Sequence record: DRR378314_1381
Strand: one strand, 5' to 3'
DNA: 47,829 bases
Below are positions 1-47,829 of this stretch, piece after piece. The notes below the pieces were generated by a model. It was not told where the DNA came from, ran no database searches, and saw only the letters and a list, made by a program, of their open reading frames with translations. Both the position numbers and the translations under genes were made by a program. How positions within the stretch are numbered: position 1 is the stretch's first letter; each line of letters begins with the position of its first letter.

Positions 1-206
1 TATGATTTCAGCTGGATGTGGGACGAGCTGGACCTGTCAGACCACCGAAAATGACAGATAGCCTGGACAATCGAGCCATTCTACGGAAGCAGCTTGCTAG
101 GCAGCTTCCCTGAAGATACGCATCGAGCCATTCAAGTTTTACTCAGAACCAGGCAATCGAACTTTTCAGAAATGTAACTATGATCCTGGTCGTTGACGTG
201 CCTGCC

Positions 207-524
207 CTATTGCCCGCCCGCAATATTAACTTTGCCCACAATCTTCGCACCGCTTTCGGTTTCCATAGTGCGGGCCTCTACATCAGCCTGAACATGTGAG
301 GTCGATGCAATCTTCAGATCGTCACATTTCAGACGACCTTGATGCTTGCCTTCCATAACGATCTTTTTTGCCGACAGTGCACCGTCAACCGACCCGCCAA
401 CCTGAACAGTGATTGTATCAGCGCTGATGTCACCAACCACACGGCCTTTGACTTCAACGCCGCCCGCACTTGAAACGACATTGCCTTCGATTGTCAGGTT
501 TTCTTCTACTATTGAGTTGGTCAC
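207..524 (-). CDS. Bactofilin / polymer-forming cytoskeletal protein (CcmA family)
   Basis: 105 aa with beta-helical pattern SIVEENLTIEGNV..VEVKGRVVGDISADTITV..GSVDGAL..IVMEGKHQG..VQADVEARTMETESGAKIVG; GTG start after GAGG. Confidence 0.85.
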   Translation of the reverse strand: MTNSIVEENLTIEGNVVSSAGGVEVKGRVVGDISADTITVQVGGSVDGALSAKKIVMEGKHQGRLKCDDLKIASTSHVQADVEARTMETESGAKIVGKVNIAGGQ

Positions 525-678
525 ATTGAGATCCTCTGACTGAGATAGCGGCGACCCTAAGACGGAAGCTGGGATTTGGCCACCTGCGTCTAAGGTGACC
601 TAATCCCGGGGCGAAGATTCGCCTTTAGCCACAGGCAATACTACAGGACTGCTGTATTTGCATTTCCGGATGCTCTCT

Positions 679-2544
679 CTACTTGGCAAAGGCGCGCGCC
701 AGAACCGAGCCCATACGCTGTGCGAATGCGGATGGGTCGATGGGGGCTTCACCTTCGACGATGCGGGCTTGATCCAGCAATAGATGGGCGGCGTCTTTCA
801 GCAGGTCGTCATCGTTCACATTCTCTTGCGTGGCACGGTCTGCCAGTTTGGTAACAATCGCATGGCTGGGGTTCAGCTCAAGAACGCGCGGGGCGCCGTG
901 CTGCAACTGCCCGTGGCGTTTTAACAGGCGCTCCAGATTGACATCCATGTCCCCGTCATCGGCTATGAGGCAAACTGGGCTGTCGGTCAGACGCTTCGAA
1001 GGGCGCACGTCTTTGACCGCTTCGCCCAGTTCGGCCTTAAACGCAGCGATCAGCGCAGAGAGATCAGCTTCTTCTGGTTTTTCTTCTTCCGATTGGGCTT
1101 CATCTGCCTTGATCTCGTCGAGATCTGCTGTCCCGCGGGTGATGGACCTGAATGGCTTGCCGTCGAATTCCGTGATGTGCTGCAACCAGAACTCATCCAC
1201 ATGGTCGGACAGGAGCAGCACCTCGACCCCTTTGGCTTTGAAGCCCTCCAGATGTGGAGACTGGGCCAGTTTGGCCGGATCTTCGCCAGCGATGTAGAAG
1301 ATCGCCTCTTGTCCCTCTTTCATGCGGGCCACGTAATCGGCAAGGCTTGTCAAGTCGCCGACAGCGGTGGATGCGAAGCGGCAAATCTCGAGGATCCGAT
1401 CGCGGAGCGCGGCATCTTCGACCAGGCCTTCCTTCAGCACTGCACCGAAATTGCCCCAGAATGTTGCGTAGTCATCAGGTGCTTTGGTGGCTTTTTTCTT
1501 GAGCTCACTCAATACCTTCTTCGTGATCGATGTCTTGATCTTGGCGAGCTGCGGATCGGTCTGCAACATCTCTCGCGAAACGTTCAGAGACAGATCCTGG
1601 CTGTCTACAACCCCGCGCAGAAAGCGTAGATACGCTGGTATCAGATCCTTCGTAGTCTCCGAAATGAAGACCCGGTTGACGTAGAGCTTCACATGGTTCT
1701 TGCGCTCGGGCTCAAAGAGATCGAAGGGCTGGGTGCTGGGCACAAAAAGCAGGCTCGTGTGATTGAGTGTGCCTTCGACCTTATTATGCATCACGTTCCA
1801 CGGCGCATCAAAGGCGTGGGAGCAATGGCGGTAGAACTCGGTGTATTGCTCCTCCGAGATGTCCTTCGCAGGGCGGGTCCAAAGCGCTTCGGCTGAATTG
1901 AGCGTGTCTTCTCCAAGTTTGACCGGGAAGTTGATATGCTCGGAGTAGGTCTTGATGATGTGCCGAATACGGGCCTCTTCGGCAAACTCTTTGGCGTCTT
2001 TCTTGAGGTGCAACGTCACCGTAGTTCCGTTGGTCACGCGCTCGGTCGGCTCGATGGAGAACTCGCCCTTGCCGTCAGAAGACCAAAGCCAGGCCTCGCT
2101 CTCGCCTGCCTTGCGGGTCACGACATCAACCCGAGACGCCACCATGAATGCTGAATAAAAACCCACACCAAACTGGCCAATCAGGCCTGGCTTGTCTTTG
2201 TCGTCAGCCTTGAGCGCTTCAATGAAAGCACTGGTGCCGGATTTGGCTATGGTGCCAAGGGTTTCAAGCAGATCAGCGTGGTTCATGCCGATACCATTGT
2301 CCGAAATCGACAACGTTTTGGTCTTGGTATCAATCTCAAGCGTGATCGCAAAATCCTCGGAGGGTGCAAGCGACGCGTCGGTCAGGGCTGCGTAGCGCAG
2401 CTTGTCACAGGCGTCGGATGCATTGGAGACGAGCTCGCGCAAAAACACCTCGCGGTTGGAATAGAGCGAACCTGCGACGATTTCCAAAAGCTGGCCCACT
2501 TCGGTCTGGAAGGAAAACGTTTCTTTCTCAAGAGTCTCTGTCAT
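679..2544 (-). CDS. htpG: Molecular chaperone HtpG (Hsp90)
   Basis: Signatures FQTEV, LYSNREVFLRELVSNASDA, DNGIGM, LGTIAKSGT, IGQFGVGFYSAF, LNVSREMLQ; AGGAG RBS. Confidence 0.97.
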   Translation of the reverse strand: MTETLEKETFSFQTEVGQLLEIVAGSLYSNREVFLRELVSNASDACDKLRYAALTDASLAPSEDFAITLEIDTKTKTLSISDNGIGMNHADLLETLGTIAKSGTSAFIEALKADDKDKPGLIGQFGVGFYSAFMVASRVDVVTRKAGESEAWLWSSDGKGEFSIEPTERVTNGTTVTLHLKKDAKEFAEEARIRHIIKTYSEHINFPVKLGEDTLNSAEALWTRPAKDISEEQYTEFYRHCSHAFDAPWNVMHNKVEGTLNHTSLLFVPSTQPFDLFEPERKNHVKLYVNRVFISETTKDLIPAYLRFLRGVVDSQDLSLNVSREMLQTDPQLAKIKTSITKKVLSELKKKATKAPDDYATFWGNFGAVLKEGLVEDAALRDRILEICRFASTAVGDLTSLADYVARMKEGQEAIFYIAGEDPAKLAQSPHLEGFKAKGVEVLLLSDHVDEFWLQHITEFDGKPFRSITRGTADLDEIKADEAQSEEEKPEEADLSALIAAFKAELGEAVKDVRPSKRLTDSPVCLIADDGDMDVNLERLLKRHGQLQHGAPRVLELNPSHAIVTKLADRATQENVNDDDLLKDAAHLLLDQARIVEGEAPIDPSAFAQRMGSVLARAFAK

Positions 2545-2604
2545 GGCTCGTAACTCCTATTAGCAATCGCGGCGCAAACTAATGATCTATCATGCCGGTT
2601 TCAA

Positions 2605-3483
2605 CTAGCCCCAAGGGCCACCTCTCGAAGGTTGGGCGCTGCTTTTCAACCCTTTGGCACTACCAAGTGCCCGCAGTTTGGCGATGCGCTTTTCAATTGG
2701 CGGGTGTGTGGCAAAAAGGCTATCCACCGCCTGCATGTGAAGCGGGTTGACGATGAACATATGCGCCGTGGCCGGGTTACATTCGGCAGCAATATTGTCG
2801 ATCCGACCAGAGAGCTGGCCCAATCGGGCGAGCGCTGACGCCAACCATTCGGGATTGCCGCAGATCGCGGCCCCCTCGGCATCTGCCTCATACTCACGCA
2901 CCCGGCTGATCGCCATCTGCACCATACCCGCAGCCAGGGGCGCAAGGATCATCATCGCGATAGTACCGACAATACCCAAAGGCCTGTCGCGCCCGCCGCC
3001 AAAGAAGATCGCGAAATTCGCCAGCATCGAGACCGCTCCGGCCAGGGTTGCGGTGATGGTCATCGTAAGCGTGTCGCGGTTTTTGACATGTGCCAGCTCA
3101 TGAGCAACAACAGCAGCCACCTCTTCACGGCTCATGTTGCTCAACAGGCCGCGCGTGACTGCGACTGCGGCATTCTCCGGATTGCGTCCGGTGGCGAAGG
3201 CGTTGGGCTGCTCGGTCTCCATGATGTAGATCGCGGGCATGGGCATACCGGCCCCTCGGGCCATCATTTCGGTCATTTTCCACAGCTCCGGTGCCGAGCG
3301 CGCATCAACGGGCCGCGCTCCATGCATACGCAGGACGGCTTTGTCCGAATTCCAGTAGGAGAAGAAGTTCATCGCAAATGCGAGGCCGAGCGCGATGACA
3401 AGGCCCACCTCACCGCCCAGCATGAGCCCGATGACACCCACAAAAGCTGTCATCACGGCCATGAGAACAAACGTACGCACCAT
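2605..3483 (-). CDS. htpX: Zinc metalloprotease HtpX (M48)
   Basis: [39 protein letters not shown] motifs. Start moved to ATG 3483 (GGAGG RBS); the long 5' extension of the ORF call overlaps the VOC gene and is spurious. Confidence 0.95.
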
Positions 3484-3514
3484 CAGACTTGGCCTCCAAA
3501 ACCCATCGCCGCGC

Positions 3515-3543
3515 ATATAGGATCTGCCTTTTGCGAGAACAAT
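3515..3543 (-). promoter_or_regulatory. Putative RpoH (sigma-32) promoter of htpX-htpG
   Basis: Minus strand ATTGTT-N16-CCTATAT, close to the alphaproteobacterial RpoH consensus CTTGAA-N15/16-CCTATAT, ~30 nt upstream of htpX ATG. Confidence 0.6.
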
Positions 3544-3675
3544 GACCTGGCACGGGAAGTAGCTGGATTGCGGGCAAAGCTGCAATTCGGAGAAACCAAT
3601 TTGACTTCTCCTATCCCAAGCTGCGACCTTTGATGTTAGAACCGCAGAAGAAAAACATTGAACAGATGACTGACA

Positions 3676-4101
3676 ATGAAGCTGGAATTTCATCACATTA
3701 ACTTTGTGGCCGACGATGTCGATCGCATGCACGACTTTTACACAAGCGTGCTTGGTCTTGCTGACATCCCACAACAAAATTTCCTTCGCACTAAAGCAAA
3801 CGAAGATATGGGCTATGACGGCAAAATCAGATTTGCGACCGAAGGTAGCATACAGATGCATCTTGCAGAACGGGACTTCGGTGTCGCGTTCAAAAACATG
3901 CATGCAATTAATCCGGTTGAACGAGGGCATATTGCCTTTCGTACCGATGACCTTGATGCCTTTCTCAGAAAGCTCGATGAACACGGCATTCCATACTCAG
4001 ACTATGGAACGGCTTTCTCGAAAGAGTGGCACCAAGTGTTCTTTCACGACCCAGAAGGCAACGTGATTGAAGTTCATCAAAAAGTCTCCACCATGGGATA
4101 G
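3676..4101 (+). CDS. VOC family (glyoxalase/bleomycin resistance) protein
   Basis: [49 protein letters not shown]. Confidence 0.9.
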
Positions 4102-4145
4102 GCAAATCGCTTGCGAAGCGAAGTTCCACTCGAGCATTTGTGGGC

Positions 4146-4159
4146 CCAAAGCGGACATT
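4146..4159 (+). repeat. Module-boundary repeat core CCAAAGCGGACATT (copy 1)
   Basis: Identical 14-mer at 13907-13920; lies between the convergent VOC and LysR genes. Confidence 0.6.
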
Positions 4160-4226
4160 TCCAACTGAGCTTTACAGTCCCTGACGGGCAAAAATGCGAG
4201 TGCTCTTAAATCTTTGTTTGATGAGA

Positions 4227-5072
4227 TCACTTAGCTAGCGCTTTGGATATGCGCTCAACTAAAGCCTTCTGAACAACGGCAAACCTTGGGGTTTGCGCAA
4301 TTTCCTCTAACGTCGCGACCCAAAGCGGAACTTCAATCTCAGGACATACGTCCTGCGACCTTTTAAGGCGGGTATCCGCGTCGCCAAAAAATGACGGCAG
4401 AAAGGTTTTACCCGCTCCCGAGGCAGCCAGCTGCTGTAGCACCAGAAAACTGTCTGCTCCGTTGGTCATTTCGTCGGCGCTCACATTCGCTTTCAGCCAT
4501 TTGGCAGGAAGTGAACGGCTTAACGCCCCATCAAGCCTCATCCAATTGCGATTTGGGAATCCGTCGTCGAAGACGCCGAAGGACAGCGTTCCTGCACGTT
4601 GCCCGACTAGCCCTTCCCCAAGCTTTATCGATGGGCGCACAGCAATGTCTGCTGTCAGTCTGGAAAGATCATGGTGGCTATTTTGGCTCAGCAGAGTCAA
4701 ATTCAAGCCTGGGTAAAGAAGTGAGATTTCGTTCAAGATGCGAGGTAGAACAATCTGACAAAGACTATCGGTCGATGTAATGCGCACCTGCCCCATAGGA
4801 GACCGATTTGCTCCGACAACTGCCCGCTCAACCGACAGCACCGCGTCTTCGACGCTTGCCATAGCCGAAAGGATCGCACTAGCTTCGGGGAGGACGGAAT
4901 ATCCTGACGGGTTTTTCTGAAAAATCCGGCAACCATTGCGCTCTTCGAATGCGGCCACTCTGCGCAAGACTGTGGCATGCGTAACGCCCAGGGCCGCCGC
5001 CGCCGCGTTCAACGAACCGTATTTGTTTACTGCTAACGCGTACCGAATATCATCCCAGTTTTCATTGTTCAT
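4227..5072 (-). CDS. LysR family transcriptional regulator
   Basis: NWDDIRYALAVNKYGSLNAAAAALGVTHATVLRRVAAFEE HTH plus substrate-binding domain; divergent from the cytochrome genes. Confidence 0.93.
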   Translation of the reverse strand: MNNENWDDIRYALAVNKYGSLNAAAAALGVTHATVLRRVAAFEERNGCRIFQKNPSGYSVLPEASAILSAMASVEDAVLSVERAVVGANRSPMGQVRITSTDSLCQIVLPRILNEISLLYPGLNLTLLSQNSHHDLSRLTADIAVRPSIKLGEGLVGQRAGTLSFGVFDDGFPNRNWMRLDGALSRSLPAKWLKANVSADEMTNGADSFLVLQQLAASGAGKTFLPSFFGDADTRLKRSQDVCPEIEVPLWVATLEEIAQTPRFAVVQKALVERISKALAK

Positions 5073-5158
5073 AAATTAACAGGTGACGACCAATAACAAA
5101 CAATTACAAGTAAATTCGTTCAAGGTAACATTCGGAGTATTGAACAGGGAGACACACC

Positions 5159-5626
5159 ATGATGCAGAAATTTTCGATCTTTGCGGCCGGTATATTATCG
5201 GTGGCTGCAATTGGCACAGCCATCGCCCACGAAAGCGAAAACCCGGCTGTGAAAGCTCGAACCTCAATCATGCAACTCTATGCCTTCAATCTTGGTACAC
5301 TTGGCGGCATGGCTAAGGGCGAGGTCGATTATGATGCCGAGGCCGCAACACGGGCTGCAAACAACCTTGTTGTACTAACGCAGATCGACCAATCCGCGAT
5401 GTGGCCCGCGGGATCCGACAATGTATCCGATCCGTCCACCCGAGCGCTGCCTGCGATCTGGGAAAACTTCCCTGACGTTGGTGCGAAAGGGCAAGCCATG
5501 GCAGACGCAGCTGTTGTGATGCAGGCTGCGGCCGGACAAGATGTTGATGCCCTGAAAGCTGCGATGGGCGATCTGGGTGGAAGCTGTTCGGCATGTCACA
5601 AAGCGTACAGAGCACCGAAAGACTAA
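5159..5626 (+). CDS. Class II cytochrome c (cytochrome c'/c556), periplasmic
   Basis: Signal peptide, helical composition, TRALPAIWEN, single C-terminal CSACH. Confidence 0.92.
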   Translation: MMQKFSIFAAGILSVAAIGTAIAHESENPAVKARTSIMQLYAFNLGTLGGMAKGEVDYDAEAATRAANNLVVLTQIDQSAMWPAGSDNVSDPSTRALPAIWENFPDVGAKGQAMADAAVVMQAAAGQDVDALKAAMGDLGGSCSACHKAYRAPKD

Positions 5627-5639
5627 TTGGTAGATAGTT

Positions 5640-6548
5640 GTGAAGCGGTTTTTCCTTTTCACCGCTTTCGTTGCACTTTTAGTTGGGTTGGCCGGTTTGG
5701 TGCTGACCCGACCACAAAGAATGGATCAGTCTCAACTCGACGATCTGAACCCAGATCTCGCCAGAGGTGAAATCGTGTTCCACGCCGCAGGATGCGCATC
5801 CTGTCATTCAGCGCCGGATGCGGTTGGTGAGGAAAAGTTCATGCTCTCCGGTGGTCGCCGGTTCGAGACGGAATTCGGCACGTTCATTGCCCCCAACATT
5901 TCCAGTCACCCAGAAGTTGGTATTGGGTCCTGGTCTGCCCTTGATCTGGCCAATGCCCTGATCCACGGCACCGGACCCGAAGGGCAACACTATTTTCCTG
6001 CGTTTCCTTATACGTCTTATGCCAACATGTCAGTCGAAGACGTTGTTTCGCTTCACGCATTCCTCGGCACGCTACCAGCGGTCGCAACCGAAAGCGAGGT
6101 ACATGAGGTTCGCTTTCCCTTCAACATTCGACGCGGAATGGGGGGATGGAAGCTTTTGTTCATGTCGCCAGGCTGGGTAGTCGAAGGTGATCTGACCAAC
6201 CAACAATGGCAAGGCCGGTATCTGGTGGAGGCGTTGGGTCACTGCGCCGAATGCCATACGCCGCGAAATGGCTTAGGTGGTCTGAAACGAGACCTTTGGC
6301 TGACAGGTGCACCAAATCCAAACGGGAAAGGTCGCATCCCCGGCCTTACCTCAGACCAGCTTGATTGGTCCGAAGCTGACATCGCCGAGTACCTGAAATC
6401 TGGTTTCACGCCGGATTATGACAGCGCAGGTGGTGAGATGGTGGACGTCATCGAGAACACATCACGCCTCACGGATGAGGACCGTTTGGCGATTGCCGCC
6501 TATCTCAAAGCTGTTCCTGTTTCATCGACGGGGCTTTCATCCGAATAA
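5640..6548 (+). CDS. Membrane-anchored diheme cytochrome c
   Basis: N-terminal TM, CASCH and CAECH heme motifs, APNISS..GIGSWS, YFPAFPYTSY. Confidence 0.92.
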   Translation: MKRFFLFTAFVALLVGLAGLVLTRPQRMDQSQLDDLNPDLARGEIVFHAAGCASCHSAPDAVGEEKFMLSGGRRFETEFGTFIAPNISSHPEVGIGSWSALDLANALIHGTGPEGQHYFPAFPYTSYANMSVEDVVSLHAFLGTLPAVATESEVHEVRFPFNIRRGMGGWKLLFMSPGWVVEGDLTNQQWQGRYLVEALGHCAECHTPRNGLGGLKRDLWLTGAPNPNGKGRIPGLTSDQLDWSEADIAEYLKSGFTPDYDSAGGEMVDVIENTSRLTDEDRLAIAAYLKAVPVSSTGLSSE

Positions 6549-6713
6549 CAGTCGTTTGGCGCGATGCAGCGGGGACCAGATGCCGTCGCCGGTTGCCGGT
6601 AGGAAGCGGCAGGGCCTGTTCCCTTTCTACCAAACACCTGTTTTACGTTTTGAACACCGGAACTCAGCAGTCGCACGAGTTTCTGTTCATGATTGACTGA
6701 GGGTCGTGACCGA

Positions 6714-7595
6714 ATGACACAAAAATTTGCTCTTTGGTCCATTCCGATTTCCATTGCGGTACTGGCCCTGAAACTGCTGGCCTGGTGGCTGACAGGCTCG
6801 GTGGCGTTGTTGTCAGACGCAATGGAATCAACCGTGAACGTCGTTGCGGCGCTGCTGGCGTATTTTGCGGTTCGGGTTGCAAACAAGCCACCTGATGAAA
6901 ACCACCCCTTTGGTCACAAAAAAGCCGAGTATCTTTCCGCTGTCGCCGAGGGCGTACTGATTGTGCTGGCGGCGTTCTTGATCATCAGAGAAGCTGTGCT
7001 GGCGCTCCCGAACCCGCATCTTGAGGATGCGCCACTTCTTGGAATCGTCGTCAATGTCATTGCAACGGGAGTGAATGGCGCATGGGCCTACCTATTGCTC
7101 AAAATCGGCAGGCGCGAGGGTTCGCCCGCATTGGAGGCAAGCGCCCGGCACATTTTCACAGATGTCATGACTTCAGTTGGTGTCATCGCAGGTCTGATAC
7201 TTGCACTTGTCACCGGCTGGCTGATCCTCGACCCGATCCTGGCAATTCTTGTTGCGCTGAACATCTTGTGGGAGGGCTGGAAAGTTATTCGCGCGTCTGT
7301 CGATGGCCTCATGGATGTGACCCTTTCGGATCATGACTTGCAGACCGTTTCTAATGCTATCGAAGCAAATCTCGGCGCAGCCTTAGAATACCACGATCTC
7401 AAAGGGCGCAGATCCGCAAATGTCATCTTTGTCGAGTTTCACCTTGTTGTGGACGGCACAATGCCAGTCAGCGCAGCGCACGATATATGCAATGACATCG
7501 AAGAAGAACTGGAGCTCTTGTATCCTGGATCTGTCTTTGTCATTCACCTCGAACCTGACGACGAGTTGAAGGGCGATGGGGTTAGCTCCCTCTAA
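6714..7595 (+). CDS. Cation diffusion facilitator (FieF/EmfA-like) transporter
   Basis: TGSVALLSDAMES, PPDENHPFGHKKAEYL, HIFTD, C-terminal dimerisation domain ending IHLEP. Confidence 0.93.
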   Translation: MTQKFALWSIPISIAVLALKLLAWWLTGSVALLSDAMESTVNVVAALLAYFAVRVANKPPDENHPFGHKKAEYLSAVAEGVLIVLAAFLIIREAVLALPNPHLEDAPLLGIVVNVIATGVNGAWAYLLLKIGRREGSPALEASARHIFTDVMTSVGVIAGLILALVTGWLILDPILAILVALNILWEGWKVIRASVDGLMDVTLSDHDLQTVSNAIEANLGAALEYHDLKGRRSANVIFVEFHLVVDGTMPVSAAHDICNDIEEELELLYPGSVFVIHLEPDDELKGDGVSSL

Positions 7596-7643
7596 ACAGG
7601 TCATATGGCTTTGCAAAAACTCTATCGGTTTGACTGATCTGTT

Positions 7644-7682
7644 TAAGACGTTCGGCTTGAAATTCGTCAGACCTAAGCCCGG
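7644..7682 (+). promoter_or_regulatory. Candidate NarL-type response regulator boxes upstream of the Asp-rich gene
   Basis: TAAGACG-TT-CGGCTTG (7644-7659) and TCAGACC-TA-AGCCCGG (7667-7682) resemble the 7-2-7 palindrome at 10777-10792. Confidence 0.4.
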
Positions 7683-7754
7683 TGTGGGAAAGCCGGACCA
7701 GAAGTAACCTGTCTTCAATGTCACGAAGCGTGATGATCAGAATTGGAGGCGAAA

Positions 7755-8615
7755 ATGAAAATTCAAAGAAAGCTGGGTCAGCTTCTTAGTACTGCGGCGC
7801 TGGCTTCGTTGATTGCGGCGACACCTTATGTGCCAGCGTTTGATGCCGATGGTCGCCTACATTTTGAACCGTCATATGCCTTTGCCAAGAACGGCAAGGG
7901 GAAAGACGGGGATGGTCGCGACGATGATCGGGATGATGATCGAGACGACGACAGAGATGATGACCGCGACGACAACTCGGGGTCGGGCAATAGCGGCCGC
8001 GGTGGTGACCGGGACGATGATCGTGATGACGATAGAGACGATGATCGCGACGACGACCAGGATGATGATCGTGACGACAATTCGGGATCAGGCAAAGGTG
8101 GTCGCGACGATGATGATAACGACGATGACGATGACGATGATGACTCTAAACGCTCCAATAGAGGCAGCGGAAAGAAGGATCGGTCTCAAGCAGGCGGCAA
8201 GCCGTCGGGTTCGGCTGGATTAACAAAGGTCGAAACAAACGCTAACGGCATTGAAGTGCGTTACGCCGACGGAACCAAGGAGGAGATTGAAAACGGACGG
8301 TATGAGAGAAAGAATGCTCAGAACCGAACTGTTGAGGAGCGCCCCGCGACCGGTGCGGACGTCTCAAGGCTTCGGTCATTGGCGAATGGTATCTCAATCG
8401 ACAACGTGCGTTCTTCTGGGCAAGGCGGCACTGCTGGAAGTCGACCCACGAAAATCGAACGCCAGGGCAACAATATCGAAGTGAACTATGCCAATGGTTG
8501 GAAAGAAGAGATCGAGTTTGGGCGCTACGAGTTGAAAGACCCATACAACCGGACTGTTGTTGAAAGAAACGCAACGGCCTCTGATCGCCGGAGGTTAAAG
8601 TCGGTTGCCAACTGA
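7755..8615 (+). CDS. Secreted hypothetical protein with Asp/Arg low-complexity tract and two 56-aa C-terminal repeats
   Basis: GGAGG RBS, ATG 7755, signal-like N-terminus, (RDDD)n tract, duplicated KxE..xIEVxYAxGxKEEIExGRYExK...RTVxER.AT..D..RL.S.AN domain. Confidence 0.8.
   Translation: MKIQRKLGQLLSTAALASLIAATPYVPAFDADGRLHFEPSYAFAKNGKGKDGDGRDDDRDDDRDDDRDDDRDDNSGSGNSGRGGDRDDDRDDDRDDDRDDDQDDDRDDNSGSGKGGRDDDDNDDDDDDDDSKRSNRGSGKKDRSQAGGKPSGSAGLTKVETNANGIEVRYADGTKEEIENGRYERKNAQNRTVEERPATGADVSRLRSLANGISIDNVRSSGQGGTAGSRPTKIERQGNNIEVNYANGWKEEIEFGRYELKDPYNRTVVERNATASDRRRLKSVAN
7915..8143 (+). repeat. Coding tandem repeats (12-bp RDDD units in two blocks ending RDDNSGSG, then poly-Asp)
   Basis: Degenerate GAYGAYGAYCGN units with synonymous variation. 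Confidence 0.85.
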
Positions 8616-8640
8616 ACCGCAACTCCAGTGGATGATCCGT

Positions 8641-8669
8641 TGGCGGCTTCTCTCTGTGGAGGGCCGCCA
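8641..8669. terminator. Hairpin between convergent genes
   Basis: TGGCGGC...GCCGCCA stem between stop codons at 8615 and 8685. Confidence 0.5.
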
Positions 8670-8684
8670 TCGTAGTCAAAGAGA

Positions 8685-9338
8685 CTATAGGTAGTCTCCC
8701 TTATTCCAAACATCATGGGCAATGAGTGCTGCCTCTACCCGATTTCGCGCATGAAGCTTTGACAGGATTGCCGTCATGTAGTGCTTCACGGTTTTTTCCT
8801 GAAGGTCTAGCTCGTCGGCTATTTCACGATTACTCAGTCCTTTGGCCACACGTCTCAGTATTTCCTCCTCACGATGCGTAAGGTCATCGAGCATACTGCT
8901 GTTAACAGACATGCCGGTGTCAGCGTTGATTTGAAGCAATACCCGCGAGGCCAAGCCCGGAGAAACGAACCCTTCACCTGCGGCGATGCTGCGTAAGGAA
9001 GCGGTTAGTTCGCTCGCGGTTACTCCCTTCACAATGTACCCAACTGCGCCCGCCTCCAAGGCGTCCGCGACATCGCTGCTGTTCTCTGAGACTGTCAAGA
9101 TTGCAATGAAGGGCGGATTTGCCATCGCTGCAATTTGACGTGTTGCGCTTATCCCGCCACCGGGCATCGAGAGGTCAAGAATGGCTATGTCCGGCTGATG
9201 CGTGCCGACTAGCGATACTGCCTCTTCAGCGCTGGACCCGGCAGCCAAAACTTCAAAACCATCAGCTTCATCCAGCGTGCGTTGCAAACCATCCCTGAAT
9301 ATCGGGTGATCATCAGCTATTACGACAGATGTAGTCAT
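8685..9338 (-). CDS. NarL/LuxR family response regulator
   Basis: VIADDHPIFRDG, LDLSMPG receiver, LTHREEEIL..GLSNREIA..TVKHYMTAILSKL HTH; ATGA overlap with kinase. Confidence 0.95.
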   Translation of the reverse strand: MTTSVVIADDHPIFRDGLQRTLDEADGFEVLAAGSSAEEAVSLVGTHQPDIAILDLSMPGGGISATRQIAAMANPPFIAILTVSENSSDVADALEAGAVGYIVKGVTASELTASLRSIAAGEGFVSPGLASRVLLQINADTGMSVNSSMLDDLTHREEEILRRVAKGLSNREIADELDLQEKTVKHYMTAILSKLHARNRVEAALIAHDVWNKGDYL

Positions 9339-10738
9339 GATGTGCCTAACTTTCTGGGAAAGAGTGTCATAGAAACGGTGGTGCCCTCACCCGGTCTCGA
9401 TGCGACTTCGAACCTGCCGCCAATACTCTCGACCCGATCCCGCAAGCCCATAAGCCCCTGGCCACCATCGTCTCGCAACGCGGTTTCTTCTGACCTGTCA
9501 AAACCAGGTCCGTCGTCTTTGACCTTTATAACTATGCGGTCGTTCTGCGCCTCAGAACTAACGGTGCACTTGGAAGCTGGAGCATATCTCGCGGCATTGG
9601 AAAGCGTCTCCTGAAGGAACCGAAAAACGCACAGCTTGTCGGACAATGACAACTCTGGGGCCTGGCTACCCAAAAGTGAAATATCCGGTCGCAACGGGCT
9701 GTGTTCGACGTGATCCTCTACGGCTCTCTTCACAACATCGACGAGTGACAAGCTGTCGATATCTGGCGCAGAAAGCCCTCGCGATATTGCACGAATTTCA
9801 GCCAGAGATTTTTGCAAAGACTGCTGAATTTCCTCTGCCTCTTTAGAACTTTCGGACTCTTTGGAAAACGCCGCCTCCAGTCTAAGGGCGGCGAGCGACA
9901 GGTATTGCGCAGGACCATCATGTAGCTCGGCACCGAGATTTTTGAGGAACCGATCTGTTTGCGTGGCATATCTTTCTGACGCATCTACTACACGCGACCG
10001 CAGCCGGGCATTCTGCTCGGCCATCCTCTCACTTTCTGTCAGGCGCTGTTTAAGAAGAGCCCCCTGTCGTCGAATAGTTTTGTCGCCAATTGCGACAATG
10101 GAATACAGAACAATAGTACTTGTCAGAAATGCGGAACCGACAACCAACCAACTTGTTCGCCTGGCCTTGGCTAAGTCTAACTCAAGCTGATCAGCTCTTT
10201 CGTAGAACTCCGCAACTGCGATGATTTCGCCGGACCAGAGTTCGCGGATGGGACTGTAAACTTCAAGTAGTGGTATCCCCAATGCCGCCTCGGCGGCGCT
10301 CTCGGCATGATCAAGCTCTTCGAAAGAGCCGGAGATATCACCGCTCCACGCCCGCCTTAAGTCATCCGTTGGATTGAAGCGGTTTCCAATGATTTCTGTA
10401 TCCGAGGCATGTGCAATCACCCCGCCTTGCTTCCAGAATTTGTAGGAGACGATGCGGTCCCGCATTGGCTGCGTCATAAAAATCTCGTCCAGCGCTCGGC
10501 TCGCCTGCTCAGAAAGGTGATCGCCATGTGCCAATTCCTGGCTGAGCGGGGACACTACGCTTTCCATATATAGCGCCGCAGAGTTTGCGGAGTTTTGCAC
10601 AACTGCGTTCTGGATTCGATTTGACACCCAGACCCCGACTATTGCGGTAGCAGTGCCCATCACGAAAATGCTGGCCGCAAGAAACACTCGCGACAACGAC
10701 CAATTTCCAATCGTCCGGTCAGTTATTTTCGCTCTCAT
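9335..10738 (-). CDS. Sensor histidine kinase (HisKA_3/NarX-like)
   Basis: Two TM segments, ELHDGPAQ H-box, QETLSNAARYA, DDGPGF, GQGLMGLRDRVESIGG. Confidence 0.95.
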   Translation of the reverse strand: MRAKITDRTIGNWSLSRVFLAASIFVMGTATAIVGVWVSNRIQNAVVQNSANSAALYMESVVSPLSQELAHGDHLSEQASRALDEIFMTQPMRDRIVSYKFWKQGGVIAHASDTEIIGNRFNPTDDLRRAWSGDISGSFEELDHAESAAEAALGIPLLEVYSPIRELWSGEIIAVAEFYERADQLELDLAKARRTSWLVVGSAFLTSTIVLYSIVAIGDKTIRRQGALLKQRLTESERMAEQNARLRSRVVDASERYATQTDRFLKNLGAELHDGPAQYLSLAALRLEAAFSKESESSKEAEEIQQSLQKSLAEIRAISRGLSAPDIDSLSLVDVVKRAVEDHVEHSPLRPDISLLGSQAPELSLSDKLCVFRFLQETLSNAARYAPASKCTVSSEAQNDRIVIKVKDDGPGFDRSEETALRDDGGQGLMGLRDRVESIGGRFEVASRPGEGTTVSMTLFPRKLGTS

Positions 10739-10776
10739 CGTGAAATCGACTATGAACTACAATCTGTTATCGCACC

Positions 10777-10792
10777 ACAGACCTTGGTCTGA
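10777..10792. promoter_or_regulatory. 7-2-7 palindrome ACAGACC-TT-GGTCTGA upstream of the kinase gene
   Basis: Perfect CAGACC/GGTCTG inverted repeat with NarL-like spacing; further TCAGACC half-site at 10810. Confidence 0.5.
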
Positions 10793-10841
10793 CGTGATTT
10801 GGCTAAATCTCAGACCCTGAGCTTCGATCCAGTGGTCAGAG

Positions 10842-11240
10842 TCAGATATCATCCATGGTTCTCAATCTTTGCAGCATCGGGCATTGAACGTTTCCGCTAT
10901 CACAATTGGCCGTAAGCTCACTCAAGGCGTGCTCCAGGCGTCTGAGCTCACTAATCTTGCTTCGAACGCTGGCAATGTGTGCCTCGGCCAGTTCTTTCAC
11001 TGACCGGCAGTCTTCGGCACTTCCTTCTGACAGCTCCCAAAGCGCCTTTGCGTCAGATAGAGGAAACCCCAGGTCGCGGCATTTCTTCAAAAACCGAAGT
11101 CTACCCACATCGTTTGCTGAATAGAGGCGACGATTGTTCAGAGCTCGTGCGGGTCTTGGTACGATACCTTCGCGTTCGTAATAGCGGATGGTTTCTATTC
11201 CGACCCCGGATTGCCGCGAGGCCTCACCTATCGCAATCAT
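10842..11240 (-). CDS. MerR family metal-responsive regulator
   Basis: IGEASRQSGVGIETIRYYEREG HTH; three Cys at MerR-equivalent positions (EDC, ANC, VQCP). Confidence 0.93.
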   Translation of the reverse strand: MIAIGEASRQSGVGIETIRYYEREGIVPRPARALNNRRLYSANDVGRLRFLKKCRDLGFPLSDAKALWELSEGSAEDCRSVKELAEAHIASVRSKISELRRLEHALSELTANCDSGNVQCPMLQRLRTMDDI

Positions 11241-11255
11241 GTGAAGCGCTCCCTC

Positions 11256-11286
11256 TTGATCCTGTAGTTGCTACAGGAGTTATACG
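11256..11286 (+). promoter_or_regulatory. MerR-type promoter/operator
   Basis: -35 TTGATC, 19-bp spacer, -10 TATACG; dyad TCCTGTAG-TTG-CTACAGGA at 11260-11278. Confidence 0.9.
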
Positions 11287-11339
11287 CTCTGAATGCCGGT
11301 GCCTCAACACAATCAAATCGAGTACCTCGGGTGCGAAAG

Positions 11340-11663
11340 ATGAAGAAATATTTGAGCCTCAGCTACTTGGGATCGGTTTCCGCTCTGGGGGTTGCAACAT
11401 GCTGTGTCCTTCCAATGGTCATGATGTTGCTAGGCTTGGGCGGCAGTTGGTTGGCGGTATTCGGAAGAATAGCGGCGGCAAGCTACTATGTTCTTGCCAT
11501 CTCAACAGCGCTGGTCGCGGTTTCGTGGTTCGTAGCGCATCGAAACGGGACGTTGGCAAATCTAAAATGGTGGCTTGTTGGAAGCTCAGCGATCACCACG
11601 CTGGCATGGGTCATCGTGTTCAATGAGGCTCAAATCAACGATTATCTAATCATGCAGATGTGA
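11340..11663 (+). CDS. MerT-like mercuric/heavy-metal transporter
   Basis: Three TM helices with ATCCVLP..LLGLGGSWL motif; follows the MerR promoter; start at ATG 11340. Confidence 0.75.
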   Translation: MKKYLSLSYLGSVSALGVATCCVLPMVMMLLGLGGSWLAVFGRIAAASYYVLAISTALVAVSWFVAHRNGTLANLKWWLVGSSAITTLAWVIVFNEAQINDYLIMQM

Positions 11664-11667
11664 GACA

Positions 11668-11886
11668 ATGACAAAACAAACTGTGGTGCTGGATAGCACT
11701 TTGACCTGCCCTGAGTGCGGACACATTGAAACCGAAAAAATGCCAACCGACACGTGCCAGTGGTTTTATGAGTGCAAATCATGCAAGGCAGTCTTGAAGC
11801 CACTAGAAGGCGATTGCTGTGTCTTTTGTTCCTACGCAACTGTCCCATGTCCGCCAATTCAAGACGGCAGTTCGTGCTGCGGTTAG
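11668..11886 (+). CDS. GDCCVxC-domain small Cys-rich protein
   Basis: LTCPECGH..MPTDTCQWFYECKSC..LKPLEGDCCVFCSY..VPCPPIQ; 11 Cys in 72 aa. Confidence 0.88.
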   Translation: MTKQTVVLDSTLTCPECGHIETEKMPTDTCQWFYECKSCKAVLKPLEGDCCVFCSYATVPCPPIQDGSSCCG

Positions 11887-11908
11887 AGGCAATGCCATCT
11901 ACTTAAGA

Positions 11909-12325
11909 TCAATGTTCGTGACGGCACAGCTCATGGTCGGCGAGTGAAGCAAGCACGTAGCAGTGCTCTGAAACGCCATCTCCATTACAGCCTTTTGAGA
12001 TCCGGTTCAGCTCTTTCTCAAGTGCGCGGAGCCTTTTGATTTTTGCTCGGACCTCCGAGAGCCGAGCGGTTGCTATGTCGGTTGCCGCTTTGCACGAGCG
12101 ATCCGGATGGCCTTGTAAATCGATCAGTTCAGATATCGCCTCAAGCGAGAACCCAAGGTCACGCGCGTGCTTGATAAAACTAAGGCGTTCCATGCCCGCC
12201 GCATCGTATCGCCGCTGATTGCCTTCGGTGCGTTCTGGCGCACTGAGCAGCCCCATTTCCTCATAGTAACGAATGGTCGGAATCTTGACCTTTGTGCGCT
12301 TGGACAGGTCACCAATCGAAAACAT
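11909..12325 (-). CDS. MerR family regulator (CadR/ZntR-like)
   Basis: MFSIGDLSKRTKVKIPTIRYYEEMGLL HTH; RSC, GC..HC Cys set; His-rich tail DHELCRHEH. Confidence 0.93.
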   Translation of the reverse strand: MFSIGDLSKRTKVKIPTIRYYEEMGLLSAPERTEGNQRRYDAAGMERLSFIKHARDLGFSLEAISELIDLQGHPDRSCKAATDIATARLSEVRAKIKRLRALEKELNRISKGCNGDGVSEHCYVLASLADHELCRHEH

Positions 12326-12336
12326 CGAAGTACCTC

Positions 12337-12367
12337 TTGAACCTCTAGTCACTAGAGATACTACACT
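12337..12367 (+). promoter_or_regulatory. MerR-type promoter/operator
   Basis: -35 TTGAAC, 19-bp spacer with dyad CTCTAGT-C-ACTAGAG (12343-12357), -10 TACACT. Confidence 0.9.
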
Positions 12368-12398
12368 ATACGAAAGACAGATTCAAAGAGACCTCCCT

Positions 12399-12832
12399 AT
12401 GTCAGGATGTTGCGGACATGACGTCAAGTTCGATGGCGTTTCAGATGATTACAAAAGGCGATTGTGGATCGTCATTGCTCTTAATGCCACGATGTTCGTG
12501 GTCGAGATGACCGCTGGGCACTATGCGAAATCTCAGGCACTTCAGGCCGACGCACTCGACTTCTTGGGAGATGCCCTGACCTACGGTATTTCTTTGGCTG
12601 TCATTGGCGCTTCAATCCGTGCACGCACAAATGCTGCCTTGGCCAAAGGCCTCAGCCTCTTTCTGATGGGTTCATGTGTGTTCGGATCGATAGTTTATCG
12701 CGTGTTCTATGTCGGAGTTCCTGAGGCTGAAATCATGCGGGTGGTGGGGTTCCTTGCTCTGCTTACAAACCTAGCCAGCGTTCTTCTACTCGTCAGATAC
12801 AAAGATGGAGACGCGAATGTCCGCTCTGTCTG
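12399..12832 (+). pseudogene. CDF/CzcD-like cation transporter, 3' part lost at IS30 insertion
   Basis: MSGCCGHD..LWIVIALNATMFVVEM..SQALQADALDFLGD..DGDANVRSV, then abrupt switch to IS sequence; the expected WLCSRND continuation is absent. Confidence 0.85.
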
Positions 12833-13910
12833 TGTGGTTTCAACTGATCGCCGCAACACAGGTTTCAAATTTCTCTGCTGGTGTTTGGTATTGCAAGGTT
12901 TTTCGAGATCGCTCGTTAAGCTGGCGCGCAACGGCGCTGAGTTTGGCCTGGCTAAAGCCTGATATGTCAGTGCATTTGGGGAAGTATTGGCGAAGCAACC
13001 GGTTGGTATTTTCATTGCTACCGAGTTGCCAAGGTGACTGCGGATCACAAAAATAGACATTAATCTTTGTCGCCATGGTGAACGTCACGTGTCCTGCCAT
13101 CTCAGAGCCACGGTCCCATGTCAGTGATCGGTACAGCTCTTTGGGCAACTTGCGGGCCTGCTTGATCAGGGCCGTGATAAACTTTGGGTGTCCTTGTTCT
13201 CGACTTTGGCCAACATCACAAACCGGGAATGGCGCTCCACGAGTGTGGCGATGTAGCTGTTGTTGGACCCCACGATCAGGTCGCCCTCCCAGTGCCCCGG
13301 CACGGCCCGATCCTCGACCTCTGGAGGGCGCTCGCTGATCGGGATCGCGTTCTTGATCTTGCGCAGTTTCAACCCTTTCTGAGTTGCGTGCCGTGACCGC
13401 CTGATGGCACGCGGGCTGCGCAAGCACTCCAGCAATTCCTTCTTTAGGACCCCACGGGTCTGCACATAAAGGCAGCGATAGATCGTCTCGTGGGACACGC
13501 GATGCTGCTCCTCGTCGGGATGTTTCCGCTTGAGCCAACCAGCAATCTGCTGCGGCGACCATTTCCGACGCAGCTTGCGTGCAATCAGGTGGCACAATGG
13601 ATCATTGAACGAGAGTTTACATGATTTGGGACGCGTTGCGCAGTCCCAGGCCCGCTGATCCGAGCGCGCCGTGCGATAGGCCTGACGCCCACCATTTCTG
13701 CGAACCTCTCGGCTGATCGTTGAAGGCGACCGGTTCAGGCTCTTGGCGATAGACCGCAACGACCGCTCTGAAACCAAGCCGCGAGATATCTCCTCCCGCT
13801 CCGTCAGGCTCAAAGCAAATCGCGACCTCTTACGGCGGCGGGCCGGATCCCGCCAAACAGAGCCAAATGCGGAATGATCGAAGACGATGCACGATTGAAA
13901 TGCCGTCCAA
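12833..13910 (-). mobile_element. IS30-family element remnant (one end retained, 5' end deleted, transposase frameshifted)
   Basis: LSLTEREEISRGL, WSPQQIAGWL, VSHETIY, PGHWEGDLI, then in another frame SLTWDRGSEMA, YFCDPQSPWQLGSNENTN; frameshifts near 13180 and 13840; stop codon lies inside the terminal sequence TGTGGTTTCAACTGATCGCCGCAACAC. Confidence 0.9.
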
Positions 13911-13964
13911 AGCGGACATTCGTAACAAGGCTTTGCAGTTCCGGCTTCGGACTATAAGCCGTCA
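13907..13964 (+). repeat. Module-boundary repeat (copy 2)
   Basis: CCAAAGCGGACATTCG...TTCCGGCTTCGGACTATAAGCCGTCA; abuts the IS30 truncation on one side and contains the copD stop on the other. Confidence 0.65.
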
Positions 13965-14840
13965 GAGATTGATGGGAGGTGTCGACACACTGGTTAGCGT
14001 CGCCGTTGCAAACAGGATCAGGACAACAGCCAACATCTCCATTGAAATCGACCGCCGGAGAGCAATTTCCGCGCCACGCTTCTCAGCCCTGAGAGCAGGA
14101 ACAAACCTCAGCTTGTTCAGCGCCGCGAGGCCAAGAAGGGCAGAAACGATCACGACTTTGACCAAAAGCCCCAATCCATAGGCCGTTCCGAACAAGGCGG
14201 CCACAGTGCCCGAAAGCAGCCACGCGAGCGCCGCGCCTGCAACAATCAGGACGGCAACTCCATAAGCAGCGACACTGCCAAAGTGGTGCAGTAGATCGGC
14301 CCTATTGGGAGTGAGCGCCGCTTTGCGCAAAGGCAGGAGAGCACCGACCCAAAACGCGGCAGCCAGCAGATGAAGAACCAGCAAGACAGCGAGAGCCGCT
14401 CTAGGCTCTCCGAGCGAGTGTCCCACCTGGGCAAATGAAATCGCGATGGCGAGGCTACCCGCCAAAGCGATCCACTGCCCGACGCGGGGAAGCAGGATTG
14501 CCAATATCGCGAGTTCACCCACTCCTCGCCAAATCGCGGCGGTGCCAAGCGGACTATCCCAAACAAAACCAAGCATCATTGGGTCCGTCGCGCCCTCAAA
14601 GCCCATCCCGGATATCCGCGCTGCTCTGATGCCGAAGCGTAAAGCCAGTACGGCGAGACCGACAATCGCAGCTCCGACCGCGAGGTGCCGTGCAAGGCGT
14701 AGAACAGACTCTTCAGCGCGCTTGTCAAAGAGGACCGTGAACAGGACGCCACCCATCGCCAGCAACACCAATCCGTAGCCAAGTGCTTTCGCCAAAATGG
14801 CCAAGACGACAACACCGTCAATGGGGGCCAGTCCAGTCAT
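13962..14840 (-). CDS. copD: Copper resistance protein CopD
   Basis: Multi-TM; GHS, HLLAAAFWVGAL, GTAYGLGLLVK..LAALNKLRFVP; coupled to copC. Confidence 0.9.
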   Translation of the reverse strand: MTGLAPIDGVVVLAILAKALGYGLVLLAMGGVLFTVLFDKRAEESVLRLARHLAVGAAIVGLAVLALRFGIRAARISGMGFEGATDPMMLGFVWDSPLGTAAIWRGVGELAILAILLPRVGQWIALAGSLAIAISFAQVGHSLGEPRAALAVLLVLHLLAAAFWVGALLPLRKAALTPNRADLLHHFGSVAAYGVAVLIVAGAALAWLLSGTVAALFGTAYGLGLLVKVVIVSALLGLAALNKLRFVPALRAEKRGAEIALRRSISMEMLAVVLILFATATLTSVSTPPINL

Positions 14841-15181
14841 TTAGCGACTGTGAAAGAGAAGCTGCCCTGCATCGGGTGACCGTCGGAAGCCATACCGCGC
14901 CAGTCGAAGCGGTAGCTTCCGGGTGCAAGCTCTTCCAACGGCACAGCCCGGAATTCTGTAGCGGGGTCCATACCCGTTTCGCGGTCAATTTCGACGTCGC
15001 CATCTGGTGAGGTCAGCGTGACCGAGATGATGCGCATCGGATCATCGAACCGCATGGTAAGCTCCGGCACGTCCGTTACAGTCGCGCCGTCAGCCGGCGT
15101 CGTTTCTTCGGACTTGGAATGCGCGGCCGCAAGTATTGGAGCCATTGCTACGACCAAGCCGATAAGAGTTTGTTTGATCAT
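14837..15181 (-). CDS. copC: Periplasmic copper-binding protein CopC
   Basis: Signal peptide ending AAA-H, TTPADGATV, LAPGSYRFDWR, DGHPMQGSFSF. Confidence 0.92.
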   Translation of the reverse strand: MIKQTLIGLVVAMAPILAAAHSKSEETTPADGATVTDVPELTMRFDDPMRIISVTLTSPDGDVEIDRETGMDPATEFRAVPLEELAPGSYRFDWRGMASDGHPMQGSFSFTVAK

Positions 15182-15193
15182 CTGAGTTTTCCT

Positions 15194-15658
15194 CTATTCG
15201 GATTGGGCATTCAGCTCGTCGTGGTATTCACGAAGATCATTTGGCCAGGTTGACTTGATATAAGAAAGGACCGCTATGATTTCGTCATCGCTGAGCACAC
15301 CTTCATAGACCGGCATACCGGTTGGGGGCGCATTTTCCATCAGTCCGGCCAGGCCAAATTTGGTCAAGGTGAAGAGCGTTTCATCATCGTGGTGCCACGT
15401 ATGCCCTGTGGTGTCATGCGGTGGTGCTGGTAGCAAACCATCCTCGCCGCGTTTCCGCCAGTTTGGCTGTCCTTCAAGGTTCTCACCGTGGCAGGCAGCA
15501 CATTGGTCCGCGTAAATATCTTGGCCAATGGCGACAAATTCCGCGTCATCAGGTGTTAAAAGACCGACCGCTTCAGAGGCTTGGGCCAGAACGAACGCTA
15601 CGGAGAAACCGGCGAGCGCAAGCCCACCGATAACCAAGAGTGTTGTGCGCCCTACCAT
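15194..15658 (-). CDS. Monoheme cytochrome c of copper-resistance clusters
   Basis: CAACHG, LPAPPHDTTGHTWHH, GMPVY..LSDDEIIAVLSYIKSTWP. Confidence 0.9.
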   Translation of the reverse strand: MVGRTTLLVIGGLALAGFSVAFVLAQASEAVGLLTPDDAEFVAIGQDIYADQCAACHGENLEGQPNWRKRGEDGLLPAPPHDTTGHTWHHDDETLFTLTKFGLAGLMENAPPTGMPVYEGVLSDDEIIAVLSYIKSTWPNDLREYHDELNAQSE

Positions 15659-16125
15659 CAGGTGTCGAACGGCTGAGCTGTGCCCGCGCGGTAGTACACC
15701 GTTCCGGTCCCAGCCTCTCCCCCAAATGCGATGACGTCGTAGCGGGCGGACGGATTGTCGCCCATACCAGGAGAGCCCATTGGCATGCCAGGAACAGCTA
15801 GCCCTGTGATGTCAGGTCGATCCTTCAACACGGCTTCCAGTGCTTCGAACGGCACATGGCCTTCAAAGACATAACCATCGGCTTCAATGGTGTGACAGGA
15901 TGCGAGGTTCAGCGGGATACCCCGCGCTGACTTCTGTGCCTCGGGGTCTGTCAGTTCCTCAACGGTGACGGCGTAGCCACGTGCGCGAGCCAAGTCGGCC
16001 CATGGGTGACAGCATCCGCAACCTGGTGAACTGAGCACGTGGATTGGGGTGCCTGCGCGGACGGGAAGAGCGGTCGCGATGAAAGCAGTTGCGGACAGTG
16101 TGGTGAATTGACGACGTGTGATCAT
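15658..16125 (-). CDS. DUF411 / CopG-like Tat-exported metal-binding protein
   Basis: TRRQF Tat signal, SPGCGCCHPW, LASCHT, FEGHVP, GLAVPGMPMGSPGM. Confidence 0.9.
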   Translation of the reverse strand: MITRRQFTTLSATAFIATALPVRAGTPIHVLSSPGCGCCHPWADLARARGYAVTVEELTDPEAQKSARGIPLNLASCHTIEADGYVFEGHVPFEALEAVLKDRPDITGLAVPGMPMGSPGMGDNPSARYDVIAFGGEAGTGTVYYRAGTAQPFDT

Positions 16126-16183
16126 GTCTGTCGGTCCTTTGATGTGAAATTTGAACGGAATGCGGGCGAGCGCCCGTTGCCAT

Positions 16184-16519
16184 TCAGGCTTTCGGAGGAC
16201 CGGTGGGGACGCCCAATGCGAGGCTCGAAAAAACGGAACCAGCGTGCGTCACACCACCTACTGAGATCACCAATGGAACAATTGGCGAAATCCCCGCCGT
16301 TGCGACAAAATCACCAAAACAGGATGTCGAACCCATGCCGCTAGTGGTGTCGCAACAATCCGCAGCAGCTTTCTCGGCATTAGCCAACGGATCGTCGTCC
16401 GCCATTTGAGCATGATGACCAGAATGATCCGATCCATGGGTCAAGCCATGCTTCACCGACGCTGCGGATGCGCCAGAGAATGCAACAACAAGAAGTATCG
16501 ACAGGACCAAGCGAAACAT
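16184..16519 (-). CDS. Small His/Cys-rich exported protein (CopL-like)
   Basis: Signal peptide, HGSDHSGHH, DCC..SC, C-terminal PTGPPKA; first gene of the cop cluster. Confidence 0.7.
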   Translation of the reverse strand: MFRLVLSILLVVAFSGASAASVKHGLTHGSDHSGHHAQMADDDPLANAEKAAADCCDTTSGMGSTSCFGDFVATAGISPIVPLVISVGGVTHAGSVFSSLALGVPTGPPKA

Positions 16520-16524
16520 ACCAA

Positions 16525-16541
16525 ATACCTACTGGGGGTAT
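16525..16541. promoter_or_regulatory. CsoR/RcnR-type operator
   Basis: ATACC-TACTGGG-GGTAT pseudo-palindrome with G-tract, 6 bp from the start of the cop cluster. Confidence 0.65.
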
Positions 16542-16727
16542 GTTGTTTTGACAAGTTACGAGGATGTTTCGCCATATATATCCTAGTTGCACCCATTTTG
16601 GGTGCGCCACATCTCTGGATCATGCCCGGCTGGAACAGTGGAACATGGATCACCTGAAATTCCGGTAAAACTGAATTTTGACTGACCTGCGTGATAGTCA
16701 GCAACGGCAAGGTCAGCAGGTGGGCGT

Positions 16728-17267
16728 TTAACCCAAGGTGTTTCCGGTGATGAAGGTGTACGAACTTTCGACCAGATCGATGACGACATCCAACTCTTCT
16801 GGTGTGGTCGGTGTATATATCATGACAAAGCCGCTCCACCCAGGACGTTGTTTGGCCCAAGGGTGAGCTACGGCCCAGCCGGCCTCAATTGCCCGTCGGG
16901 CCATTGCGGGGTGCAGCGAAGCGTGCAAACTGCCATCAGGATGCATATGCGCAAACTCAAACCCACCGACGATAGAGCTCGGTTGAGACAGCAGCACGTC
17001 GGGATCAAGCTGAAAACCAACTGCGCCAGGAAGTGATATGCGTGTTGGGCCAAGTGTGACCCCTGGGAATTGCGCAACACGCTCCAGCAATAGCTGGGCC
17101 AATTCGGCACTAATTTCGACACCGATCTGAGTATGCGGTACGCCGCTTGTCGTTTCGGGACGGGGCGAGGTGCGCTCCGGCAAGGAGCGCTCTTGCGCGG
17201 ACGCCATTGAGCACATCAATACCACTACCGTCACAGCAACCGCCAATGTTCTCAGGTGCACATTCAT
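16728..17267 (-). CDS. Secreted luciferase-family (DUF5519 / fungal Luz-like) protein
   Basis: Signal peptide (..SMASA-Q), LPERTSPRPETT..VPHTQ, EFAHMHPDGSLHASL, AIEAGWAVAHPWA, VMIYTPTTPEELDVV; start could be 17279. Confidence 0.7.
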   Translation of the reverse strand: MNVHLRTLAVAVTVVVLMCSMASAQERSLPERTSPRPETTSGVPHTQIGVEISAELAQLLLERVAQFPGVTLGPTRISLPGAVGFQLDPDVLLSQPSSIVGGFEFAHMHPDGSLHASLHPAMARRAIEAGWAVAHPWAKQRPGWSGFVMIYTPTTPEELDVVIDLVESSYTFITGNTLG

Positions 17268-17332
17268 CGTGTTGACCATCTGCCAATCAAAAAGATTGAG
17301 TGCTGAGCGCAGTATCGGCGCCCTTGCACACA

Positions 17333-17923
17333 TCATTCAGCCTTTAACGCTTCGATATTGATCAAGAGCTCTATTTCGTCGCTCACCGCTGGCGCAAATG
17401 CCCCAAGTCCGAATTCAGACCGCACGATAGTCGCCGTGGCAGCCAGCCCCAAGGTCGGCGTGCCCTCTTTTGGGCCAAACGGGTATGGCGCTGACTTGTT
17501 AAGCGTTGTTTCCAGAACAACAGGTTTGGTGTTACCATTCATGGTCAGGTCGCCAGAAATATTCGCGGTATTGTCCCCGGTCACTTCAATGCTGGTTGAA
17601 GTGAATGTGACCACGTCACCGTCGCTCGCGCTGAAGAAGTCTTCAGACATGAAGTGTTGCAGACGGGCATCCCAGCCCGTGATCATGGATTTTACTGGCA
17701 TAGACACTGTGACAGACGACGCGGACGGGTCATCTTCGTTGAACTCTATCTCGCCGCTAAACCCTGAGAACATTCCATACGTTTCTGAGAACCCAATGTG
17801 GTCGTAGCTGAACAATACCTGGCTGTGTCCAGGATCCAGCTCGTAGGTGCCACTCTCGGACAATGCGGTTGTCGCGCTTATCAATAAGAGTACCGCCAGC
17901 GGGGTTGCTGCCAATTTGAACAT
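17333..17923 (-). CDS. YceI family periplasmic lipid/isoprenoid-binding protein
   Basis: YELDPGHSQVLFSYDHIGFSETYGMF, ISGDLTMNGNTKPVVL, IVRSEFGL, INIEA. Confidence 0.93.
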   Translation of the reverse strand: MFKLAATPLAVLLLISATTALSESGTYELDPGHSQVLFSYDHIGFSETYGMFSGFSGEIEFNEDDPSASSVTVSMPVKSMITGWDARLQHFMSEDFFSASDGDVVTFTSTSIEVTGDNTANISGDLTMNGNTKPVVLETTLNKSAPYPFGPKEGTPTLGLAATATIVRSEFGLGAFAPAVSDEIELLINIEALKAE

Positions 17924-17998
17924 TGATACGCTCCCGTTTTGACAAGACTAGTTTGCGGAATTGAGTATTGAGCTTTGGTTTTTACGTGGTCATACTTT

Positions 17999-18035
17999 TA
18001 GAACAAATTGCTCTATTCCGCAACAATATGTTCTA
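17999..18035. promoter_or_regulatory. Tandem TetR operator candidates
   Basis: TAGAACA-AAT-TGCTCTA (17999-18015) and GCAACA-ATA-TGTTCTA (18020-18035) in the divergent yceI/tetR spacer. Confidence 0.55.
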
Positions 18036-18046
18036 TAGGAGGGCGT

Positions 18047-18634
18047 TTGAAAGAAGATCCTAGGCTGATCGCCACACGACAGACGGCGCTTGATGCGGCG
18101 CAAAAGATACTGATGGATGAGGGCGTGCTGCACGTAACTCATGGCGCGGTTTCAAAGGCAACAGGCATTTCGCGCAGCACACTTTACAGGCACTGGCCAG
18201 ATGCGCGTAGTCTGCGTGATGCAGCATTTCGGCGCATCGCAACACCGCCGAACATACCGCCCAAAACCGATGGCCCGCTGCGATCTGACCTGCGCTGGTT
18301 ACTCGGTGTACTGATGCGAGCCTTGAATGACACACCATGGGGCCAAATCGCGCCACAGGTGGTCGCTGCTGCGTCCAACGATGCAGAAGCGCGGTTGGTG
18401 ATCACTGAATTTATGAAAGACAGGTTCGCAAGTGTTGAAGCAGTATTTGCAGCAGCAATAGGCCGCGGTGAGATCACCGCCGACGTTCCGGTTGAACAGC
18501 TTATAGAACTAGCAGTCGCGGTACCTTATTTCCGCAAGCTCATACGTCACGAGGCCCTGGACGAAGATTGGTTGGACAAACATGTCGATCTGCTTTGCAG
18601 TATCGCGAAAACCAATTCGGGACATAGGGGTTGA
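18047..18634 (+). CDS. TetR/AcrR family regulator
   Basis: DPRLIATRQTALDAA..VTHGAVSKATGISRSTLYRHWP; TTG start after AGGAGG. Confidence 0.92.
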   Translation: MKEDPRLIATRQTALDAAQKILMDEGVLHVTHGAVSKATGISRSTLYRHWPDARSLRDAAFRRIATPPNIPPKTDGPLRSDLRWLLGVLMRALNDTPWGQIAPQVVAAASNDAEARLVITEFMKDRFASVEAVFAAAIGRGEITADVPVEQLIELAVAVPYFRKLIRHEALDEDWLDKHVDLLCSIAKTNSGHRG

Positions 18635-18688
18635 TTCAGGCTGGGTGCTGAATAGGGCGGTAAAGAATTTTCCGAAAAGGTTGTTTTG

Positions 18689-19085
18689 AATCCGACCCTT
18701 CGCTGCGCCTCTTTTGAACTGGCGAGATGCGGACCAATCCCGACCTTGGGTTTCGCGCCTTCGCTGACGCAGCATTGGTTTGCGGTCGCAGCGCAATTGA
18801 TTTTGCAGCGCGGCGTGGGGCGTCAATCCGGTCATTCGTGGGTGTCGATTCCGCTCGTACCAATACCGTACTTTCGCGGCAACCTGGATCAACCATCGAG
18901 ACGCGGGACAATCCCGCCTTTTGCTCGCGCAGCTATTGCTAACGCAGCATTTTCTCGCGGGCGCGGCACGTACATCGCTGCGTCGCAGCCAGTGCCGCCA
19001 AATCGGTCATTCAAAGCCAATTTTGGGGAGCGAAACCCAAACTGCCTTTTCGCTGCGAGCCTGATCAACCGACGCGGAGCGGAAC
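18689..19085 (+). repeat. Degenerate tandem array of ~175-bp non-coding units (about 2.3 copies)
   Basis: Anchors recur at 174-176 bp: TTCGC(T/G)GC 18699/18873/19049, CAATCCCG 18735/18909, ACGCAGCATT 18767/18942, CGGTCATTC 18829/19004, GATCAACC 18887/19063. Confidence 0.75.
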
Positions 19086-19285
19086 GTTTTAGACATTAAT
19101 GAATTTGGCTTTCGCTGGCGCAGAAATGCTTCCGGAACGCGGCAAGATATTCACGTGCGTTGCATTTATTTATCGACGACGCGACCATCTAACTGACTTT
19201 CGGGAGCTCATTTTTACCGGTCTGTCTTCTCGATGATGCATTAGCTCATTGAGAATTCAACCGGCATCTCTGATTCCACGAGGAG

Positions 19286-20839
19286 CTATGCCTTCAAAGT
19301 TGAACCACCGTAGGCTGAACGTACCTCGACTTCTTCACCTGCGTTCAATCTCAACCCACTGATGATGTCATAGTCTTCGATCCGCCCATTTTCGCGCCGG
19401 ACATTGAAACTGTTCAGACCACCGTCGGAGGCATTCTGTTCCGACCAGACCGGGACTTTCGCGTGTGAAAATCCGCAGGACATGGTGGCAGGTGCATTCA
19501 TGCGATAGCGGGTCACGACGCCGTCGCCCCCTGCGTATTCCCCAGTGTTCTTGGGTGCGATGTTAAGCTCCTTAGCGACGACGTCAAAGCCATATCGCGC
19601 TTCTGCGATCTCGATGGGACAATTGAACGTGTCTCCATGCGATGTCGAGTACATCGCATTGGTTCCTGCGCGCTCCTTCGTGGCACCCCACCCGCCCATC
19701 TGAGGTTCAACCATGGCATAATTGCGACCTGTTTCTGGGTGTTGTCCTGCGATGACTGTTCCAAAGATCGTACCAAAATGACCGGCAGGCAGAAGCCCTG
19801 GCGCGGCCTTTGCCATGCAATGCCAAAGCGCGTCAAAAAGACGGATGCGTGTTTCAAAGTAATAGGCATGTGCGGCCGTCGGCCCCGCCTCGAAGATGGT
19901 GCCGGGCGTTGTGCGTACTTCCAGAGGGGCAAACGACCCAGCGTTGGCAAAGCGTTCTGGGTCCGTAAGCGCCTTAAAGAACATCTGGCAGGCGATCACA
20001 GCCCCATCCCGGCTGGTGTTGTGCGGACCACCTGATTGCAAAGGGGCCTGTGTCAGGTCAAAGGAGATGCAGTCATCGTTGATGTCAATTCCGATATCCC
20101 AAACGTCGCCGTTGTCTTGCGGTTCTTGAATGCGAAAAGACCCCTTGGGCAGTTTCGAAAGCCCTGCCCGTGCACGCGCTTCGCCAATCTGGCGAGCGTC
20201 CAGAATGGCATTGCGCATGGCATCCGGACCGTAGCGGTCGCAAAGCCGACGAATAAGTCGCGCTGCCCGCCGTCCTGCTGATACCTGTGCCCAAAGATCG
20301 CCAGAGACAAAATCGGGTAGCCGCGAATTTGTCTTGATGATGTCGAACACTGCATCGCTGCGTTCTCCGCCAGAGAAAAGCCTGACGACGGGAAGGCGCA
20401 GGCCCTCTGCAAATATTTCGGTGGCGTCGGCGGCCATGGACCCGGGTGTTTTGCCCCCGATGTCGCCCCAATGGGCGATCGAAGCGACCCAGGCGACGCG
20501 GATCCCATAGTGAAACACGGGTTCCGCGACCACAACGTCATTGAGGTGCGTAACACCGCCAGTATTAGGGTCATTGGTGACAAAGACGTCCCCTTCAGCG
20601 ATGTTGTCGCCTTCCTTTGAAAGGATCGCTTTGACAGTTTTGTCGAGCACCCCAATAAACGAGGGTATGCCAGCGCCGGAACTGACAAGCTCACCGTCAG
20701 CATCTGTTACGCCTGTGCCCACATCCAGCACTTCATAAATGATCGGGCTCATCGCGGATTTTCGAAGAACTTCGAACATTTCTTCGGCTGCAGCATCCAG
20801 ACCGGATTGCAGGACAGAGGATGTAAACGGATCAGACAT
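19286..20839 (-). CDS. Hydantoinase B / oxoprolinase family subunit (second copy)
   Basis: AMSPIIYEVLD, NDPNTGGVTHLND, AHWGDIGG, EIFAEGLRLP, GGWGA; lacks the usual C-terminal GxGYG tail. Confidence 0.9.
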   Translation of the reverse strand: MSDPFTSSVLQSGLDAAAEEMFEVLRKSAMSPIIYEVLDVGTGVTDADGELVSSGAGIPSFIGVLDKTVKAILSKEGDNIAEGDVFVTNDPNTGGVTHLNDVVVAEPVFHYGIRVAWVASIAHWGDIGGKTPGSMAADATEIFAEGLRLPVVRLFSGGERSDAVFDIIKTNSRLPDFVSGDLWAQVSAGRRAARLIRRLCDRYGPDAMRNAILDARQIGEARARAGLSKLPKGSFRIQEPQDNGDVWDIGIDINDDCISFDLTQAPLQSGGPHNTSRDGAVIACQMFFKALTDPERFANAGSFAPLEVRTTPGTIFEAGPTAAHAYYFETRIRLFDALWHCMAKAAPGLLPAGHFGTIFGTVIAGQHPETGRNYAMVEPQMGGWGATKERAGTNAMYSTSHGDTFNCPIEIAEARYGFDVVAKELNIAPKNTGEYAGGDGVVTRYRMNAPATMSCGFSHAKVPVWSEQNASDGGLNSFNVRRENGRIEDYDIISGLRLNAGEEVEVRSAYGGSTLKA

Positions 20840-21920
20840 TGATGGTCACCAGATCGCGCGAAAGATCAGACAGGATTTCGGGACCGTCCTTGCGCAGGAT
20901 GACGATCTCTTCCAGACGAATTCCAAATTGGCCGGGCAGGTAAATCCCCGGCTCAATGGAGAAAACCATACCTTCGTCCAATACAGCGTCGGAACTGGTG
21001 GTAATGTAGGGTGGCTCGTGTACCTCGGTCCCCAGACCATGCCCTGTGCGGTGTACGAAAAATTCGCCATACCCCGCATCCGTGATGACTTTGCGCGCGG
21101 CCAGATCAACTTTCTTGGCGGCAACGCCCGGCCGTGCAGCCGCCAGTGCCGCCTTAACGGCTTGATCTACAATTTGGTGGACGTCCGCATATCCGTCAGG
21201 CGGATCACCCAGAACCGCCATACGGGTGATATCGCTGCAATACCCATCCATCCTGCCGCCAATATCCATAACGATCACGTTCCCAGGCTTCAGAAGCGTT
21301 TCGCCGGTCTGATGATGTGGGAAAGCGCCGTTTTCGCCAGCGCCCACAATACCAAACAGCGGCTTTACTTCTTGTTTAGAAAAACTTTCTTTGATGATTT
21401 GGCCCACATCCGATTCTGACATACCCGGCTTCATCGCCGCCCAAGCGGTCTGCAAAGCGACATCTGCTGTGTGCGCATTGGCCTTGAGCTTTTGATATTC
21501 ATCTTCACTTTTGCGCATCCGCAACGCGCCAACCGTAGAGGCCGAAAACTGCCGCTTGGCCTGCGGCAGGGCCTTCTCCACTAACGCGGCAAAATCAGCG
21601 CGCATGGTTTCGTCAAGCGCCACATGGCCCGCGTTGTCGGCACCGATTTGTTTTAACAGCCGTGCAAACTGTGCGTTCGGACCATCTGCATCGGACCATT
21701 CAAAGAATGGAATGCGTGTCTGCTTGCGAGCGCTCTCTGCCTCAAGCGTGGGCATTAAAAAGGCGCAGTTATCTGCGCTAATGCACATCAAAAGCGGGCG
21801 TTCATCGGCATGTGGGTGCATTGAAGTCAGCCACTCAAGATGGGCACCGGAGCCGAGCACCACGAGGTCGACCCCTTCGGTTTTCATCTGTTGACGCAGT
21901 ATTTTAATGCGATCAGCCAT
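20832..21920 (-). CDS. Xaa-Pro peptidase (M24B, prolidase-like)
   Basis: LRMRKSEDE, PHH, VMDIGG..GYCSDITR, HRTGHGLGTEVHEPP, FSIEPGIY..GIRLEE. Confidence 0.93.
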   Translation of the reverse strand: MADRIKILRQQMKTEGVDLVVLGSGAHLEWLTSMHPHADERPLLMCISADNCAFLMPTLEAESARKQTRIPFFEWSDADGPNAQFARLLKQIGADNAGHVALDETMRADFAALVEKALPQAKRQFSASTVGALRMRKSEDEYQKLKANAHTADVALQTAWAAMKPGMSESDVGQIIKESFSKQEVKPLFGIVGAGENGAFPHHQTGETLLKPGNVIVMDIGGRMDGYCSDITRMAVLGDPPDGYADVHQIVDQAVKAALAAARPGVAAKKVDLAARKVITDAGYGEFFVHRTGHGLGTEVHEPPYITTSSDAVLDEGMVFSIEPGIYLPGQFGIRLEEIVILRKDGPEILSDLSRDLVTINV

Positions 21921-21944
21921 TTCTGAGCTCTCCGTTATGTTGGA

Positions 21945-22748
21945 TTAGGCTGGCACCACGATCCGGTTGCCAAAGATATCGTCCTGATCAAACACACCGA
22001 TTGCTGCCATTTCTGTTTCGGTTGGTGCTTCGCAGGACCACTTTCGACTTGGTTTCCAACCGCAGTTAGATTTCAGCTCTGCCGCATATTCTGCCTCTTT
22101 CAATGCTGCGATCGAAACATCAATCACCGGCACGCCAAGATCTTTTTCCATGGCTTCATGAAACCCGATTTCAAGTGTACACCCCAAAACGATTGCTTCG
22201 GCGTGATCTTTTTCGATCGCATCGTGGCCCACCCGTGTGAGCAACGCATTGGTCTCTGCGTGATCTGACTGAAAATCATTCACACCCAGACCAACGGAAT
22301 AAAAGCCAGAACAGGAGGGGCCAAAACCGTAGGAATTTACAGTCGAACTCATTTGGTCGACCCATTTCTGCCGACCTACGATCACTCCAAATCGGTTGGC
22401 CAGATTAGTGGCCACCCGGCAGGACGCTACGCAAGGCGCAGTGACAATCATGTCACCGGAAACCTCACGCGCATCATGCAGCGCCGTGTCATAAAAACAC
22501 CCAATGGCAAGAGCATCGAAGCCTTCTTTGGCGGCGGCGCGGGTTGCCTTGATGATCCCGCCTGTAACCATCGCCTCATAGGATCGAAACTCGATATGGG
22601 TGAATTTGCCTTCGGATTCTGCAAGAGACGTGATGTGGACCTCTGTTCCCGGCAACTTGTATTTTGCAGCCATGTCCGCAAAAACCTGATCATAAAGAGA
22701 GGTACCTACGGGGTTGAGGTACATGACTTTTCGTTTCGCAGCGGTCAC
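21945..22748 (-). CDS. Asp/Glu/hydantoin racemase family protein (copy 2)
   Basis: YLNPV, AIGCFYDT, AIVLGCT, VPVID; both catalytic Cys retained. Confidence 0.9.
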   Translation of the reverse strand: MTAAKRKVMYLNPVGTSLYDQVFADMAAKYKLPGTEVHITSLAESEGKFTHIEFRSYEAMVTGGIIKATRAAAKEGFDALAIGCFYDTALHDAREVSGDMIVTAPCVASCRVATNLANRFGVIVGRQKWVDQMSSTVNSYGFGPSCSGFYSVGLGVNDFQSDHAETNALLTRVGHDAIEKDHAEAIVLGCTLEIGFHEAMEKDLGVPVIDVSIAALKEAEYAAELKSNCGWKPSRKWSCEAPTETEMAAIGVFDQDDIFGNRIVVPA

Positions 22749-22760
22749 TTTGAAATCTCC

Positions 22761-23561
22761 TTAGTTGATCGCAGGCACAACGATGCGATTGCCGAACGGG
22801 GCTTCGACATCAAAAACACCGAGTGCTTGCATTTCGGCTTCATCCGGGGCTTCGCAAGACCATTTGCGGCTGGGTTTCCAGCCGCAGGTCTCACGGTTGC
22901 TACCGAGATGTTCTGCGCGCAGAAATGCGGCCGTGGCAGGGTCGACAACCGGCACATCTAAAGCCCTTGCCATGGTTTCATTAAAGCCGATTTCCATGGT
23001 GCAACCCAGGATCAGCGCCTCGGCATGATCGTCCTCGACAGCCTTGCGTCCGGCCTGCATCAGACGTTCGGCAGTCGTGTCGTGATCCATTTGGAAATCG
23101 GTGACCCCCAATCCGACGGGGTAGAACCCGCTCAGCCGGTTTTCATACCCGTTCGCAACAACTGTGCTGTGCATCTGGTGGACCCATTTTTGCCGGCCAA
23201 CGATGATGCCGAAACGATTGCTGAGCGATGAGGCAATGTCACATGAGGCAGCACAGGGGGCCGTGACGATCATTTCGCCGGATATCTCTTGCGCGTCTTT
23301 CAACGCGGTGTCGTAGAAACAACCGATGACACAGGCGTCGAAACCTTCGTTCGCGGCGGCTCGTACACCTTGAAGAATATGTGGCGTGACCATCGCCTCA
23401 TAGCTGCGAAATTCCACATGATTGAACCGGCCCGCGCTGTCCGGCAGGCAAGTTACATGAACCTCGGTATCGGCGCGTTTGCGGTGCCGAACCATGTCAG
23501 CAAACAATTCGTCATGGCCCGACCGATGGACGACCGGGCTAAGGTACATGATGCGGGTCAT
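22761..23561 (-). CDS. Asp/Glu/hydantoin racemase family protein (copy 1)
   Basis: VIGCFYDT, ALILGCT, VPVVDP; shares WKPSRKWSCEAP tail with copy 2. Confidence 0.9.
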   Translation of the reverse strand: MTRIMYLSPVVHRSGHDELFADMVRHRKRADTEVHVTCLPDSAGRFNHVEFRSYEAMVTPHILQGVRAAANEGFDACVIGCFYDTALKDAQEISGEMIVTAPCAASCDIASSLSNRFGIIVGRQKWVHQMHSTVVANGYENRLSGFYPVGLGVTDFQMDHDTTAERLMQAGRKAVEDDHAEALILGCTMEIGFNETMARALDVPVVDPATAAFLRAEHLGSNRETCGWKPSRKWSCEAPDEAEMQALGVFDVEAPFGNRIVVPAIN

Positions 23562-25204
23562 GTATGAGAGCCGTAAATGTCGGTTGCTGCCTGCGCCGTC
23601 ACGAAACCGTTCTTGACGTCCAAAGCAAGCGCTTTAGTGTCGCGATCTTTTGGATCACCATAGCCTGCGCCTGAGGATGTCACGACACGGACAACATCAT
23701 CCGTGGTCAGATCAAGTCCCGATACAAACGAATAGCGTTCGGTTTCGTCACCTTTGATGACTTCAACGTAGTTTCCAGAGCCTTCATTGCCACCCTCAAG
23801 TGACCAGGGCTTTACTTTTGAACGAGTATAGCCCGCCGTCAGAAACCCGTGGTCAGTGCGAATGCGGTATTCCAGAACCAACCCGCGTCCGCCGGTGAAT
23901 TTTCCCTCGCCACCCGGTTCGGTATTCAGTGCCATCTTATCGACATACAGACCATTGCGCGCCTCAGAGATCTCGGCGGGTGTATTGTAGGTTTCGCCGT
24001 GGAAGCCTGAGAAAATACAGGGATTTCCATCTTGCCCGTCCCAAGCGCCCCAGCCGCCAATTTGCGGCTCAATGATGGTGTACTGGCGTCCAGTATCAGG
24101 ATGGATGCCGCCGATGAATGTTCCACAGATCGAACTGAAATGCCCGGCAGGCAACCGGGCTGGGATGTGAGGTGCCAGACAACGCCAGATCAAATCATAG
24201 ACCCGTACCTCGGTTTCGAAATAGAATCCAATCGCTGCAGGTTCTTTTGCGTGAAACACCGATCCTTCGCGCGTTAACACTTTCAACGGGCGGAACGAGC
24301 CATCATTGGCGGGCGTTTCAGGGTCGGTCAGCGATTTAAACACCATCTGTGCACAAACATAGGTGCCATCTTGGCTTGTGTTGGTGGGCCCTGCGTCCTG
24401 ATCGGGGTTGTCGCGCAGATCGACGATGAAATCCGTATCGGTGATTGTGATCTTGACATTGAATACGCGACCATCATCCTGATCTTCGCTTAGCTCAAAT
24501 GTGCCCTTGGGTAGATGGGCAAGCTCGGAAATGGCGGAAGCTTCGCCAAAGGCCATGAAGTTTTCCATCGCCGTGATGAATGTGTTTGCCCCGTATTTTT
24601 CGGCCAACCCTTCCAGCCGTTTGGCCCCGACCCGAACTGACGCAATGGCAGCCCAGACATCGCCCAGCAGAAAATCAGGCATCCGGCTGTTGGTCGTTAT
24701 GATGTCCATGACCGCTTGATCGGTGACGCTCTCCCGGACCAGCTTGACCGCAGGAAGGCGCAGGCCCTCTTGAAAGATCTCGGTCGCATCACCGGACAGC
24801 GATCCGGGTGCCATGCCACCCACATCGGAATTGTGGGCGATGTTCGCTGCCCATGCGATCAGCTGGTCGCCTGCAAACACAGGCATCGCCAACACCAGAT
24901 CGTTCAGGTGTGTCACCCCACCGTGCCATGGATCGTTGGTGATGAAGACGTCGCCGGGGCGAATGTCATCATGCTTGCCAAGAATGAATTGAACCGACTT
25001 ATCCAGTACCCCAATGAAGGCGGGGATGCCAGCGCCAGAAGATGCGATACGCCCTTGGGCATCTGTAATCCCGGTGCCCATATCCAGCACTTCGTAGATG
25101 ATCGAAGACATGGCAGTTTTGCGCATAGCAGCGAACATTTCATCGGCTGCTGCCTGTAGTGAGTTCTGGATGATCTCCAGTGTGATTGGGTCAGCATTGC
25201 TCAT
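23558..25204 (-). CDS. Hydantoinase B / oxoprolinase family subunit
   Basis: DPITLEIIQNSL, NDPWHGGVTHLND, AHNSDVGG, EIFQEGLRLP, GAGYGDPKDRD. Confidence 0.93.
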   Translation of the reverse strand: MSNADPITLEIIQNSLQAAADEMFAAMRKTAMSSIIYEVLDMGTGITDAQGRIASSGAGIPAFIGVLDKSVQFILGKHDDIRPGDVFITNDPWHGGVTHLNDLVLAMPVFAGDQLIAWAANIAHNSDVGGMAPGSLSGDATEIFQEGLRLPAVKLVRESVTDQAVMDIITTNSRMPDFLLGDVWAAIASVRVGAKRLEGLAEKYGANTFITAMENFMAFGEASAISELAHLPKGTFELSEDQDDGRVFNVKITITDTDFIVDLRDNPDQDAGPTNTSQDGTYVCAQMVFKSLTDPETPANDGSFRPLKVLTREGSVFHAKEPAAIGFYFETEVRVYDLIWRCLAPHIPARLPAGHFSSICGTFIGGIHPDTGRQYTIIEPQIGGWGAWDGQDGNPCIFSGFHGETYNTPAEISEARNGLYVDKMALNTEPGGEGKFTGGRGLVLEYRIRTDHGFLTAGYTRSKVKPWSLEGGNEGSGNYVEVIKGDETERYSFVSGLDLTTDDVVRVVTSSGAGYGDPKDRDTKALALDVKNGFVTAQAATDIYGSHT

Positions 25205-27282
25205 GCGGTCTCTCCCAATTCGATATGGATATTGCGATAGGTATCCACGCTGACTTTGTTGCCGGGGTGGATGACGATTGTCGTACCGGGATCCTCGACC
25301 ACAGCGGGGCCGTTAAAGGTCATGCCCGGTGATAGTTCTCCACCATCGTAGATGTCTGCCAAGTGCCGTCCCTCAAGTGCGTAATCGACCGTGCGCCTGG
25401 ATTTGATTGCTCCGCTGGCGTCCGCGTCTCCCATAGGAGCTGGCGACATCTCAATCTTGCCAACTTCCGCGCGGGCGACAAGGTGGATGCCCACCATCTC
25501 GACCGGGGCATCAAGGCGATAAGTATATTCCCGTTCATACGCCTCGCGGAAGTCTTCGGCGATCTGATCCAGCTTGGCGTCAGTAACAGCGCCATCAAGC
25601 AATACTTCGGTCGTGTGTTCCTGATTTTGGTAGCGAAACTTGCCGTAACGCAAGAAAGACACTTGTTCAGCGGTGACACCGTCGGCTGCAAAGGTCTCGC
25701 GCGCTTTGGCTTCCGCCTCGGTAAAGATGTGTTCGATGACGCCGCCCGCACCTTCCGACAGTTCCGCCAGTTGCGTAACAAAAAAATCGCGCCGCAGGTC
25801 TGACATCATCATCCCCCAGGCTGAGAACACCGCCGCCGCCGCAGGGACAACGACCTTTTTGACCTGTAGTTCCTGTCCAAGGGCAACGGCGTGCATGGCA
25901 CCACCACCGCCAAAGGCCAGCAGCGTGAAATCGCGTGTGTCATGACCACGGTTCAGCGAGACGAGCTTCAGCGCGTTGACCATGTTGTTGTTGGCAATAC
26001 GGATGATACCACGGGCCGCTTCATCCGCATCAACTTCAAGTTTGTCGCCCACGGCTTTCAGCGCAGCCTCTGTATTGGCCATATCGGCTTCGATGGAACC
26101 CCCACAGAAATAGTCGCGATTGATCCGGCCCAGCCAAAGGTTTGCATCTGTAGTTGTCGCAGCTTCGCCACCCTTGCCATAGGCCGCGGGGCCAGGTAGC
26201 GCGCCGGCTGATTGCGGGCCAACGTGCAGCTTGCCAAAGTCATCGACCCAAGCGATAGAGCCACCACCATTGCCGATCTCAACCAGATCAACCACCGGCA
26301 CCATGATCGGATAGCCTGCAGATTTACGGGACCGCTCGATCCAGTAATCCGTCATGATGCGCACTTCGCCATCTTCGATCAGTGAGCATTTCGCCGTGGT
26401 GCCGCCAATATCCAGCGCAAGGATATTTGGTTCGCCAATCAGTTTGCCCAGTTCAGCTGCCCCCCAGAACCCAGAGGCCGGGCCGCTTTCCACCATGGTG
26501 ATCGGCACGGCCGAAGTTGCGGCAAGGCTGTCGACGCCGCAGTTTGACTGCATGATAAACGGCGATTGCTTCAGCCCGCCCTGTTTCATCCCCTCGTCCA
26601 GTTTACCCAGATAGCGCGCTGCAACAGGCTGTACATAGGCTGACAGCACGGCGGTGTTGGAGCGTTCATATTCACGCCACTCGCGGGTGATTTGATGGCT
26701 GGCCACAACCGAGACCTCGGGCCACATGCGCGTAACCTCGGCCAACAGCGCCTCTTCATGTGCGGTGTTGGCGTAGGAATGCAGCAGGCTGATCGCGACG
26801 GCCTGGACCCTTTCGGCGCGGAAATCCTTAAGGATGGCGGGCAGACCGGACAGATCCAGCGGCGCACGTTCCGTGCCTTGATAAGTCATCCGTCCAGGGA
26901 CCTCAGCACGCAAGTGACGCGGCACGAAGGGTTCAGGTTTTTCATAGTGAAGGTTAAAGAAATCCGGGCGGTTGCCGCGTGCGATCTCTAGCGTATCGCG
27001 AAACCCTTCAGTTGTGATCAGCCCAACTTTGACGCCCTTGCGTTCGGTCAGCGCGTTGATGACCACTGTTGTGCCATGTGCCATGAAATCCACATCGGCG
27101 GTGGCAATACCGTCTGCTTCCATCTTGCTCAGCACGTTCAGCACACCTTGTTCGAAATTGGGTGGGGTCGTGTCAGACTTTGCGGTTACGACGCGCATGC
27201 CATCGTCCCCTGTCTCAAAGGCCACAAGATCGGTAAATGTTCCGCCTACATCCGTGGCAACACGTCGGATTGAATTTGTCAT
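25201..27282 (-). CDS. Hydantoinase A / oxoprolinase family ATP-binding subunit
   Basis: DVGGTFTD, HGTTVVINAL, SGPASG, DIGGTT, GGGSIA, GPQSAGALPGP, FGGGG; AAGGAG RBS before ATG 27282. Confidence 0.95.
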   Translation of the reverse strand: MTNSIRRVATDVGGTFTDLVAFETGDDGMRVVTAKSDTTPPNFEQGVLNVLSKMEADGIATADVDFMAHGTTVVINALTERKGVKVGLITTEGFRDTLEIARGNRPDFFNLHYEKPEPFVPRHLRAEVPGRMTYQGTERAPLDLSGLPAILKDFRAERVQAVAISLLHSYANTAHEEALLAEVTRMWPEVSVVASHQITREWREYERSNTAVLSAYVQPVAARYLGKLDEGMKQGGLKQSPFIMQSNCGVDSLAATSAVPITMVESGPASGFWGAAELGKLIGEPNILALDIGGTTAKCSLIEDGEVRIMTDYWIERSRKSAGYPIMVPVVDLVEIGNGGGSIAWVDDFGKLHVGPQSAGALPGPAAYGKGGEAATTTDANLWLGRINRDYFCGGSIEADMANTEAALKAVGDKLEVDADEAARGIIRIANNNMVNALKLVSLNRGHDTRDFTLLAFGGGGAMHAVALGQELQVKKVVVPAAAAVFSAWGMMMSDLRRDFFVTQLAELSEGAGGVIEHIFTEAEAKARETFAADGVTAEQVSFLRYGKFRYQNQEHTTEVLLDGAVTDAKLDQIAEDFREAYEREYTYRLDAPVEMVGIHLVARAEVGKIEMSPAPMGDADASGAIKSRRTVDYALEGRHLADIYDGGELSPGMTFNGPAVVEDPGTTIVIHPGNKVSVDTYRNIHIELGETA

Positions 27283-27283
27283 G

Positions 27284-27766
27284 TCAGGCTCCTTTTCGGA
27301 CGGCATTAGCGACCAGAAGTGCCAATGCGCCGGGTTGTTTCAGAGTTTCGGCGGCTGCAACGCGGTCTGCCGTATAGTGTCCCGCCTTGTGCAGGCAGTT
27401 GAGCGTGCCGATGACCTTCCCCGCGACAACGATTGGCAGGTTCAAACAGCTTTCGCAGCCAAGCGACTGGATCAGCTCGTGGTCAGGAAAAACCGAGGCG
27501 ATTTCCTCTATCGTATTTGCTACAAATGTTTCGTGGCGACCCTCAACCTGAGCACTCCAGGCGTCTTCCCGCATCGGTTTTTCACCGGTCGCGGGATAGG
27601 CATCGGGCATATTTGTGTAGCTGCGTCGCGCAACACGCTTTTCTCGGTCGAGTTCCATGATTGTGAACAATTTTGCGCCAATTGTTTTGGACACCTCATC
27701 CGCGACCGCCTTGAAGATCGCTTCGGGCTGGTTGGGGTGGGATAGGATTTCTGTGAAATCTGTCAT
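27284..27766 (-). CDS. Stand-alone GAF domain protein
   Basis: IGAKLFT..RRSYTNMPDAYP..FPDHELIQSLGCESCLNLPIVVAGKVIGTLNCL. Confidence 0.85.
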   Translation of the reverse strand: MTDFTEILSHPNQPEAIFKAVADEVSKTIGAKLFTIMELDREKRVARRSYTNMPDAYPATGEKPMREDAWSAQVEGRHETFVANTIEEIASVFPDHELIQSLGCESCLNLPIVVAGKVIGTLNCLHKAGHYTADRVAAAETLKQPGALALLVANAVRKGA

Positions 27767-28560
27767 GAGGACTCCGCTAGTTTGTCTCGCAGCGCCATTT
27801 CGTCGGGATCGACCACAGGCACCGCACCGATCAGTTTTCTGGTGTATTCCGCTTGAGGCTGTGTAAAAATCTGTTCGGTCGTTCCGCTTTCGACAAGCCG
27901 GCCCGACTGAAACACTGCAACGCGGTCAGCGATGTTGCGTACTACGGCAAGATCATGGGTGATGAACACATAGGTCAACCCGCGTGACGCGCGCAGTTCA
28001 TTCAGCAACCGCAAAACACGCGCTTGTACAAGCACATCCAGCGCGGAAGTGGGTTCATCAAGAACCAAAAGCTCGGGCTCGCAGGCGAGTGCACGTGCAA
28101 TGCCGACACGTTGCCGCTGACCGCCAGACAACGCCGCAGGCGCACGTTTGCGCATATTGGCAGGCAGGCCGACAGCCTCAAGCGCCTGTTCAACGATCTG
28201 CCACCGATCAGCGCGCGCGCCGATCCCGTAGGTATCCAAACCCAATCGCACAGACGCCCCAACCGACCTTTTGGGATTGAGGGAAGACAACGGGTTTTGC
28301 TGGACCAGTTGAATGTGGCGACGTTGATCCGGTGTGCGTTTTGGCGACAGCACGGTGTCGTTGAACAACACATTTCCGCTGGTCTGCGCCAGAATACCAA
28401 GGATCATATTGGCGAGGGTCGTTTTCCCGGACCCGCTTTCGCCGACAATGGCAAGACATTCGCCCTGCGTCACCTCTAGCGATACATCGCGCACCGCATG
28501 TATCTTTCCGGCAGGGCTGTCGAAGGTCTTGATCAAGTTCTCGAGAGACAAAAGGCTCAT
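27763..28560 (-). CDS. Peptide/nickel ABC transporter ATP-binding protein (DppF-like)
   Basis: GESGSGKT, LSGGQRQRV, LDEPTSALD. Confidence 0.95.
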   Translation of the reverse strand: MSLLSLENLIKTFDSPAGKIHAVRDVSLEVTQGECLAIVGESGSGKTTLANMILGILAQTSGNVLFNDTVLSPKRTPDQRRHIQLVQQNPLSSLNPKRSVGASVRLGLDTYGIGARADRWQIVEQALEAVGLPANMRKRAPAALSGGQRQRVGIARALACEPELLVLDEPTSALDVLVQARVLRLLNELRASRGLTYVFITHDLAVVRNIADRVAVFQSGRLVESGTTEQIFTQPQAEYTRKLIGAVPVVDPDEMALRDKLAESS

Positions 28561-29426
28561 GCTACGCCCCCGTGACTGATCTGAGGAGCGAAGAAGTCTT
28601 CGCTGACTTCTGGCACTTCCGGCAGTCCTGCGCCCGTGATGCGCGGAACCGCTGACATAAGGGCGCGCGTGTAAGCATGGCGCGGATCTGAAAAAAGCGC
28701 CTGCGTCGGCCCGTCCTCGACAATATTTCCGCGGTAAATCACGTAAACCCGATCGGCGAATTCGCGCACCACACCTAGATTGTGCGAGATGAACAGCACT
28801 GCCGTGCCATGATCCGCAACCAGATTGCGCATCAGCGTTAACGTCTGGGCCTGAACGGACACGTCCAAAGCGGTGCCCGGCTCATCCGCCAAAAGCAGTT
28901 TCGGACGATTGGCTAGTGCCATCGCTATCATGACCCGTTGGTTCATGCCGCCGGACAATTGAAACGCGTAGGCATTCAAAACCCGGTTCGGATCGGGGAT
29001 CGAAACCTCGCCCAACATCTTCGTGGCTCTCTCTTGGCACGCATCTGCACCCATGGATGGGTCACGCCTTCGCAAAACCTCGGTGAACTGTCGCCCGATT
29101 GTAAATGCCGGGTTCAGGGATGACGTCGGGTCCTGAAAAATCATCGACATATCTGTCCCTCTAAGTGCTGCACGCGCTTTGGGGTTCATGGCTGAGATGT
29201 CGTTCCCATCGAACTTGACCGCGCCCGAAATTCGCGCCGACCGAGTTTCTTGTAAAAGGCCCAATACGATCCGCGCGGTGACCGACTTGCCCGATCCGCT
29301 TTCACCGACAAGCGCCACACGCTCGCCCTGCGCGATGTTCAGGGAAATGCCGTGCAACACGTTGTTGATACCGGACAGCCCTTTGAACCCCAGATGCAGG
29401 TCACTGATGCTTAGCAGAGCGCTCAT
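28557..29426 (-). CDS. Peptide/nickel ABC transporter ATP-binding protein (DppD-like)
   Basis: GESGSGKS, MIFQDP, LSGGMNQRV, ADEPGTALD. Confidence 0.95.
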   Translation of the reverse strand: MSALLSISDLHLGFKGLSGINNVLHGISLNIAQGERVALVGESGSGKSVTARIVLGLLQETRSARISGAVKFDGNDISAMNPKARAALRGTDMSMIFQDPTSSLNPAFTIGRQFTEVLRRRDPSMGADACQERATKMLGEVSIPDPNRVLNAYAFQLSGGMNQRVMIAMALANRPKLLLADEPGTALDVSVQAQTLTLMRNLVADHGTAVLFISHNLGVVREFADRVYVIYRGNIVEDGPTQALFSDPRHAYTRALMSAVPRITGAGLPEVPEVSEDFFAPQISHGGVA

Positions 29427-30256
29427 TCGTCTACCCCCAGAACTTCACGTAGGCCGTCGCCCATCAGGTTGAACCCGAAGACTGCAATCAGAATTGCGAG
29501 GCCGGGGAAAACGGTCAGCCACCAGCTGTCTGGAAGATAGCGCGCACCCTCGGCGACCATTGATCCAAGATCCGGCGTCGGTGGCTGCACCCCAAGCCCA
29601 AGGAAAGACAGGGACGAGGCGATGATGATCACAAAGCCCATATCCAGAGTCATTTTGGTGATAATCGCTGGTAAGCAGTTAGGAAGAATTTCGCGAAAGG
29701 CGATATGGGCCGTACCCGCGCCGATCACCTCGGCAGCTAACACATAGCCTTCTTCGCGCTCTGACCGGGCAATCGCGTAGACCAGCCGCGCATACCAGGG
29801 CCACCACATGACCGTCACGGCGAGCATGGCGTTTGTCAGTGTCGGCTCCAGCACACCCATCATCGCGATGGCCAAAACCAGCGGTGGGATAGACAGGAAC
29901 ACATCGACAATGCGCATCAGAATTGCCTCGGCCCAACCGCCAAGATAACCCGCCAGCAGGCCGAAGATCGTACCGACCGGGGCGGCGATGGCCAGGACAA
30001 CCACGCCCAGCACTAGCGAAATCTGATAGGCGTATAGAATTCGACTGAAGAGATCGCGCCCAACCAGATCAGTGCCCATCCAATTGCGCGCGGATGGGGG
30101 CTTGTTTGCAAAGGCAAAATCCACAACCGCACCGTTATGGGTGGGAAATGGTGCAATCCAGGGGGCGAAGATGGCGGCAAACACGACCAAAGCGACAAGG
30201 ATCACACCCACCAGTGACAATGGGTTGGCTGCCAGTATTCGGATTGCGCGGATCAT
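29423..30256 (-). CDS. Peptide ABC transporter permease (DppC-like)
   Basis: MGTDLVGRDLFSR, YVLAAEVIGA, LSFLGLGVQPPTPDLG. Confidence 0.95.
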   Translation of the reverse strand: MIRAIRILAANPLSLVGVILVALVVFAAIFAPWIAPFPTHNGAVVDFAFANKPPSARNWMGTDLVGRDLFSRILYAYQISLVLGVVVLAIAAPVGTIFGLLAGYLGGWAEAILMRIVDVFLSIPPLVLAIAMMGVLEPTLTNAMLAVTVMWWPWYARLVYAIARSEREEGYVLAAEVIGAGTAHIAFREILPNCLPAIITKMTLDMGFVIIIASSLSFLGLGVQPPTPDLGSMVAEGARYLPDSWWLTVFPGLAILIAVFGFNLMGDGLREVLGVDE

Positions 30257-31281
30257 CAGGTTGCCCTCGTGGAATGGCGGATGCGCGGATTAAGAAACGC
30301 GATCAGTAGATCGACGATGACGTTCACAATGAGGAACGTCAGCGCGATGATCAAAACGGTGCCCATGATGGCGTTGAGATCCTTACGTAAGATCACCGCT
30401 ACGCCATAGCGGCTCAGCCCTGGCCAAGCGAAGACTGCCTCTACCAGAAAGGCGTTGCCCAACATGGCCGCAAAATCGAGGCCAATGATCGTCAATGATG
30501 GGATCAGCGAAGGTTTAAACGCATAAATGCGCGCAATACGAGAAGGAAAGAACCCGTAGGCCTGTGCCATCTCGATGTAGGGTTTATCGTAGGTCTCTAC
30601 CATATTGGCGCGGGTAAGTCGGGCCGCTTGACCTATCCCCGACAGTGCAAGCGCCACGGCGGGCAGGATCAGATGGCGAATGGCGTCACCAAACGCCGCG
30701 ATATTCCCGGCCAGCAGCGTGTCGATCAGAAGGAAACCGGTATGCCGGTCGATGTCATAGATGTCCGAAATACGACCTGCGATGGGAAAGATCGGCAGAT
30801 AGAATGCAAAGAGAAGCATCAGGATTACCGCCCAGACGAAACTGGGTGCTGACACCGTCAGCAACGAGAAAATTCGTATCAGATGATCAGGCCAGCGGCC
30901 ACGATAGCGCGCAGCAAGTATTCCCAGTGGCAGGCCCAAGGCGACCATGATGATGCCGGCAATCAAAACCAGTTCAAGCGTTGCGGGCAAGAATTGCGCG
31001 ATGTCCAGTGTCACGGGACGATTGGTATAGAGCGAGGTGCCCAAATCACCGCGGCTTACATCTGCCAAGAAATGCCCGTATTGCAACACGAGCGGTTCAT
31101 CGAGGTGCATTTCCGCCCGCAGATTTGCAACCTGCTCGGGCGTGGCATTGGGGCCAAGCGCGATGCGCGCCGGATCGCCGGGAATAACTCGGGCAATGGT
31201 AAAGATCAGCATGGAAACCCCGATGAGGACAATCAAAGAGATACCAAGCCGTCTAAGAAGAAGGCGGAGGACAGGGGACAT
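30256..31281 (-). CDS. Peptide ABC transporter permease (DppB-like)
   Basis: IPGDPA, GDLGTSL, LPATLEL, VEAVFAWPG. Confidence 0.95.
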   Translation of the reverse strand: MSPVLRLLLRRLGISLIVLIGVSMLIFTIARVIPGDPARIALGPNATPEQVANLRAEMHLDEPLVLQYGHFLADVSRGDLGTSLYTNRPVTLDIAQFLPATLELVLIAGIIMVALGLPLGILAARYRGRWPDHLIRIFSLLTVSAPSFVWAVILMLLFAFYLPIFPIAGRISDIYDIDRHTGFLLIDTLLAGNIAAFGDAIRHLILPAVALALSGIGQAARLTRANMVETYDKPYIEMAQAYGFFPSRIARIYAFKPSLIPSLTIIGLDFAAMLGNAFLVEAVFAWPGLSRYGVAVILRKDLNAIMGTVLIIALTFLIVNVIVDLLIAFLNPRIRHSTRAT

Positions 31282-31299
31282 TTATTTGCTCTGGAAAAG

Positions 31300-31325
31300 G
31301 CCGGGCACCTGCGTAGGCGCCCGGC
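31300..31325 (-). terminator. Intercistronic hairpin after the SBP gene
   Basis: Minus strand GCCGGGCGCCT-ACGC-AGGTGCCCGGC followed by CTTTT. Confidence 0.6.
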
Positions 31326-31339
31326 AGTTCAGGGAGGTA

Positions 31340-32908
31340 CTATTCTTCAACCATTTCCATCAGACGGAAGCTGAAGCCCATTCCATCCAGACCGAAGGCC
31401 TGCGAAGGATCGCTGAGCGCCGGAGCCTTGACCCGGTTCGATGCCGCGAAGACCGACTGACGATCATATCCATAGATCGTCGGTGCGATTTCCATGAGCC
31501 GTGCATTAAGCCCAGAATACGCAGCCTCGCGCTCTTCATCCGTTGAAGCGCTACGCCCTGCATCGAGGAACGCGTCAACCTGGCTGTCATTCAGGTACTC
31601 GGGCGATTGCCATGTGCCCGGTGTGGATGAGTGATACATGCCATAAAGCAGTGTATCCGGGTCACCGGTGACGGCGTTTACAAAGATCTGGCTGACATGC
31701 GGAGTGTTTTCGGGTTTGGACACTTGTTCAGCAAACAGCGCCCAGGGAAGTTTCTTAATTTCGGATTGTACGCCCAATTGCGATAGATTCGACTGGAATA
31801 GCAGCGCAAAACGCTCTTCCAGCGGAACCTCGGCAATCCAGGATACTTCGATATTCATATCGGCAGGATCATAGGCGCAGGCTGAAAGATACTCTGCCGC
31901 CTTTTCGAGATTTTGCGCTTGAACGTTGTCAGGCCCGTTTGCCCCGAACATACCCACCGGGATTGCGCCGGTCGCAGCACTGCCAGAGGAGACATCATCG
32001 GTGATGGCAACCATCTGAATGGCAGTCTGGTAGTCGAATGCGTGAGCCAATGCCAGGCGGCAGTTCACGTCATCCAGTGGAGGCTTGGTGGTGTTCATCT
32101 TCAGATAAAAGGCACCGGTTCCGGTTTCACTGAACAACTGCGCACCATCGTTGGCGAGGGCTGTCATGACCTCGGGCGGTAGCCATTGGCTTGAAATGTC
32201 ATGTTCACCCTGTGCGATCAGGGTGCGGACGGTCGCGGCCTCAAGACCATACCTCAGACGCACCGTGTCAGGCGCAACATCGGAAACGCCAAGGAAATAG
32301 CCATCATTCTTGGCCATAACCGTTTCTTCCTGTGGGTTGTGGGAGGTTACGGTGTAGGCACCCGTTCCTGCGCCATTGGCGCTGAGGAAAGCCTCGCCCC
32401 ATTCGTCATCACCCTTTTTTGCTTCTACCAGCGCCTTGTCGACGATTGGCAAACGGTCAAGTGAGGCAACAAACGGGGCGTATGGCTGTTCAAGCGAGAA
32501 GACGACTATATGTTCATCGACCGCTTCGGCGCTTACTCCGGCCAAAAGATAAGAAAGACCTGAACCCAGTGCCTGACTGCGTTCCAGTGAATAGACAACG
32601 TCTTCGGCGCGCAGTGGATTGCCAGACTGGAAGGTCACATCATCGCGAAGATTGAACGTGTAGGTCGAGCCATCCACCGACCAGTCGCTGGCAAGATGTG
32701 GCACATGCCCCGGTCCACCCTGTTGCGGCAGGACCAGGGTGTCATAGACGTTGAACATCAAGATCGAGTCCGCATAGTCCGATGCCTTGGCTGGATCGAG
32801 TTCACCGACCGCAACTTCATCAAGCCGCAAAACAGTCTCTGCAAAGGCTGGTGAACTGAGGGCTGTCGCGGCGCACAGAGCCGCAGCAAGCAAGGATTTC
32901 CGCTTCAC
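31340..32908 (-). CDS. ABC substrate-binding protein, family 5 (DppA/DdpA-like)
   Basis: Signal peptide, LDPA, NVYDTLV, YTFNLRDDVTFQSGNPL, GTGAY. Confidence 0.93.
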   Translation of the reverse strand: MKRKSLLAAALCAATALSSPAFAETVLRLDEVAVGELDPAKASDYADSILMFNVYDTLVLPQQGGPGHVPHLASDWSVDGSTYTFNLRDDVTFQSGNPLRAEDVVYSLERSQALGSGLSYLLAGVSAEAVDEHIVVFSLEQPYAPFVASLDRLPIVDKALVEAKKGDDEWGEAFLSANGAGTGAYTVTSHNPQEETVMAKNDGYFLGVSDVAPDTVRLRYGLEAATVRTLIAQGEHDISSQWLPPEVMTALANDGAQLFSETGTGAFYLKMNTTKPPLDDVNCRLALAHAFDYQTAIQMVAITDDVSSGSAATGAIPVGMFGANGPDNVQAQNLEKAAEYLSACAYDPADMNIEVSWIAEVPLEERFALLFQSNLSQLGVQSEIKKLPWALFAEQVSKPENTPHVSQIFVNAVTGDPDTLLYGMYHSSTPGTWQSPEYLNDSQVDAFLDAGRSASTDEEREAAYSGLNARLMEIAPTIYGYDRQSVFAASNRVKAPALSDPSQAFGLDGMGFSFRLMEMVEE

Positions 32909-33552
32909 TTATTCTCTCCCTTTGATTTGTTATTATTTCCTCCGCCAAGCGAAGAAATCTTGTGAATTGGGGACGGCGCGTCGCCAAAAACATCCATGGT
33001 TCCGCACCACAGGATCGACGCTGTCACAATGCCGTGGTTCCATGTCGAATGAACGCGTGTGCTGTCAAAGTGGATCGTGTCTCCCTTTCGCAGCACTTCC
33101 TTGTCGCCTTCGATTTCCACGGTAATTTCGCCTTCGAGGATGAAAAACATTTCCTCACCCTTGTGACTGATTGGCTCACTCCGATGGCCGGGTGGTTCAT
33201 GCAAAACGACGGAGTGCAATTGCGATCCTGTGAAGGTCGACGAAACGCGCTCGTAGGACGCCGCAGCACCTGGAACCGAATACACTTCGCGCCCTTTGCT
33301 GCGCGTCATATCTCCTGCATCGGGCTGTACAAGGAACGACCCGCGCGGCATTTCTAGAATTTCTGTGATGCCTGCAAGAGACGCAAGAGAAGGTGCGGAC
33401 AGCCCTCGTTCGATCTGGCTTATAAAGCCGACCGACAGACCTGCTGCGTTTGCGACGGCCTGCATCGTCAATCCCATTTTTTTTCGGCGAGCGCGAATGG
33501 CAAGTCCGAGTTCTAGAGCTTGGTCGTTTTCGGCGAGTGATTTTTTTAACAT
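32905..33552 (-). CDS. XRE family regulator with cupin domain
   Basis: IRARRKKMGLTMQAVA..LSVGFISQIERG HTH; HKGEEMFFILEG..GDTIHFDSTRVH cupin. Confidence 0.92.
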   Translation of the reverse strand: MLKKSLAENDQALELGLAIRARRKKMGLTMQAVANAAGLSVGFISQIERGLSAPSLASLAGITEILEMPRGSFLVQPDAGDMTRSKGREVYSVPGAAASYERVSSTFTGSQLHSVVLHEPPGHRSEPISHKGEEMFFILEGEITVEIEGDKEVLRKGDTIHFDSTRVHSTWNHGIVTASILWCGTMDVFGDAPSPIHKISSLGGGNNNKSKGENK

Positions 33553-33613
33553 GACTAAAATACTACACACGCTGATGCGATCGCGTCAATATAATTTTAG
33601 TATGGGTAAAATT
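33544..33613. promoter_or_regulatory. Candidate XRE-cupin operators TTTTA-N7-TAAAA
   Basis: Copies at 33544-33560 and AATTTTA-N7-TAAAATT at 33593-33613 in the AT-rich operon leader. Confidence 0.5.
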
Positions 33614-33859
33614 TTGTCATGCCTTGTTTTTAGTTCAAGTTAAAATATTTGACTTTTTTGTACATTTTCAATGGCATAACAACCCAAGGCTTCCCAATTG
33701 CGCAATGCTACGTATAGGTGCTTAGGCCATTTTGCATTCAATTTCCTGAACTGGTGATAAAACTTACGGTTGTTCTGAAACCCCAAGAACAGCCCATGGG
33801 TCTCTGATTTATGGTAGGGTGCTCGCCAATCCAGTTGGTCGATAGCTGTTGCGGATAAA

Positions 33860-34260
33860 GTGAACGGCTGCAAAGTCCGCAACCTGTGAATTGATCACTT
33901 GGAAAAATGCTGCGCTAGGCACTAACGGCCGATCAGACTGCCGCTCTGCATCAAGAAATTTTCGCTTGCGCAGAAATCTTAGCGCTGCGAGCGGATGCAG
34001 CGGAAAAATCAAAGGAACAGATAGGACTCGCTCCTGTCTTTCTCTGCGCTATTGATGAGCGGCTGGTCGCAGCCCAAACTTGCCGTTCAATTGTGACGCG
34101 CCGCTCTGAATGCTGCATGTGCGAGGATTTCCAACCATTCCAGCGAAAGCGGACCTTCAACCGGTCCCGAGTACTCTTGCTGATGCTGCAAGCTGCACCA
34201 GAGGCAGCGAAGCGCAGAAAGTAGACTTTGCAAAGTCGAGCGCACTGCCGTTCACAAACG
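33860..34260. repeat. Cluster of module-boundary repeat elements
   Basis: AAAATGCTGCG 33904-33914 (reverse complement of 18943-18953), AAGCGGACCTTC 34147-34158, GCGCAGAAAGTAGACTTTGCAAAG 34212-34235. Confidence 0.65.
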
Positions 34261-34285
34261 CTAGAAAATCGAATTCGATGCCGCG

Positions 34286-36136
34286 TTACTCGGGCAGCCC
34301 TGCCGCGCGTAACCCATCTTGAAAGCGGCTTTGTCCAATTGGGTCAGTAATCTGAATAAAGCTCGTGGAAATGCTTGCATCAGGCATCCGCTCCAAGATT
34401 GCTGCCACCACCAATGCGGCCTTTTCGGCTTCTCCAAGTTGACCATAGGCGGCTGCACGCCACCACAGGTTCCCGATGAAACGCGGGTTCTTGCCGCGAG
34501 ATATCTCTAGATGCTCCAGCGCTTCTTCATATCGACCTTGAAGGTAAATTGCTTGCCCCAACAACTGGTCCGCCAGCCAACTGTGAAATGGATTCAAGCG
34601 AACGGAAAGGCTAAGCAATTCTTCGGCCTCTGCTCCGCGACCCAGAAAGATCAATGCCAGCGCCGACCGGGTTAGCAGGTGCGGATGCGCCGGTTCGAGT
34701 TCCATCGCGCGCCTGAACTCTACAAGGGCACCTTCGTAGTCGCGCAGGTTCAGTAATGCTTGCGCCAAGACCTGGCGTGAATACCAATCGTTGGGTTCAA
34801 GGCGCACGACTTCCTTCCCAATTTCAAGCCCGTTCTCAAGCGCAATTTTTGGGTCTTTTGCGATACGAAAGTACCCGGTTTGTGTCTCGACGAAGCCCAA
34901 CAGCGCTTTGGCTCGAACAAAGTTTGGATCTAAAGCGAGCGCTTCACTGGCCAAGGCGCGCGCTCTGCTGAACGAGGCGGGTGTGTTCACCCAACTTGCC
35001 TCGTCCGCGCGCGCCCACAACAAAAAGGCTTCTGGGTTCTCCGTAAAGCGGTGCCGGTCCTGCACGCGTTCAAGATCTTCGGAAAATTGCTGAGCCAATT
35101 CTGTCACAAGCGCATCCTGGAGTTCAAAGACGTCCTCGGATGCTCGTTCTATGCGGCCACTCCACATTATTCGCCCGGACAACGTATCGATCAGTTCGAC
35201 GTCGACGCGCATTTGATCGCCTGATCGTCTCAGCGAACCGCGCACAACGTGAGCAACGCCCAATTCTTCTGCTACGGTCGCGGGGCTAGCGTTCTGGTCG
35301 CGGTATCGCTCTGTCGAACTGCTCGCAATCACGAACAGTCCGTTAACCTGTGCGAGAGTACGGGTCAAATCCTCACTCACCGCTTTTGCCAGCAGGGTGT
35401 CTTCTTCGGCACTGGTCAGTGTCTGAAAGGGAAGGACTGCAACGGATGGTTTGTCAGGAAGTTCGAGTTGCATCCTTTCAAGTGCCGCTGCTTCCACCTC
35501 GCCGTGCCGCAAACGGTCCCAAGCGGTCAAGCCTAAGGTGAGCAGAGCCAACAAAACAAAACCTGCTGATACTGGCTTCAATAAACGCCATTTGCTTGTG
35601 CCTAGTGCAGGAGGCCGAGAGTCTGTGCTGGACTCCACAACGTTAAAAACACGAACCGGGCGGGCGATATTTTTTACTTGGATTTCTCCAAGATCTTGCA
35701 GCGTGACATCCAGCTTGTCCCGGATTTGATCGCGTGCCGAGCGTGAGATTGCTATACCGCCGGGCTCGGCCAAGGCCTCAATCCTGGCAGCAACGTTGAT
35801 ACCATCTCCGTGAAGGTCATCCCCCTCGACTATGACGTCACCCAGATTAATTCCGATTCTGAACGTAAGCTCACTATGGTTGGAAAAGTTCTTTTGAATT
35901 GACGCTGCGCATTCGACGGCCTCGACGACAGAGGCAAACTCGGCCAGATAACCGTCCCCCATAGTTTTGAACAAACGTCCGCGATGCCGTTCGAGAGCAG
36001 GGGCTATGATTTCATCAAACGCTGCGTTCAAAAGCGCTCTTGTGCCGGTCTCGTCGTGCTCAATCAGCGAGGAATACCCGACTACGTCGGCCGCGAGTAT
36101 CGCGGCAAGCCGACGCTCTACTCGGTCCTCAGTCAT
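34286..36136 (-). CDS. Class III adenylate/guanylate cyclase with TolB-like and TPR domains
   Basis: RRLAAILAADVVGYS, KTMGDG, FRIGINLGDV..GDGINVAARIE, TM, PSVAVLPF, TPR repeats. Confidence 0.93.
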   Translation of the reverse strand: MTEDRVERRLAAILAADVVGYSSLIEHDETGTRALLNAAFDEIIAPALERHRGRLFKTMGDGYLAEFASVVEAVECAASIQKNFSNHSELTFRIGINLGDVIVEGDDLHGDGINVAARIEALAEPGGIAISRSARDQIRDKLDVTLQDLGEIQVKNIARPVRVFNVVESSTDSRPPALGTSKWRLLKPVSAGFVLLALLTLGLTAWDRLRHGEVEAAALERMQLELPDKPSVAVLPFQTLTSAEEDTLLAKAVSEDLTRTLAQVNGLFVIASSSTERYRDQNASPATVAEELGVAHVVRGSLRRSGDQMRVDVELIDTLSGRIMWSGRIERASEDVFELQDALVTELAQQFSEDLERVQDRHRFTENPEAFLLWARADEASWVNTPASFSRARALASEALALDPNFVRAKALLGFVETQTGYFRIAKDPKIALENGLEIGKEVVRLEPNDWYSRQVLAQALLNLRDYEGALVEFRRAMELEPAHPHLLTRSALALIFLGRGAEAEELLSLSVRLNPFHSWLADQLLGQAIYLQGRYEEALEHLEISRGKNPRFIGNLWWRAAAYGQLGEAEKAALVVAAILERMPDASISTSFIQITDPIGQSRFQDGLRAAGLPE

Positions 36137-36309
36137 AAATGTCGCCCAATTCGGCCATACCTAATAATTGCCGAATATCGACTGGAATGCACGTCTATCC
36201 TTTAAGTTGCCTGCACAAAATTAAAACTGAGCTATGAACTCCGAAAAAACTATCTTTTGTTTCAATCAACTTGTTCGTCTTTGAGTTGAGACTGTGATTG
36301 TTAACACCC

Positions 36310-36476
36310 TTGCAGCGAACGATAGGCGTGACTTTCAATGTCCGGTTCGGGCTGGCTCTAGCCGGTCACGGTTGGCCAAGAGCAGTGTTGTGACGGGCAG
36401 GCAGGCGCTGCGATACCGCAAGGCGGCTGCGAGCCCTTTTTGCAAAGTTTACCGCAGCGTGGCGAAGGTCCGCTTC
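36310..36476. repeat. Module-boundary repeat elements between cyclase and GNAT-methyltransferase genes
   Basis: AATGTCCGGTTCGGG 36337, TTTGCAAAGT ~36439, GAAGGTCCGCTT 36464-36475 (exact inverse of 34147-34158). Confidence 0.6.
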
Positions 36477-36482
36477 ACCAAG

Positions 36483-37547
36483 TCAGGCTTCAGTATCTGA
36501 TCCATGTTCGCGACCAGACTGCCGAACGAACAGTGCTTCTGGTTTGTCCAGCGCCATCTCCCAAGCGTCGGCACTCGAAGTGATGACCTCCTTGAACCCT
36601 TGCATGTTCTCAGGCTCGTCCGAGATCAAAACCCAACCACCGTCTGACACGCGACCAATCAATCGCTCCAGCACGATCAATCGATCTTTCTCAGAGAGCA
36701 TGTGCAACGTACGGTCCAGAAGAAGCACATCGAATTCCCCATCGGGAACGAAAGTCCTGATGTCAGAAACGACGCCCTCAATGCTGAGGTTTTCGCGGTG
36801 TGCTGCTTCGTTCAAATCACGAATGCCATTAGGCGAGAGATCGACTCCGACAATTCGGTGCCCAAGTCGCCCGATAAATATTGCGTCGCGACCCTGGCCG
36901 CAGCCAATGTCCAATACACGCAGAGGATTCCCTGCATGTTGCTTGAAGAAATCGACAAAGAGTTGTGTTGGCTCCCCAAGTGCCTGAGGTGTCGATCCAT
37001 AGAGTTTGTCGAAGTTGTACGGGATATACAGACCAAACATCTCTGTCGTCGCGTCTGACAAGTCTTCCACCAACTCAAATCCGTTTTTTTGCAAAACCCT
37101 GGAGGACGCAGTATTGCCGTTTTCCACACCGCCAAATAATTGCACCGATTGGCCTTCGCCCTTGCACCAAGTGACCAGGCCCGCGATCAGCTCGGTCGCG
37201 TACCCCTTTCCCCAAGCCTCTTCAGAAAACAGATACCCTAAATGAACCGTTGTAAGGAATTCGGAGTCGACAAACTCGGCCAGGATCAAGAGGCCAAGCA
37301 ATCTATCGCTGGCGCGATCACGAACCAGCATCACGTTGCATTCAGCGGCGCGTGATGTGATCCATTCGTCAATCGCTGGATGTGTCTCTGACATCTGCAA
37401 TGGTTCAGGCAGGTGTCGTAAAACAAAGGGGGTTAAGACGTCCTTGAGTTCCTCAACTAGGGCGCTCCGTTGGTCGTTGCTGTTTATGGTCTCAGACCAA
37501 CTCTCGGCCTGCATCCTTACGGTTTCAATTCTTTTGGCTTGTGTCAT
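36483..37547 (-). CDS. GNAT (RimJ/RimL-type) acetyltransferase fused to class I SAM methyltransferase
   Basis: LGYLFSEEAWGKGYATE..NTASSRVLQKNGF followed in frame by VLDIGCGQGRD..GVDLS..FDVLLLDRTLHML. Confidence 0.85.
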   Translation of the reverse strand: MTQAKRIETVRMQAESWSETINSNDQRSALVEELKDVLTPFVLRHLPEPLQMSETHPAIDEWITSRAAECNVMLVRDRASDRLLGLLILAEFVDSEFLTTVHLGYLFSEEAWGKGYATELIAGLVTWCKGEGQSVQLFGGVENGNTASSRVLQKNGFELVEDLSDATTEMFGLYIPYNFDKLYGSTPQALGEPTQLFVDFFKQHAGNPLRVLDIGCGQGRDAIFIGRLGHRIVGVDLSPNGIRDLNEAAHRENLSIEGVVSDIRTFVPDGEFDVLLLDRTLHMLSEKDRLIVLERLIGRVSDGGWVLISDEPENMQGFKEVITSSADAWEMALDKPEALFVRQSGREHGSDTEA

Positions 37548-37614
37548 AGCATCTGCCCCGGTGTCTTGGATCGCAAAGTCTCGGAAAGTGTCTTGACAAT
37601 GCGCACGCATAGGT

Positions 37615-37633
37615 TAGTTAGTTTAACTGACTA
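37615..37633. promoter_or_regulatory. MarR operator candidate 1
   Basis: TAGTTAG-N5-CTGACTA, downstream of TTGACA (37593) and just upstream of marR. Confidence 0.6.
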
Positions 37634-37647
37634 TATAGGGTGCTTCT

Positions 37648-38079
37648 ATGAAACTGGCAAGACTGATCGAACTGGCGCACAGACAAGGCCACAGACAATG
37701 GGCAAAAGCGGGCGGGCATCTGGGGATGACCCACAGCGAGTATGAGTATCTTCGCGCCATAAAAGATCAGGAAGCCAGGAAGACCGACAAGGATGATCAC
37801 GGGCAACATCTTCAGGATGTTGTTGATGAGATGGGTGTCAGAAAAGCATCCGCCAGCGCAATGGTCTTGAAGCTTGAAGAACGCGGGTTGGTCGTGCGGT
37901 TCCCGTGTCAGTACGACGCTCGCGCCCAACACATTATGTTGACCGAACAGGGGCAGACGCTGTTGTATTCTGGGGAAGAAATCTACGAGGCCGCAGCGCA
38001 GGCACTGCTTGCAGAGTTATCGGAATATGACTTCAAAGCTCTAAAAGTCGCGATTGAACAGCAACGAAACTCGGCCTGA
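37648..38079 (+). CDS. MarR family regulator with His-containing insert
   Basis: MTHSEYEYL..DDHGQHLQDVVDEMGVRKASASAMVLKLEERGLVVR..DARAQHIMLTEQG. Confidence 0.9.
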   Translation: MKLARLIELAHRQGHRQWAKAGGHLGMTHSEYEYLRAIKDQEARKTDKDDHGQHLQDVVDEMGVRKASASAMVLKLEERGLVVRFPCQYDARAQHIMLTEQGQTLLYSGEEIYEAAAQALLAELSEYDFKALKVAIEQQRNSA

Positions 38080-38100
38080 CAGCCATTTGACCAGTAACGT

Positions 38101-38119
38101 AAGTCAGACTTACTAATTA
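38101..38119. promoter_or_regulatory. MarR operator candidate 2
   Basis: AAGTCAG-N5-CTAATTA, inverse of the candidate 1 pattern, upstream of the 38138 gene. Confidence 0.55.
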
Positions 38120-38137
38120 AAATGATGGAAACACAAT

Positions 38138-38566
38138 ATGACATTCGAACTCGTACTCATGGCAACCGCTATCCACATTCTGATCTGGGAAAAGCTTCCG
38201 GAATGGGGAACATGGTTTAACACTTTCATAGCCGCATTACCGCGCCTTTTGAGTTCTCTCTATGAGCAATGGCACTGCCCATATTGTGCCGGATTCTGGA
38301 TTGCGCTGGTGCTGCACGGTTTGACTGGGTTTTGGACAATCCCCGACCTCGCCTCACTGCCAGGTTACCTGGGTGTCACTGCAACGCCGGTCGGCTGGAT
38401 CCTTGATGCACTTGCAACTGCGACCTTGGTATATGCTGCGATCATCGGCTTGAAGGCGATTGGCTTGCCCGCGATGAAAGCCCACATGATGAAAGAGGAT
38501 TTCATGAAATCCGCCTTCAAGGGAGAGGATGTTCAAACGGACATTGGCGTAACCGCAGCGAATTAG
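38138..38566 (+). CDS. Small membrane protein with CPYC motif (DUF1360-like)
   Basis: Hydrophobic helices and WHCPYCAGFWIAL; C-terminal ~10 codons run into repeat sequence. Confidence 0.7.
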   Translation: MTFELVLMATAIHILIWEKLPEWGTWFNTFIAALPRLLSSLYEQWHCPYCAGFWIALVLHGLTGFWTIPDLASLPGYLGVTATPVGWILDALATATLVYAAIIGLKAIGLPAMKAHMMKEDFMKSAFKGEDVQTDIGVTAAN

Positions 38567-38855
38567 TTCTTTGTCCGCACTGCCGCCTGTGACCGGGCAG
38601 GCACGCTGCAATTGCGGCGGATCGGGTCAAACGGCTGGCTTTGCAAAGTCTACTTTCTGCGCATCGCTGTAGTTGGGGCATCTCGCAGCATCGGTCAAAG
38701 TGGGCTCGCTGCTGACGTCGGTGCCGTTGCAGCAAAGCCCCCTGCCCCGCCAGTAGCTGATCACAAGGACGGCCCTTTACCGACATTCGACATTTATTCA
38801 GATTTTACTAGTCGACTTCCAGAAAGCCGCCATTCGTGCACAGAGCAGCATTTTC
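38534..38855. repeat. Cluster of module-boundary repeat elements
   Basis: CAAACGGACATT 38534, CTTTGCAAAGTCTACTTTCTGCGC 38639-38662 (exact inverse of 34212-34235), AAAGCCGCCATTCG 38823, GCAGCATTTTC 38845. Confidence 0.7.
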
Positions 38856-39444
38856 AGTTGCTGAGTGACAGCATTACCTTCAAAGTGCTGTTCGAAGAAG
38901 TAAAAACACAAACGGACTGGTGAACAAGAAGCCTCGTCAACGCTCTTGCAGCAATGCTCCACTTGATCAATGTATCAGCGGCTAGGTCAGCCTTCTGTCC
39001 CACCCAACTCAGACAGGAGTTCAAAGCCTCTGTAAGCTTCTTCAATGCAGACAAAACTAGTGATTTGTTCGGCTCCTCAGCCTCTGCTTGTCCGGCGATT
39101 TCATCGACCGTCGCCCAAATTATCGCATAGTTGTCTTGTATGGAAGAGGGCAGCTCGACTTCTTCGGGCGAATTGTTTCCGCTAATCCCTAGACGACTGC
39201 TGCAGAATACTGCGGCCCGGTCTTTGTATAGCTCAGATAATGACTGCCTTACAGAAAATAGAGCTTCATTTTTCTCTATCTCTCGAGCCACGTGTGCAGG
39301 CCCTGACTCCCAGTCTTGATCAGATAGCGTCGAAGCAATCAAACCGCTCAGTTCCCGTGGCATTGGCCTGCCATCGTAGATTGCCTTGAACCATCGTAGC
39401 CAAAAATCCCCATACACCTTTGTCAGAATTGAAAAAGTCATCAA
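38854..39444 (-). pseudogene. Probable fragment of a larger hypothetical protein
   Basis: Protein-like core FWLRWFKAIYDGRPMPREL..DWESGPAHVAREIEK but no credible start/RBS and a garbled C-terminus. Confidence 0.45.
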
Positions 39445-39848
39445 GGTTCTCGCGTGGTCAGTTCTGCATTGAGCCCGAGGTGGCAGATGCAGATATCCGC
39501 GATCTCTCCCTTCTTGAAGAACCCATGGCTCACACTGTACCGGGCGCGCTGCAGTTCAGGTGCGGTGAACAGCTCAATCGTCGCGTTGACATGCGCCAGA
39601 TGGTGCCTCGTATGCTTTAATCTGAACCAGTCAGAGGGGGCTGCTCAGGTGGACAAGATATCGGGGCCGCTGTAATTGCTGTAGGGTATGCACTGGACTA
39701 CCGTCGCTTCTCTGATGGTCGATATGTTCAGTTTGAAACACCCGCGGTGTTGTCACATAAACCATCGCAAGTTGTCAGCAGTCGCATTTGCAACTAGGCA
39801 GCTTTGATGAGGTTGCTTGGGATGTCCATTCCATCAGAACCATACTGT

Positions 39849-40859
39849 CTATTCCAACTTTCTGGTGGAATGCCGGACAATCAGTTCTGCCGGTAAAAGA
39901 TACGGGTCGGGAACGGTCTGACTATCCAACCAACGGACTATCGATTTGGCGGCTACCTCTCCCATTCTTGCAACTGGCAGATGGACCGTCGTGATTGCAG
40001 GAAACGTGTAGGGTGAAGAAGGCAGATCATCGATTCCGATCAGCGATACTTCTTCAGGCACGTTTATTTGTTGCCTTTGCAATTCGAATAAAACCCCCAT
40101 GGCCAAGACGTCGGAAAAGCACAGAATAGCGGTAAATGTTGTCTTAGTTCTCAGAAGGTTTTGTATTGCCGTGCTGCCGCCTTGAATCGAGATGTCAGTC
40201 TCGAACATTTGTAGTGAGTGCGCTAATTTGGCGGCCTTCAACCCCGATAGTCGCGCCTGAGTCCTATCGTTGTTCTTGACCGGTCCGTGAACCACGGCAA
40301 TTTTTTGGTGACCTGATGCCAAAAGAAAATCGAGGGCAATTCGCGACGCGCTTGCGTTGTCGTAGCCGACAGTTGGCAAGTGATAATTCTCTTCAAAATA
40401 CGAAGTGGCTATCACCGGAAGACGCGTTTGTTCCATCAGCTTGTCGAACTCCGGGCTGTGCGTGATACCGGAAACAATCAACGCTTCCACACCAATATCA
40501 ACCAACCCTCTTGCTTTTTCAGTTTCAATCTCGGGATCGTTAGAGGTTGTTGCAACAACAAGCGACAAACCATGCATCGCCAAGTGTTTTTCAAGTGCTG
40601 CCAGAAATCTTGAAAAGATCGCGTTATCTAGTGTCGGAACCAAGGCGCCGATGACGCGTGTCCTGCCAGAATTGATCGCACGGGCGGCAGCACTGGGCAC
40701 GAAATGCAACATATCGATCACCTCCTCTACGCGCAAACGTGTCTCTTCAGAAACAGCTTTTGGAGAATTCAGAACCCGTGAAACTGTCGCAACGGAAACA
40801 CCGGCGACCTTTGCCACGTCACGAAGATTGGCCCGCTTCTTTTTCGGTCGGCTTTCCAT
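39849..40859 (-). CDS. LacI family transcriptional regulator
   Basis: ANLRDVAKVAGVSVATVSRVLN, PEEVSLIGIDD, PAITTV; ATG 40859 after GAGG. Confidence 0.95.
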   Translation of the reverse strand: MESRPKKKRANLRDVAKVAGVSVATVSRVLNSPKAVSEETRLRVEEVIDMLHFVPSAAARAINSGRTRVIGALVPTLDNAIFSRFLAALEKHLAMHGLSLVVATTSNDPEIETEKARGLVDIGVEALIVSGITHSPEFDKLMEQTRLPVIATSYFEENYHLPTVGYDNASASRIALDFLLASGHQKIAVVHGPVKNNDRTQARLSGLKAAKLAHSLQMFETDISIQGGSTAIQNLLRTKTTFTAILCFSDVLAMGVLFELQRQQINVPEEVSLIGIDDLPSSPYTFPAITTVHLPVARMGEVAAKSIVRWLDSQTVPDPYLLPAELIVRHSTRKLE

Positions 40860-40903
40860 CTCGCCTCTATGGTTTGAATACACTCTTCGTACTTTTCTAA
40901 TAC

Positions 40904-40947
40904 TTGACAGATGTAACTAGTTACATCAAGCTGTGTAACTAGTTACA
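40904..40947 (+). promoter_or_regulatory. Promoter with two LacI-type operators
   Basis: -35 TTGACA (40904), perfect 18-bp palindrome GATGTAACTAGTTACATC (40910-40927) and second TGTAACTAGTTACA (40934-40947). Confidence 0.88.
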
Positions 40948-40967
40948 TTTGCGATTCATGGAAAACA

Positions 40968-43295
40968 ATGTACACCGACGCGATTCTTCACGAATTCAGC
41001 AACAACGGGCACGCTACACTCGCACGGTTGTTTGCCGGTTTTCAGAAACCGAGTCATGAACGGACCCTTGTATTGGCACCGCGGGAAGTCCAGAAGATCG
41101 CGATGCGCCCCGACGATCTTCTGTCCATTACCGGGGTCTGGTCCGAGGGTGAGTTACACGTTTCGGCGTTTGACTCCCGCGGAAAAGACGCGCTTTCGAC
41201 CATAGGGCTTGCTGAGTCAGGACATTTGAATAGCAACGAGTCTGACTTGACCGAATTGGTCGGCTGGATCGCAGCGCAGGGCGGTGATTGCAACGCCTGC
41301 ATTGCTGCCGCTCGCCTGCCAGCAAGTGATGATCAGTTTGTTCTAAGGGCCAGTAGCCCCATAACCTTATGGCTGTCGCGCGTTTCGAACCGTGACCAGT
41401 TGGTTAGTGGGTTTGGCGGTGGCTCGATCATAATTAAGCATCAGCCCTCTGGGAGAACCGGCCAGATACTGCCCGACCCGCTGGGGGATGTGCGCGATGA
41501 ATTCACCGTTACGCGCGGCACGGGAATGTCTTACGAATTGAAGCAGGGTGAAATCCTCCAGATCATCGACGTCGAGGGGCAGCAATGCTCGGATTTTGTC
41601 GCCATACGCGCCGATCGGCTCGACAATGGTGAGGAGTGGTTGATCGACAGTACCGCAACCCGATCGATGGTGCGCCGCGCCTACCCGGGCCCCGGCATGC
41701 TCGACAAGTTCTTCGACAGCGAAATGCGCCCGCTTCTGAACGTTGTACAAGACACCTGCGGGCGGCACGATACTTATGGTCTGGCCTGCACAGCACGTGG
41801 ATACGCGGAGCGCGGTTTCCCTGGGCATGTTAACTGTTCTGACAACATTTCCTATGCGCTTGATCCTTATGGCGTGAAGCGCCGTTCAGCATGGCCGGCG
41901 ATCAACTTCTTTTGGAACACCTGGATTGACCCCAAAACTCACGACCTTCTGGTAGATGAAAGTCGCTCTCGCCCTGGCGACTATATCGCCATGAAGGCTC
42001 TTGACGATCTTGTCTGTGTTTCGACCGCGTGCCCGGATGACATCGACCCTATCAACGGTTGGAACCCAACGGATGTGCACGTACGGATTTACCGGCCCGA
42101 GACACCCATTCGTCGCGCCGTTGCCTATCGCGAAAAGGAAGACGCACCAATGTCCCTCAGTCAGGAATCTGCCTTCCATGAACGGCTGGAACCATTGACC
42201 CAGCACTTTGCGCCAGCGCGGGATCTTTGGGCGCCGGTGAGCTTTCCATCGCGTGGGACACTGGGCGAGTATTGGGCGTGCCGTGAGGCTGTGACCCTGC
42301 AGGACATGAGCGGGCTGCGCAAATTCGATATCATCGGGCCTGATGCCGAGATGCTGTTGCAACTGGCGACGACGCGAAATGTTGCCAAACTGCCGGTCTG
42401 GCGCGGTTCTTACACGCTTATGTGCGACGAAACTGGTTCGATCATTGATGATGGCACCCTGTTCCGACTTGCGCATGACCTGTTCCGCTGGTGCTGTGGC
42501 ACTGAAGAGAGCGGAAGGGCACTGCAAACATTGGCCGAGAAACACGAACTTCAGGTTCGCATCCACGCCATGCGCAACGCGTTACCAAATCTAGCGCTGC
42601 AAGGTCCGAAATCCCGCGACCTGCTGCGCAAGATTGTCTTCACACAGCCTAATGTGCCAACGCTGGATCAGCTGAAATGGTTCGGCTGTACCATTGGCCG
42701 ATTGAACGATCGCGAGGGCGCGCCCTTTATGCTGTCCCGTTCCGGATACACCGGCGAACTGGGGTACGAGATATTCTGCTCCAAGGCCGATGCCGTGACC
42801 ATCTGGGATGCTGTGATGGCCGCTGGAGAGGAATTCGGGATCACACCGATGGGGTCGGCTGCATTGGAGATCATCCGCATCGAAGCAGGACTTGCAGCGG
42901 CTGGCGCCGAATTCGCATCAGGTGTTGACGCCTATGAGGCCGGATTGGGGTTCGCCATTGATCTGAACAAGGCGGAGTTCATCGGCAAGGCCGCGCTCGA
43001 ACGTAATCATGAGGCCCCTCGACGGGTGCTCAAGGGGTTACTGCTGGATTGCAACGATGTCCCGCTGCACGGCGCCGGGGTCTTTGCCAAAGAGAGGCAA
43101 GTGGGGGCGATCACCTCTGCCACGCGCTCTCCTTCGCTTGAGCGCGGCATCGCTATCGCGCTCCTGTCGGTCGAGCAATCGGAAAACGAAACCAGGCTGG
43201 AAATCGGGCAACTTGACGGGCGGATGAAACGCCTTGGTGCTATGGTCGCCGACATTCCATTCATAGACCCGCAGCGAAAGCGGGCGCGCGCTTAG
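40968..43295 (+). CDS. DUF1989 + GcvT aminomethyltransferase fusion (TMAO demethylase Tdm-like)
   Basis: DVEGQQCSD, DTCGRHD..LAC..GHVNCSDN, ACPDD..NGWNPTDVHVR, then EYWACRE..DMSGLRKF, IDDGTLFRL, SRSGYTGELGYE. Confidence 0.88.
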   Translation: MYTDAILHEFSNNGHATLARLFAGFQKPSHERTLVLAPREVQKIAMRPDDLLSITGVWSEGELHVSAFDSRGKDALSTIGLAESGHLNSNESDLTELVGWIAAQGGDCNACIAAARLPASDDQFVLRASSPITLWLSRVSNRDQLVSGFGGGSIIIKHQPSGRTGQILPDPLGDVRDEFTVTRGTGMSYELKQGEILQIIDVEGQQCSDFVAIRADRLDNGEEWLIDSTATRSMVRRAYPGPGMLDKFFDSEMRPLLNVVQDTCGRHDTYGLACTARGYAERGFPGHVNCSDNISYALDPYGVKRRSAWPAINFFWNTWIDPKTHDLLVDESRSRPGDYIAMKALDDLVCVSTACPDDIDPINGWNPTDVHVRIYRPETPIRRAVAYREKEDAPMSLSQESAFHERLEPLTQHFAPARDLWAPVSFPSRGTLGEYWACREAVTLQDMSGLRKFDIIGPDAEMLLQLATTRNVAKLPVWRGSYTLMCDETGSIIDDGTLFRLAHDLFRWCCGTEESGRALQTLAEKHELQVRIHAMRNALPNLALQGPKSRDLLRKIVFTQPNVPTLDQLKWFGCTIGRLNDREGAPFMLSRSGYTGELGYEIFCSKADAVTIWDAVMAAGEEFGITPMGSAALEIIRIEAGLAAAGAEFASGVDAYEAGLGFAIDLNKAEFIGKAALERNHEAPRRVLKGLLLDCNDVPLHGAGVFAKERQVGAITSATRSPSLERGIAIALLSVEQSENETRLEIGQLDGRMKRLGAMVADIPFIDPQRKRARA

Positions 43296-43326
43296 CAAGA
43301 AACATCCAATCAACAGGAGTGAGAAC

Positions 43327-44292
43327 ATGAAACTAAAGATGAAATCATTGGCATTGTCAGCTGCAGTCAGCGTGTTTGCGCTGCCGGCCTTTGCGGCGGA
43401 AGAGGTCAAAATCGGCGTGCCGTCCTGGACCGGGGCGCAGGCGATAGCCTATTTGCTGGGCGCAGTCGTGGAGATGCGGATCGGCGGAACCGTGGAATAT
43501 GTACCTGGCAACAACGCCACAATCTTCCAGGCGATGGATCAGGGTAAGGGCGACATTGATGTACACCCGGATGTCTGGCTGCCCAACCAGCAAAGCTTTA
43601 CCCAGAAATATGTAGACGAAGCGGGCACCGTTACCCTTTCGTCGAACCCTTATGAAGGCAATCAGGGTTTCTGCGTCAGCAAGGATTTTGGTGAAGCCAA
43701 CAACATCACTGACATCGCCGACCTGGGTCGCCCGGACGTGGCCGCTTTGATGGACAGTGACGGCAATGGCCGCGGTGAGATGTGGATTGGCGCGCCCGGC
43801 TGGGCTTCGGCCAATGTGAACGAGGTGAAGGTGCGCGACTACGGGTTGATGGATTTCATCGAGCCGATCCGAGCTGAGGAAAGCGTAAAAACAGCGCGCA
43901 TCAAAGACAGTATCGCCAAGGGTGAGGGTTATGCGTTTTATTGCTATAAGCCCCACGCCGTGTGGTTCATGTTTGATGTTGAAATGCTGTCTGAGCCTGC
44001 GTTTGACCCTGAAAAATACGTGATGGTGCAGCCTTCGGACGATCCCGATTGGTTCGACAAGTCCATGGTCGCGACGAAAGATGCACTGAAAGATGTTCAG
44101 ATCGCCTGGTCCAATTCGCTGGTGGATCGCTCGCCGGCGATTGCCGAGTTCTTCACCAATTTCCAGGTGACATCGGATGACGTTTCGAACTTTGCCTACG
44201 AGATCAGCGCCAATGGCCGTGATCCGGCCGAGGTTGCACGTGAGTGGGTTGAAGCTAACCCCGATCGCGTAGACGCCTGGCTGGGTCTCTGA
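43327..44292 (+). CDS. Glycine betaine/ProX-type ABC substrate-binding protein
   Basis: Signal peptide, SWTG, DIDVHPDVW, GAPGW, AREWVEANPDRVDAWL. Confidence 0.9.
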   Translation: MKLKMKSLALSAAVSVFALPAFAAEEVKIGVPSWTGAQAIAYLLGAVVEMRIGGTVEYVPGNNATIFQAMDQGKGDIDVHPDVWLPNQQSFTQKYVDEAGTVTLSSNPYEGNQGFCVSKDFGEANNITDIADLGRPDVAALMDSDGNGRGEMWIGAPGWASANVNEVKVRDYGLMDFIEPIRAEESVKTARIKDSIAKGEGYAFYCYKPHAVWFMFDVEMLSEPAFDPEKYVMVQPSDDPDWFDKSMVATKDALKDVQIAWSNSLVDRSPAIAEFFTNFQVTSDDVSNFAYEISANGRDPAEVAREWVEANPDRVDAWLGL

Positions 44293-44307
44293 TCCAGCAT
44301 TGTAATC

Positions 44308-44339
44308 CAAGTTGGCGCTGCATCTTCGGCGCCAACTTG
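44308..44339 (+). terminator. Intercistronic hairpin after the SBP gene
   Basis: Perfect 11-bp stem CAAGTTGGCGC/GCGCCAACTTG, no strong U tract; may be an mRNA stabiliser. Confidence 0.55.
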
Positions 44340-44377
44340 AAACGGCGCAACCCTAGCAATAAACCTCCGGGGGACAC

Positions 44378-45433
44378 ATGGGCGACGATACCGTTATCAA
44401 AATCTCGAATGTCTGGAAGATCTTCGGTGCCAAACCCGAAATTGCCTTGCAGGCGATCAGGGATCGCGGCCTGACCAAGGCCGAGGTGCTGGCAGAGTTC
44501 AACTGCGTTGTAGGCGTCGCGGATGTCAGCCTGTCGGTCACCCGGGGCGAAATTTTCTGCATCATGGGCCTCTCGGGCAGCGGCAAATCCACGATGGTGC
44601 GCCACTTCAATCGCCTGCTGGAACCCACTGCTGGCAAAATTGAAATCGAAGGCACTGATGTGATGGCGCTGGGTCCGCAAGAGCTTCAGCAGTTTCGCAA
44701 CCACAAGATCGGTATGGTATTTCAGAATTTCGCACTGATGCCGCATCGCTCGGTGCTGGACAATGTTGCGATGCCCCTGGAAATCCGGCAAGTCAGTAAG
44801 AATGAGCGCATGCGCCAGGCCGCGGCCATTCTCGATATTGTCGAGCTTGGCGCATGGGGGTCGAAATTTGCGCATGAACTGTCCGGCGGGATGCAACAGC
44901 GTGTCGGTCTGGCCCGCGCCCTGGCCGCCAACCCCGATGTTCTGTTGATGGATGAACCGTTTTCAGCGCTTGATCCGTTGATCCGGCGGCAGTTGCAGGA
45001 TGAATTCATCCGACTGAGCAAAATCCTAAAGAAGACAACGATCTTCATCACCCATGACCTTGATGAAGCCGTCCGTATCGGCAATCGCATCGCCATTATG
45101 CGCGACGGTAAGGTAGTGCAGATCGGAACTGCTGAAGATATCGTGATGAACCCCGCTGATGATTATGTATCTGATTTTGTTGCGGGCATTTCGCGGCTCA
45201 AAGTGGTGCGCGCTCATGCGGTCATGCGGCCAATACCGGAACATGTCGCGGTCCATGGCCCGCTATCCGCTGACGCACCGCGCGTCAATGAAAGCGAAAA
45301 CCTGAGCACGATGATTAATCTGGCGATCGACAATAGCAGCGCCATTTTGGTTGAGGATGCCGGCGTGGATGTCGGCGTGATCACCCGCGCCGATCTGTTG
45401 CGCACCGTGATCGAAGGGACAGAAGTATCATGA
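44378..45433 (+). CDS. ProV-like ABC ATP-binding protein with CBS-like tail
   Basis: GLSGSGKST, LSGGMQQRVGLARALA, DEPFSALDPLIRRQLQ. Confidence 0.95.
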   Translation: MGDDTVIKISNVWKIFGAKPEIALQAIRDRGLTKAEVLAEFNCVVGVADVSLSVTRGEIFCIMGLSGSGKSTMVRHFNRLLEPTAGKIEIEGTDVMALGPQELQQFRNHKIGMVFQNFALMPHRSVLDNVAMPLEIRQVSKNERMRQAAAILDIVELGAWGSKFAHELSGGMQQRVGLARALAANPDVLLMDEPFSALDPLIRRQLQDEFIRLSKILKKTTIFITHDLDEAVRIGNRIAIMRDGKVVQIGTAEDIVMNPADDYVSDFVAGISRLKVVRAHAVMRPIPEHVAVHGPLSADAPRVNESENLSTMINLAIDNSSAILVEDAGVDVGVITRADLLRTVIEGTEVS

Positions 45434-46971
45434 GCACCTCTGATGTGAACCCACTGGAAGACACCGAAAGCGAAGCAGCTCTGGCCTATGCGGAAGAGCG
45501 GCGCGAGAATATTCGGACATTTGTGCGCACCAACCCTGACTATTACATCCGAAACTTTGACAAGATTGGTGCATCGTCCCGCTTCACGCCAACCTTCAAC
45601 CTGATGGCCGGGATCTTCGGCCCAGTCTGGTTCGGCGCGCGAGGACTGTGGACCTGGGCACTGCCCTTCCTGATCATTGAAACGCTGGCCTTTGTTCAGA
45701 TTGCCCGGGGGCTGTTTGGAGATCTGGCCTCTGACGCCATGGCGCGGATCGCGTCGATTGAGGGCACGCTTGAGCTGCGCCGCAAACAACTGGAAGCAGC
45801 AATTGAAGCCAATTCCGACAAGATTGATGTCTATCGCCGAACGGTCGAGTCGCTGGAGGAAAACATCGGCGGTATTCGCGCCGAGGCCGAGGCAATGGCA
45901 GGACAAGGGCCGAGTATTGCCCTCACCGGCCTCGTCATATTGCTGATCGTCAAGGCGGTACAGGCTATCGTGGCCAACTGGGCTCTTGAGGCGCGGTTCT
46001 CAGACTGGTTGTCTGACCGGTCGGTTCGTTCGGCCTTGCCGGTTCAGGAGATTGTATTCAGCGCAATTTTCATGGCGCTGATCGTGACTGCCGCGATGAT
46101 GCATTACTCCTTCCCCGGACGGTTTTCCCTGCTCAGCCATTTTCCGACGGATCCAAATATCCGCCTGACCGGTATCACCTGGGTGGAAGAGTTCATCGCA
46201 TGGTGCGTTCGCAACAGCGAAGTGTTCTTCGATGTACTGACAATTGGCATCCGCGCGCTGCTGGATGCGCTTGAGGTCATCCTGGTGCAGACCCCGTGGA
46301 TCGTGATCGCGAGCCTGATCGTCCTGTTGACCTGGCTAACAGCAGGCATCCGCACGGCCATCTATTCGAGTGCATTTCTGGCTTACATGGGCCTTCTTGG
46401 ATTCTGGGAGGCGGCGATGACGACACTGGCCCTGCTTGGAACAGCGGCATGTCTGTCCATTGTAATCGGTATCCCCTTGGGCATGTTTGCGGCGCGACGT
46501 CCTCGATTCTATGCGTTTATCCAGCCTATCATGGACTTCATGCAAACTATGCCGGCCTTCGTCTTTATGGTTCCGGTGATCGCATTCTTTGGCGTCGGTA
46601 AACCGGCGGCGGTTATCGTCACGATGATCTTTGGCGGTACACCGGTGGTGCGCCTGACCGTGCTGGGCCTGCGTGGCGTTCCGGAATCCGTACGGGAGGC
46701 CGCCATCAGCTTTGGCGCCAACAAATGGTACCTGCTGACCAAGGTCGATCTGCCGCTTGCCGCACCGTCAATCCGGGCAGGGATCAACCAGACGATCATG
46801 TTGTCACTGGCCATGGTGGTCGTTGCTTCGCTGATCGGGGCAAAGGGCCTTGGTGAAGACGTTCTTGAAGCCTTGCAATACGCTAATGTGGGTCAAGGTA
46901 TCCTTGCGGGCTTCTCGATCCTGTTCTGCGCAATGATCCTTGATCGGATCGTGCAGGGCGCCAGAAAATGA
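45430..46971 (+). CDS. ProW-like ABC permease with long N-terminal extension
   Basis: C-half PIMDFMQTMPAFV, EAAISFGA, GINQTIMLSLAMVVVASLIGA; N-half has extra TM and coiled-coil segments. Confidence 0.92.
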   Translation: MSTSDVNPLEDTESEAALAYAEERRENIRTFVRTNPDYYIRNFDKIGASSRFTPTFNLMAGIFGPVWFGARGLWTWALPFLIIETLAFVQIARGLFGDLASDAMARIASIEGTLELRRKQLEAAIEANSDKIDVYRRTVESLEENIGGIRAEAEAMAGQGPSIALTGLVILLIVKAVQAIVANWALEARFSDWLSDRSVRSALPVQEIVFSAIFMALIVTAAMMHYSFPGRFSLLSHFPTDPNIRLTGITWVEEFIAWCVRNSEVFFDVLTIGIRALLDALEVILVQTPWIVIASLIVLLTWLTAGIRTAIYSSAFLAYMGLLGFWEAAMTTLALLGTAACLSIVIGIPLGMFAARRPRFYAFIQPIMDFMQTMPAFVFMVPVIAFFGVGKPAAVIVTMIFGGTPVVRLTVLGLRGVPESVREAAISFGANKWYLLTKVDLPLAAPSIRAGINQTIMLSLAMVVVASLIGAKGLGEDVLEALQYANVGQGILAGFSILFCAMILDRIVQGARK

Positions 46972-47684
46972 CTCCGCTTGTCTTTGTCCATGGTTTCATG
47001 GGCGGCAGCATGCAGTGGAATTTACAGACGCCGCTGGCGAAAGACCGAAAGCTGATCACCATTGACCTGCCTGGCTTTGGCAAAAATGTGCACAAAGACG
47101 CGCTGCGCTCCATTCCAGAGTTCGCCGAATGGGTCCTTGCCGAAGTCGAGACCGAACAATTCGACCTGCTCGGTCATTCTATGGGCGGAATGATCGCCCA
47201 AGAGATGATCCAACTTGCACCGGATCGTGTGCGCAAACTTGTGCTATATGCAACGGGCGCAGAAGGTGTCATTCCTGAGCGGTTCGAACCCATTGAAACC
47301 TCTATCCAACGCGCCCATGCCGATGGGGCCAAATCAACGGCTAGCAGGATCTCCGCGACTTGGTTTTTAGACAGTGAAACAGCGCAGGAATTTCCAGCAT
47401 GTGCCCAGATCGCGGAAGCTTGCTCATTGCAGGCAATCATTGCTGGGTTGGAGGCGATGCAAAATTGGTCCGGGCTTACTAATCTTGCAAAAATTGCATT
47501 GCCGACACTTGTGCTTTGGGGCGACCGGGACCGTACATATTCATGGTCCCAAACTGAAACCTTATGGCGCAACATACCTGATTGCCGACTCGCGGTGCTG
47601 CCTGCCTGTGCGCACGCGGTTCACCTAGAAAGCCCGATTCTGTTCAACCGGCTTGTCAGTGATTTTCTGGAAGCCGACTTATGA
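46968..47684 (+). CDS. Alpha/beta fold hydrolase
   Basis: VFVHGF, DLPGFG, GHSMGG nucleophile, WGDRD, AHAVHLE; ATGA-coupled to the permease. Confidence 0.92.
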   Translation: MTPLVFVHGFMGGSMQWNLQTPLAKDRKLITIDLPGFGKNVHKDALRSIPEFAEWVLAEVETEQFDLLGHSMGGMIAQEMIQLAPDRVRKLVLYATGAEGVIPERFEPIETSIQRAHADGAKSTASRISATWFLDSETAQEFPACAQIAEACSLQAIIAGLEAMQNWSGLTNLAKIALPTLVLWGDRDRTYSWSQTETLWRNIPDCRLAVLPACAHAVHLESPILFNRLVSDFLEADL

Positions 47685-47800
47685 GATTTCGACGCTTGCA
47701 ACGCCGAAAGTTTGTCAAGCAATTTCTGTTGAATACCTTAATGACGGGTTTGCCGCATTCCAACTCAAACAAAACAGCGTCGAAAACAAGCATGTCTCGG

Positions 47801-47829
47801 GGCTCTGTTGCAAACTTTTGAGCATGGTG
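47801..47829. mobile_element. Terminal inverted repeat of a probable IS6-family element running off the window
   Basis: GGCTCTGTTGCAAA (47801-47814), the IS6100/IS26-type terminus; transposase not in window. Confidence 0.6.

Follow-up and report, generated by a model that had tools for sequence, protein, structure and literature searches.

Mosaic intergenic repeats of marine Rhodobacterales and the gene blocks whose movement they probably guide

The short motifs dispersed through the window, by which we mean the whole analysed stretch of 47,829 nucleotides, are conserved boxes of related, non-coding, mosaic intergenic repeats of marine Rhodobacterales. Three gene modules were each found in two unrelated contexts, and each of the six contexts has the DNA held in common beginning with GCGGACAA and ending with GGRCTC. 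The boxes, which an earlier note had placed at boundaries between functional blocks, thus lie at real structural breakpoints, and the comparisons suggest that the repeats probably guide the movement of gene blocks. Our preferred reading, to which we give a probability of about one half, is that mosaic repeats of REP/BIME type also form the termini of mobile gene modules and that these ends direct a cut-and-join reaction provided in trans. The repeats would delimit modules lacking mobility genes of their own, and the process would relocate such modules within and between genomes.

Repeat boxes, units and hairpins

The 11-mer AAGCGGACVTT occurs at four exact sites of the window (4149+, 13910+, 34147+ and 36465-), where 0.07 are expected and at least four were obtained in 0 of 100 shuffles; with up to one mismatch there are nine sites, five of them intergenic. 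Against an intergenic share of 11.8% of the window, intergenic sites make up 5/10 for CGGAC[AC]TT, 4/5 for [AC]GCGGAC[ACT]T, 5/8 for GCAGCATT and 6/8 for TTTGCAAAG. The motifs are real and non-random in the window, as the earlier note had claimed. Its positions are largely correct: CGGTCATTC lies at 18829 and 19004, GCAGCATT at 18769, 18944, 33906-33913 (minus strand), 34116 (minus strand) and 38845, and TTTGCAAAG at 34227, 36439 and 38640, but also at 7617; AAGCCGCCATTCG starts at 38824 instead of 38823, and the site at 38535 is a variant with one mismatch. The contacts with gene ends likewise hold, since the copD stop codon (13962-13964) is inside a repeat, only 7 nt separate the GNAT-MT stop from the box at 36465-36475, and the ORF at 38138 ends between two boxes. 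In G001, the nearest genome, neither the bare 11-mer (16 versus 11 in a reversed control) nor GCGGACAA (217 versus 351) is enriched genome-wide, whereas longer composites are, namely the M box with GCAGCAT (15 versus 0) and others (6 versus 0 and 11 versus 1).

Across Rhodobacterales the core of the repeats is an imperfect palindrome, GCGG-AC-AAAG / loop / CTTT-CG-CTGC, of which the M box (AAGCGGACATTCGCTGC), the same box as in the earlier note, is a reduced form. The pattern is present in at least 120 stretches, and 44 of 80 fetched palindrome loci, from many genera of the order, have an extended context in common. Larger pieces that incorporate the core are seen in this genus, namely a unit of about 174 nt, an F block and a hairpin of about 75 nt, located in the spacers of accessory genes. 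A profile scan of relatives, as the earlier note had proposed, found the unit (model R1) in 49 of 61 genus genomes with 1-25 copies each (seven in G001), often head to tail with a unit-to-unit spacing of 173-179 nt; since partial units adjoin the copies, the phase of the unit is arbitrary and does not establish the unit as an empty cassette. The second repeat type, an F block of about 70 nt followed by the conserved hairpin (model R2), is known from 29/61 genus genomes, five hairpins being in G001, versus 1 of 120 further genera of the family. Matches to the F-block core have 85-93% identity in many genus genomes.

The order in 20 aligned copies is M box, GCAGCAT, the hairpin opening with GGGCTCG, and a second M box, and the hairpin begins with TGGGCTCG and finishes with GGACGGCCC. 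Its structure is kept among copies, with some compensatory changes: 88% of cells are paired, compared to 27-38% with slid partners. Hairpins are dispersed over many contigs, in several genomes with pairs of the same orientation 0.9-12 kb apart, and are positioned mostly behind the 3' ends of genes; the 30 loci comprise 14 spacers between convergent, 13 between tandem and 3 between divergent genes.

Several simpler descriptions of the repeats were rejected. A single family under one model is too narrow, as R1 picks only 18729-19168 in the window (E at least 0.006 for spacers A, B, D, E and F). The 174-nt unit is no evident structured RNA, since an alignment of 39 copies has only nine pairs and almost no covariation and there is no Rfam match; Rfam 15 covariance models gave no match at gathering score in the window and, at E up to 1, none in 18600-19300 and only chance-level matches in 38560-38900. 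A protein-coding repeat is at odds with a spacing that is not a multiple of three, and ORF 18686-19099 has no Pfam match. A MITE was discarded on account of the unit ends (GCGGAC... and ...GAGGAC), the flanking partial units, the lack of a duplication and module ends that are not inverted. Searches of the freely accessible literature on Rhodobacteraceae, Ruegeria and Roseobacter gave no description of such repeats.

Table 1. Location of repeats, modules and the insertion sequence in the window
Feature	Position	Strand	Remarks
M box and tail, copy A	4146..4181	+	VOC/LysR spacer; 36 nt, 78% identical to 13907-13942; exact 11-mer at 4149
M-like box in truncated cation-efflux gene	12814..12828	-	Abuts IS left end; 15 nt, 93% complementary to 13908-13922; Pfam Cation_efflux match stops here
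IS30-family insertion sequence	12833..13910	-	Frameshifted, without last 145 nt; rve/HTH_38 domains in two ORF pieces
M box, tail and unit-start-like piece, copy B	13907..13963	+	copD stop inside; weak match to unit positions 90-122; arrangement recurs in G022, upstream of a unit
Repeat unit U1, about 174 nt	18729..18903	+	R1 102 bits
Module 1, hydantoinase/racemase/peptidase/ABC-transporter/regulator	18904..34029	+	15.1 kb; starts GCGG(G)ACAA, ends GGACTC
Repeat unit U2	18904..19078	+	First 175 nt of hydantoinase module; R1 124 bits; identical to G001 C6:166597 onward
Degenerate partial unit U3	19092..19168	+	R1 15.6 bits, E 4e-4
Relic repeat fragments	33849..34002		Weak unit-HMM matches; 75% match in G015
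M-GCAGCAT composite within relic fragments	33904-33929	-	I12 inverted match to 38829-38854
Right joint of module 1, in degenerate hairpin	34024..34079	+	5' arm GGRCTCGC, 3' arm AGCCCAAA
M box, copy D	34147..34157	+	Exact AAGCGGACVTT
F block, inverted copy	34173..34235	-	63 nt, 81% complementary to 38639-38701
Unit 3'-half-like relic	36305..36350	-	M variant at 36337-36347
Second copy of F-block 5' half	36390..36455	+	Contains module 3 end, 36430/36431
Module 3, GNAT-methyltransferase/MarR/CxxC protein	36431..38579	-	2.15 kb; starts TGCGGACAAAG, ends GGGCTC on minus strand
M box, copy E	36465..36475	-	7 nt from GNAT-MT stop
F block, 5' half and 70-nt core	38589..38708	+	Ends GGGCTCG; core matches in many genus genomes
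Conserved hairpin G	38701..38775	+	R2 match 38695-38800, 108 bits
M box then GCAGCAT, composite	38824..38852	+	Composite pattern enriched in G001 (15 versus 0)

Gene modules and their joints

Module 1, aligned over 18906-34029 of the window, is 99.97% identical to G001 C6:166597-181720, and its flanks in the window match a different contig, G001 C7, at 98.3-99.8%; the joints fall at GCGGACAA and GG[A/G]CTC. The C6 copy sits between xthA and a response regulator, which are adjacent in 23/29 loci of relatives (spacers of 321-1283 nt), and it therefore represents an insertion. Microhomology at the joints amounts to 8 nt (GCGGACAA) and 3-6 nt, with an extra G at the joint of the window. The joints are inside long contigs, and a separate assembly, probably of the source, spans both joints of module 1. 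The right end of module 1 was absent from all 60 other genus genomes searched, and the DNA downstream of TetR differs in five other species. RepB has no match above cut-off, and none on C7, which says nothing on a plasmid location of the G001 contig.

Module 2, a 2.36-kb SHMT-like/LysR block, is 94% identical in G072 between unrelated flanks; found later than the others, it obeys the end rule with deviations of 1 and 8 nt. Module 3 shares 99% identity with G069:C30:107864-110012, again between unrelated flanks. Its segment is also present in run X2, which is probably the same organism as G069 and was counted once with it, and runs X3 and X4 contain short diverged pieces only.

The modules comprise several genes in mixed orientation with their own regulators and enclose no recombinase gene. 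Their two ends differ and are not inverted repeats of each other. The flanks outside the modules (six left flanks, plus the right ones) have no common target sequence or shared word, and four of the six left flanks lack homology to a repeat. The 3' ends of modules coincide with the first bases of the 5' arm of the hairpin; no hairpin is found at the 3' flank of module 1 or of module 3 in G069. Only four independent joints could be compared in the window, all compared genomes being draft assemblies, and the probability that at least two of the four fall by chance within 2 nt of GCGGAC is 1.1e-3 when intergenic DNA alone is considered. The 5' joint motif had been named in the earlier note before the comparison; GGRCTC was defined after the joints had been seen, and its statistic is therefore inflated.

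Possible causes of the joints

The search for a co-occurring recombinase or HUH transposase that the earlier note had advised retrieved no linked enzyme, with only 5 mobile-type matches among 157 flanking ORFs in the genus, including 2 among the 74 ORFs next to hairpins, and 4 matches among 82 further flanking ORFs order-wide. A RAYT/IS200 driver was rejected, as Y1_Tnp (PF01797) occurs in 13/61 genus genomes but not in G001 and the motif lies within 1.5 kb of 0/10 Y1 loci. Elements derived from IS200/IS605 were likewise rejected, G001 being without Y1 and the six left flanks without a common word. A palindromic double box, considered as a recombinase site, is not enriched (8 inverted box pairs versus 11 in the control). 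The lack of a linked recombinase or transposase, together with the low copy numbers, the short motifs unenriched genome-wide and flanks without a common target sequence, weighs against our preferred reading. A more specific version of it, which we put forward only tentatively, would be an undescribed module-exchange system of Rhodobacterales with a REP-like palindrome (GCGGACAAAG...) as 5' end, GGRCTC as 3' end, a recombinase or nuclease encoded elsewhere that joins precisely both within genomes and between species, multi-gene blocks of up to 15 kb carrying their own regulators, and the hairpin as landing site. Such a system, if true, would act like integron cassettes or pdif modules, with unrelated sites.

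It is also possible, if somewhat doubtful, that the repeats are passive hot spots, that is, REP-like elements with a cellular role as 3' hairpins affecting mRNA or as protein-binding sites, and that modules exchanged by ordinary transfer tend to become joined at these repeated, hairpin-forming sequences by illegitimate or short-homology recombination with no dedicated enzyme. The preference of the hairpin for convergent and tandem spacers, its maintained structure, the microhomology and extra G at the joints of module 1 and the scanned flanking ORFs without an enzyme all agree with this, as does the xthA-response-regulator spacer, which has differing inserts per species without any unit. However, the same two end points recur in six contexts and three modules although four of the six left flanks have no repeat homology, and random microhomology would not choose one word repeatedly.

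An insertion sequence with an affinity to the boxes provides a further candidate. The element at 12833-13910 has the rve (DDE) transposase, the N-terminal HTH and the length of about 1.0-1.2 kb of the IS30 family; its ends were set from copies in G024, the intact form having 1228 nt and an ORF of 386 aa. It inserts beside the M box: the box lies 3-8 nt from the IS end in 4/4 left flanks, and a related IS has two distinct flanks ending in TTTGTCCGGC. The copy is frameshifted in both G001 and the window, and the G001 copy retains the 145 nt missing in the window. The junction of IS30 and cop (J1), which the earlier note had taken for a cassette joint, is instead explained by a targeted insertion next to the box and the subsequent loss of 145 nt of internal IS sequence between GCCGTCCAA and GCCGCCCAA. 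We consider it unlikely that the transposase of this family, for which the M box is a target, uses boxes in trans as pseudo-ends or creates the module joints via IS-mediated rearrangement. The insertion next to boxes, the distance of 5 kb between the IS and module 1 in the window and the presence of both G072 and G069, which share modules 2 and 3, among the 7/61 genus genomes carrying the transposase (chance about 0.009 in a test chosen post hoc) fit this idea, but no copy of the IS is found at any module joint, the ends of the modules do not form inverted repeats, the copy of G001 and the window is frameshifted, and the repeats (49/61 and 29/61) are far more widespread than the IS.

Still less probable is a true integron-like system, in which the hairpin would be a folded, attC-like site at which cassettes are exchanged, between GGGCTC and the following G, by a tyrosine recombinase whose gene lies elsewhere. 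The hairpin is indeed an imperfect palindrome that mostly follows the 3' ends of genes, with same-orientation pairs, and the 3' ends of modules lie at the start of its 5' arm. Yet the integron integrase model TIGR02249 has no match above its 265-bit cut-off in 61 genus genomes (best 95 bits), attC core boxes are absent from the 20 aligned hairpins (by inspection against the consensus), and hairpins are scattered, with no array beside an integrase. The modules are moreover multi-gene and of mixed orientation, two of them without a 3' hairpin in the contexts named above. The recombination-site idea of the earlier note is partly supported, by the box positions at module joints, and an integron-like process is not supported. 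The least credible explanation is coincidence or artefact, with breakpoints falling in repeat-rich spacers and some joints being assembly errors, for which the few independent joints, the post hoc GGRCTC and the draft assemblies might be adduced, but which is contradicted by the 5' motif named beforehand, its P of about 1e-3, the matching ends of the third module (G072) and a window arrangement bridged by a second assembly.

Known systems and implications

Lineage-specific intergenic mosaics of alpha- or beta-proteobacteria include RIME of Rhizobium and NIME/dRS3 of Neisseria. By description, the present repeats resemble them in being a lineage-specific intergenic mosaic, and we know of no role of RIME at module ends. 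The likeness to the REP/BIME elements of enterobacteria and pseudomonads, with the family definition taken from PMC2817692, extends to short extragenic imperfect palindromes in mosaic clusters with other motifs, a bias towards convergent spacers and the 3' ends of genes, and service as IS insertion targets. In contrast to REP/BIME, where a genome has over 100 copies, there are 1-25 unit copies per genome, a RAYT is lacking, the pieces are longer (174-nt unit, 75-nt hairpin with conserved loops), and the repeats also coincide with the ends of seemingly movable multi-gene modules.

The pdif modules of Acinetobacter, according to PMC10132070 and PMC6449649, are gene modules without their own recombinase that have short sites at their borders, are shuffled between replicons and have IS elements inserted at a fixed distance from the sites. 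Discrete modules without a recombinase, short bounding sites and IS insertion near the site are found here too; the two inverted arms of the 28-bp dif site, however, have no apparent counterpart here, inverted box pairs being unenriched, the two module ends differ, and the modules, of up to 15 kb, lie on the chromosome or on large contigs. With integron cassettes and chromosomal attC sites they share a lineage-specific imperfect-palindrome repeat behind genes and gene units in differing contexts, but differ in lacking IntI, attC core boxes and an integrase-side array and in having multi-gene modules with own regulators.

Genomes of the Roseobacter group are mosaic and rich in islands. The end-sequence pair, three example modules, one of them 99% identical between two species, and an IS homing to the box provide a concrete handle on the transposon-free reshuffling of accessory gene blocks. 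If an enzyme acts on the ends, abundant marine bacteria would have a new way of exchanging gene modules; if there is none, it would be a clear case of REP-like repeats steering the joints of illegitimate recombination. In both cases, annotation can make good use of the repeats to mark where modules begin and end.

Organisation of the repeat families

Dispersed repeat families are well established in the window. Its internal similarities comprise a 36-nt pair, a tandem array and an inverted 63-nt pair (see table), together with a piece 5' of TTTGCAAAG common to spacers E and F, the intergenic regions around 36390-36475 and 38589-38852. The tandem unit of ~174 nt begins with GCGGAC and includes GCAGCATT and CGGTCATTC, two motifs of an earlier note on this DNA, which had placed all its words correctly to within 1-3 nt. 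A sequence-only model of the unit (R1) matches seven places in G001, the nearest genome, and 49 of the 61 genus genomes (1-25 matches each). The matches are frequently head to tail, frequently at the end of a contig, and some contigs carry clusters of them. The start of the next unit regularly lies 3' of a copy and the tail of another often 5', so that the chosen phase of the unit is arbitrary; the tandem repeat element is ~1.3-1.4 units long. A structured RNA was rejected for the unit because 39 aligned copies show nearly no covariation. G063 has two copies, with 100% identity, of a 284-bp stretch (104 nt of 5' sequence followed by one unit), at L094 1397-1680 and L131 411-694, and a third copy, diverged and inverted, lies 4.5 kb away; these copies indicate that the repeat element was duplicated recently.

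The conserved imperfect hairpin (model R2, ~75 nt) has five copies in G001 and matches in 29 of the 61 genus genomes, and outside the genus in only one of 120 further genera from the same family. In an alignment made by fitting the copies to the model, a procedure biased towards the structure, 88% of hairpin cells are paired as against 27-38% with slid partners, and 7 of 19 pairs are changed on both sides. The 30 hairpin loci lie between convergent (14), tandem (13) or divergent (3) genes. Contigs G074:C61, C70 and C75 and G015:C66 stop 33-46 nt past the hairpin, so a multi-copy, assembly-breaking sequence adjoins it in these two genomes.

The order of parts is fixed in 20 aligned copies: M box (AAGCGGNCATTCG), 8-10 nt, GCAGCAT, ~7 nt, the TGGGCTCG-hairpin, ~45 nt and a second M box. 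This grammar, itself firmly established, unites the three motif groups of the earlier note. Scanning all species genomes for GACAAAGTNNGCTTTCGC gave at least 120 stretches, of which 80 loci were retrieved and classed by record title. On that classification 44 are Rhodobacterales of many genera and have in common an extended context on both sides of an imperfect palindrome (GCGG-AC-AAAG / loop / CTTT-CG-CTGC); the other 36, from unrelated taxa, lack this context. The M box is a reduced version of the Rhodobacterales palindrome. The plasmid sequences closest to the repeats are from Ruegeria and Tritonibacter. In sequencing run X1, two contigs with short repeat matches stand at about six-fold depth (59 versus 10) and may represent a multi-copy replicon of the source strain.

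The box word AAGCGGACVTT is non-random in the window: four exact sites occur versus 0.07 expected, and none of 100 shuffles gave four. Allowing one mismatch yields nine sites, five of them intergenic; the 38138 ORF holds one at its 3' end, and another falls within cation-efflux coding sequence, directly beside the IS. Intergenic DNA, 11.8% of the window, holds 5 of 10 CGGAC[AC]TT words, 4 of 5 [AC]GCGGAC[ACT]T, 5 of 8 GCAGCATT and 6 of 8 TTTGCAAAG. Across the whole of G001, neither the bare 11-mer (16 versus 11 in the reversed control) nor GCGGACAA (217 versus 351) is enriched. Enrichment there is confined to longer composites: box + 6-14 nt + GCAGCA (15 versus 0 in the control), GGACAAAG + 4-7 nt + TTCGC (6 versus 0) and GCAGCAT + 8-18 nt + GGRCTC (11 versus 1). 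Inverted double boxes are not enriched.

Accessory genes and the IS30-family element

The window (G+C ~54%) contains accessory genes of ordinary kinds. Among them are HtpG, an M48 peptidase, a VOC protein and a LysR regulator, as well as cytochromes, cation-efflux genes and MerR regulators. A cop cluster and a broken IS30-family element are also present, as are YceI, TetR and the 15-kb hydantoinase/racemase/peptidase/ABC-transporter operon, which has an HTH-cupin regulator. The remainder comprises a cyclase-TPR protein, a fusion of GNAT and methyltransferase, MarR, a small CxxC protein, LacI and a glycine-betaine-type cluster. The repeats are clearly located in spacers beside such genes, their neighbours being diverse accessory genes and regulators. 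Window and G001 have 86% of sampled words in common, and the mosaic divergence between them (see table) suggests that the segments may have had several separate recombination histories. Between the two MerR genes, the 668-nt 'spacer' is coding, since it holds two small ORFs, and GCGGAC words there fall in coding sequence.

Features of the window and of G001, with identity
Position in window	Feature	Position in G001	Identity
1-13910	segment	C7	98.3%
13902-18911	segment	C7	99.6%
18906-34029	segment	C6:166597-181720	99.97%
34024-47829	segment	C7	99.8%
4146; 13907	36-nt pair		
18692-19164	tandem, period ~175 nt		
34173-34235 / 38639-38701	inverted 63-nt pair		
38701-38775	hairpin		
12833-13910	IS30-family IS		
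36431-38579	module 3		
	module 2	C7:181799-184173	
	xthA-response-regulator hot spot with 15-kb module	C6:166491-181878	
7743-8615	ORF without Pfam match; 12-nt-periodic GAT/GAC-rich repeats (families D1, D2) at 7895-8158, an aspartate-rich tract		
11341-11886	two small ORFs; by eye, MerT-like membrane protein and cysteine-rich metal-binding protein		
19683-19791/24045-24153; 20700-20794/25059-25153	paralogous Hydantoinase_B genes of module 1		73-77% (to each other)

The intact IS (in G024) is 1228 nt long and encodes a 386-aa transposase. The copy in G001 and the window is frameshifted, and in the window its last 145 nt, between GCCGTCCAA and GCCGCCCAA, are also deleted. The IS30-cop junction, which the earlier note counted among its block junctions, is thus internal to the IS and no cassette joint. 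Inverted box copies (15 nt, 93% complementary) stand on both sides of the IS, the left one in cation-efflux coding sequence. In all four known left flanks a variant of the box stands 3-8 nt away from the end of the IS, and a 70%-related IS has two distinct left flanks, both ending TTTGTCCGGC. These flanks show that the box is targeted and that the element homes to it. Homing is likewise known for some IS elements at REP sites and, as two papers describe (PMC10132070, PMC6449649), at pdif sites, and in this the box resembles both. The transposase occurs in only seven of the 61 genus genomes, including G069 and G072.

Gene modules and their end points

In G001, the 15.1-kb hydantoinase/ABC block (module 1) is flanked on contig C6 by xthA and a response regulator, and the C7 slot matching its place in the window is occupied by a 2358-bp SHMT-like/LysR segment. 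All 61 genus genomes possess xthA. At 23 of 29 loci in relatives it adjoins the response regulator across a spacer of 321-1283 nt, which varies from species to species and lacks the ~174-nt unit. As the two are neighbours in most relatives around a variable spacer, the C6 copy is an insertion; it takes up the spacer except for 37 and 25 nt next to the conserved blocks. This spacer is a hot spot: its insert, in many cases a small gene, is a different one in almost all of the species examined (loci L140-L168). The left joint of module 1 lies inside GCGGACAA, found in both C6 and C7, with an extra G in the window, and the right joint inside GG[A/G]CTC. The run that is probably the source gave a Logan contig, from the same sample and hence not independent, which spans 18800-34508 plus 4.2 kb further left; because it bridges the module, the arrangement is not one assembler's artefact.

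Module 2 (SHMT-like/LysR) is 94% identical between G001 and G072:C18, as compared with 68-76% in other species, and its flanks are unrelated. It starts with CGCGGACAAAG in G001 and CGCAGACAAAG in G072, and ends with GGGCTCGC and AGGCTCGC, respectively. Module 3 (GNAT-methyltransferase, MarR, CxxC) is 99% identical to G069:C30, again with both flanks unrelated; it also occurs in run X2, probably the G069 organism and therefore counted once. With between-species identities of 92-93% for TetR and 80-87% for xthA, this value points to a probably recent transfer between species. On the minus strand, module 3 starts with TGCGGACAAAG and ends with GGGCTC.

One pair of end points is thus common to all three modules in their six contexts. 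Of the 5084 intergenic bases of the window, GCGGAC +/-2 nt covers 1.4%, and the chance of at least two of four joints falling there is 1.1e-3; the corresponding figure for GGRCTC, a motif defined only after the joints were seen, is 5.7e-4. The G072 case of module 2, found later, conforms to both ends. The coincidence of module ends with boxes is established.

Processes that may generate the module ends

We propose that the boxes would be the module ends of an end-directed cut-and-join process, the activity for which would be supplied in trans. The main rival of this active reading is passive, hairpin-forming repeats being simply places where illegitimate joining occurs; microhomologies of 3-8 nt at the joints and the extra G at one of them fit it, and we consider it rather unlikely.

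The earlier note had taken the motifs for recombination sites or scars of an integron-like process. Its recombination sites agree with the coincidence of module ends and boxes, but no enzyme was found among the flanking ORFs and families searched. Mobile-type genes near the repeats number five among 83 + 74 flanking ORFs in the genus (a Mu-transposase C domain, two integrase fragments, a resolvase and RepB) and four among 82 across the order (two serine recombinases, TniQ and a T4SS coupling protein). Y1 transposases occur in only 13 of the 61 genomes, none in G001, and the repeat motif is absent near them at all ten loci. The integron-like part is not supported: an integron integrase above the cut-off was found in none of the 61 genomes. 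In behaviour the modules resemble integron cassettes and pdif modules, but they lack the defining features of the former and may lack those of the latter.

A search of the non-subscription literature found no description of such repeats. They work like REP/BIME, RIME and NIME mosaics but differ from REP in abundance and in RAYT association. No mobility genes were found inside the modules, which have their own regulators (HTH-cupin, LysR, MarR) and genes in mixed orientation. To the active, end-directed reading we assign a probability of about 0.5.

What the first reader, a model, noticed from the sequence alone, without database searches (positions are those of the whole stretch)
19286..33552. 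13-gene operon that fits a cyclic dipeptide (diketopiperazine)/lactam catabolic pathway
Seen: co-oriented, mostly overlapping genes for an XRE-cupin regulator, Dpp-type importer, GAF protein, hydantoinase/oxoprolinase A, B1, two racemases, an M24 Xaa-Pro peptidase and B2. Established: HyuA/B-OplA-CapAB enzymes open cyclic amides using ATP, hydantoin racemases epimerise ring alpha-carbons, and prolidases cleave Xaa-Pro dipeptides. The N-carbamoylase expected for hydantoin use is absent here. Inference: import of cyclo(Xaa-Pro)-type compounds, epimerisation of two stereocentres (two racemases), ATP-dependent ring opening, then dipeptide hydrolysis. This would be a route to consume or quench diketopiperazine signals.
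Basis: inference. Interest (0 to 1): 0.78.

Follow-up and report, generated by a model that had tools for sequence, protein, structure and literature searches.

The report
Predicted proline-diketopiperazine catabolic operon
A 13-gene bacterial operon, found as a portable module in many marine and soil bacteria, most likely imports proline-containing cyclic dipeptides, opens the ring with an ATP-driven enzyme and splits the resulting dipeptide; no genes have yet been assigned to this breakdown route.

Summary
Thirteen co-oriented minus-strand genes at 19286-33552 encode an XRE-cupin regulator, a Dpp-type ABC importer, a GAF protein, HyuA, HyuB1, two Asp/Glu-family racemases, an M24 Xaa-Pro peptidase and a second, C-terminally short HyuB.

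The diketopiperazine (DKP) reading is partly supported, by comparison only.
- The module recurs in 77 fetched loci. M24 is present in 52 of 59 testable loci.
- HyuAB orthologues in Thermus, Burkholderia, Novosphingobium and Parageobacillus sit beside M24 peptidases only 26-37% identical to this one. In Parageobacillus they also sit beside proline dehydrogenase and P5C dehydrogenase.
- The racemases are closest to OpaE. They carry its hydrophobic pocket residues, not those of allantoin racemase. The related enzyme NozR is a proven DKP isomerase.
- The binding protein lacks DppA's two anchors for peptide termini.

"Two racemases for two stereocentres" is not supported: 58 of 59 loci have none or one.

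No biochemistry exists for this module, and no paper in the searched library assigns genes to DKP hydrolysis. I rate it a new variant of a known kind, with interest about 0.7.

The parts
32905..33552 (-). XRE-type HTH plus cupin regulator, first gene of the operon
   Evidence: Pfam HTH_3 and Cupin_2. Weak PuuR-like match, 60.9 bits against a cutoff of 211. ATG at 33552. Present in 51 of 56 loci with at least 9 kb upstream.
33553..33700 (-). AT-rich upstream region with promoter-like hexamers and a 16-nt palindrome (33573-33588); candidate promoter and operator
   Evidence: Promoter-like sites at 33671-33560, which are no more frequent than in shuffled sequence, so weak evidence. Palindrome I5. 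Function is inferred.
31340..32908 (-). Periplasmic family-5 substrate-binding protein
   Evidence: SBP_bac_5 1.1e-63. Sec-type signal peptide visible in the first 25 residues. Below every NCBIfam cutoff, for example DppA 78 bits against 1005. Best PDB match is 5u4o at 1.4e-31. Lacks the DppA Asp408 and Arg355 equivalents.
30256..31281 (-). ABC permease (DppB/OppB type)
   Evidence: BPD_transp_1 plus BPD_transp_1_N.
29423..30256 (-). ABC permease (DppC/OppC type)
   Evidence: BPD_transp_1 plus OppC_N.
28557..29426 (-). ABC ATPase (DppD type)
   Evidence: ABC_tran plus oligo_HPY.
27763..28560 (-). ABC ATPase (DppF type)
   Evidence: ABC_tran plus oligo_HPY.
27284..27766 (-). Stand-alone 160-aa GAF protein; role unknown, travels with HyuA
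   Evidence: GAF_2 9.4e-13. Model with pLDDT 95.6. Generic sensory GAF folds at TM 0.65-0.78. Present in 52 of 56 loci, always just upstream of HyuA, including variants with other transporters.
25201..27306 (-). HyuA: ATP-binding (alpha) subunit of an ATP-dependent lactamase
   Evidence: Three Hydantoinase_A-family domains. CapA model 512.5 bits against a cutoff of 1000. PDB 7hk5 N-methylhydantoinase 2.4e-122 and 6yra 4.7e-107.
23558..25204 (-). HyuB1: hydrolytic (beta) subunit
   Evidence: Hydantoinase_B 3.1e-150. All 120 listed relatives are 83-93% identical. Used as the anchor for the 77 loci.
22761..23561 (-). Racemase 1 (HYD subfamily, OpaE-like)
   Evidence: Asp_Glu_race. Best PDB match OpaE 5.2e-25, ahead of allantoin racemase 3.1e-12. 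61% identical to racemase 2, with both Cys motifs kept.
21945..22748 (-). Racemase 2 (HYD subfamily, OpaE-like)
   Evidence: Best PDB match OpaE 2.1e-26. Cys dyad aligned. V14, Y19, V124 and G125 fall at the four OpaE pocket positions.
20832..21920 (-). M24B Xaa-Pro dipeptidase-type metallopeptidase
   Evidence: Peptidase_M24 plus Creatinase_N. Best PDB matches are P. horikoshii dipeptidase 6.4e-64 and prolidases, against DoeA at 9.3e-11. The motifs VMDIGG, SDITR, HRTGHGLG, SIEPG and RLEE are visible; reading them as metal ligands is from recall.
19286..20839 (-). HyuB2: second beta-subunit paralogue lacking the C-terminal segment
   Evidence: Hydantoinase_B 2.3e-126. 48% identical to HyuB1. 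Forms a separate clade of 47 sequences with support 1.0, all ending before the C-terminal GDP...YG segment. Present in 41 of 59 loci.

Best explanation
This is a self-contained, horizontally mobile catabolic operon for proline-containing cyclic dipeptides, cyclo(Xaa-Pro) 2,5-diketopiperazines.

Proposed steps:
1. The periplasmic family-5 binding protein and its ABC transporter import the uncharged ring compound.
2. Where a racemase is present, an OpaE/NozR-like two-cysteine enzyme interconverts D and L configurations at ring alpha-carbons, so that heat- or base-epimerised and D-containing DKPs can enter the pathway.
3. HyuA phosphorylates the lactim form of the only N-H amide of the ring, using ATP. 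HyuB hydrolyses it. The tertiary Xaa-Pro bond stays intact, so the product is linear Xaa-Pro.
4. The M24 prolidase cleaves that bond to give Xaa and proline.
5. The XRE-cupin protein controls the operon.

Shown here: the gene content, its conservation and the family assignments. Inferred: the substrate, the bond that is opened and the order of steps. Unassigned: GAF and HyuB2. My guesses are that GAF is a ligand-binding accessory of HyuAB and that HyuB2 is an alternative beta subunit that widens substrate range.
For: 1. Module conservation. 77 loci were kept from 621 tblastn-confirmed relatives. Of 59 loci with at least 4.5 kb downstream of HyuB1, 52 have M24 and 41 have HyuB2. Of 56 loci with at least 9 kb upstream, 56 have HyuA, 52 have GAF, 50-52 have each ABC part and 51 have the regulator. 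Genes outside the module are not shared between loci.

2. Independent recruitment of Xaa-Pro peptidases.
- Thermus: HyuA and HyuB are 62% and 61% identical to the window's, but the adjacent M24 is 27% identical.
- B. thailandensis: HyuA and HyuB are 62% and 59% identical, with a 462-aa aminopeptidase-P-type M24 at 26%.
- Novosphingobium: HyuA and HyuB are 53% and 43% identical, with M24 at 30%.

3. Link to proline. On Parageobacillus plasmid pGEOTH01 the gene order is racemase, MFS transporter, XRE regulator, HyuA, HyuB, cupin protein, Xaa-Pro peptidase, P5C dehydrogenase (pruA), proline dehydrogenase.

4. Racemases. The best solved relative is OpaE. The Cys dyad is kept, and 4 of 4 pocket positions match the OpaE-like consensus rather than Asn12/Thr118/Thr119 of allantoin racemase (PMC12661438 section 8). 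NozR, from the same subfamily, is an experimentally shown DKP D/L isomerase (PMC10156859 passages).

5. Binding protein. At the DppA Asp408 column, 43 orthologues have V 37, M 4, T 1 and N 1. The Arg355 segment is deleted in 43 of 43. The roles of these two DppA residues are recalled, not taken from a call.

6. Mechanism. Family members are expected to phosphorylate the lactim tautomer through the alpha subunit and hydrolyse it through the beta subunit. The same paper speculates that some annotated oxoprolinases are cyclic dipeptide hydrolases (PMC6061476 discussion passages).

7. The M24 protein resembles prolidases, not creatinase or ectoine hydrolase.
Against: - There is no experimental datum for any member of this clade. 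All the evidence is comparative.
- HyuA and HyuB are equally distant from every characterised enzyme, so their sequences do not indicate a substrate.
- M24 is absent from 7 of 59 loci. Three of these (L051, L055, L057) are otherwise complete modules.
- M24 is also absent from 4 of the 11 plasmid contexts I chose to inspect. Two of those four (A. vitis, Devosia) pair HyuAB with sugar-type ABC systems.
- The proline-catabolism adjacency was seen in only one cluster, and that one is distant (44% HyuB identity). It was found in none of the 77 loci.
- The racemase is optional: 26 of 59 loci have none.
- The binding-protein argument rests on an alignment at roughly 20% identity. Loss of the two anchors is also typical of family-5 proteins that bind opines or metals.
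- GAF and HyuB2 are unexplained by this model.
- The 77 loci are mostly alphaproteobacteria and include many MAGs, so the counts are not independent events.
Confidence: 0.55

Rival explanations
1. The substrate is a linear peptide with an N-terminal lactam, such as pyroglutamyl-proline. HyuAB acts as a 5-oxoprolinase-like enzyme and opens the pGlu ring to give Glu-Pro, which the prolidase then cleaves.
For: This uses the same enzyme logic: a lactamase plus an Xaa-Pro peptidase. Dpp-type importers normally carry peptides. The proline link in Parageobacillus fits equally well.
Against: It gives no role to a ring-alpha-carbon epimerase of the OpaE/NozR type, which is present in 33 of 59 loci. The binding protein lacks the Arg355-equivalent segment that would hold a C-terminal carboxylate (an alignment-level argument).
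Confidence: 0.12
2. This is a hydantoin or N-alkylhydantoin route without a classical carbamoylase. HyuAB opens a 5-substituted or N-substituted hydantoin, as N-methylhydantoinase does. The M24 enzyme then hydrolyses the resulting N-carbamoyl imino acid, which is a tertiary ureide.
For: The best solved relative of HyuA and HyuB is annotated as N-methylhydantoinase. The racemases belong to the hydantoin/allantoin racemase subfamily. M24 enzymes include non-peptidases such as creatinase and DoeA.
Against: The racemase pocket lacks the polar Asn/Thr residues of hydantoin and allantoin racemases. The M24 protein is far closer to prolidases (6.4e-64) than to DoeA (9.3e-11). No carbamoylase is present. 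N-methylhydantoin is achiral, so it needs no racemase. The Parageobacillus cluster points to proline as a product.
Confidence: 0.08
3. The operon catabolises another imported lactam, such as an opine-type or plant/algal N-heterocycle comparable to agropinic acid. The M24 enzyme acts on a non-peptide amide.
For: Family-5 binding proteins include opine binders; AgaA (6hlx) matches at 8.4e-19. Close HyuAB relatives sit with FAD oxidases or sugar-type ABC systems in some loci: L022 and L023, A. vitis and Devosia. An optional MDR oxidoreductase gene occurs in 8 of 77 loci.
Against: Xaa-Pro-type M24 enzymes from at least three distant lineages were recruited next to orthologous HyuAB, which points to one shared peptide-like product. 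Proline catabolism genes are present in Parageobacillus. The module is common in marine Rhodobacterales, where Ti-plasmid-type opines are not expected; this last point is inference.
Confidence: 0.12
4. This is an ordinary peptide-uptake operon. Linear Xaa-Pro peptides are imported and cleaved by M24, while HyuAB merely recycles 5-oxoproline formed on the side.
For: The Dpp-like transporter parts score 200-270 bits against peptide and nickel transporter models. Prolidase is the matching peptidase.
Against: The binding protein lacks both anchors for peptide termini. It scores 78 bits against a DppA cutoff of 1005. HyuAB, not the transporter, is the invariant partner of M24: the clusters in Parageobacillus (MFS), Novosphingobium (TonB receptor) and Gluconacetobacter (TonB receptor) keep HyuAB and M24 with other uptake systems. 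A racemase and a second HyuB have no role in this model.
Confidence: 0.08

Closest known systems
ATP-dependent lactamases of the hydantoinase/oxoprolinase family: N-methylhydantoin amidohydrolase, 5-oxoprolinase OplAB, caprolactamase CapAB
   Same: The two-subunit A/B architecture and domain content are the same. The expected chemistry is ATP-dependent phosphorylation of a lactim followed by hydrolysis (PMC6061476 passages).
   Different: The proteins score below the CapA and CapB equivalog cutoffs, 512.5 and 198.5 bits against 1000. They are only distantly related to the solved enzymes. This module adds a second, C-terminally short B paralogue, a GAF protein, a prolidase and a family-5 ABC importer, none of which belongs to the known systems as far as I recall.
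Classical hydantoin-utilisation (hyu) clusters: hydantoinase, N-carbamoylase, hydantoin racemase
   Same: Both combine a ring-opening amidase with a racemase from the same subfamily.
   Different: There is no carbamoylase. The racemase pocket is of the hydrophobic OpaE type, not the polar type. The second hydrolase is an Xaa-Pro peptidase.
NozR (Nocardiopsis DKP D/L isomerase) and OpaE (Aspergillus epimerase), HYD-subfamily members acting on DKP-type rings
   Same: Same subfamily and the same Cys-Cys dyad. OpaE is the best solved match, and 4 of 4 pocket positions match the OpaE-like consensus.
   Different: NozR and OpaE are biosynthetic tailoring enzymes. The racemases here sit in a catabolic operon and are optional. 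Identity to OpaE is low (E about 1e-25), and NozR itself was not aligned here.
E. coli Dpp dipeptide permease
   Same: Same five-component architecture and the same Pfam families.
   Different: The binding protein scores 78 bits against a cutoff of 1005. It lacks the Asp408 and Arg355 equivalents.
Agropinic acid (aga) catabolic region of octopine-type Ti plasmids: an Opp-like importer plus a HyuAB-like lactamase (recalled, not examined here)
   Same: The logic is the same: a family-5 ABC importer coupled to an ATP-dependent lactamase. The AgaA structure 6hlx is a weak match to the binding protein.
   Different: No M24 peptidase is known there (recalled). The similarity is weak. The aga region was not fetched.

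Membership tests
Hydantoinase/oxoprolinase ATP-dependent lactamase/carboxylase superfamily | An A subunit with Hydant_A_N, Hydantoinase_A and Hydant_A_C domains, and a B subunit with a Hydantoinase_B domain, both full length | tested here: met
   all domains are matched end to end, with E-values from 1e-18 to 1e-150.
Caprolactamase CapAB (NCBIfam equivalogs NF050156 and NF050157) | Score at or above the curated cutoff of 1000 bits | tested here: not met
   HyuA 512.5 bits, HyuB1 198.5 bits, HyuB2 168.4 bits.
Acetophenone carboxylase subunits (NCBIfam equivalogs) | Score at or above the curated cutoffs of 1250-1500 bits | tested here: not met
   scores of 81-272 bits.
5-oxoprolinase (OplAB) or N-methylhydantoinase | Demonstrated activity on 5-oxoproline or N-methylhydantoin, or orthology to an enzyme with that activity | not testable with these tools
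   Only distant similarity to solved chains: 7hk5 at 2.4e-122 (A) and 5.2e-65 (B); 6yra at 4.7e-107 and 2.4e-43. No curated model for either activity matched.
Classical hydantoin-utilisation operon | Presence of an N-carbamoyl-amino-acid amidohydrolase | tested here: not met
   None of the 13 proteins has a CN_hydrolase, M20 or amidohydrolase domain.
HYD (hydantoin/allantoin racemase) subfamily of Asp/Glu racemases | The two catalytic cysteines | tested here: met
   Rac2 aligns Cys to Cys with OpaE Cys90 and Cys199 and with KpAllR. Rac1 keeps both motifs.
Allantoin/hydantoin racemases proper | Polar substrate-binding residues Asn/Asp12, Thr/Ser118 and Thr119 (KpAllR numbering; PMC12661438 section 8) | tested here: not met
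   Rac2 has Val, Val and Gly at the aligned positions.
OpaE-like branch of the HYD subfamily | Hydrophobic pocket: V/I/L at 20, Y/F/W at 25, V/I/L at 131, G/P at 132 (OpaE numbering) | tested here: met
   Rac2 has V14, Y19, V124 and G125. No tree was built with the paper's own sequences.
M24B Xaa-Pro dipeptidase (prolidase) | Creatinase_N plus Peptidase_M24 domains with the five metal-ligand motifs | tested here: met
   Domains. Motifs are visible in the sequence; their assignment as ligands is recalled, not aligned to a structure. Best PDB relatives are prolidases and dipeptidases.
PepQ / YpdF equivalogs (NCBIfam) | Score at or above the cutoffs of 630 and 393 bits | tested here: not met
   181.5 and 172.6 bits.
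DppA dipeptide-binding protein | Equivalog score at or above 1005 bits, and the Asp408 and Arg355 anchors for peptide termini | tested here: not met
   78 bits. Val stands at the Asp column, and the Arg segment is deleted in 43 of 43 orthologues.
Free methionine-R-sulfoxide reductase (a GAF-fold enzyme), considered for the GAF protein | Close structural and sequence similarity to fRMsr | tested here: not met
   No PDB sequence hit. fRMsr 3mmh ranks 43rd at TM 0.58, behind sensory GAF domains at TM 0.65-0.78. No NCBIfam hit.

The most novel reading that the evidence does not exclude
This module would be the first genetically defined bacterial pathway for diketopiperazine catabolism. It would consist of:
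- an ATP-dependent 'diketopiperazinase' built from HyuA with two alternative beta subunits and a GAF accessory protein;
- a DKP epimerase;
- a dedicated prolidase;
- a binding protein specialised for uncharged cyclic dipeptides.

It is spread by horizontal transfer among marine Roseobacter-group bacteria, rhizobia, acetic acid bacteria, Thermus and Bacillota. That spread would make it a major sink for proline-DKPs in seawater, soil and hot environments, and a possible means of removing DKP signals.
Probability: 0.45. Interest if true: 0.8.

Novelty: new variant of a known kind. Interest (0 to 1): 0.72.

Why it matters
Proline-containing diketopiperazines are among the commonest small cyclic peptides made by microbes and by heating protein. 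They resist ordinary peptidases. The 2013 survey I read still calls the ring-opening enzymes 'unknown' (PMC3852281).

My ten literature searches found no paper assigning genes to DKP hydrolysis. The closest statement is a one-sentence speculation in the caprolactamase paper.

This operon gives a concrete, cloneable candidate set: transporter, epimerase, ATP-dependent hydrolase and prolidase. Culturable hosts carry it, among them Oceanicola granulosus HTCC2516, Stappia stellulata DSM 5886, Thermus thermophilus SG0.5JP17-16 and Parageobacillus thermoglucosidasius C56-YS93.

If confirmed, it would:
- add a substrate class to the hydantoinase/oxoprolinase family;
- explain thousands of genes annotated 'N-methylhydantoinase' or 'oxoprolinase' in marine genomes;
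- supply enzymes for removing bitter or unwanted DKPs and for making enantiopure dipeptides.

Tried and rejected
- **GAF-HyuA complex.** Complex prediction of HyuA with the GAF protein gave no verdict (score 0.00; my alignments were not used). This says nothing either way about binding.
- **GAF fusions.** I scanned 14 unusually long HyuB relatives with Pfam. None of the 14 carries a GAF domain; the extensions are HyuA pieces or have no match.
- **GAF function.** There was no PDB sequence hit. The protein atlas returned only 'GAF domain-containing protein' clusters. The fold search gave generic sensory GAF domains. A free-methionine-sulfoxide-reductase reading was rejected.
- **E. coli.** The region has no megablast match in E. 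coli genomes.
- **RNA genes.** No Rfam family and no tRNA was found in the window.
- **Promoter and terminator scans.** Hits were no more frequent than in shuffled sequence.
- **Proline catabolism adjacency.** A tblastn search with the Parageobacillus ProDH and PruA against the window and all loci fetched by then (L001-L086) found only one weak PruA-like hit (L055, 31% identity) and no ProDH. This adjacency therefore rests on one cluster.
- **Creatinase or ectoine-hydrolase reading of M24.** Rejected on similarity ranking and motifs.
- **Literature.** Searches found no gene-level DKP hydrolase. The library lacks most subscription journals, so prior work may exist outside it.
- **Not checked.**
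  - 541 of the 621 confirmed genome relatives were not returned.
  - Only 11 of 761 plasmid records were inspected, and I picked them myself.
  - The Ti-plasmid aga region was not fetched.
  - No supplementary file was opened.

Full report
**1. Observation**

The region 19286-33552 holds thirteen minus-strand ORFs that abut or overlap. Their Pfam assignments are unambiguous:
- an HTH_3 plus Cupin_2 regulator;
- a family-5 solute-binding protein, which has a Sec-type signal peptide;
- two Dpp/Opp-type permeases and two ATPases with the oligo_HPY tail;
- a 160-aa GAF protein;
- HyuA, with all three hydantoinase-A domains;
- HyuB1;
- two Asp/Glu-family racemases;
- an M24 peptidase with a Creatinase_N domain;
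- a second HyuB.

None of the thirteen reaches the curated cutoff of any NCBIfam equivalog, so no gene can be named by orthology. No carbamoylase-type domain is present. The regulator's ATG lies at 33552, behind an AT-rich stretch with promoter-like hexamers and a 16-nt palindrome. The promoter scan is no better than shuffled sequence, so that part is only a suggestion.

The two racemases are 61% identical. HyuB1 and HyuB2 are 48% identical, and HyuB2 stops about 30 residues short of HyuB1.

**2. The operon is a conserved, portable module**

All 120 listed relatives of HyuB1 are 83-93% identical. The named ones are mostly marine Rhodobacterales or Stappiaceae, and some come from Tara samples.

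I scanned one genome per species with a HyuB alignment. The scan confirmed 621 relatives and returned the best 80, which make 77 loci. These come from Rhodobacterales, Hyphomicrobiales, Acetobacteraceae, Inquilinaceae and MAGs labelled Granulosicoccaceae. I called ORFs in each locus and assigned them to the 13 window proteins by BLASTP, requiring at least 50% coverage and, for the counts, at least 40% identity.

| Set of loci | Gene | Present |
|---|---|---|
| 59 loci with at least 4.5 kb downstream of HyuB1 | M24 | 52 |
| | HyuB2 | 41 |
| | racemase: none / one / two | 26 / 32 / 1 |
| 56 loci with at least 9 kb upstream | HyuA | 56 |
| | GAF | 52 |
| | each ABC component | 50-52 |
| | regulator | 51 |

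Genes outside the module are not shared between loci. The only recurrent extra gene is an MDR-type oxidoreductase inserted after HyuB1 in 8 of 77 loci.

The seven loci without M24 fall into two groups. Four are variants with other partners: L022 and L023 have a sugar-type ABC system and an FAD oxidase, L034 has an M20 peptidase and a second HyuAB pair, and L036 has an amidohydrolase. Three (L051, L055, L057) are otherwise complete modules.

These counts come from related species and many MAGs. They are not independent events.

**3. Evidence from distant clusters**

A tblastn search of the plasmid collection found 761 records. I inspected 11 of them, chosen by me to span taxa.

| Host | HyuB identity | Context |
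|---|---|---|
| Thermus thermophilus pTHTHE1601 | 61% | XRE, cupin, racemase, binding protein, two permeases, two ATPases, Xaa-Pro peptidase, HyuA, HyuB and a 524-aa second HyuB; a different gene order and no GAF |
| Ketogulonicigenium | 68% | intact M24 and racemase beside HyuAB |
| 'Roseateles' XES5 | 71% | intact M24 and racemase beside HyuAB |
| Novosphingobium | 43% | intact M24 and racemase, with a TonB receptor in place of the ABC system |
| B. thailandensis | 59% | XRE, HyuA, HyuB and an aminopeptidase-P-type M24 |
| Planococcus | 40% | only an M24 fragment |
| Mycetohabitans, A. vitis, Devosia, Haloferax | 40-62% | no M24 |

The M24 proteins next to these HyuAB orthologues are much more divergent than the rest of the module. 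Against the window's M24, identity is 27% in Thermus, 26% in B. thailandensis, 30% in Novosphingobium and 37% in Parageobacillus. HyuA in the same clusters is 50-62% identical. Different M24B lineages therefore appear to have been recruited to the same lactamase. That argues for a shared Xaa-Pro-like product.

In Parageobacillus thermoglucosidasius pGEOTH01 the cluster runs racemase, MFS transporter, XRE regulator, HyuA, HyuB, cupin, Xaa-Pro peptidase, P5C dehydrogenase, proline dehydrogenase. This ties the pathway's end product to proline. The adjacency was seen only there: the 77 loci hold no ProDH and only one weak PruA-like hit.

**4. The racemases**

Both racemases hit the fungal epimerase OpaE best (5.2e-25 and 2.1e-26). 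They hit allantoin and hydantoin racemases 10 to 20 orders of magnitude more weakly.

The printed alignment shows three things:
- The Cys dyad is conserved.
- Rac2 has V14, Y19, V124 and G125 at the four positions where the OpaE paper reports V/I/L (89%), Y/F/W (74%), V/I/L (95%) and G/P (86%) for OpaE-like enzymes.
- At the positions where allantoin racemases have the substrate-bonding Asn12, Thr118 and Thr119, Rac2 has Val, Val and Gly (PMC12661438, section 8 read in full).

The same subfamily contains NozR. Passages of PMC10156859 show that NozR alone interconverts the LL, DL and DD forms of cyclo(Trp-Trp).

So the characterised non-hydantoin members of this subfamily act on alpha-carbons of DKP-type rings, and one enzyme can serve both centres. 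It strengthens the DKP reading in general.

**5. The binding protein**

I aligned 43 orthologues (the window's protein, 40 from the loci, and those of Thermus and Ketogulonicigenium) with E. coli DppA, taken from the MG1655 record.
- The column of DppA Asp408 lies inside a well-aligned block that ends in an invariant GDPD. It holds V 37, M 4, T 1 and N 1.
- The five-residue segment containing DppA Arg355 is deleted in 43 of 43.

That these two residues hold the dipeptide's ammonium and carboxylate groups is recalled from the DppA structure papers, not taken from a call. The positions do hold D and R in the fetched sequence. The overall identity is low, so this is supportive only. It fits a ligand without free termini and argues against a plain dipeptide importer.

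**6. Mechanism proposed**

The caprolactamase paper summarises the family chemistry. The alpha subunit phosphorylates the enol (lactim) tautomer, and the beta subunit is needed for hydrolysis. The paper also remarks that some annotated oxoprolinases may be cyclic dipeptide hydrolases (PMC6061476, discussion passages).

In cyclo(Xaa-Pro), only the Pro-CO-NH-Xaa amide carries an N-H and can form a lactim. Opening it leaves the tertiary Xaa-Pro bond, which is the one bond type that prolidases specialise in. This would explain why an Xaa-Pro peptidase, and not a general dipeptidase, is the conserved partner. This step is my inference.

ATP coupling would parallel 5-oxoprolinase, whose uncoupled hydrolysis is unfavourable (recalled).

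The module's presence in the thermophiles Thermus and Parageobacillus fits, because proline DKPs form and epimerise readily on heating (recalled; inference).

**7. What stays open**

GAF:
- It folds with high confidence (pLDDT 95.6) into a generic sensory GAF domain.
- It always sits just upstream of HyuA, even where the transporter or M24 differs. I therefore think it serves the enzyme rather than transport.
- I found no fusion (0 of 14 long relatives).

HyuB2:
- It forms its own clade (47 sequences, support 1.0).
- It uniformly lacks the C-terminal GDP...YG segment, as does the second HyuB of Thermus.
- It keeps the N-terminal motifs it shares with HyuB1.
- Its role is unknown. It could be an alternative beta subunit.

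The clade of close HyuAB relatives also includes clusters with sugar-type ABC systems, FAD oxidases or proline-racemase-family genes and no M24. Substrate range therefore varies within the clade.

**8. Comparison and verdict**

The module works like the known ATP-dependent lactamase systems. By curated scores it is not a member of the caprolactamase, acetophenone carboxylase, DppA or PepQ equivalogs. It fails the defining carbamoylase test of hydantoin-utilisation clusters.

Ten literature searches found no gene-level description of DKP hydrolysis. The 2013 survey calls the enzymes unknown. The library omits most subscription journals.

I put 0.55 on the proline-DKP pathway. The rest is spread over pGlu-peptide, hydantoin-type, other-lactam and plain peptide-uptake readings. 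I rate it a new variant of a known kind, and it can be tested directly with a handful of commercial substrates.

Noticed in passing
window 33573-33588: A 16-nt palindrome, TGATGCGATCGCGTCA, overlaps the -35-like hexamer just upstream of the regulator gene. It is a candidate operator of the XRE-cupin protein. Its conservation in other loci was not checked.
   Followed up: no
L003:11760-12761, L061:11781-12800, L020:11633-12631 and 5 further loci: An optional MDR-type (ADH_N plus ADH_zinc_N) oxidoreductase gene is inserted between HyuB1 and M24 or the racemase in 8 of 77 loci. It might handle dehydro- or hydroxy-substituted ring substrates. It is absent from the window.
   Followed up: partly
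L081 (A. vitis), L088 (Devosia neptuniae), L022/L023: HyuAB 57-79% identical to the window's pair occurs with sugar-type ABC transporters and either proline-racemase-family genes or an FAD oxidase, with no M24. These are probably sister pathways for a different lactam.
   Followed up: partly
window 23558-25204 compared with the other genes of the module: HyuB1 and HyuA are unusually conserved across genera (about 80-87% identity). The regulator and GAF protein in the same loci are about 45-70% identical.
   Followed up: no
window 7743-8615: An ORF built from 12-nt-periodic repeats rich in GAT/GAC/CGN codons, encoding an Asp/Arg/Gly-rich repetitive protein (families D1 and D2).
   Followed up: no
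window 34173-34235 and 38639-38701: 63-nt inverted repeats, 81% complementary, bracket a 4.4-kb segment. The segment holds an adenylate-cyclase-TPR gene (34286-36136) and a GNAT-methyltransferase fusion gene (36483-37610).
   Followed up: no
window 40908-40951: Two 18-nt arms, 94% complementary and 8 nt apart, lie between a LacI-family regulator gene (39849-40883, minus strand) and a DUF1989-GcvT fusion gene (40968-43295). This is a likely operator. The next genes are an OpuAC binding protein, ABC parts and an alpha/beta hydrolase (43327-47684).
   Followed up: no
window 13962-16125: A small copper-related cluster on the minus strand: a CopD-domain protein, a cytochrome c and a DUF411 protein.
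   Followed up: no
window 18640-19280 and 33900-34280: Both flanks of the operon are non-coding stretches. By eye they carry several short GCGAAAG/CTTTCGC-like motifs. The repeat finder did not report them at the settings used.
   Followed up: partly
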